From: a virus
Lineage: Duplodnaviria > Caudoviricetes
Direction: 5' to 3' (one strand)
DNA length: 30,239 bases
IMG/VR virus record: IMGVR_UViG_3300032295_000988
Location: 1-30,239 of that record
Under the pieces are notes generated by a model, which was not told where the DNA came from, searched no databases, and saw nothing but the letters and a program-made list of their open reading frames with translations. Shown here one piece after another: positions 1-30,239 of the stretch; position 1 is the first letter of the stretch; every line of letters starts with the position of its first letter. The translations under genes and the position numbers were made by a program.

Positions 1-123
1 AGTGCCGCGTATGGCTCCGGTGTTGGCCATCTTGTCTATGACTTCTACCAGGTTGCGTTTCACAGCCAACATGGCTGTGACTTCAGCGCCAGACGCATCC
101 AGGATGTAGGGTTTGAGTCCTGG
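1..123. repeat. Terminal direct repeat, copy 1 (circular assembly overlap)
   Basis: Bases 1-123 are identical to 30117-30239, and the portal reading frame continues through the junction. Confidence 0.97.
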
Positions 124-1026
124 GTCAAGATTGTCAGGCATGGCAATGATTGATCCTGCGCCAATGCCGGCTGCTGTTTCATTGGTCTTCACAAGACTGG
201 GGTGACCATCAATTCTAATGCTTTGTTCTATTTCGCTGTTGATGTTGTAGATCATTCGCTGTGTGTCAGCAATGTCCACAATGTCACTGGTGCCAATGCC
301 ACGTATGGGTGTGCGTTGATTGTAGGCACACACAGCAGGAATAAAGCCCAGGCCATTTGATTCTGTGTTTGAATAGTTAATGGTGCGCTTGTCAATGTCT
401 GTAACAGTTGTGACCACACGGTCAGGATACCATTCCTTGATGGTTCGCAGACTGTCATTCATTTCTTCAATGTATTTGAGATAGATCAATTCATAGCGAC
501 CATTGCGCTGACGTTGGTATGACCAGTCCAGCACGTTCAGGGGTGATGCCATGCTGAGATAAGGTCTCACACCTGCAGCAATTTCTTCTGCACGAGTCTG
601 AGCACTAATGTTGGGTTTGGCCACTACAATCCAGCAGTGTCCAAACACACTGGCCCAGGTGGCAACTTCTTTCATGAAGTTGTTTAGACTGCGGCCATCA
701 AAGTCACAGTCTTCCAGGAAGTCCAACACTTCTACTGAATTCTCTAGACTTCCAAATTCTCTGTCGGGTTCTTTACGAAACAAGAAACTGTTGTAGACCG
801 AGATCACACTGTTGCAATGATTGTCTAGGCTGGTGGCCTGCAGTCGTTGATTGTAGTCCAGTTGTGTTTCCAATTGATACTGTGTGAGGTTAGCACCCTC
901 GCGATAGTCATCACCGCCCAGGTAACTTTCTAATAGATACTTCCAACGTGCTTGATAGTTTGTGTAGAGTTCCTTCTCGCTCATTACTGCGGCAAGTTGT
1001 TCGTCCACTGTTTGCATTACTGTCAT
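1..1026 (-). CDS. Portal protein, N-terminal 342 codons (continues at 30116..29604; about 512 aa in total)
   Basis: Absent from the ORF track because it runs off the edge. Manual translation from ATG 1026 gives MTVMQTVDEQLAAVMSEKELYTNYQARWKYLLESYLGG...FMKEVATWASVFGHCWIVV...GLGFIPAV...GTSDIVDIADTQRMIYN. SPP1 gp6-like portal motifs, directly downstream of terL, in frame with 29604..30188. Confidence 0.9.
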   Translation of the reverse strand, partial: MTVMQTVDEQLAAVMSEKELYTNYQARWKYLLESYLGGDDYREGANLTQYQLETQLDYNQRLQATSLDNHCNSVISVYNSFLFRKEPDREFGSLENSVEVLDFLEDCDFDGRSLNNFMKEVATWASVFGHCWIVVAKPNISAQTRAEEIAAGVRPYLSMASPLNVLDWSYQRQRNGRYELIYLKYIEEMNDSLRTIKEWYPDRVVTTVTDIDKRTINYSNTESNGLGFIPAVCAYNQRTPIRGIGTSDIVDIADTQRMIYNINSEIEQSIRIDGHPSLVKTNETAAGIGAGSIIAMPDNLDPGLKPYILDASGAEVTAMLAVKRNLVEVIDKMANTGAIRGT

Positions 1027-1027
1027 A

Positions 1028-2305
1028 TTAAATCCTTTGTTTGCGTGCCTGACCCTGTGGGCTAGGACCTATGCCGTGCGCCCAACGCTGTGGGGGCTGG
1101 TATTCTACTTCTCGTCTCACTGGCCACACATAATCAAAATAATAACGTGCGGCATCTGTAAGGTGATCATAGCCTGAATCTTTGTCTGGCTGACTGGTGC
1201 CTGACTTGTAATTGTGTCGTTCCAAACACTCTATCAATCGTCTACACTTGGGGTCAACAAAGAATCGTCGTTGACCACTTGCTGAACACAGCATACTATT
1301 TACAGCGTTGACTCCATCACGAACAGGGTTGTGGGCTGAGGGAGCCTTGACAGTAAAGCCGGCGTTTTGTAGGATTGACAGATCCGTGGCACCACCTGCT
1401 GATGTTTTGCGTTGTCGTGATGCTGGGTCAGGATAGCACCAGATTCTGCTGCGGTCACTTCGTGGATACCGTTGCAGAAGTTCCGCCACCATTTCTTGTG
1501 TGTTACTAGAATACATTTCGATTTCATCAATGGCCCAGACATCATCACCCTGCCTTGCAAACACCACAGCACTCATGGGATCAATGTTGAAGTCCATGCC
1601 CACTGCTATCAGTTGTGGCACTGCACCTGTCCAAGGCTTCACATTGTGCATGCGATCAAAACTATACCACACACGGTTGCCGGCTGTGATAAAGTTGGCT
1701 TCGAACTCCTGTTGGAATGTGCGTTCATCCAACAAGGCACGTGCTTCTGCTACTTCACTGGGCGAAACAAATCCGCCTTGCAGTGTGGTAAACTGCCATG
1801 AGGCCCAGTGTTCAGGATCCTCCCGGGGCATCTGATATAGGTCATAACTCCAGTTGCCTATGCCCTTGGGTGTGCCACAGAACAAGGCATGGCCCTGTGT
1901 GTCGGCCAGTGTGGGTCTCAGGACTTCGTAAAAGGCTTCCTGATCAATGTCCGCAAATTCGTCCATGACAAGAAAATTGATAGCGCGACCGCGCAGGCTG
2001 TCAGCGTTCTCAGCACCTTTGAGGCTGATCTCTGAACCATTTCTAAGATATATTGTAAGTTCGCTTTCATTGCATCGCTCCGTCCAGTTTAGGTCTTGTA
2101 GTCTATGTTTGAGTTTGCGCCAAACAATGCCCTTGGCCATTCTATAACTGGGGGCAACATACCATACAGTTTGATTGGGTGGGGCGGCATAACGTGCCAT
2201 TTCTCTAATGGCCAAAGTGGTCTTGCCAAAGCGTCGACCAGTAATAAGTGTGCGAAATCTATGTGAGTCTTTAGCCACCTGGGCCTGTGCGGCACTGAGA
2301 CTCAT
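1028..2305 (-). CDS. terL: Terminase large subunit
   Basis: Walker A GRRFGKT, Walker B LVMDEFA, GTPKG coupling motif, RNase H-like nuclease residues GMDFN and DHLTDAARY. Confidence 0.97.
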   Translation of the reverse strand: MSLSAAQAQVAKDSHRFRTLITGRRFGKTTLAIREMARYAAPPNQTVWYVAPSYRMAKGIVWRKLKHRLQDLNWTERCNESELTIYLRNGSEISLKGAENADSLRGRAINFLVMDEFADIDQEAFYEVLRPTLADTQGHALFCGTPKGIGNWSYDLYQMPREDPEHWASWQFTTLQGGFVSPSEVAEARALLDERTFQQEFEANFITAGNRVWYSFDRMHNVKPWTGAVPQLIAVGMDFNIDPMSAVVFARQGDDVWAIDEIEMYSSNTQEMVAELLQRYPRSDRSRIWCYPDPASRQRKTSAGGATDLSILQNAGFTVKAPSAHNPVRDGVNAVNSMLCSASGQRRFFVDPKCRRLIECLERHNYKSGTSQPDKDSGYDHLTDAARYYFDYVWPVRREVEYQPPQRWAHGIGPSPQGQARKQRI

Positions 2306-2664
2306 TTGAGATCATCATCCCGCCAGGGCAAGGCACGTGGTAGATCCACTGTGTGCTGTTCTTCAGGACGGCCAATGATTCTGTCCCACACAGCCACGAA
2401 ACTTTGAGCATCGCCTGAATCTCTAGCCCGCACTAACTGTGCCCAGGCAGCGTTGTGCAGTTCAGTGACCCATTGTGTTTGGTATTGCTCCACCACGGTC
2501 TTCATGGCCTGCTTCATGCTCTTGCGTTTGGCACGTGCTTCCATATGAGCCGTGCGTTGTTCTTCTGTGAGAGTTTTGAGCCAGTCCGCATAGGGACTTG
2601 AGCCAGGTTCCCAGCGATGCACTTTGAGATGGTTGGCCCTGGTGGGCTTTTTTTCTAAGCCCAC
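2302..2664 (-). CDS. Probable terminase small subunit
   Basis: Immediately upstream of terL with an ATGA overlap. Helical protein with C-terminal WDRIIGRPEEQ, resembling the DR-x-x-GKP motif of many TerS proteins. Confidence 0.6.
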   Translation of the reverse strand: MGLEKKPTRANHLKVHRWEPGSSPYADWLKTLTEEQRTAHMEARAKRKSMKQAMKTVVEQYQTQWVTELHNAAWAQLVRARDSGDAQSFVAVWDRIIGRPEEQHTVDLPRALPWRDDDLK

Positions 2665-2667
2665 GGG

Positions 2668-2844
2668 TTAATCCTCTTGCTCAACTGCTAGGATACGTTC
2701 AGTTTCTAGTGGTGTGAGATGCACACGACCCGTGTAGTCGGCCCAGGGATCAGGTATGGCTACGGCAGCGGCCTGGATGTATTGCCGGCACTGATCACGT
2801 AGATCTTCTAGTTCTTCAACGGTCCAAAGTTTTTGTTGATTCAT
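2668..2844 (-). CDS. Hypothetical protein, 58 aa (MNQQKLWTVEELEDLRDQC...)
   Basis: Manual translation, below the ORF-track cutoff. Fills the gap exactly and is preceded by TAAATA at 2851-2856. Confidence 0.65.
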   Translation of the reverse strand: MNQQKLWTVEELEDLRDQCRQYIQAAAVAIPDPWADYTGRVHLTPLETERILAVEQED

Positions 2845-3022
2845 CAGCCATATTTACCACCTTGATAGTTGCGCGGTGGGTTTTGGCTGGTTTTGTGTCA
2901 GGAAACTCCAGGGCAATGGCCTGCAGGATCACTTCCAAGGCTGCTTCACGACCATGTGTTCTGGCCAAGCGTTGTATGATACTTTGTATTCTCAAACGTT
3001 CCATAAGTTTATTTAGGTCCAT
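2816..3022 (-). CDS. Hypothetical protein
   Basis: Coupled to the upstream gene by a TAATG overlap. Alternative start at 3004 behind a TAAATA box. Confidence 0.6.
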   Translation of the reverse strand: MDLNKLMERLRIQSIIQRLARTHGREAALEVILQAIALEFPDTKPAKTHRATIKVVNMADESTKTLDR

Positions 3023-3387
3023 TATGCCACCACCTCCTGCACTTGATCCATTTCGTCAAAGAATGCATCCACTGTGCTGTCCAGTTCAGGATTGAGTTTA
3101 TGTTCAGCACACCACGTGAGCCATATGCTTTCTCTTGTGTCAAAATCCAACAAGCGATATTGATACCAACTCAAGGGCCAGGTTCTCTTGGTGGCATGCA
3201 AGGTGGGCTCTGCTGGCAGTTTTTTCTTTGTGGGTTGCACCTTGCCTTCAGAAATCTTTTGGTATTCATTTGGGCGTGTTTCACAACGATTCACAATAGT
3301 GCTTTTGTCCACGCCGTGTGCTCTAGCGGCAGCGGCTGCACCCGTGAAGTGTCCCAAGGGTGTCTTATACGTGTAAAGTTTTGGCAT
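3022..3387 (-). CDS. NUMOD1-like helix-turn-helix DNA-binding protein
   Basis: N-terminal YKTPLGHFTGAAAAARAHGVDKSTIVNRC resembles the NUMOD1/IENR1 HTH module. Confidence 0.6.
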   Translation of the reverse strand: MPKLYTYKTPLGHFTGAAAAARAHGVDKSTIVNRCETRPNEYQKISEGKVQPTKKKLPAEPTLHATKRTWPLSWYQYRLLDFDTRESIWLTWCAEHKLNPELDSTVDAFFDEMDQVQEVVA

Positions 3388-3406
3388 TGCAATCTTTCAA
3401 AAGGGT

Positions 3407-3471
3407 GGTGGGCACGTCAGGGTCGCCCACCGTCGACCTGGAAGCGATAAATGTCACTAAATCGCCCTGAC
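3407..3471. promoter_or_regulatory. Structured intergenic element (pseudoknot or alternative pairings)
   Basis: GGTGGGC 3407-3413 pairs with GCCCACC 3425-3431. GTCAGGG 3416-3422 pairs with CCCTGAC 3465-3471, crossing the first stem. Inner hairpin GCGAT/ATCGC. Confidence 0.55.
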
Positions 3472-3479
3472 TATTCGTT

Positions 3480-3848
3480 TCACAACAACGAGTTTTCTTT
3501 TAGATACACACGCATTTCACCCATGGCCTGTTTGTAGGCTTCATAATGGCGTTGTTCTCTTTCTCTTAATGCTTTCAATTCTTCCGTGGTAAAGCGATAA
3601 GCAGAAAGATCAATATCAAAATACCGTTCAGCCCAGTCAAGACTTTCTGGATCTTCACGATTGATCGTCACACTGTTATCGCAATCATCTGGATCAAGCA
3701 TGAGAATCTGCAGCCAGCGTGGACCATAATCTGCTATGGTTGCCAACACAACTTCTCGTTCTGTGCCTTCGTGTCCATAATTTGATTCGCCACCACCATA
3801 TTCTGCCAGTTTGGAAACATACAAAGTCCAATCAATAATTTGTGTCAT
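3480..3848 (-). CDS. Hypothetical acidic protein
   Basis: ORF 3480..3941. Start reassigned to ATG 3848 behind a GAGGA RBS; 3881 is an alternative. Confidence 0.7.
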   Translation of the reverse strand: MTQIIDWTLYVSKLAEYGGGESNYGHEGTEREVVLATIADYGPRWLQILMLDPDDCDNSVTINREDPESLDWAERYFDIDLSAYRFTTEELKALREREQRHYEAYKQAMGEMRVYLKENSLL

Positions 3849-3877
3849 ATTATCCTCTTCAAGTGTGGTTGATGTGT

Positions 3878-4063
3878 TCATTTTGGATTGTCCATTTGGT
3901 TGTAGACACGCTGTAGCAGTGCCTGTTGAGCACACTTCCAAACAGCAGCCTGGGGATTGGGATTGTCACTGTCCAAGCGGGTCATCTGAACAATGCGTTC
4001 AAGATCTGCCAACACTGCTTGTCCGTTCACACTGTCAAACAATTCACGGTAATTGGGTTTCAT
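3878..4063 (-). CDS. Bbp19-like small phage protein
   Basis: Y-x-x-LF-x-S-x-x-G-x-x-VL-x-DL pattern (YRELFDSVNGQAVLADL). Overlaps its upstream neighbour by ATGA. Confidence 0.6.
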   Translation of the reverse strand: MKPNYRELFDSVNGQAVLADLERIVQMTRLDSDNPNPQAAVWKCAQQALLQRVYNQMDNPK

Positions 4064-4653
4064 TTGGAGTCCTTTGCGATGTAGTAATAATTGGCACTGT
4101 CAGTGCGTAGCCATTTCGTGAGTTTGGGGGCAGCATTGCCAACACCTGCTTGAATCAAGCCTTGCACAGCAGCCTGCTTGCTGGCAAACTGGCCATACGG
4201 TGTTTGTATGGGCTTGCACTTGCTTTGTCTAATGTTTTCACATTGTTCTGGTGTCATCTTGCGTCCTTGGTTGCTTTTTCGCAAGCCAGCCAGGCCCAGC
4301 AGTTGTTGGAAAATACCGTAGACAAATCGCTCTTGTTCAGTCCACGGGCGTCCAGGACGAGTGCGATTGAGTTTGCGGCCCTTTCTATTTTGTGCATTTG
4401 CACGAATGCGTTGCAAATGAGTGTCACTGAGAGTGCGTCCTCGGTAGGCTTCACTGCGTTGCTTTCTGGCTTGGGGATTGGCAGCCCACCACGCCAGCAA
4501 TAGTTGTTGATGGCGTTCACGCCACTCATCTGGATAGTGCCATTGCGGGTCGCGTGTGCCTGATGGGCGGCTGTGTGCTGCCGCAGGTGCGGGCGTGAGC
4601 GTTGCATCCAACCAAGACAGATCGTCGTCACCAAAATTGTAGTTGTCAGTCAT
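4060..4653 (-). CDS. NUMOD3/NUMOD1-type DNA-binding protein with no nuclease domain seen
   Basis: Repeats GRTLSDTHLQRI and GRKMTPEQCENIRQS are NUMOD3-like; C-terminal IQTPYGQFASKQAA is NUMOD1-like. Start at MTDNY (4653). Confidence 0.6.
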   Translation of the reverse strand: MTDNYNFGDDDLSWLDATLTPAPAAAHSRPSGTRDPQWHYPDEWRERHQQLLLAWWAANPQARKQRSEAYRGRTLSDTHLQRIRANAQNRKGRKLNRTRPGRPWTEQERFVYGIFQQLLGLAGLRKSNQGRKMTPEQCENIRQSKCKPIQTPYGQFASKQAAVQGLIQAGVGNAAPKLTKWLRTDSANYYYIAKDSK

Positions 4654-4655
4654 GA

Positions 4656-5486
4656 TCACACCTTCAAAAAAGGAGCACAATTGGCTTGCCAATCTGTGGG
4701 ATCTGCATTGATCTCAGCCGCAATCTTTTGGGGCAAACGCAGATCCAAGGTGTTGATGTCATCCAAGTTTTGCAACAAGAACTTCAACAATGCCAGTTTC
4801 TGATCTGCTGTGATTGCAGTGCGTGTGTCTCTGGCCAGATAGTCGTGATGCACAACCATGTTGAACACCTGTGCAAACTTGCGTTCACGAGTGTGCCAGC
4901 CCATGGGCCAGTTGGTGGTGCGACTGTAGATAGCCGCCATGTGCTGACTGCGACGACTCTGACGCCCTGTGTTCATGGTGATGTTGCTACAAATGATCAA
5001 GGTGCCATTGTAGACAAAGTCACTGACCACACTGCCAGCAATGATGGGTTTGATACTGCTCTCATAACTCACACGACGGTTGTCTGGGTCAGTGGCAGCC
5101 TTGACAAAACTCAAGCCCATCTCGTTCTGAAACACATCATCACAGTCGTCCAGCACCAAGACCTGTCCCTTGCGACGATACAGATACAACAAGTTGAACA
5201 ACTGCAAAGGCGTGATGTGGCCTTTCACAATCTTGTAGTCCTCGCCTTCTGTCAAGCCTGCGGTGTTCAAGGCTTGTGCTACCACAAAACTCTTGCCCAG
5301 GCCTGGGGGACCTTGCAGGATAGCGTTCTTGTGTGTGCCTTTCAGCACCTTGCTCACAAACTTTTCTGTGCGTGTTTGGTATGCTTGCACATCAGCAATC
5401 TGTTCTACCAGTGCTGGTGTGAAGATGGGATCAGCAATGATCTCTGAATAGTGATCAATACTGCTGGGGATGTTTGCTTGTTTCAT
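4656..5486 (-). CDS. AAA+ family ATPase
   Basis: Walker A GPPGLGKS, Walker B LVLDDCD, sensor-1-like IICSN. Has its own sigma70 promoter. Confidence 0.85.
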   Translation of the reverse strand: MKQANIPSSIDHYSEIIADPIFTPALVEQIADVQAYQTRTEKFVSKVLKGTHKNAILQGPPGLGKSFVVAQALNTAGLTEGEDYKIVKGHITPLQLFNLLYLYRRKGQVLVLDDCDDVFQNEMGLSFVKAATDPDNRRVSYESSIKPIIAGSVVSDFVYNGTLIICSNITMNTGRQSRRSQHMAAIYSRTTNWPMGWHTRERKFAQVFNMVVHHDYLARDTRTAITADQKLALLKFLLQNLDDINTLDLRLPQKIAAEINADPTDWQANCAPFLKV

Positions 5487-5546
5487 ACAGTTCCTTTGAG
5501 TTCAGTTAAGTTAAATTATGAACTGCTTTTTGCAGTTCATGTTGGT

Positions 5547-5575
5547 AGTATAGCACAATACCAATTTGTGGTCAA
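5547..5575 (-). promoter_or_regulatory. Sigma70 early promoter P1
   Basis: TTGACC-17 bp-TATACT with TG extended -10, followed by a 9-bp 5' hairpin (5518-5540). Confidence 0.85.
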
Positions 5576-5579
5576 CCAG

Positions 5580-5849
5580 TTAGTGCATGCTCTGAAAATA
5601 CACAGCGTCAACCACAGCACCTTCTGTCATCACAGTCAGCACCACACGACTTTGAGCACCAATCACCATCACAATGCGAGTGCCGGGTATGGTGCAATAC
5701 CAAGATTCAACAGCACCATTTTTGGGGCATGTGTAGCGTCTATTGAGTCGGAATGCTGTGCTAATGTTCACTTCGTCCCTTGTGGTAATATCAGTTTTAA
5801 GACGTTGTTGCAAGCGTTGTGCGGCATGATAACTGAATAATACTTTCAT
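5580..5849 (-). CDS. DUF4258-like (BECR-fold) putative RNase/toxin
   Basis: FSYHAAQRLQQR at the N-terminus and RIVMVI...VVLTVM at the C-terminus. Start MKVLF at 5849 behind AGGAG. Confidence 0.55.
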   Translation of the reverse strand: MKVLFSYHAAQRLQQRLKTDITTRDEVNISTAFRLNRRYTCPKNGAVESWYCTIPGTRIVMVIGAQSRVVLTVMTEGAVVDAVYFQSMH

Positions 5850-5912
5850 CTGGTGCTCCTGTTCGTTTCGTTTCGTTTCGTTGTATGGGCTGTTTTTTGA
5901 TCCCATACAAGT

Positions 5913-5941
5913 ATTATAGCAAAAGGTGAATTTATGGTCTA
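5913..5941 (-). promoter_or_regulatory. Sigma70 early promoter P2
   Basis: TAGACC-17 bp-TATAAT with TG extended -10, followed by the hairpin TTGTATGGG/CCCATACAA. Confidence 0.8.
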
Positions 5942-5948
5942 CCTTTAA

Positions 5949-5975
5949 AATAGCCCTACAAAATGTAGGGCTATT
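5949..5975. terminator. Perfect 12-bp inverted repeat (terminator or protein-binding site)
   Basis: AATAGCCCTACA-AAA-TGTAGGGCTATT, between the stop of 5985..6197 and promoter P2. Short T run on the minus strand. Confidence 0.55.
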
Positions 5976-5984
5976 GTGTGGCTT

Positions 5985-6197
5985 TTACGCCACACTGGCA
6001 GTGAGTTCTGCGGCTTCACGCAGGGTCATTTCTGGGAACTCATCTGTGAGATACTGACGATACTCATTCATGGCTGTGCCAATCCAACTTGCATATTGAT
6101 GCTCGTTGAAGTGCTTTCGCACATCAGCAATATCCTCAAAGTTGCCGCTGTGTGCTCGGCTGGTTGCAAATGCATGAAAAGAAAGTGCTTGTGACAT
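5985..6197 (-). CDS. Hypothetical early protein, 70 aa
   Basis: AAGGAG RBS and its own sigma70 promoter. Confidence 0.8.
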   Translation of the reverse strand: MSQALSFHAFATSRAHSGNFEDIADVRKHFNEHQYASWIGTAMNEYRQYLTDEFPEMTLREAAELTASVA

Positions 6198-6232
6198 TTT
6201 GTTGCTCCTTGAAGCGTTGTTGGTAAGTCATT

Positions 6233-6261
6233 AGTATAGCATCAACACCATTATTGGTCAA
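6233..6261 (-). promoter_or_regulatory. Sigma70 early promoter P3
   Basis: TTGACC-17 bp-TATACT with TG extended -10. Confidence 0.85.
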
Positions 6262-6315
6262 ATCACACCAAAGTATTACTTTTTTGTGTAGGGTTTTTAG
6301 TGTAATACTTGAGTA

Positions 6316-6966
6316 TTACCGAGCAGGCCAGTCCAGCACCCAGTCATCCCCGTGGTGTGGCAGTGTGATCATGCCCCAACTGATCAGCAGATCTCTCGCA
6401 CGATACTGCTCACCAAATATGCCATGCGGTTTTTGTTCCACACAGATCCTTGTGCGACAGCCACGAATGGTTTGTTCTGCTCCCAGTAACACTTCATATT
6501 CATAACCTTCACAGTCCACCTTGATGTAGTCCACATCATCAAACTCATAGTCATCCAAGCGACAGATTGGAGTGGTGCCTTGTGTGCTGGCAGCATCCAC
6601 ATGTGTGTGACCAGCGTTGTTGCTCACACGGATCATTTCAGTGGTGCCTGTGCGATTGCCCAAGGCTACAGGTTCAACTGTGAGATTTGTTGCAGTGACA
6701 TTTGCCAGCAAACATTGTCTGAATTCTTCAATGGGCTCAAATGCCGTGACCTGATCAAATTCAGCACAAAGGTCACGTGCCCACAAGCCCACATTGGCGC
6801 CAATGTCAATGGCGCGACGGCGGCGGTGCGCGGCAAGACCAAACAAACTTCTGTTGCGTGATCTAACTTGATAACCTTCAATGCCCACGGATCGTGATTG
6901 TCTTGCCATCACGTCTGGGAGATGCATTTCGTCGTCGGGAAACTGCCAACCTTGAGATAATTTCAT
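6316..6966 (-). CDS. FkbM-family SAM-dependent methyltransferase
   Basis: AIDIGANVG motif I, AFEP, VALG, and IKVDCEGYEYEVLLGA, the FkbM signature. Confidence 0.92.
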   Translation of the reverse strand: MKLSQGWQFPDDEMHLPDVMARQSRSVGIEGYQVRSRNRSLFGLAAHRRRRAIDIGANVGLWARDLCAEFDQVTAFEPIEEFRQCLLANVTATNLTVEPVALGNRTGTTEMIRVSNNAGHTHVDAASTQGTTPICRLDDYEFDDVDYIKVDCEGYEYEVLLGAEQTIRGCRTRICVEQKPHGIFGEQYRARDLLISWGMITLPHHGDDWVLDWPAR

Positions 6967-7601
6967 TTTATTGTGGCCTTTCTAGGTCCTTTGTGATGAC
7001 GAAAATGGCCAGCAAGATCGCTGTGTCCAAATGGATCGTCGGTGCGTGGTGTGCGCAAGATGTTTTGCATGGGTGTGTGAGTTGCTTGCCGCACATGGTC
7101 CCATACAAAAGCATCGTGCCATTGTTCAATGTCAAATATCGTTCGGCTGAGATAAATCTCTTCTAGTGCGTTGATGAATGGTCTGGTGCCTGCGTGTGAG
7201 AGGTTGTAGGCAATCCAGCCTGTTTCGGCATACATGAATGGCAGACGATTCAGGAACGTGGCCACATGATCTGCTGACGGCATCACTGCTTGCCAGGCCT
7301 CTGGAGTCCAGGCCTGAGTCTGCACCACATCCGCATCCAGCCAAATCACATAGTCTGCTGAACTGTTTCTAATGGCATGTATCTGTGCCTGCACTTTCCA
7401 ACTGAATCTCACACATTGATGATGCAGTCTCACACTTTCACGTGGGGCTGCCTCTGCTCGCCACCGATCCCAACGCACATCCTGCCAGTCCTGATCTGCT
7501 TCCCAGTATATTCTGGGCTGGTGTTGCCAACCAGGTATGCTTCGTTGGGCATACTTTGCCCACAAGTCAGGATTGCAACTGGTGATTACCTCATAACGCA
7601 T
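6963..7601 (-). CDS. GT-A-fold glycosyltransferase-like protein
   Basis: RFSWKV...YVIWLDADV (DxD motif), ETGWIAYN, WHD, HHKG. Start reassigned to MRYEVITS (7601). Confidence 0.75.
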   Translation of the reverse strand: MRYEVITSCNPDLWAKYAQRSIPGWQHQPRIYWEADQDWQDVRWDRWRAEAAPRESVRLHHQCVRFSWKVQAQIHAIRNSSADYVIWLDADVVQTQAWTPEAWQAVMPSADHVATFLNRLPFMYAETGWIAYNLSHAGTRPFINALEEIYLSRTIFDIEQWHDAFVWDHVRQATHTPMQNILRTPRTDDPFGHSDLAGHFRHHKGPRKATIK

Positions 7602-8281
7602 GCCACTGCCCTTTCTGTGTCTAAACTGGGGTAGGTGGTGGCAGCCCAGGTGCAGGCTGCTGTCTGCACCTGATCCAGGCTGGGTATTCTCACATGATGA
7701 TCTCGTTCCCATTCTTGAAATGGTGTGCCACAACCCAGGGTGGGATCTTGTCCCCAAATCACAGCCGGGCGTCCGGCCAACACGGCATCTATGGCACTCA
7801 CACTGTGTGCAGTGATAACACCACGATATTCAGCCATCATGTGAATCACACGTGGCACAGTGCCATTGGCTCTCAAGCGTCTAATGGGCTTGGGTCTCAC
7901 ATGATAGTCCTCGTCTCCCAGGGCATCCTGGATCTGTGTGCGCCATTCACTGAGTGTGGTGTTATACCAGTAGCGCAAGATTTCATCTCTGGGTTCACAC
8001 ACCAACCAAGGCAGGTCTGGTCTAGACTCAACAGCACGCCAACCACCCCATAGTTGATCAAAGTCTTGTCCGGCCTTTCTGCGATAGTAGGTGTTGATTC
8101 TATCGTAGTCTTGGGGTCCACCCAGTTGTTCAGGCACAAAACAACAGTTGGCCTGTCCTGTCTGACGCACCAGGCGTAGCCAAGTTTTTTGATTGCCAGG
8201 GTTGATGGGATTGTCAAAAATCATTTCACTGAACAAGGGATTGTCCGTGAACACATCACAAGGATTGTCACGCAGTTGCAT
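7586..8281 (-). CDS. GT-B-fold / capsular polysaccharide synthesis-like glycosyltransferase
   Basis: VRPKP and VITAHSVSAIDAVLAGRPAVI motifs. Start uncertain; the track gives 8347. Confidence 0.65.
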   Translation of the reverse strand: MQLRDNPCDVFTDNPLFSEMIFDNPINPGNQKTWLRLVRQTGQANCCFVPEQLGGPQDYDRINTYYRRKAGQDFDQLWGGWRAVESRPDLPWLVCEPRDEILRYWYNTTLSEWRTQIQDALGDEDYHVRPKPIRRLRANGTVPRVIHMMAEYRGVITAHSVSAIDAVLAGRPAVIWGQDPTLGCGTPFQEWERDHHVRIPSLDQVQTAACTWAATTYPSLDTERAVACVMR

Positions 8282-8309
8282 GCCCCCATACACGCGATAT
8301 TGGCCAACT

Positions 8310-8657
8310 TTAAACTTGTGATTCACTGGTGCGCTTTCTCCAACCACGACGCATGAATCCTTGATTCATGGCATGCTGACCACGTGTGATGATTTGAATG
8401 TTGTCGGGATTCCAACTGGCCTCATGATCACAGCGTGTCAAGCAAACATTGTCACGCATGCGTCCTCTTTGATGCCAGGAGTCCGCCCAGGCTGCTTGAT
8501 ATTGATCAAACTCTATTTCCCACACTTCGCCACGATAGTTGGCTTGGTTTCGTGCCTGTATGAATGCTCTGTATTGATCATGTGTGAGTTGATCTGGACC
8601 AGTGCACCAGGTGTGTGGTCTGGGTCCTGTGCCACGTCCTGTTTGACCTTTTATCAT
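8310..8657 (-). CDS. HNH-like (possibly degenerate) endonuclease
   Basis: A-x-x-RG-x-x-W...W-x-x-RGR...CLTR-x-D...W-x-x-x-NIQIIT pattern of small phage HNH-related proteins. Confidence 0.55.
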   Translation of the reverse strand: MIKGQTGRGTGPRPHTWCTGPDQLTHDQYRAFIQARNQANYRGEVWEIEFDQYQAAWADSWHQRGRMRDNVCLTRCDHEASWNPDNIQIITRGQHAMNQGFMRRGWRKRTSESQV

Positions 8658-9019
8658 GCAAACAACTCCTGAAATCTACCACCTGGTGACTCTGCCGCAA
8701 TGCTGGCTTCGGCCAGGGCCAAGGCCTCTGCGTGATCTTGACATCTATACACAATGTCTGCACGACAGTCTGCTGATATTACAGGTGTGCCTTCACGTGT
8801 GGTTCGCTTGGTGAGTTTCAACCCTGCATACACACCCCAAGGTGTTTCGTGTTCAACCACATGATCCCAACCTGACTTCTTGAAGTTGGTGTATGTGGCA
8901 TCCACTGTCATTTCTCCAATGTGATTGTCTATCAAGTTTTGAAATGTCAGTCTCCAGAATCTCACGCCATTGCGTCCTGGTCTTTGTTCTACGTCTATCA
9001 AAATATATTGGTCAGTCAT
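8654..9019 (-). CDS. Hypothetical protein, possible OB-fold
   Basis: Beta-rich N-terminus YILIDVEQRPGRNGVRFWRLTF. TAAATA at 9041-9046 and a GAGGA RBS. Confidence 0.7.
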   Translation of the reverse strand: MTDQYILIDVEQRPGRNGVRFWRLTFQNLIDNHIGEMTVDATYTNFKKSGWDHVVEHETPWGVYAGLKLTKRTTREGTPVISADCRADIVYRCQDHAEALALAEASIAAESPGGRFQELFA

Positions 9020-9075
9020 TGTGGTTGTGTCCTCGTGTTGTATTTAGTAAATGTCAAAATGCCAGTTTGATTTTG

Positions 9076-9554
9076 AGATGAGTTGGCACTCATCTATTCG
9101 CCTGCGCACTTCGTGCTTGGCTCATAGCCGTTGCACTTGAGATGTCAAGAGATTCAAGAGGTGCAACAGGTAAAGGGGTCAAGAGGAAGAGACGAAGTCT
9201 CGCTTGATCACTTTTGGGCGGACGCAAAGCGTCTGACCATATGTAATAACTCACGTGATGTGCAATGGATCTCGTGCGAACTGCTCCTGACTCAAGAGAG
9301 AGAATTACCCTCCCCCCAATTGATTTTTGTGAACCAAGCAAACTTGGAAGTTCAATCCGTGCTAACAGGTAGCGGACGCTGAAAACTTGTGCTCGTGAGA
9401 AAACCTTTCCCAAGGTGTTGCCACGAGCGGCTGGTTCGTTTATAGTCGTTGCTTATAGTTGGAAATCCTTGTCAGGGCCATACAGGCGTAAGTGACTTGG
9501 GCCAACCAAGGTTTGGACTCTTCCACGCACAGAGGGGATTTGTGACGCTGGGTG
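9076..9554 (-). ncRNA. Large structured non-coding region (candidate ncRNA or replication origin)
   Basis: About 480 nt with no credible gene and many stems: AGATGAGT/ACTCATCT, GTTGCAC/GTGCAAC, GAGAC-GAA-GTCTC, GACGC/GCGTC, CCAAG/CTTGG twice, GCTCGTG/CACGAGC, AAATCC/GGATTT. Confidence 0.55.
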
Positions 9555-9818
9555 TTATCTTTGCTGGTTGAAATACTTGATGATTTGCTTTGCTACAATG
9601 CCTCTGGGCTGATTCACCAAAACCCACTCACAATAAGATGGATCCTGGTTGATTACTTGCCCTATGTCTTTGTTCCAATATTTGCCGCTGATAAAAACTG
9701 ATTCTTTGCTGATTGTTTTGTTTAGTGCTTTTGCTTTTTTTTGGTTGTCTTGTCTAAACTTGTCCCAGGGCTCTTTTTCGTAGCCGCCATTGGGTCTGTT
9801 GTAGTTTAATTTTGCCAT
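9555..9818 (-). CDS. Small basic protein with a DUF3820 / exodeoxyribonuclease X C-terminal-like motif
   Basis: FISGKYWNKDIGQVINQDPSYCEWV matches F-x-x-GKY-x-G-x-x-I...DP-x-Y-x-x-W. The track's 5' extension crosses a terminator, so the start is set at MAKLNY. Confidence 0.65.
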   Translation of the reverse strand: MAKLNYNRPNGGYEKEPWDKFRQDNQKKAKALNKTISKESVFISGKYWNKDIGQVINQDPSYCEWVLVNQPRGIVAKQIIKYFNQQR

Positions 9819-9905
9819 TAAATGCTGCCTGTTTGTTTTGCCATTTTGTTTATTTAGTAAGTGTAGCAAAATATCACTTTTTTTCCTAGTGTTTTGGCAA
9901 ACCAC

Positions 9906-9941
9906 AAAAAAATCCCCCAAACTGTTTAGATTTGGGGGATT
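9906..9941 (-). terminator. Rho-independent terminator
   Basis: 11-bp perfect stem AATCCCCCAAA/TTTGGGGGATT followed by a T run on the minus strand. Confidence 0.85.
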
Positions 9942-10070
9942 CACACGATACTACAGATTTACCTAATGAGTGTAAGCACTGACGGGGGACATTTAAATGG
10001 CAATATAAACATCAGGAACAGGATCAATACCAACCACAGTATTGACTTAACTTGAAAGATATCAGTGCCT
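9906..10070 (-). ncRNA. Candidate small RNA, about 165 nt
   Basis: Bounded by TAAATA (10079-10084) and the terminator. Closing stem GCACTGA/TCAGTGC and two inner hairpins whose G-U pairs work on the minus strand. Confidence 0.55.
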
Positions 10071-10617
10071 ACACAAAATATTTAGTCAGGACCTGTTCCA
10101 ACCGCTGGGTTTTCACGCCTAATTTGATGGTTGGCCAAACAAAGATGTAGTTGTTGGTGGTCTGTCCTGACCAATCCAAAAAACGTTTAAACCATATGGG
10201 TGGCAGTTTGGGTTTCTTGTTTGCCACCTCATACAGTTCTCTGCACACTGTGTATTCTTCACCACCCAACCAGGAATCAGCACCCACAATCACAATGTCC
10301 TGATACATGGTGTGCGCTGCCCAGATGGCAGCATTGCCTGAATCATTAAACACCATGAAATTGTCTGGCACCGGTATGTCCTGCCCACGACAAAATCTTG
10401 GTCTGGTCCAAACACCATGTCCGTGCTGTCTAGCAAACTGAATGCGCTGATGATCCAGACTCACAATGTGATCCCATCGGCGTCGCAAGAAGTTGCCATT
10501 GCACACAAATGTTTCACAGTCCTGATCTGGCATGAGATCACCACTGGGTCCATTGAGCACAACCAGGCAATGGTCTTTAGTGGAGTGTTGGGGCAGTTTC
10601 TTGGGTAAAGGTTTCAT
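10069..10617 (-). CDS. Glycosyltransferase-like protein (GT29 / Maf-DUF115-like Rossmann motifs)
   Basis: CLVVLNGPS, FVCN, SGNAAI and IVIVGADS motifs. Confidence 0.65.
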   Translation of the reverse strand: MKPLPKKLPQHSTKDHCLVVLNGPSGDLMPDQDCETFVCNGNFLRRRWDHIVSLDHQRIQFARQHGHGVWTRPRFCRGQDIPVPDNFMVFNDSGNAAIWAAHTMYQDIVIVGADSWLGGEEYTVCRELYEVANKKPKLPPIWFKRFLDWSGQTTNNYIFVWPTIKLGVKTQRLEQVLTKYFV

Positions 10618-10816
10618 CTGATTGATCTGCTTGTATCTGTTGACATTGTTGTGCTATCGCTACACATTGTGCGCCTAAGTCCTGCAAAAAACTGCTGACT
10701 TCATCCAGGGTCATAAAGGCGTCTATTTGTTCATCACTGGGCCCACGCACACGGATAATAAACAAGTCAGGATATTCTACAATTTGGTCTACTGAAAATG
10801 ATAGTTGGTTGCTCAT
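10577..10816 (-). CDS. Hypothetical protein
   Basis: ATG 5 nt downstream of TAAATA (10822-10827). Confidence 0.65.
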   Translation of the reverse strand: MSNQLSFSVDQIVEYPDLFIIRVRGPSDEQIDAFMTLDEVSSFLQDLGAQCVAIAQQCQQIQADQSDETFTQETAPTLH

Positions 10817-10821
10817 ACCAA

Positions 10822-10841
10822 TATTTATTGGTCACTAAATA
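10822..10841. promoter_or_regulatory. Divergent pair of TAAATA late-type promoter boxes
   Basis: AATAAATA on the minus strand (core 10822-10827) and ACTAAATA on the plus strand (core 10836-10841), within a 37-bp gap between divergent ATGs. Confidence 0.65.
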
Positions 10842-10853
10842 TACGCATATTAT

Positions 10854-11357
10854 ATGGAACAAAAACGATTTGAACAATTGGTCAGTCAAGTTGCTGACGT
10901 AGAGTTGAGACCCCGAGATCAACCAGTGCTCACAGCCTCAGGTGAACATTGGCTCACACGAGACACAGGCGGAATGAAAATACGCAATTTTCGCATGCCG
11001 CATCGACAGTGTTCAGATTGTGAACGTGTGTTTGAGGGTGCTCCTGAACGATCATTCAGTCGTCGTGCAGGCGCCTGGCGCGAACACTGTTCGGGTTGCA
11101 ACAGTTACCGAAATCCCACAACCGGTGAGTTTGAACCCAGGTTCAAGTCCAAAGCCGTGCAGCCAACCAAGCCACAGCCGACACCAGCACAGCAATCACC
11201 GCTGCCTGAGCCTGAATCCATCGTGTGCTTTCACCGGCAGGTAGTTGAGCGAGACTGTCACGGATCTCTAATACGAGAGTATGTAAATCACCCAGTTGAG
11301 ATTCAACTAATTCCAGACGTCGTTCCAGAGCCTGATAGCGCAGTTCGCACAGGCTGA
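10854..11357 (+). CDS. Zn-ribbon protein, the only plus-strand gene
   Basis: CSDC...CSGC pairs, its own TAAATA box, and it fills an otherwise empty 10854-11142 interval. Confidence 0.7.
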   Translation: MEQKRFEQLVSQVADVELRPRDQPVLTASGEHWLTRDTGGMKIRNFRMPHRQCSDCERVFEGAPERSFSRRAGAWREHCSGCNSYRNPTTGEFEPRFKSKAVQPTKPQPTPAQQSPLPEPESIVCFHRQVVERDCHGSLIREYVNHPVEIQLIPDVVPEPDSAVRTG

Positions 11358-11394
11358 CGTGTGCATCTAGATTGGTGCGTTCAATATCAGCCAC
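11143..11394 (-). CDS. Coiled-coil protein with a C-terminal transmembrane helix (XhlA/holin-like)
   Basis: LDAHVSLCELRYQALERRLELVE heptads and hydrophobic AAVIAVLVSAVAWLA. GTG start behind AGGAG; lies at the end of the tail operon. Confidence 0.7.
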   Translation of the reverse strand: MADIERTNLDAHVSLCELRYQALERRLELVESQLGDLHTLVLEIRDSLAQLPAGESTRWIQAQAAVIAVLVSAVAWLAARLWT

Positions 11395-11671
11395 CAAAAC
11401 TCTCCTGAGCACAGGTCACATACAATGCAGCCACATCTTGTGCATCAGCATTGCTGACCCAGGTCATTGTGGCAGGATTCCAAACAGCATGATAACGGCA
11501 AGTGCGATTTTGACCGCCGTGCTGTGAACTGTCGCGAGTGTGTGCATCACCATCACCTTGTGGGTGTTGCCCTGTGACAATGGCAGTGAACAATTCTAGA
11601 TCAAGTTCTCTATCTTGACGAGCGCCATTTAATGAGTGATCTTCAACGCAAATCTGAATTCTATAAACCAT
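11387..11671 (-). CDS. Hypothetical protein
   Basis: Start MVYRIQ behind AAGGA; contiguous with the tail operon. Confidence 0.65.
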   Translation of the reverse strand: MVYRIQICVEDHSLNGARQDRELDLELFTAIVTGQHPQGDGDAHTRDSSQHGGQNRTCRYHAVWNPATMTWVSNADAQDVAALYVTCAQESFGG

Positions 11672-11681
11672 TGATCTGTCC

Positions 11682-12473
11682 TTAGTTTGAAGTTTTGTTT
11701 GGGAATGACGTGCCGCCATTGGCACCGTTCATATTGAAACAGGCTGTGGTGCCTGTTTCAAGAATGGCTTCTGCTGTGGGCGCAGTGTAAGAGGCACTGG
11801 TGTATAACGCTGTGCTGCCAAATACCTGGAAGTCATCTATATAGATACCATTCAATCCGGTGCCGCCTGCGTTGCCAATCATAATCTTATTGAGACCAGA
11901 TGTGGCCACATGATTATATGTGCCTGCTCCTGATCCACCACTCACAGGTTGATTTGCACCATCCACGTGCATATACACATTGGTGCCATTGCGACACACA
12001 CTCACAAACTGCCACACATCACGAGTCCAGGTATAACTCCAATATTGCATGTCCAGTTGCCCACGAGCAAAAATATTCAAGTTGTTTAGGCCACCACTAC
12101 CAAAACTTGAACCAAAACGAAGTCCAAGTCCGCCGTTGGTCATTTCATTTGAACAAATTTCACGACTGGTGCCACTGGCCACAGCACTGGGAATGTATTG
12201 CCACCATTGAATGGTGTATGGACCTGTTCCTGACGGCCACCAAGCGTAATCACCAGATGTGTTCTGAATATAACCGCTGTTGTTGGATATCAGCATTGAG
12301 GCTGTGCCAAACTTCTTTGTGCCAGTTTGTGTTGTGGCTGAAGTGGCAGTCATACCAATTGTGGGATTGGTCACTGGTGGCACAGGTCCAGTTGAATAAC
12401 TGATCAAGTCCTTCCAGCGTCTCATGGTGCCTGTGCGTTTGAGACTGCGTCCTGTTGCGTATCCCAGACTCAT
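11682..12473 (-). CDS. LamG / concanavalin A-like lectin domain virion protein
   Basis: KKFGTASM, YTIQWW, WQFVSVCRNG...MHVDG, IMIG, GIYIDDFQV, YTAPT motifs. Confidence 0.8.
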   Translation of the reverse strand: MSLGYATGRSLKRTGTMRRWKDLISYSTGPVPPVTNPTIGMTATSATTQTGTKKFGTASMLISNNSGYIQNTSGDYAWWPSGTGPYTIQWWQYIPSAVASGTSREICSNEMTNGGLGLRFGSSFGSGGLNNLNIFARGQLDMQYWSYTWTRDVWQFVSVCRNGTNVYMHVDGANQPVSGGSGAGTYNHVATSGLNKIMIGNAGGTGLNGIYIDDFQVFGSTALYTSASYTAPTAEAILETGTTACFNMNGANGGTSFPNKTSN

Positions 12474-12802
12474 CAGTAAATCTCGCTTCCAAATGCTGCA
12501 AAACTGGTGTTGGCGTTGGTTGAACTGATACGAATAGTATCTGTTGCTGCCATGGTCACCCCCAGTGTGAGAAAGATTGTGTCATTGGTAGTAATCAATG
12601 CGTCTTTCACAATGTATTGTGTTGCTGTGACTGTGGTGTTGGCCTGTGCAATAGCCACGCTGATGTTGGCATTGGCAGCACCTTGATTGCAAATGCTCAT
12701 GGTGCTGACCACTGCGGCATTTGAACTGGGCACAGCGTATAAGGTTGTGAGTGTGTTTGCTGAGGGATTTGATTGTCCCAATACTTTGTATACTGTTGTC
12801 AT
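12473..12802 (-). CDS. Small beta-rich virion structural protein
   Basis: YKVLGQSNP...TLYAVP...VVSTMSICN...AFGSEI; follows the fibre gene. Confidence 0.7.
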   Translation of the reverse strand: MTTVYKVLGQSNPSANTLTTLYAVPSSNAAVVSTMSICNQGAANANISVAIAQANTTVTATQYIVKDALITTNDTIFLTLGVTMAATDTIRISSTNANTSFAAFGSEIY

Positions 12803-12803
12803 G

Positions 12804-15014
12804 TTACATTCCTGCTAATAAGAAAGCGTTAAATCCAGCATCTGGAATGCCAGTTAGTTGAGATCCATTACCAATAATGTAAGCACCGCTTACATTACCG
12901 GTTGCACTGACTTGTCCGCCAGTTCGTAAGTTTCCACCGGTGATGTTGCCTGTGGCTGAGAATGTGGTGTTCAAACTCAGACCTGTTGAATTCAACAGTA
13001 ATTCTTTGCTTCCACCATGAAGACTAGCAAAGTCATAGATAAATCTCATTCCACTGTTGCTGACATTCACAGTATTAATGGGATTGGCTGCAAAGTTAGC
13101 AGTGTTGATAAATGTCAGACTCGCATAGGCATTGGCTATGTTGCCACCAGGAACAATGTCCAGACTGCCACCGGTGTTGGGATCTACCCCATCACCACCG
13201 TAACCAATACTTCCACCAGCAGGCAATAGCACAGCCTTGAAAGTGTCATTCACAGTCACATACGCACTTGGCACTGAGGCATCACGTAGATAAACTGCTG
13301 AGTTGGCAGCACCTGCTGTGTTTGCACTGTCAGCACTGCCTGCTGAAGTGGCATAAGTGGCATTGGCCACAGCACCTGAAACATTGGCACCAGTGATTGA
13401 ACTCAAACCAGATCCGTTGCCATTGATGTTGGCTCCGGTGATATTTCCACTACTGCTCAGACTGGTCAATGTGCCAACTGACGTAATGTTGGCCTGTGCA
13501 TTTGCGGTCACTGTTCCAGCAGTGGTTGCTGAAGTAGCCGAACCTGCACTTGTGGCATAGGTGGCATTGGCCACAACACCCGAAACATTTGCACCTGGCA
13601 ATGATGTCAATCCGGTGCCTGATCCAAAATGTGTTCCTGTGATATTGGCACCGGTAATGTTGCCTGTAGAACTCAAACTGGTCAACACACCCACTGAGGT
13701 AATGTTTGCCTGTGCGGCTGTTGTGACTGTGCCTGCTGTGGTAGCACTTGTGGCAGTTCCTGCACTTGTGGCAAATGTAGCGTTGGCCACTGTGCCTGTG
13801 ACATTGGCACCTGTCAAATTGCTCAACGCAGATCCATTGCCTATCACATAACTGGCTGTGACATTGCCTGTGACACTGACAGGTATGCTGGTATTCCAAG
13901 CATTGGCTGTGCTGTTGTAGGTCAACGAAGCATATTCGCCACCTATAGGTCCAACACCTAATCCACCACCATTGGCTGCTGCCGCAGTGGAAGCATTGTT
14001 GGCCACATTGATAAATTTGTCATTGATTGTGACTGTGTTGGAGTTGACTGTGGTAGTTGTGCCATTAACAGTGAGATTGCCTGCAATCACAGCATCCACA
14101 CCCACATTCAAATTGCCACTGGTGATATTACCTGTGGTTGAAATTGTGTTTGATCCAAAACTGGCCAGCAAACTGGTGGCATTGGCATTGGCATATCCTG
14201 CAGGTAACCCTGTGAGTTGAGATCCGTTGCCAACAAAATATCCAGCAGTGATATTACCAGAGGTTGATATGGGATTTGTGCCAAACGCTGCCAAATTGGC
14301 AGCCACGTTGGCATTGCCGTATGTGGCAGGCAAGCCTGTGAGTTGTGATCCGTTGCCCAGGAAATAATTGGCTGTGACATTGCCTGTGCTGCTCATTGAA
14401 GTCAATATACCAACTGAGGTAATATTGCTTTGAGCCGCGGTGGTCACAGTGCCTGCAGTTGTGGCACTGGTTGCTGAGGCTGCTGAGGTGGCAAATGTGG
14501 CATTGGCCACAGTGCCTGTGACATTGGCACCTGCTACTGAGTTGGCAGTGGTTGCTGTGGTAGCAGTGGTTGCTGAGCCTGCACTTGTGGCAAATGTGGC
14601 ATTGGCCACTGTGCCACTTACGTTAGCACCAGCCACAGCATTGGCAGTGGTTGCAAAAGTTGCCAGACCTGCTGAGGTAGCAAAAGTGGCATTGGCCACT
14701 GTGCCCACAACATTGGCTGCTGACACACTGTAGGCTGTGCCTGCCGTGGTAGCAAAGGCAGCATTGGCAATGTTGCCAGTTATGGTGCCGTTGATATTGC
14801 CAGCAGTGATGTTGCCGGTGGTGCTGATGGTGTTGCTGCCATAACTGGCCAACAATGACACCACATTGGCATTGCCATATGGATTGGTATCAATATTGGT
14901 GGCATTGTATAGAATGGTTATGGGATAACCACTAGAAGTGACTGTGACGTTCTCTGTGGTTTCATCCACAGTCACATTGTTGAATTCTTCTGTGATAGTG
15001 ACAGTGTAGGTCAT
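12804..15014 (-). CDS. Tail fibre protein with internal repeats
   Basis: A/T/N/G/S-rich. Repeats GANV(S/T)GTVANAT(F/Y)ATSAG, AQ(A/S)NITSVG and GNGSQLTG, plus a GNLTVNGTTTTVNS motif. Confidence 0.85.
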   Translation of the reverse strand: MTYTVTITEEFNNVTVDETTENVTVTSSGYPITILYNATNIDTNPYGNANVVSLLASYGSNTISTTGNITAGNINGTITGNIANAAFATTAGTAYSVSAANVVGTVANATFATSAGLATFATTANAVAGANVSGTVANATFATSAGSATTATTATTANSVAGANVTGTVANATFATSAASATSATTAGTVTTAAQSNITSVGILTSMSSTGNVTANYFLGNGSQLTGLPATYGNANVAANLAAFGTNPISTSGNITAGYFVGNGSQLTGLPAGYANANATSLLASFGSNTISTTGNITSGNLNVGVDAVIAGNLTVNGTTTTVNSNTVTINDKFINVANNASTAAAANGGGLGVGPIGGEYASLTYNSTANAWNTSIPVSVTGNVTASYVIGNGSALSNLTGANVTGTVANATFATSAGTATSATTAGTVTTAAQANITSVGVLTSLSSTGNITGANITGTHFGSGTGLTSLPGANVSGVVANATYATSAGSATSATTAGTVTANAQANITSVGTLTSLSSSGNITGANINGNGSGLSSITGANVSGAVANATYATSAGSADSANTAGAANSAVYLRDASVPSAYVTVNDTFKAVLLPAGGSIGYGGDGVDPNTGGSLDIVPGGNIANAYASLTFINTANFAANPINTVNVSNSGMRFIYDFASLHGGSKELLLNSTGLSLNTTFSATGNITGGNLRTGGQVSATGNVSGAYIIGNGSQLTGIPDAGFNAFLLAGM

Positions 15015-15015
15015 G

Positions 15016-15537
15016 TTAACTGCCCAATACTAATGGGATATAACTTGTGAGCAAGGTTGGATCGCCAGGATCCACTTCAGGTTCCCAACATTGAACCAAG
15101 GCATACCTGTGTGTGTTCACATTGGTAATGGGTGTGTTCACATCTGTCCAAGTAAAACTGAACACTGTGATAGGCACGTTTTTTCTAGCATCAGGCACTA
15201 TGGGTCCTGTATACATGCCGTTGGGGTGATACACTCGAACTGTGCCTGTAGCAGCATTCAGCACTGTGGGCACATAGATGCCACCTGCAAATGCAGTCAA
15301 GTCTACCTTGGCAAATGATCCAATCACTGTGCTGTTGGCAAAATTGGGTTGTCCGGTGTAACGAGCAAAACTCACTGTGTCTACCACAATGGTTTGAAAG
15401 TCTGCTTTGAATGTCCAACCAGTGATGTTCTGGTCAAAATTGTAAACTAATGTGCGTCTAGTGGATGGAAACCACTGTTCACATTTGACTTGGTCTGGGC
15501 CGCCCAGATATTGTTGGAAGTCTAAAACTCCAGCCAT
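15016..15537 (-). CDS. Virion structural protein (possible fibre-attachment / BppU-like)
   Basis: Lies between the tail tip and fibre genes; NITGWTF motif; AGGAG RBS. Confidence 0.6.
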   Translation of the reverse strand: MAGVLDFQQYLGGPDQVKCEQWFPSTRRTLVYNFDQNITGWTFKADFQTIVVDTVSFARYTGQPNFANSTVIGSFAKVDLTAFAGGIYVPTVLNAATGTVRVYHPNGMYTGPIVPDARKNVPITVFSFTWTDVNTPITNVNTHRYALVQCWEPEVDPGDPTLLTSYIPLVLGS

Positions 15538-15559
15538 GTGTTCTCTCCTAAGGGTGATA

Positions 15560-15594
15560 CTGCTGGCACTGAGGCACCAGCAATAGTTTATTTA
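15560..15594 (-). promoter_or_regulatory. TAAATA late-type box plus 5' leader hairpin
   Basis: AATAAATA (core 15589-15594) followed by a TGCTGG/CCAGCA stem, ahead of the fibre operon. Confidence 0.6.
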
Positions 15595-15613
15595 TTGATC
15601 CTGCAGTTTTTGT

Positions 15614-17221
15614 TTAGGCTGCACCCACAAAAGTCTGGCCATTAAACACCCATTGAACATCCATGGCTGCGTTGGCTGCTGTGTGGTTGATCATGGTCAG
15701 ATCATATTGATAAGTGTTTGCAGTGTTGAGTGTGCCAGTAAAATTGATGAGAATTCTGTCTTTGCCTTCAGCACCACCAGCAATAAAAGTTGCATCGCTG
15801 TTGACCACAGTGTTGGCTGTGATATCAAACAAATCTATCTGGGCTGCCAATTGATCATTGCTGTCACCTGTGCCTGCATAATCCATTGGATTGATCTGAA
15901 AATTAAACACATAGGGAGCACCATACACTGGTTGAAAAGTTGGACTGCTGGCCACATATTCAGCAGTGTTGTATGCTGTGGCCTGACAGGTGACTTCTAC
16001 AACGCCAAAACCGGGACTCACAATCAATGGCACCCCAGCCAGGCTCACGCCATAGTCTGCTGCATAGGTGGTGTTGTAACTGTTGAACACAGCATTGGCC
16101 ATGTTGGAACCACCATTCAAGAATGTGTCCACACTGTTGAGATTGCTGGTAATAGGTTGCAACAGCGTGATCGGAGTGTTGTTGGCATACAGCAATTGAG
16201 TGCTGTTGCCCACAGCCTCTGTGACCTGCTTGGGAGTAAAATTCACACCCACACTGGAACTGAATGGTCCACGTGCGCTGTTGTTGAATGCACGAGTTTT
16301 GAAATAGGCATTGCCGGCAGTGCTTTTCAAAAACTTGGTTTCTACACTGGTGCCGGTTGAATACACACCGCCGCCACTGGGTCTTTCTATTTGGATCAGC
16401 ACAAAATTGGTGTTGTCAGGACTTTGCCAGAACTCCATGCCTTCCACAACACCTGAGGGTGATGTGCTGACCACACTGATGGCTGGTTGCACATTGATAC
16501 TGCTGCTGGTCAGCACAGGTGCACCAGGTGTGCCAATCAAGCCAATGGCGGTGATACCTGTGGTTTCATTCACAATCAATTCATCAACATCAATGTCGTA
16601 GATGCCAGGATCATACTGCAATGCAGTTATTTCTAAATCAATGCCACCTTGTTCATTGTCTGTTTCGCTGAGTGTGACAACTCTGAACAGTGCATTGACA
16701 AATCCCAATGGTTCATTTGTGACATCGATAATGTCGCCAGCCAAGATACCAAACTCACTGAAATCAGTGTTGAATCTGATCACACGATCAACTCTGGTCT
16801 GCAACAGTTCCAACAGGCCCAGTTCTTGTGCCTGTTCAGCATTGTTCACAATGTCATAACTGATTTCTAGAGTGTTGTTGGGATCATTGTCATTGGTGTA
16901 TGCCACTGGCAAGGTGATCAGCACATCATCCAATTGATCACGCAAATCAGTAAAAGGATATTGAACTCTGCAGGTGGTGTATAGATCACTCAAGCCTGTG
17001 GTGCTGACGCTGATGGGTCCCACAATGTTTGAATCATCAAAACTTCTTGAACTGCCTTCAGCCCGGTTGATGATCACTGCCCATTTGCCTTGTGTCTGGT
17101 CAAATGTGACCCAAGCACCGGCTGCCGACGCAATGGCTTCAATGTTTTGCCACACAGTTTTGTTGGTGCTGACCACACCGTCTATGCTGTATCTTGTGAA
17201 CTCTGAATATGATGTAGCCAT
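15614..17221 (-). CDS. Tail tip / central tail hub protein, C-terminal part (lambda gpJ-like) with an FN3-like domain
   Basis: RYSIDGVV, GKWAVII, GDIIDVT...FRVVTL...ITALQYDPGIY, FKTRAFN...GPFS. Confidence 0.8.
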   Translation of the reverse strand: MATSYSEFTRYSIDGVVSTNKTVWQNIEAIASAAGAWVTFDQTQGKWAVIINRAEGSSRSFDDSNIVGPISVSTTGLSDLYTTCRVQYPFTDLRDQLDDVLITLPVAYTNDNDPNNTLEISYDIVNNAEQAQELGLLELLQTRVDRVIRFNTDFSEFGILAGDIIDVTNEPLGFVNALFRVVTLSETDNEQGGIDLEITALQYDPGIYDIDVDELIVNETTGITAIGLIGTPGAPVLTSSSINVQPAISVVSTSPSGVVEGMEFWQSPDNTNFVLIQIERPSGGGVYSTGTSVETKFLKSTAGNAYFKTRAFNNSARGPFSSSVGVNFTPKQVTEAVGNSTQLLYANNTPITLLQPITSNLNSVDTFLNGGSNMANAVFNSYNTTYAADYGVSLAGVPLIVSPGFGVVEVTCQATAYNTAEYVASSPTFQPVYGAPYVFNFQINPMDYAGTGDSNDQLAAQIDLFDITANTVVNSDATFIAGGAEGKDRILINFTGTLNTANTYQYDLTMINHTAANAAMDVQWVFNGQTFVGAA

Positions 17222-17231
17222 GGTAATCGCC

Positions 17232-19697
17232 TTATGTGATGGTTAGTGTGATATTGCTGGTGCCAATCAATACTCTTTGCGCCAGGGCATTGCCTGTGTT
17301 GGCTGTGATTGTTTCTTGAATGTTGGGATGCGGTGTGACTCTATACACTTGAAATTGAATATTGCCAGTCACAGGATAGGTGCCATTCTTGGATGAAAAA
17401 CTCAACCGAGTGGGAGTCGGCGTGCCACCAGCATTGAGAACTGTAGCCACAATATCTGCCGCAGTGCTGCCAAAATTCTGATCATTGGTGCCGGCAACAC
17501 CACCCCCACGCGGAGCACTGAAGACAGTATACACCAGGGGATATGAGTTTGCGCCGTCATCGGGGTTGTTGTATGGATCACCATTACGCCAATAGAATGG
17601 TCCAAGATTGGTGCTGCGACGAGGATACCACAGGCCTTGTTCATTTGTAGGAGTAACGTTTGAATAAGTGGCAGCAACGTTGGGTTGGGTATTGGGCACC
17701 CCTGAGCCACGCACATTTACCCTTAATTGATTGTCTGTAGGAATAACCGCCACTTGATATGTGGGTGCCACTGTGCTGCTGTTGGTTGGTGTTGTGTAGG
17801 TGCCATCATTGATGTCAAATCCACTGCCCAACACTGCATCATTGATCAGCGTGCCTGCGCCCACTCTGGCACGTGTGAGAGAACTAGAAGTTGACACAAT
17901 TGGTGATGGCACACTGGCTGTTTGTAAGATGCGTGTGGGATTGATGCTGCCAGTTGAATTGGCCATGCTGCCTGTGCTGAGATTGGCTATGTTGCCTAAG
18001 TCGCCATTCACAATCTTTTCTACCTGCACCGAGAATTCAATGTTGCCAGTCTGACCTGCTGCTGGCCAGAAATCCATGACTTCACTGTAGGTGTTGATGT
18101 CACTTGCACTGTAGAAACCTATGTTGGCAGGAAATTGGGCAGGATTACCAGTAGATGGACTCTGAAAATATCCCAGGCTGTTGGCAGTGGTTGTGCCTGG
18201 AGTCAATTGAAAACCGCTGCTGGAAATATTGCCACGCACTGTGGCAGTGGTGTTGCCCAGCCTGGTGGGTGATGTTTGTGTGACTGTGAGCCTATAACTG
18301 GCATTGCCCACATTGCTGATGTTGGCAATCACATTTGACGGAAACATCTTGAATGGGTTTTGATAGTTTCTGGTGCTGGTTCTTGTGACGTTGATTTCTT
18401 CAGCACGATAAACCATTGTGGTAGTGATCTGACCTGTGCCCACAGCAGCATTGCCTGCAATGTTCACATTGCCTTGTATGGGATCATTGCGATACAGATT
18501 GAAGTAGTGTTGCATGGTGCCAGGATTAAAGGTGGTGTTGCCGCCTGAAGTCACTGTGGTGTTGGGCTCTGCTACCAAGAGTGCAATGTTGGCAGCATTT
18601 AGAGTGGCCTTGCTCACAGGACCATACACCAAGTTGGCTCGTCCAGTGCCTGATGGCACACCGTTGATATACCAGATGCTGTTGTCAAAATTGCTCACAG
18701 TGCTGTCGGCTCTGGCAAACTGCACAGTGTAATTGGCATTGGCCACGTTGTCTGTGATCTGCAGACCAATGGGGTTGGCAATCTGCGTTATGTATTCTAG
18801 GGTAGGAAACTGCACACCTGACGCAGTGGTGGTTATCAGATTCCAGGTGAACTCTGATGCTGTGTTGCCCACATTGAAGTTTTGGCTCACAGCAGTTTGC
18901 AAGTTGCTGATGGGGTTGGTGAGATTGTAACTCATCACAAAGTTGTTGGCCCAGTCATGGGTGATGTCCAGGTAAACATTGGCCAGGTGCGCATTGACCT
19001 CAGTCTTGGTGCCATTCAATGTCAACACCTTGGTAGAACTGTTGAATGTGCTGGTGCCGCCAGTGCTGGTCACTGAATTCATTCTAAACACAGCATTGGT
19101 GATGTTGGGAGTTAGTGTGCAGGTGTAAGGCAAGTCGCCTGAGTAGGCATCCGTGATCTGTGCGCTGGGATTGATGGCAAAGGTTGTGGTGTCTTCATTG
19201 AATGTGACATTGCCTGGTTGGCTGAGTTCACCTTGACTGGTCACTGTGACATTGGTGGTGTAACTAATGGTGTTGTTGCTGGCAGGACTGGCTGTGTTGG
19301 CATACACAATGCTGCTGACAAAACTCCAGTTGTTGGCATAATCTTTGGCCAGCAAGGTTGGTGCTTTGAACTGTGACCAACTGATGGGTCCAATTTGTCC
19401 TGTGATCTGTTTGAGTGCACCGGTGTCAGTGTAGGTGATCCAGGGTGGGAATGTTTCACTCGCCCAACTGCAGATCACATTGGTCAAAGGATGTGTGTTG
19501 ATGCCGTAGGTCACATTGGCAGGATTGGCTGCCATGGCTGTGAGATTCACAGGAGTGGGAACAGTGATCAAGGCATCTTCCACTGCTGAAATGCTTTGAG
19601 TGCTGGCAGTGCCGGTCCAGGTTATACTATAACTCTGCGAACTGTTGGCCGGCACTCCGTTTTGACTGTATGAGTTTAATTGTTCAAATGTGTTCAT
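17232..19697 (-). CDS. Large beta-sandwich repeat virion protein (adhesin/cadherin-like), 821 aa
   Basis: T/N/S-rich. VTFNED and LTLNGTKTEVNAHLANV motifs recall adhesin Ig-like modules. Sits between the two tail-hub parts. Confidence 0.65.
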   Translation of the reverse strand: MNTFEQLNSYSQNGVPANSSQSYSITWTGTASTQSISAVEDALITVPTPVNLTAMAANPANVTYGINTHPLTNVICSWASETFPPWITYTDTGALKQITGQIGPISWSQFKAPTLLAKDYANNWSFVSSIVYANTASPASNNTISYTTNVTVTSQGELSQPGNVTFNEDTTTFAINPSAQITDAYSGDLPYTCTLTPNITNAVFRMNSVTSTGGTSTFNSSTKVLTLNGTKTEVNAHLANVYLDITHDWANNFVMSYNLTNPISNLQTAVSQNFNVGNTASEFTWNLITTTASGVQFPTLEYITQIANPIGLQITDNVANANYTVQFARADSTVSNFDNSIWYINGVPSGTGRANLVYGPVSKATLNAANIALLVAEPNTTVTSGGNTTFNPGTMQHYFNLYRNDPIQGNVNIAGNAAVGTGQITTTMVYRAEEINVTRTSTRNYQNPFKMFPSNVIANISNVGNASYRLTVTQTSPTRLGNTTATVRGNISSSGFQLTPGTTTANSLGYFQSPSTGNPAQFPANIGFYSASDINTYSEVMDFWPAAGQTGNIEFSVQVEKIVNGDLGNIANLSTGSMANSTGSINPTRILQTASVPSPIVSTSSSLTRARVGAGTLINDAVLGSGFDINDGTYTTPTNSSTVAPTYQVAVIPTDNQLRVNVRGSGVPNTQPNVAATYSNVTPTNEQGLWYPRRSTNLGPFYWRNGDPYNNPDDGANSYPLVYTVFSAPRGGGVAGTNDQNFGSTAADIVATVLNAGGTPTPTRLSFSSKNGTYPVTGNIQFQVYRVTPHPNIQETITANTGNALAQRVLIGTSNITLTIT

Positions 19698-20494
19698 GAT
19701 GCGTAGATGTCTCCTGGTGCAATGCCGGCACCGTATCTGGTATTGGTCATATAATCAAATAACACATCACCAGGCAAATGCATGCTGTTGTTGATTTTGA
19801 ATTTCACTTGCGGCAAGCCGGTGACATTTTTGTCACTGCTGTATGTGACCTGCACCACAGCAAACACCAGGCCACTCATGCTGTTGGTCACACCCCAGCC
19901 AGGCACTATGTCATAGGCATTGGCCAGAGCAGCACCACTGAATCCTGTGGGATATACTGGTCCTGTGCTGCCATTGTTATAGCATCTGACTTGAACTAGA
20001 TTGGCAATGGTGGTATCTGTGTTGCCATCTCTGTCTGTGGTGCTGAGGGCAGTGATACCATTGGTATCAAAATTGATCTTCTGATCATTCCAATACACAG
20101 CATCAAAAGCACAACTGCTTTGAGCACTGTCACTGAGTTTGACGCCAGTGCGCTCGCTTATGGTCAGCACATAGGTCATGACCTGATTGTTGGCACTGAT
20201 CCGGGCGTCAGTCAATTGACCACCCACAAATGCCACACCATACACAATGGGAATACTGTTGTCAGTGCTGGCATTCACACTCACACGAACGCCCCTGTCG
20301 ATGGCCACCGGCCTGTCAGGCCTTGCACTGGCAGTGGTGTCAGGTTTGGCATTGTCTTTGGCAATGCTTTTGCTCACACGGCTCAGTGCATATCCAGTGA
20401 GTGCTGTTCTGGCCACAGAGGCAGCAGGACTGCTGCCTGTGATAAAATTCAGTGCAGTTTTGCCAAAGTCTACTAGATCATCAAAAAAACTCAT
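19694..20494 (-). CDS. Tail tip / hub protein, N-terminal part (gpI/gpJ-like)
   Basis: IPIVYGVAFVGG, GLPQVKF and PGDVLFDYMTNTRYGAGI motifs. Confidence 0.8.
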   Translation of the reverse strand: MSFFDDLVDFGKTALNFITGSSPAASVARTALTGYALSRVSKSIAKDNAKPDTTASARPDRPVAIDRGVRVSVNASTDNSIPIVYGVAFVGGQLTDARISANNQVMTYVLTISERTGVKLSDSAQSSCAFDAVYWNDQKINFDTNGITALSTTDRDGNTDTTIANLVQVRCYNNGSTGPVYPTGFSGAALANAYDIVPGWGVTNSMSGLVFAVVQVTYSSDKNVTGLPQVKFKINNSMHLPGDVLFDYMTNTRYGAGIAPGDIYAS

Positions 20495-20506
20495 ACAGGA
20501 TCCTTG

Positions 20507-21109
20507 TTATCTTGGGGGCAACCCAGAACTTGGGGCACCAAATTGAAAGTTGGCATTGGCCAACTTGACCACACGGTCCATGCTGATGTCTGTGGGAAAG
20601 AATCGTTTCTGATCCTGGCTATTGGTTCGTCGTCCGGCAATTTTGTTTTCTAATATTGTGAGATAACTGCTGCAATTGATTACCACAGTGCTGCTGGCTG
20701 TTCTAGCACCATTGTCAAATTGTTCTTCAATAGCATAGTTGTTGACCTTGCCATAGAACCTGCCTGCTGGATTGCCTGTAATACTTAACAACTGCTTGGT
20801 CTCTGCGTCAAAAAATGCACGTAACACCTGCACTGGTGATCCTCGCATGTTGAGACTGAGAATCAGCGCCAGCACTGAATTTGGTATGCCGCTGATGCTG
20901 AGTTGCAATTCTGTTCCAGTGGCTCTGAGATCACTTTGTGTGCTGCTGACATCCAGCAACTGACCCAGGCCTGTGTAGGTGTCACCATCTATTGTGACTG
21001 CACGATTGTATCCACTGAACAACAAGGGTCCAGCACTGTAGTCTGGCACGTCTATCTTACAGAACAATGCTGTCTCAATTGATTGATACGCAGTTAAATC
21101 AATGCTCAT
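20507..21109 (-). CDS. Minor tail protein (gpL / DUF2163-like)
   Basis: YTGLGQLL, LSISGI and GRRTNSQDQKRFFPTD motifs; position after the distal tail gene. Confidence 0.75.
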   Translation of the reverse strand: MSIDLTAYQSIETALFCKIDVPDYSAGPLLFSGYNRAVTIDGDTYTGLGQLLDVSSTQSDLRATGTELQLSISGIPNSVLALILSLNMRGSPVQVLRAFFDAETKQLLSITGNPAGRFYGKVNNYAIEEQFDNGARTASSTVVINCSSYLTILENKIAGRRTNSQDQKRFFPTDISMDRVVKLANANFQFGAPSSGLPPR

Positions 21110-21732
21110 AATAGGTTCTCATAGAAAACAAAACTGCCAGACCAACTCACTTGATCTCTTGAGAATATGGTCCACGTGGGCAATTCAGTGCAGATCACAT
21201 TCCAGGTCACATTCTCTGCCACCTGCAGAGTGCCTGATCCAGTGGCATCCAGGATGGCTCTGTTGAGTGTCACAGTGTTTGAATTGAATGCCACATCTGC
21301 TACCACACTGTAAACGTGACCAGTGGTGCCCAGTTGTATCACATCACCTGTTCTAAACTTGTATCCACTGGCAGTGGTTGGACTGGCGGTCAATGTGATT
21401 GTGGTGGCATTTTGTGTCCAGGATGCAGAGAATCCTGTGTAGTTCACACTGTTGCCCAGGTAAGGAATCAACCAGGCAGTGTAACCAGGATTGTTCATTT
21501 GCACATTGCCGTCGGTATAACGGTCAGCATAGTCTATGCTTTCTATGTAGGGTCTGGCTTCAGTCCAGGGTATTCCATCCGGCAGTTTCACAGTGAAACG
21601 CCACACTTGCCCACCGCGACTCACCGTGCGCACAGTGTTGTCTCTTGACAATGTTTGTGCTGTGGTGGCTGTTTTGACCATGCTGATACTTTCGGCATTG
21701 TCAAACACATATTGAAAAGCAGTTGTTGTCAT
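21106..21732 (-). CDS. Distal tail protein
   Basis: Directly follows the tape measure gene; RGGQVWRFTV motif; ends in FYENL. Confidence 0.7.
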   Translation of the reverse strand: MTTTAFQYVFDNAESISMVKTATTAQTLSRDNTVRTVSRGGQVWRFTVKLPDGIPWTEARPYIESIDYADRYTDGNVQMNNPGYTAWLIPYLGNSVNYTGFSASWTQNATTITLTASPTTASGYKFRTGDVIQLGTTGHVYSVVADVAFNSNTVTLNRAILDATGSGTLQVAENVTWNVICTELPTWTIFSRDQVSWSGSFVFYENLL

Positions 21733-21737
21733 TGTTG

Positions 21738-24700
21738 TTACCTTCTACTGTTGGGTAAATTTCGTCTGCCTGCTTCGCTGAGACTGAAAATTAAACTGGG
21801 ATCACGTGCCAACAAACTGGCAAAACTACTGGCATCCACAGCGTTGATGTTGTATGTGACATTGGTGCCCATGGGTGTTACACTAGCAGGGCCACCAATC
21901 AATTCAGGTCCGGCTTCACCTGCAATACCAAATCGGCCTTGTGGTATCATGCCACCGTTGGCAAAGAATCCAGAGAACAGACTCTTGATACCGCCACCAA
22001 TGGTTTCCAAGATGCCGCCACCGCCCATGCTGCTGCTGCCAGGACCACTTGAGAATATGCTGCCCACTGCTTTGGCCACGCCACTCACAGCACCACCAAT
22101 GCCACTTGCAATTGATCCAATGGTTTTGCCAATGGTGTTGATTATGCCACCGCCACTGCTGCCGCTGTCGCTGCTTTTGCTGGGACTGAATATGCTGCCA
22201 ATGGTCTTGCCAATGGTGCCTAATATATTGCCACCACCGCCACCACCACTGCTGCTGTTGCTGCCTCCCATGCCAAACAAACCCTTGATGGTGTCAAACA
22301 AACCACCATTGGCTGAGGCAATGGCAGATCCCAATCCTGTGCCGCCATCAGCCAAGACCACATACATGGGATTGCTGGCGCTGCTGCCAATGCTGGCTGT
22401 GCCACCAAACAAGTTGCCCAGACCCAGGGCTTTGCCCAGGCCTGCTATGGTTTCTCTGATCTGACTGCGCAGGAGTTCTTCCAACATGTTGCTCACAAAC
22501 AGTTTGAAGTTGAATTCACCAGTTTTCACAAAGTCCACAATGGCATCTTCTAGACCATCTGTGAATGTTCTAAACAATCTTCCGGCTGTGGCAGCAGCAT
22601 CACCAGCCGCATCAGCATAATCTTGAAAGGCACGTTGCCAACCAGCAGCAAATGTTCTGCTGCTTTCGTATTGTTTCTTTTGTTGAGCAGCCAGGCGTTT
22701 GCTGCCTTCTTCGGCTACTTTGTAATATTTCTTGACTTCATCAATGTCCAAGGGCTCACCACGACGAGCCTCTTCAGCACGTATGGCTTCTTTGGCACTG
22801 TCTCTGGCCGCGGCTGCAATGTCATAGTATTTTTGTTCTATCTCACTCATGGTGCTCTTGGCCATGGTGTCTTGCAAGCGTATGAGTTCTTCGTTGAGTC
22901 TGACTTCTTCGCGTTTCTGGAACTGCACAAATTCAAACTTGCGTTGTTCCTGGATCAGTTCACGTGTGCTGGCTTTGACTTTGTCAATGCCTTCTCTAGC
23001 GGCTGCATAATAACCTTGTATTTCTTCAGCATTGAGCGTGGCTCCACGACGTTGTTCTTCGGCAGCAATTTCTGCTTCAGCACTGGCCCGGGCTGCTGCT
23101 TCAATGTCCAGATAGGCTCGAGCCACTTCAGGCAGGAACACACTGGCTGTTTGTTGTGTGAGACTGTTGAGTTCACGTTGTAGGTCTGTGGCTCTTGTGA
23201 TTGTGAACAGTCTTGCTTGTTCCACAGCCTGTGCTTTGACGTTCAAGGCCACACTGTTTTCAAGACTGGTCTTCTGCACATTGAACAAGATTCTGGCAGC
23301 ATCAATTTGTTTGTTGATAGCGGCTTCAGCACCACTGGCTCGTTCTTCTTTGGTGAGATTGCGTTTCTGTTCTCTAAGTTGAGCAATCACACGCTGATAG
23401 TCTTCATTGGCGGCTGTGAGTGCATCTGTGAGTTGTCGTTGTTGAGCACTGGCACCAATTAATTTTGTGTCAGTGTCAAGATTGGCAACTTTGGCTTTGT
23501 TCTGGCGTCTAAACTCTTCTGTGGTGTTGCGTATGGTGGCCAGCAACTTGTCATAAGAGGTGGTATCTACAGTTCTGATGTCTCGACCGGTTTCAATTTT
23601 CTTGCCTGCTTCGGCAACTTTTTTCTGTGCCAGGGCCAGGCGTTCACTTTCTAATCTTGCTTCACGTGCTTTGTCTACCACTATCTGAAAAGGTGTGCCC
23701 AGACCCACTCCAGCAATGGTCAGCAGGCCACCCAGATTAAGAATGTCAGCAATGAGTTCGCCAATGCTTTCTGTGACTCGTGCAAACACATTAACAGCCA
23801 CATCACCAAATCCATCAAAGATTGTCATGGCAGCAAACACACCAGATGTCAGCACACCAATCAGCACAGCCGCAGCACGTAGGATTCTCAAGAAAGGTGA
23901 GTTGGCAGCAAAGATACCTGCGGCACCTGCTAGGCTTGAGGCCTTGCCAAGATTGGCTGTGGCTGTGGCAGCACCTGTGGCTGCTGTGCCAACGGCTTTG
24001 AACACAGGTGCCAGCGTTCGACCCACCTTCATCAGGGCATCAAATCCTCGGCCTAACACACCTATGCTTTTGACCACCAGCAACAGGCCAGCGCCCACAG
24101 TGCCGCCTACTAGAATTGCTCCCAGTGCTTGCAATGCAACCACAAGGCCTCGGGTGCCGTTTTCGCTGGCAGTGGTGGCATCCAAGAATTTGGTCAGGGC
24201 TTCAATAGCAGGTCCAAATGCCTTGAGCACTGCTATCTGTAGATTGCCAAGACTTCTATCCAGTTTGTCTTGCAGTTGCGCAGCCTGCTCAATGTTGCTG
24301 GCATAGGCAGCACCTGAGCCAGCAGCCTCTCTAAGACTTTTGGCCAGGCCCTGTGCTGATGTGTCTACTGTGCGGAAACTTTTGCCAAACAAACTCATGC
24401 CCAGTGCAGCACGTTCACTGTCACTGGTGATGGTTCCTAGACCTTGAATCACTCGGTCCAGTAAGTCTTGTTCGCTGAGATTTCGCAAATCGTCCAGGCT
24501 CACACCCAGGCGTGCAAATTCATTTTGTGTTTTCTGACTGCCTTGTGCGGCTTCGTCAATGGTCAAGGCAAACTTGCTGACTGCTTTGCTGGCATCTTCA
24601 AAGCGACCGCCATTGGCCACCACAGCACCACGCAGTTCTTCTATCTTGGCCACACTCACGCCAGTGGCGCGACTTAGGTCTACCAAACTGTCAGCAAGAT

Positions 24701-24854
24701 TGATGGCCTGTGCTGCCAGAGCCCCAAGTCCAGCACCTGCCACCACTGTTTGCAAACCTCCAAATTTCTTGCTGAGTCCAGCAAGACCTGTTTCAAGTTT
24801 GGTCAGACTTTGTAGGCCATTGACCCGGACATTTACTGTTGCATCGTAAGCCAT
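21738..24854 (-). CDS. Tail tape measure protein
   Basis: 1038 aa, Ala-rich and helical, with hydrophobic central segments, a Gly-rich C-terminus and the FANGG...AGEAGPELI motif. Confidence 0.93.
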   Translation of the reverse strand: MAYDATVNVRVNGLQSLTKLETGLAGLSKKFGGLQTVVAGAGLGALAAQAINLADSLVDLSRATGVSVAKIEELRGAVVANGGRFEDASKAVSKFALTIDEAAQGSQKTQNEFARLGVSLDDLRNLSEQDLLDRVIQGLGTITSDSERAALGMSLFGKSFRTVDTSAQGLAKSLREAAGSGAAYASNIEQAAQLQDKLDRSLGNLQIAVLKAFGPAIEALTKFLDATTASENGTRGLVVALQALGAILVGGTVGAGLLLVVKSIGVLGRGFDALMKVGRTLAPVFKAVGTAATGAATATANLGKASSLAGAAGIFAANSPFLRILRAAAVLIGVLTSGVFAAMTIFDGFGDVAVNVFARVTESIGELIADILNLGGLLTIAGVGLGTPFQIVVDKAREARLESERLALAQKKVAEAGKKIETGRDIRTVDTTSYDKLLATIRNTTEEFRRQNKAKVANLDTDTKLIGASAQQRQLTDALTAANEDYQRVIAQLREQKRNLTKEERASGAEAAINKQIDAARILFNVQKTSLENSVALNVKAQAVEQARLFTITRATDLQRELNSLTQQTASVFLPEVARAYLDIEAAARASAEAEIAAEEQRRGATLNAEEIQGYYAAAREGIDKVKASTRELIQEQRKFEFVQFQKREEVRLNEELIRLQDTMAKSTMSEIEQKYYDIAAAARDSAKEAIRAEEARRGEPLDIDEVKKYYKVAEEGSKRLAAQQKKQYESSRTFAAGWQRAFQDYADAAGDAAATAGRLFRTFTDGLEDAIVDFVKTGEFNFKLFVSNMLEELLRSQIRETIAGLGKALGLGNLFGGTASIGSSASNPMYVVLADGGTGLGSAIASANGGLFDTIKGLFGMGGSNSSSGGGGGGNILGTIGKTIGSIFSPSKSSDSGSSGGGIINTIGKTIGSIASGIGGAVSGVAKAVGSIFSSGPGSSSMGGGGILETIGGGIKSLFSGFFANGGMIPQGRFGIAGEAGPELIGGPASVTPMGTNVTYNINAVDASSFASLLARDPSLIFSLSEAGRRNLPNSRR

Positions 24855-25150
24855 TATAGACCTTTCATGATTTGCGCAATTCTGCGACGTGCCCAGCGTT
24901 CAAATGGACGCAGGATACCTTGACCACGAGTTTGTGGACTCCAATTGTCTTCCAGGCGTTGTGCGTAGGGATAATTGGCTTCAATCCGGTCACCTGACAG
25001 CACTGTGCGCCTACGAGCATTGCCCGAACGTTTGGGTGTGAGCAAGCGAAACATTTCTAATGCTTGATCAGGATATGCGTCAAAACTTTTCTTGAATTTC
25101 TTAAGATCCTGAGAGGTTGTGTTGGTCACACGAATTGTGGTAGATATCAT
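24854..25150 (-). CDS. HK97 gp10-like tail completion / neck protein
   Basis: TPKRSGNARR...YPYAQRLE-x-x-WSPQ motif. Confidence 0.7.
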   Translation of the reverse strand: MISTTIRVTNTTSQDLKKFKKSFDAYPDQALEMFRLLTPKRSGNARRRTVLSGDRIEANYPYAQRLEDNWSPQTRGQGILRPFERWARRRIAQIMKGL

Positions 25151-25455
25151 TTTCTGGCTCCATTTGGTCGTCGTCTCGCAGAGGTGGGCGGATTGGCTCG
25201 CACCTGATCAATGCGTTGTTGCATTTGTTCCTGTGTGAGGTCTTCACGTCGCTCTGCTTGGATTTTCTTACGCTGATTGGGATCTTGTTCACGAGCCCAG
25301 GCACTGCCAATTTCCATACATCTCAAGTCCAGGGTGGTGCCTTGTGCCAGCACTTGACTGGGCATGAGATGATATCGTTGTGCAAGGTGATCCAGGGTCA
25401 GTAACATCATGGTGTCAGCGCGGAGCCATTGAGGGCGGCCGCCTATTACTTTCCC
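25147..25455 (-). CDS. Tail assembly chaperone, frameshift extension (gpT-like)
   Basis: The -1 frame is open from the slippery site: GGG AAA GTA ATA GGC...ACC ATG ATG TTA, joining ORF 25147..25410. Confidence 0.8.
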   Translation of the reverse strand, partial: GKVIGGRPQWLRADTMMLLTLDHLAQRYHLMPSQVLAQGTTLDLRCMEIGSAWAREQDPNQRKKIQAERREDLTQEQMQQRIDQVRANPPTSARRRPNGARK

Positions 25456-25742
25456 AAAAAATCTGTGATCCTGCCAATGGCCTTGACCAGGATGCCAGCA
25501 GGCACCATGGCAGTGTCAGTTATTACAGGTTGACCTTGTTCATCCAGGATCAAGGTTCTCACAAGGTCCAGCATCTGTCCGCTGTCTTGTTGTTGTGCCA
25601 CTGCCATACGCATGAACACATCCAGTGGTTGACGATCCCAGGTATAGAACTCCAGGGGTTCACCATATTCTTTGATGGTGTCTTCGTCGTCTAATGTTAG
25701 TTGCACCAGTTGTGGTGCTGCTGCTAGTGTTGATAATTTCAT
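25446..25742 (-). CDS. Tail assembly chaperone (gpG-like)
   Basis: Between major tail and tape measure genes; ends TTG GGA AAG TAA. Confidence 0.82.
   Translation of the reverse strand: MKLSTLAAAPQLVQLTLDDEDTIKEYGEPLEFYTWDRQPLDVFMRMAVAQQQDSGQMLDLVRTLILDEQGQPVITDTAMVPAGILVKAIGRITDFLGK
25449..25455 (-). promoter_or_regulatory. Programmed -1 ribosomal frameshift site GGGAAAG
   Basis: Same heptamer and phase (G GGA AAG) as lambda G-T, with an open -1 frame. Confidence 0.88.
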
Positions 25743-25745
25743 CTT

Positions 25746-25919
25746 TTAATCCTTTGTTCTTTCAATCAGTTGATTTAACACTGCTACAGAAAATTGCAAT
25801 CTGCTTTGTGCTTTGTTCACGTCGGCCTGCGCACAACGTAGTTCGTTTGTGGCCTTGGCCACTTCTGCTAACAAACTCAACAACAGTTGGTTTGTGGTCT
25901 TTGAATCTATTACTTCCAT
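25746..25919 (-). CDS. Coiled-coil protein, 57 aa (MEVIDSKTTNQLLLSLLAEVAKATNELRCA...)
   Basis: Manual translation; fills the gap and is preceded by TAAATA at 25934-25939. Confidence 0.7.
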   Translation of the reverse strand: MEVIDSKTTNQLLLSLLAEVAKATNELRCAQADVNKAQSRLQFSVAVLNQLIERTKD

Positions 25920-25948
25920 TGATCTCTTTCTAATATTTAGTATGATAC

Positions 25949-25972
25949 AAAAAAGGGGCCTTGTGAGCCCCT
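25949..25972 (-). terminator. Rho-independent terminator after the major tail gene
   Basis: AGGGGC-TCACAAG-GCCCCT followed by a T run on the minus strand. Confidence 0.85.
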
Positions 25973-25992
25973 GTTTTGTTGTGCAATTCTGA

Positions 25993-26457
25993 TTAAGAAC
26001 TGGTCACAGTGTAGTCGCCGTCAACTGTGATAGTGATAGGTGTGACCCACACAGGTGAGTCTGCACTCACAGTAGGTGCCAAACCAGTCACATATCCCGT
26101 GCCAGAGATTGTGACGCCGTCACCAATGAACAAACTGAAATCACAATAGGATTTGTTTTTGCTCAAGTTGAACACGCCCAACTTGGCCGCAGTGTTTGCG
26201 GTTGCTGCTGTATTGCCGAAGAATGTTGTTTCGTCCAACACAATGTTCATGTCCAAACTGTTTGTTGCAGTTGTGGCCACGTTTTTCTTACTGCCGCTGT
26301 CCAATTGTGTCCAGGTAAACACATCGTTTGAGTTGTTTACTGTGACGTCTTGTAGTGCGGGGAGACTCATGCCAGTATCAGCAGAGACGCCATCCACAAA
26401 AAGTGTTAATGTGACTTGACGGCCTGCAACGCCTGGACTTGGATTGATATAACTCAT
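25993..26457 (-). CDS. Major tail (tube) protein
   Basis: 154 aa, beta-rich; ISGTGYVTGL...ITITVDG; followed by a terminator and the chaperones. Confidence 0.85.
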   Translation of the reverse strand: MSYINPSPGVAGRQVTLTLFVDGVSADTGMSLPALQDVTVNNSNDVFTWTQLDSGSKKNVATTATNSLDMNIVLDETTFFGNTAATANTAAKLGVFNLSKNKSYCDFSLFIGDGVTISGTGYVTGLAPTVSADSPVWVTPITITVDGDYTVTSS

Positions 26458-26475
26458 TTGAATTATCCTTTTCTT

Positions 26476-26874
26476 TTAATTTACTATCAGTTGTGTGAAA
26501 CTGAATTCAAACTGTGTGATCTGTGCATCATTCTCTAGACTGGTTGTGACCTGTGTGGTTCTCTGGGTTACCCCTGAAATACCTGTGGTCAGCCGGGCTG
26601 CGGAAATCATTGCTATCAGAGCAGCAAGGTTTGAGGGAACTTGTTTTGCGTCTGTTGTGACATAGGCACGAACTGTGGTGATTTGATTCACCACACCAGG
26701 CCCATTCAACACATCAATAAGGGGTTCCTGACTGACTTGATCTTGATCCACATAGATACTCTTGTAATTCTTAACATACAAAGGCGTGCCATTACTGTCC
26801 CAAGGCAGTTCAGCACTGGGATTGAATCCCGTGATTTTGTTTGCGTTCAAATAAGCAAGAATTTCTGATCTCAT
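26476..26874 (-). CDS. Tail terminator / completion protein
   Basis: Size and position directly before the tail tube gene. Confidence 0.6.
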   Translation of the reverse strand: MRSEILAYLNANKITGFNPSAELPWDSNGTPLYVKNYKSIYVDQDQVSQEPLIDVLNGPGVVNQITTVRAYVTTDAKQVPSNLAALIAMISAARLTTGISGVTQRTTQVTTSLENDAQITQFEFSFTQLIVN

Positions 26875-27383
26875 CGCACTCTCCGTAGATTGTAAATGCC
26901 GGGCATTTTCTCAGCCGCGGTCACTGTGCCAGCACCATCAAAGTCATACCAATCGCCAGCAGTGATGAGTTCACCAAACAGACCATTATATTTCTGTTGG
27001 TAATACCCCATCTTCTTGCGTTCGGCTGTGTCTTCGTCACCAAAGTTGGCAATGTAAGGCAGAATATAATCATACAATGCATAGTAGCAACAAAGTTCTG
27101 TAAAGTCTTCACGACGATTCAAAATCTTTGCGGCATTCAACGGGGGTATGTCAGCAACATTGTTGATGGCATTGCCCGATGTATTCATTTGTAGATAATA
27201 ACTCTGCCACCAATCTGTGGCTCTTAACTGGCTCAATATACGTTGTGTGCTACGAATCAATGCATCATCAACATAGTCAGCAGAAAGGCCTTCATTTTGT
27301 TCGAACAGACGAGCATCCAAAGCCTCAACATCGCCTGATGTGGCAAAACTTAAGACTTCTGAGCCGTATTCAATGAAAGCCAT
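26871..27383 (-). CDS. Head-tail connector / adaptor protein
   Basis: Helical 170-aa protein immediately after the capsid gene. Confidence 0.65.
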   Translation of the reverse strand: MAFIEYGSEVLSFATSGDVEALDARLFEQNEGLSADYVDDALIRSTQRILSQLRATDWWQSYYLQMNTSGNAINNVADIPPLNAAKILNRREDFTELCCYYALYDYILPYIANFGDEDTAERKKMGYYQQKYNGLFGELITAGDWYDFDGAGTVTAAEKMPGIYNLRRVR

Positions 27384-27395
27384 CTTGACTCCCGA

Positions 27396-28247
27396 TTACA
27401 GTGCGGCGTCGCCGATGATCTTGACACCATGGCTGGCTTGCAGAATAGATGCGCCAGCAACAGCAGTCAGAGTCATATCGCTTGCGCGATTCATTGATTG
27501 ACGTGTGACTTCCATAGAGATGGAACCACGCATGGCGTGACCCAGAGCACTGCGTGTGAACACAGCACCAATAGAGTCCGAGTCAGTGTCGATGCTCAAC
27601 AAGCCAGATTCAAAAATGCTCACGCCACCGATAGTGGTGATGTAGAAGTCGGACAGCACACTGTTGCCCAGGTTGCTCAATGCAGGAACATTGGTCTGGC
27701 TAGAGTATGTGAGTTGTTTCTTGATGTTGTAGCAAACTTTTGGATGCAACACAGCAAAGAAAGGACCTGTCAGTTTGTTGCTGCGCAGAGTGGCAGCGGC
27801 CTGCAGGATTGAGTCAGCAGTTACTTCAGCACCAGTTGAACCAACTGATTGTGAGAAACTTGTGAACAAGTTGAACACTTGTGTGTCAATGCTTTCAGCA
27901 ATGGCACGGCCTGCTTGGTCACCCAACTGGCTCATGACATTCATGTAGGCACTATCACGCAACATGTCAGTGACTTGGTTGTAAACAACGTGTTCGCTGA
28001 GTGTGATGGTGGCTGATGTGGTGTTGGTAGCAATGATAGTTGCTGCTGCCTCATCAGTGATGTTCTGTGCTGTGACTGATGCCCATACAGGAACTTGTAG
28101 GACTTTACCAGTGTTGAGTGGTGCGTCGAACACAGTGACCAATTGACGAGCAATTGAGTTTTCGTAGGCAGCAAATTGTGCCTGTGTGACCAGCGGCGCA
28201 AACAGTTCACTGTTGATGCTGGTGTTATTATCGGTAGGATAAGCCAT
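27396..28247 (-). CDS. Major capsid protein (HK97 fold)
   Basis: 283 aa after the scaffold; GRAIAESIDTQV, AVLHP and GGVSIFES motifs; strong AGGA RBS. Confidence 0.9.
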   Translation of the reverse strand: MAYPTDNNTSINSELFAPLVTQAQFAAYENSIARQLVTVFDAPLNTGKVLQVPVWASVTAQNITDEAAATIIATNTTSATITLSEHVVYNQVTDMLRDSAYMNVMSQLGDQAGRAIAESIDTQVFNLFTSFSQSVGSTGAEVTADSILQAAATLRSNKLTGPFFAVLHPKVCYNIKKQLTYSSQTNVPALSNLGNSVLSDFYITTIGGVSIFESGLLSIDTDSDSIGAVFTRSALGHAMRGSISMEVTRQSMNRASDMTLTAVAGASILQASHGVKIIGDAAL

Positions 28248-28274
28248 GGATATATTTCCTTGTTAATTTAGATA

Positions 28275-28955
28275 TCAAACGCGACCGGCCTTGCGGGCTT
28301 CCGCGTAAAGTTTACGGACTTCAGGATTCTTCATATCCATTTTAGAGAAGTCCATGGGGCCTGTTGAGCCACCACGCACCATGCTTTGTGAATTTGTTGT
28401 GGCAGGTGTTGCACCAACAAAATGCGGATTCGAATCTAGGAACTCCCGCACTATGTCATCGACTCCAATGGGTGCGCCAGCGTCGTTATAACGCACAGCA
28501 CCTTTGCTGTCAACAACTTCTACATCGCCGTCACTGTTCAATCTCAAATGTGGCTGCAACAATGTTCTCACTTGGTCAGGATTGACCGCACGGTATTTTG
28601 CTGCTGCATTCAACACCGGAGTGTTGACTTTGTATTCTTTGATCAGTGCATCTCTCTTTTGGATTTCTAAATCCTTTTTTGCAGCAAGTTCTTGTAGAGT
28701 TTTCTCAAATTCGCCACGCTTGATCTGCTGTTCTTGTTGACGCTTTTCAGCCTCAGAACGCAGTGTGCGCAGTTCTTCTGGATCGCCCAGGTCTTCATAG
28801 GGTTTCAATAACTTTTTTTGCAGACTGCCCTTCATACGGGCCATCATGTCATCTACTTCCTGTTGACTGTAAGACTTGCTTGCGGTTGCCTGATTGTCAG
28901 TTTCTGCTGCGGCATCAGTTGCCTCTGGTGTTGCCGATGTTTGTGATGAGTTCAT
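28275..28955 (-). CDS. Capsid scaffolding protein
   Basis: YSQQEVD, coiled coil, AVNPDQV, FLDSNPHFV and a basic C-terminal helix. Confidence 0.85.
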   Translation of the reverse strand: MNSSQTSATPEATDAAAETDNQATASKSYSQQEVDDMMARMKGSLQKKLLKPYEDLGDPEELRTLRSEAEKRQQEQQIKRGEFEKTLQELAAKKDLEIQKRDALIKEYKVNTPVLNAAAKYRAVNPDQVRTLLQPHLRLNSDGDVEVVDSKGAVRYNDAGAPIGVDDIVREFLDSNPHFVGATPATTNSQSMVRGGSTGPMDFSKMDMKNPEVRKLYAEARKAGRV

Positions 28956-28987
28956 CGTTTCTCTCGCCTCCCTTTAGAGTAATTGTT

Positions 28988-28995
28988 TATTTATA
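28988..28995 (-). promoter_or_regulatory. Perfect T4-type late promoter TATAAATA
   Basis: Exact match to the gp55 consensus, about 33 nt upstream of the scaffold ATG. Confidence 0.7.
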
Positions 28996-29004
28996 GACGC
29001 TGTG

Positions 29005-29058
29005 TTAATAGCGTGGTTTTGGACCAGGTCCTGGTTTCTTTTTCTTGTAAGCCATCAT
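29005..29058 (-). CDS. Micropeptide MMAYKKKKPGPGPKPRY
   Basis: AAGGAG RBS and ATGA overlap with the upstream small ORF. Confidence 0.5.
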   Translation of the reverse strand: MMAYKKKKPGPGPKPRY

Positions 29059-29141
29059 TTGCTCTCCTTTGGTGTGGGTATGTGAACAGTGCCAGGCACA
29101 GGTGTGCGTGGAGCACCGGGTAATCCGTTGCGTGGTTTCAT
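29055..29141 (-). CDS. Pro-rich micropeptide, 28 aa (MKPRNGLPGAPRTPVPG...)
   Basis: AGGAG RBS and ATGA overlaps on both sides. Confidence 0.45.
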   Translation of the reverse strand: MKPRNGLPGAPRTPVPGTVHIPTPKESK

Positions 29142-29446
29142 TCTATCTCTCCTAGTTGTCTTAATATGCTGCGAGCCCAGACCAGGCCTGCAGGTCCACC
29201 CCACAGCAAGTAGGCCTGTGTGCCTGGTGATTCAGTGCCAGGATCATAATAGGTCCGTGCCCTGCTGAGAAAACTATAGGTCCTGCGCACAGTGTCTAGA
29301 CTCACTGGATCACGTCCAGCAAACTGTCTTGCACGTGCCAAGCCCACTGCTGTGCCACCCTGGCGACTGGGTGTTTGTCGTGACCTCATGACCAAGCCAC
29401 GACGTGCGGCAGCAGCCATCTGTTGAGTGGCACGGTATGTGACCAT
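29138..29446 (-). CDS. Conserved head-associated basic protein
   Basis: ARRGL...GGTAVGLARARQ...TVRR...SF...AYLLWGG...W pattern, which I recall from phage head modules. Confidence 0.75.
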   Translation of the reverse strand: MVTYRATQQMAAAARRGLVMRSRQTPSRQGGTAVGLARARQFAGRDPVSLDTVRRTYSFLSRARTYYDPGTESPGTQAYLLWGGPAGLVWARSILRQLGEIE

Positions 29447-29604
29447 CAGCGTCTTCCGTCCGGTGATCTATAGCCAGCACGATAGGCAGCACGACCTTGC
29501 GCTGCGGCCTTTTCTTTGGCATCAGCACCGGTGTATATCTTACCGGTATCGCCCCAACGATAGCCCATCTTTCCATTGGGTCCAGGAACTCTCTTGACTG
29601 GCAT
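29446..29604 (-). CDS. Small basic protein, 52 aa (MPVKRVPGPNGKMGYRWGDTGKIYTG...)
   Basis: Manual translation; TAATG and TGATG coupling to both neighbours. Confidence 0.7.
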   Translation of the reverse strand: MPVKRVPGPNGKMGYRWGDTGKIYTGADAKEKAAAQGRAAYRAGYRSPDGRR

Positions 29605-30239
29605 TATGATTCCTCGCTGGCTTCTTCAATGGCATCTTCAATGCGGCCTTCCCAGGCTCTGCACCAATACACAGGGTTAACTGTTTCGTCCCACTTGCTA
29701 CAACCATTGGTGATTGCATCAAAGTATTCACAGTTGGCACAGTTCTCACCGGCAGGCACACCAGGTGTGGTGGCAGGCACATAGGCACTGGGCAGTCCGT
29801 CCTCATTGGTCAAGTATTTGGCAGGATTGTCCACGCCCAAATACTCCAACAACTTGTAGTCAATCACTTTGTAAACGCCCACATCTGTGGCAGTTTCTTT
29901 GGCCGTCTTCAACTGTGCAATTTCATTTTCAGTATCGCGAATGTTGAAACTGCCAGGATACTCAATGTGTCCGTCCCAGGTGGTGCCTTGATAGATAGCA
30001 AAGATTGTCCACAACTGTTCTTCTGCCAGTTCCAGGTTGTCGGCCTTTTCAGCCAGGCGTGCATTCAACAATTCAAATTCTGTTTGCAGTGCAATGCCAC
30101 TCATGGTTCTGGCTTCAGTGCCGCGTATGGCTCCGGTGTTGGCCATCTTGTCTATGACTTCTACCAGGTTGCGTTTCACAGCCAACATGGCTGTGACTTC
30201 AGCGCCAGACGCATCCAGGATGTAGGGTTTGAGTCCTGG
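29604..30239 (-). CDS. Portal protein, C-terminal part, with a HiPIP-like extension
   Basis: SGIALQTEFELLNARLAEKADNLELAEEQLW portal motif; in frame with 1..1026 through the terminal repeat. Confidence 0.9.
   Translation of the reverse strand, partial: PGLKPYILDASGAEVTAMLAVKRNLVEVIDKMANTGAIRGTEARTMSGIALQTEFELLNARLAEKADNLELAEEQLWTIFAIYQGTTWDGHIEYPGSFNIRDTENEIAQLKTAKETATDVGVYKVIDYKLLEYLGVDNPAKYLTNEDGLPSAYVPATTPGVPAGENCANCEYFDAITNGCSKWDETVNPVYWCRAWEGRIEDAIEEASEES
30117..30239. repeat. Terminal direct repeat, copy 2
   Basis: Identical to 1-123. Confidence 0.97.

Follow-up and report, generated by a model that had tools for sequence, protein, structure and literature searches.

We propose that the virus analysed here, a stretch of 30,239 nucleotides (the window), is a virion-complete satellite that would depend on the late sigma factor of a helper phage to turn on its late genes, and we give this reading a probability of about 0.68. 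Dependence on a helper sigma factor seems probable in itself, and the odds of a long-gp55 jumbo phage being that helper are about even. Gene content, the placement of TAAATA boxes, their conservation across the clade, the absence of gp55 and a match to jumbo phages in promoter words and spacing are the observations on which the proposal is built. If it is correct, a 30-kb lake phage would multiply only in cells infected by a giant phage, like virophages on giant viruses. No published description of such a satellite was found in our literature search.

Genome organization and early genes

The genome is closed, as the first-pass annotation had claimed: bases 1-123 return as a 123-nt terminal direct repeat at 30117..30239 (unstranded), leaving 30,116 unique bases, and IMG/VR classes it as 'direct terminal repeats' with 100% completeness. 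Run X1 matches positions 1-12,500 in four pieces with zero letter differences. Features lie on the minus strand unless marked otherwise. The circular join falls inside the portal gene, whose N-terminal part is an open frame at 1..1026 (phrog_145, E 6e-42 and 4e-8) and which runs across the join into 30116-29604, giving 512 aa in total, as in the close relative L007.

The terminase large subunit (TerL) lies at 1028..2305 (phrog_2, PF03237/PF17289), and the ORF directly upstream (2302..2664) is by this position the probable small subunit (TerS), in place of which L037 has a different small protein. The scaffold and capsid operon (25993..28955; phrog_206, phrog_267, PF25209) encodes the scaffold (28275-28955), major capsid protein (27396-28247), adaptor, tail terminator and tail tube. 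It is accompanied by a siphovirus-type tail (15614..25919; phrog_5616, 2048, 1302, 1716; PF09718, PF13550) with tip and hub proteins, distal tail, a 1038-aa tape measure, chaperones and a 57-aa coiled-coil protein, and by a fibre module (11682..15537; PHROG, Pfam) with a 173-aa adaptor, a 736-aa repeat fibre, a 109-aa virion protein and a LamG-like protein. A glycosylation cluster (6316..8347) comprises a KpsC-like protein (7586-8347), a glycosyltransferase (6963-7601) and an FkbM methyltransferase (6316-6966).

Among the smaller genes, an HNH/PacI-type endonuclease (8310..8657), linked to phrog_3377 HNH proteins by an iterated profile, belongs to a family of 11 of the 13 clade genomes, the other two carrying a different HNH. 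The 121-aa protein at 8654..9019 gives a weak lead to an OB-fold ssDNA-binding protein through its nearest named ESM Atlas clusters (0.83-0.84). The 87-aa protein at 9555..9818 has an ExoX-like C-terminal motif (PF20600, E 9e-5, below the cut-off). The sole plus-strand gene (10854..11357) encodes a CxxC-CxxC zinc-finger protein, and a coiled-coil protein with a C-terminal membrane helix (11143..11394) is XhlA/holin-like or GTA rcc01685-like.

Three sigma70-type early promoters, each with a TG, were found at 5547..5575 (TTGACC-17-TATACT, repeat family D14), 5913..5941 (TAGACC-17-TATAAT) and 6233..6261 (TTGACC-17-TATACT). Two small ORFs of 108 and 70 aa (5580..6197) have a sigma70 promoter each, and this cassette is deleted promoter-to-promoter in other lake populations (joint 5575-6295, runs X3 and X10). 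Next to them lies an AAA+ ATPase of the T4 NrdC.10 family (4656..5486; phrog_1250, E 3e-44; tblastn), modelled as a generic AAA+ fold (pLDDT 88.7); it is accessory, being present in 4 of the 13 clade genomes and missing from L007. Further early-module ORFs (3022..4653; PF25181) encode NUMOD-type DNA-binding proteins (4060-4653 and 3022-3387), a Bbp19-like protein (3878-4063) and a 133-aa hypothetical protein; the NUMOD/homing-endonuclease-domain family is present in 3/13 genomes, and strong sigma70 promoters likewise in just 3/13. The three predicted promoters would drive a swappable early module that includes the NrdC.10-family ATPase. The virion set of the first-pass inventory was recovered; the sigma70-type promoters, the HNH-type endonuclease, the ATPase and the XhlA/holin-like membrane protein had been overlooked.

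TAAATA boxes in the window and the clade

All ten TAAATA sites of the first-pass annotation were confirmed in coordinate and strand, and an eleventh, at 1297 inside TerL, is the only gene-internal copy. Nine of the 11 lie no more than 60 nt upstream of a start (binomial p 3e-11), on a base of 44 hand-curated starts, three of them picked with the motif in view, whose 60-nt upstream regions cover 4.4% of positions. TAAATA ranks best of all hexamers in the window for this placement, 14 words of the same composition scoring 25/145; with a motif-blind gene caller, 6 of 11 are near starts (p 2e-6, rank 2). Its total count is 11 against 5.2 expected (order-2 Markov), so the word is not depleted.

Three boxes head the virion operons: TATAAATA at 28988..28995, 32 nt before the scaffold start; 25934..25939 before the tail operon, right after a terminator (25972-25954); and 15589..15594 before the fibre operon, kept in six of the seven clade genomes having the gene. 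The boxes at 2851..2856 (6 nt ahead of a 58-aa ORF that starts with an ATG at 2844) and 3010..3015 (retained in L007 and L034, with the ATG at 3004 following 5 nt away) would give near-leaderless messages, and that at 9041..9046 lies 21 nt before the start at 9019. A divergent back-to-back pair (10822..10841; minus 10822-10827, plus 10836-10841) has similar counterparts in L035 and L038. The box at 9851..9856 heads the non-coding slot described below and closely follows a weaker copy from the sigma70 promoter repeat family (9859-9888). The earlier claim that the boxes precede transcription units needs one correction: the box at 10079..10084 has no ORF behind it and lies in the last codons of a 182-aa ORF. 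A terminator hairpin (9942-9910) follows after ~135 nt, and a small RNA may possibly start at this box, for which an Rfam search gave no match.

In the relatives, upstream enrichment of TAAATA was found in 12 of 12 near-complete genomes (p below 0.003 in ten, 0.017 and 0.038 in the other two), and the word is avoided elsewhere (pooled count 204, expected 371). A box precedes the scaffold by 30-63 nt in 12/12 clade genomes versus 0/2 pelagiphages, the TerS family in 11/12 and the tail operon in 9/9, and never stands directly before the major capsid protein, TerL or tape measure gene. Five small control phages showed no enrichment (p 0.024-1.0); they include two phages with the clade's head module, HTVC111P and HTVC112P, which carry annotated lysozyme or peptidase genes and were purified clonally (10.1101/2019.12.14.876532).

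Absent functions and the non-coding slot

In the window, PHROG and Pfam searches of 48 ORFs and NCBIfam searches of 30 revealed neither a sigma factor nor any polymerase, primase, helicase, integrase, repressor or endolysin, which bears out the earlier list of absent functions; these absences rest on profile libraries, and about 15 ORFs are without an assigned fold. Neither an integrase nor a host-flanked copy was seen when looked for. A gp55 search of 17 clade records returned none, with T4 and G019 matching as positive controls, and the result was the same with a profile that included the long jumbo sigma. The 147 non-virion proteins of G001-G011 contained no lysin, primase, helicase, integrase or sigma factor.

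A 535-nt stretch at 9020..9554 (unstranded) has no convincing ORF and forms a variable slot, occupied in relatives by a minimal family-A polymerase or another gene. Both C-GNA-G mini-hairpins of the window (9113 and 9193) lie in it, its whole-stretch fold gives a z of -1.8, and we regard it as a candidate replication origin. The putative slot polymerase, with a family-A fold in G002, G003, G004, L022 and L035, is a protein of ~350 aa without the exonuclease; its fold aligns with T7 RNA polymerase (VIA Z 10.2, rmsd 3.9, 225 aligned). The stripped enzyme is carried by 3 of the 13 clade genomes, the window not among them, so the earlier statement that replication genes are missing stands for the window and does not extend to the whole clade. 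Pfam and PHROG miss this polymerase, and since profile libraries overlooked a real polymerase family of the clade, they could also overlook a divergent activator, initiator or lysin.

An autonomous phage might be considered, with an unrecognised late activator of its own (zinc-finger, NUMOD-type or minimal single-subunit polymerase), host-driven replication and lysis by a small protein. Late activators with a zinc finger are known, P2 Ogr being one, and the zinc-finger family occurs in 9/13 clade genomes; the gene, however, itself sits behind a TAAATA box and is missing from four of the 13 box-keeping genomes. The family-A fold of the slot protein is shared with T7 RNA polymerase, but the polymerase is missing from the window and from 10/13 genomes, and the NUMOD proteins are confined to 3/13. 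No non-virion family is common to all 13 genomes, which argues against a self-made activator, and an identical box would hardly have survived if its reader had been replaced again and again. In addition, 24 family profiles compared with the gp55 profile gave at most 1.2% hhalign probability (shallow alignments, without a positive control). Relatives that have this head module can grow unaided, the HTVC111P type even without a DNA polymerase (10.1101/2019.12.14.876532), so missing replication genes are no proof of parasitism. On balance we consider autonomy unlikely.

Candidate helpers

The window's exact early promoter recurs in about 480 viral stretches, versus 37 for a spacer one base longer. 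A gp55-family sigma is encoded by 11 of 27 long contigs carrying it, which were chosen by length, and by five of the six that are at least 90% complete. This trail leads to freshwater jumbo phages of 320-355 kb with a long gp55 (~300 aa, phrog_12791), about 40% identical to the sigma factors of PA5oct and Erwinia/Serratia jumbo phages. In the jumbos G027, G033 and G028, TAAATA is the top upstream hexamer, and the cultured relative CBB has ATAAATA ahead of structural genes (PMC5259590). An ATG follows TAAATA by 4-7 nt at 96 of 570 jumbo and 22 of 204 clade sites, in contrast to 3/164 in G019 and 3/151 in pelagiphages (Fisher 6e-4 and 1e-3); this spacing is essentially absent from cultured PA5oct (1/186 sites in 100 of 287 kb) and present in T4 (2/18 in an 18-kb stretch), so it is no clean marker of long-gp55 helpers. 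By gp55, top TAAATA word and near-leaderless spacing, these jumbos are the best helper candidates.

The gene set of G033 includes a family-B polymerase, a clamp loader, an SSB, a recombinase, an endolysin and a holin; neither gp33 nor gp45 was found among its proteins scanned (under half of 431 called genes). A fibre repeat of the window is 68% identical to a G033 fibre over 114 aa, homologues of the glycosylation cluster lie within 5 kb in G033, and the 83-aa membrane protein (11143-11394) has a full-length counterpart of 30-39% identity in each of the three jumbos. The NrdC.10-family ATPase is just 23-30% identical to jumbo copies, and no specific helper was found, the best DNA match of the window to four large phages being 78% over 83 nt. 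The large T4-like helper of the first-pass annotation is kept as a large gp55 phage and given up as a canonical T4 relative, the best matches being jumbos with a PA5oct/CBB-type sigma.

These shared fibre repeats, glycosylation genes and membrane protein fit a shared host as well as parasitism. A host sigma might read the box, as an alternative sigma or at a -10-only promoter type of an uncultured host, so that small and jumbo phages would have it through common hosts, and near-leaderless starts are a host-dependent trait. Against this, TAAATA is the late box of gp55-encoding phages (PMC2988020, PMC5259590) and lacks the final T of the sigma70 -10 hexamer, canonical sigma70 promoters coexist with it in the window, and it would be left unexplained why neither lysins nor replication sets are detectable across the clade; we rate this slightly below autonomy. 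Least likely is a facultative parasite with a slow solo cycle (sigma70 read-through, leaky boxes, host replication) whose yield a helper sigma would only raise: three consensus sigma70 promoters do face TerS, TerL and portal across a weak hairpin alone, and some relatives retain a primase-like polymerase, but the capsid operon and the tail operon are each headed by a box, in one case immediately behind a strong terminator, 10/13 clade genomes have no such strong promoter, and no endolysin was found by PHROG and Pfam or among the 147 clade proteins.

Proposed life cycle

Probable borrowing of late transcription from a gp55-type large phage, as first suggested, gains support from clade conservation, negative controls and a matching group of candidate helpers, with the helper type and the degree of self-sufficiency adjusted. 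As a helper-dependent satellite, the virion would inject its DNA without the helper's aid, and host sigma70 would transcribe nothing beyond the early module, a small exchangeable set with the NrdC.10-like ATPase and small DNA-binding proteins. Lacking an integrase, the element may wait for its helper as a non-replicating circle, or the two may enter together. After helper infection, transcription of the slot, the HNH gene and the virion operons would begin under the helper's late sigma, and replication would start from the non-coding slot, with the helper supplying most of the enzymes. Speculatively, the slot could be opened by an HNH nick, and such a nick is also a place at which T4-type clamp loaders can load the late-activating clamp. 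Host-sigma70 early promoters and the minimal polymerase of some relatives suggest that replication may be only partly borrowed. Progeny would exit through helper lysis.

Comparison with known systems

Among described phages, DSL-LC06 (OR003941, proposed family 'Nanhuiviridae', PMC10611076) and the HTVC111P type have the same head module (capsid 33-35%, TerL 48-52%). DSL-LC06 also shows box enrichment (6/17, p 4e-5) and an annotation without a replication or lysis gene; promoters and helper dependence are not mentioned in the available portion of PMC10611076. The HTVC111P-type pelagiphages differ by the lack of box enrichment, by lysis genes and by autonomous growth. The slot protein of the relatives resembles TV-Pol and CcPol as a minimal family-A polymerase (PMC2579912, PMC10061031), a likeness by fold class, whereas the window encodes no such enzyme.

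T4-family late promoters likewise have an A/C-TAAATA box without a conserved -35 ahead of virion operons, read by gp55 with gp33 and gp45, and the Aeh1-type a/gC variant fits several window boxes (PMC2988020). The window differs in bearing the box on a genome without gp55, and its best-matching helpers in their ~300-aa sigma, with gp33 and gp45 not found among the G033 proteins scanned.

The first-pass annotation had called the element the reverse of P4, PICI and PLE satellites, a contrast that does not extend to every known satellite, since MiniFlayer has its own capsid and virophages use helper late promoters. P4, too, has late promoters under the control of a helper activator, Ogr. P4, PICI, cf-PICI, PLE and Acinetobacter phage Phanie are also helper-dependent phage elements, but their capsids or tails come from the helper, and the majority integrate and replicate by means of their own enzymes (PMC10690885, PMC11476376); the window has all virion genes, and no integrase or replicase was found in it. 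The Streptomyces satellites MiniFlayer, MulchRoom and Ando have their own capsid, portal and terminase, no primase and a large virulent helper, and MiniFlayer also has no integrase (PMC10690885, PMC13587820). However, MulchRoom and Ando borrow tails, and MiniFlayer has only short fibres and clamps onto the helper's neck, whereas the window has genes for a complete long tail, tape measure included. The word 'promoter' is absent from the main texts of both reports, and these viruses were not among the matches of our capsid search.

The virophages Sputnik, Mavirus and Guarani are small and virion-complete, have the late promoter of their giant helper in front of their genes and presumably rely on the helper's transcription machinery, and some keep their own polymerase (PMC6723459), as do some clade members. 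Their hosts are eukaryotic and their capsids unrelated, and the part that would be borrowed here is a sigma factor acting on host RNA polymerase. The parallel with virophages is thus best seen as a functional analogy and not as membership.

Gene content and early module

The window is a closed phage genome of 30,116 bp with a 123-nt terminal repeat; of its approximately 44 genes, all but one are encoded on the minus strand. The virion genes comprise the portal (which spans the join), TerL, scaffold, capsid, a tail tube region, a 1038-aa tape measure, distal tail, tip and fibre, so the first-pass annotation was right to describe a closed genome with a full head and tail set. Its statement that no sigma factor, polymerase, primase, helicase, integrase, repressor or endolysin is recognisable also held when 48 ORFs were compared with PHROG and Pfam and 30 with NCBIfam. 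These libraries gave no key replication gene in the window, where about 15 ORFs have no assignment; they also missed a polymerase family that relatives carry, so their silence is not absence. A 115-aa ORF at 8310-8657 belongs to an HNH endonuclease family, and the 535-nt non-coding stretch at 9020-9554 holds the only two C-GNA-G mini-hairpins of the window. Scanning the window against Rfam and for tRNAs returned nothing credible, and PADLOC found no defence system among 17 ORFs, with two weak partial matches. At the C-terminus of the portal (29604-29790) is a tail rich in cysteines that resembles HiPIP (PF01355, with an E of 0.013 that falls short of the cut-off). Several small late proteins (window 8654-8680; cluster 55 proteins of the relatives G002 and G005) end in an acidic F-x-x-L/F-F-like tail, a putative counterpart of sliding-clamp-binding C-termini.

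Three consensus sigma70 promoters on the minus strand, at 6261, 5941 and 5575, head an early module of two small ORFs, a T4 NrdC.10-family AAA+ ATPase, NUMOD-type proteins and a Bbp19-like protein. The earlier annotation had described TAAATA boxes, which we confirmed, but it overlooked these promoters, the early module and the HNH endonuclease. The early module is exchangeable, because most of it, the ATPase included, is replaced in the close relative L007, and contigs of the sequencing runs X3 and X10 join 5575 directly to 6295, a jump from one promoter to another. The early genes at 5547-6261 lie in cassettes with promoters at their borders, which some populations have lost or exchanged. Strong sigma70 promoters of this type were found in just 3 of the 13 genomes of the clade. 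The ATPase was rejected as a core replication gene or initiator, since its AAA+ fold is generic (TM about 0.5 to NorQ and RuvB) and it is lost from L007, and it was dropped as a pointer to the helper, since a 42% homologue on a 224-kb contig was not traced. One relative (L096; G014:C1:1845-4962) has two ATPase genes of this family with NUMOD-type proteins after each.

TAAATA boxes in the window and its clade

TAAATA occurs 11 times in the window, at all ten sites that the first-pass annotation had proposed and at 1297 within TerL. Nine of the 11 lie at most 60 nt upstream of a curated start (p 3e-11, the best hexamer), against 25/145 for words of the same composition, and a motif-blind gene caller placed six before starts (p 2e-6, rank 2); the enrichment near starts that had been suggested as a check was therefore observed. 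The box at 10079 precedes no gene. From this box, the minus strand (10079-9910) runs through about 135 bases of non-coding DNA into a strong terminator hairpin, with no Rfam match, and it is possible that a late small RNA is made there. No -35 element common to the TAAATA sites was seen by eye in 40-nt contexts, and a sigma70 scan gave none there. T4-type late promoters start transcription about one helical turn downstream of the box and require gp55, and the window has the A/C/T-TAAATA box ahead of late transcription units that is typical of them. An archaeal TATA-box reading was dropped, since start codons only 4-7 nt away, set against the archaeal spacing from TATA box to start, and the sigma70 promoters alongside do not fit it.

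Relatives were collected by capsid and ATPase searches, which gave 11 records of 25-32 kb (G001-G011; ten at 100% completeness, G009 at 86%), and phage DSL-LC06 was added from GenBank. The clade thus has 13 genomes including the window; G012 and G013, ATPase matches that are non-members, and the partial G014 and G015 were left out of the counts. All 13 share one plan of virion genes with a few small accessories. The box was enriched before starts in 12/12 relatives, ten at p<0.003 and two more weakly. Pooled over the clade, TAAATA is avoided (204 observed vs 371 expected), which is not so in the window alone. It stands before the scaffold in 12/12 clade genomes, the tail operon in 9/9, the fibre operon in 6/7 and the TerS family in 11/12, and never directly upstream of capsid, TerL or tape measure. 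Among 12 further partial metagenome loci, chosen for length, eight were enriched at p<0.01. Five small control phages showed no clear enrichment (p 0.024-1.0). Two of these, the pelagiphages HTVC111P and HTVC112P, have a head module in common with the clade and annotated lysis genes, and are reported to have been purified clonally (10.1101/2019.12.14.876532). Head genes are shared with DSL-LC06, of the proposed family 'Nanhuiviridae', at 35-52%, and it groups with the pelagiphages (support 94/95) in a TerL tree that is poorly resolved and from which the order of gain and loss is not readable. Some relatives carry a ferritin/Dps-like gene between portal and scaffold (G001:C1:20428-21033, G007:C1:9396-9845), 36-43% identical to copies in the jumbo phage G027.

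Searching 27 records with the gp55 profile gave a match in two, T4 and the 163-kb phage G019, and in none of the 17 that belong to the clade; a five-sequence profile that includes long jumbo sigma factors had no match in six-frame translations of the clade. A PHROG scan of 147 of the 174 non-virion proteins of G001-G011 (up to 450 aa; 29 longer or boundary-crossing proteins were first left out) found HNH nucleases, methylases and fibre parts, and no lysin, primase, helicase, integrase or sigma factor. No non-virion family is common to all 13 genomes; the accessory families are HNH in 11 (a different HNH in the other two), a zinc finger in nine, a membrane protein in eight, the ATPase in four and NUMOD in three.

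Our results suggest, with a probability of roughly two in three, that the late genes of the window depend on a helper's late sigma factor. The interpretation first put forward is partly supported: gene content, box placement and its conservation, gp55 absence and the promoter match with the jumbo phages were observed, and helper dependence itself is the proposed part.

A variable slot with a predicted family-A polymerase

A protein of about 350 aa with family-A polymerase motifs, recognised by eye, is encoded in G002, G003 (G003:C1:8902-9945, L118), G004 and the loci L022 (1946-3043) and L035 (1253-2389). By sequence it was blank against PDB, Pfam, PHROG and cultured phages, and the fold alone revealed its identity: the model (pLDDT 97.6) matched T7 DNA polymerase and Pol I in Foldseek (E 2e-5), and VIA gave Klenow at Z 11.7 (rmsd 4.5, 227 aligned) and T7 RNA polymerase at Z 10.2. 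Without an exonuclease and with an extra N-terminal domain, it is a predicted stripped family-A polymerase, and its 1,868 relatives at E<0.001 make up a large unannotated family. The gene lies behind a TAAATA box, in a slot flanked by the zinc-finger and HNH genes. In the window this slot is the non-coding stretch at 9020-9554 and the protein is lacking, so the polymerase cannot be the general reader of the box. The earlier view that replication genes are lacking does not hold clade-wide, given the polymerase in G002, G003 and G004.

Near the slot, G007-G009 carry a different gene of no named family, encoding 250-270 aa (G008:C1:9000-9809, G009:C1:22832-23650, G007:C1:1887-2630), whose low-complexity N-half contains GAA mini-hairpins; it is possibly an initiator with an internal origin. 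We infer that this region is a swappable replication slot.

Candidate helpers and host

A search of viral contigs found the exact early promoter of the window in about 480 stretches, against 37 for a control with a one-base-longer spacer. Among 27 long contigs searched out of the first 80 promoter matches, 11 carry a gp55-family sigma factor, nine of them in frames of about 300 aa; for the near-complete contigs alone this is five of six. In a 96%-complete 186-kb record, the gp55 match is in three pieces with internal stops (G029:C1:118336-118812), which would reflect a frameshift, an intron or an error of assembly.

Among upstream hexamers, TAAATA ranks first in the jumbo phages G027 (355 kb, 83/187), G033 (345 kb, 81/224) and G028 (320 kb, 74/159). 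An ATG follows the box after 4-7 nt in 96/570 cases in the jumbos and 22/204 in the clade, as against 3/164 in G019 and 3/151 in the pelagiphages; PA5oct (1/186) and an 18-kb T4 stretch (2/18) speak against the specificity of this spacing. The window and the jumbos share an 83-aa membrane protein (30-39%), a glycosylation cluster and a low-complexity fibre repeat (68% over 114 aa); LamG and glycosyltransferase scans gave no copy in large phages, and a search of cultured phages with the window fibre gave no match. G033 encodes a family-B polymerase, clamp loader, SSB, recombinase, ligase, endolysin and holin, and its sigma factor shares about 40% identity with its counterparts in PA5oct and in Erwinia/Serratia jumbo phages. 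CBB, which has the same kind of jumbo sigma, is reported to carry ATAAATA ahead of structural genes and to show neither gp33 nor gp45 (PMC5259590).

DNA similarity between the window and these jumbos is at most 78% over 83 nt, so the helper itself is not among these three. Co-occurrence did not discriminate, as G033-type head-module DNA was present in 4/4 runs, including X21, which is nearly without window words. G033 carries TctC and a permuted tmRNA, both associated with proteobacteria, which suggests a proteobacterial host. A permuted tmRNA and about 30 tRNAs each were found in G033 (L348:7900-8233) and G027 (L318:10318-10763); in G027 one tRNA call has a CTA anticodon and the tmRNA tag is unusually long.

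No integrase was found in the window by PHROG and Pfam, or in G001-G011 by the PHROG scan. The search of genome contigs gave one match, a 5-kb contig in an actinobacterial MAG that is probably a binned virus. The two longest of 80 metagenome loci kept of 106 (56.8 and 50.6 kb) are tandem clade-genome copies at 99.9% identity and are not host-flanked; these contigs (L418/L420, L436/L437) are either concatemers or assembly artefacts.

Proposed mechanism and significance

In the helper-dependent reading, the phage would enter the cell independently and host sigma70 would read the early module only, until the helper's late sigma switched on the slot, HNH and virion operons; genome copying and cell lysis would be carried out by helper enzymes. 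In T4, clamp loaders are reported to load at nicks and the clamp to activate late transcription (PMC2988020), so a nick made in the satellite DNA by the clade-wide HNH enzyme may, speculatively, engage both. Alternatively, HNH could act in packaging or cut helper DNA.

We give about even odds to a wider proposal: a widespread aquatic family of virion-complete siphophages of 25-32 kb would be the bacterial counterpart of virophages, near-silent alone and switched on by the late sigma of jumbo phages above 300 kb, with an exchangeable replication slot, filled by a minimal family-A polymerase or some other initiator or holding just an origin, and with an HNH nickase through which they load the helper's clamp and replisome. 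If so, many apparently complete small phage genomes of lake and estuary viromes are jumbo-phage parasites rather than independent predators, missed by satellite finders keyed to absent capsid or tail genes. Estimates of host mortality would change, the resistance of such phages to isolation would be explained, and bacteria would gain a third player akin to virophages, which may hold down epidemics of jumbo phages. The signature, a box ahead of virion operons with no gp55, offers a cheap screen.

Comparison with known satellites

P4, PICI, cf-PICI and PLE satellites have an integrase, reside in the chromosome and lack capsid or tail genes, whereas no integrase was found in the window and it has a full head and tail. 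The first-pass description of the element as the reverse of P4/PICI/PLE is correct in these respects, but an own capsid is already reported for MiniFlayer, MulchRoom and Ando, which do not encode a full tail as the window does (PMC10690885, PMC13587820), and helper late promoters are described in virophages (PMC6723459). No structural module homologous to the MiniFlayer/MulchRoom group was found (capsid tblastn on 50,697 phage records: six matches, no Streptomyces satellite), and the Acinetobacter phage Phanie is reported to borrow its tail (PMC11476376). A virion-complete tailed phage keyed to the sigma factor of another phage was not found in the open-licence literature searched, and a passage of a 2026 review names no such case (PMC13359090). 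The window encodes virion proteins by PHROG and Pfam, as a satellite virus does; it probably fits this kind, in which a complete virion combined with dependence on the sigma factor of a foreign phage would be new.
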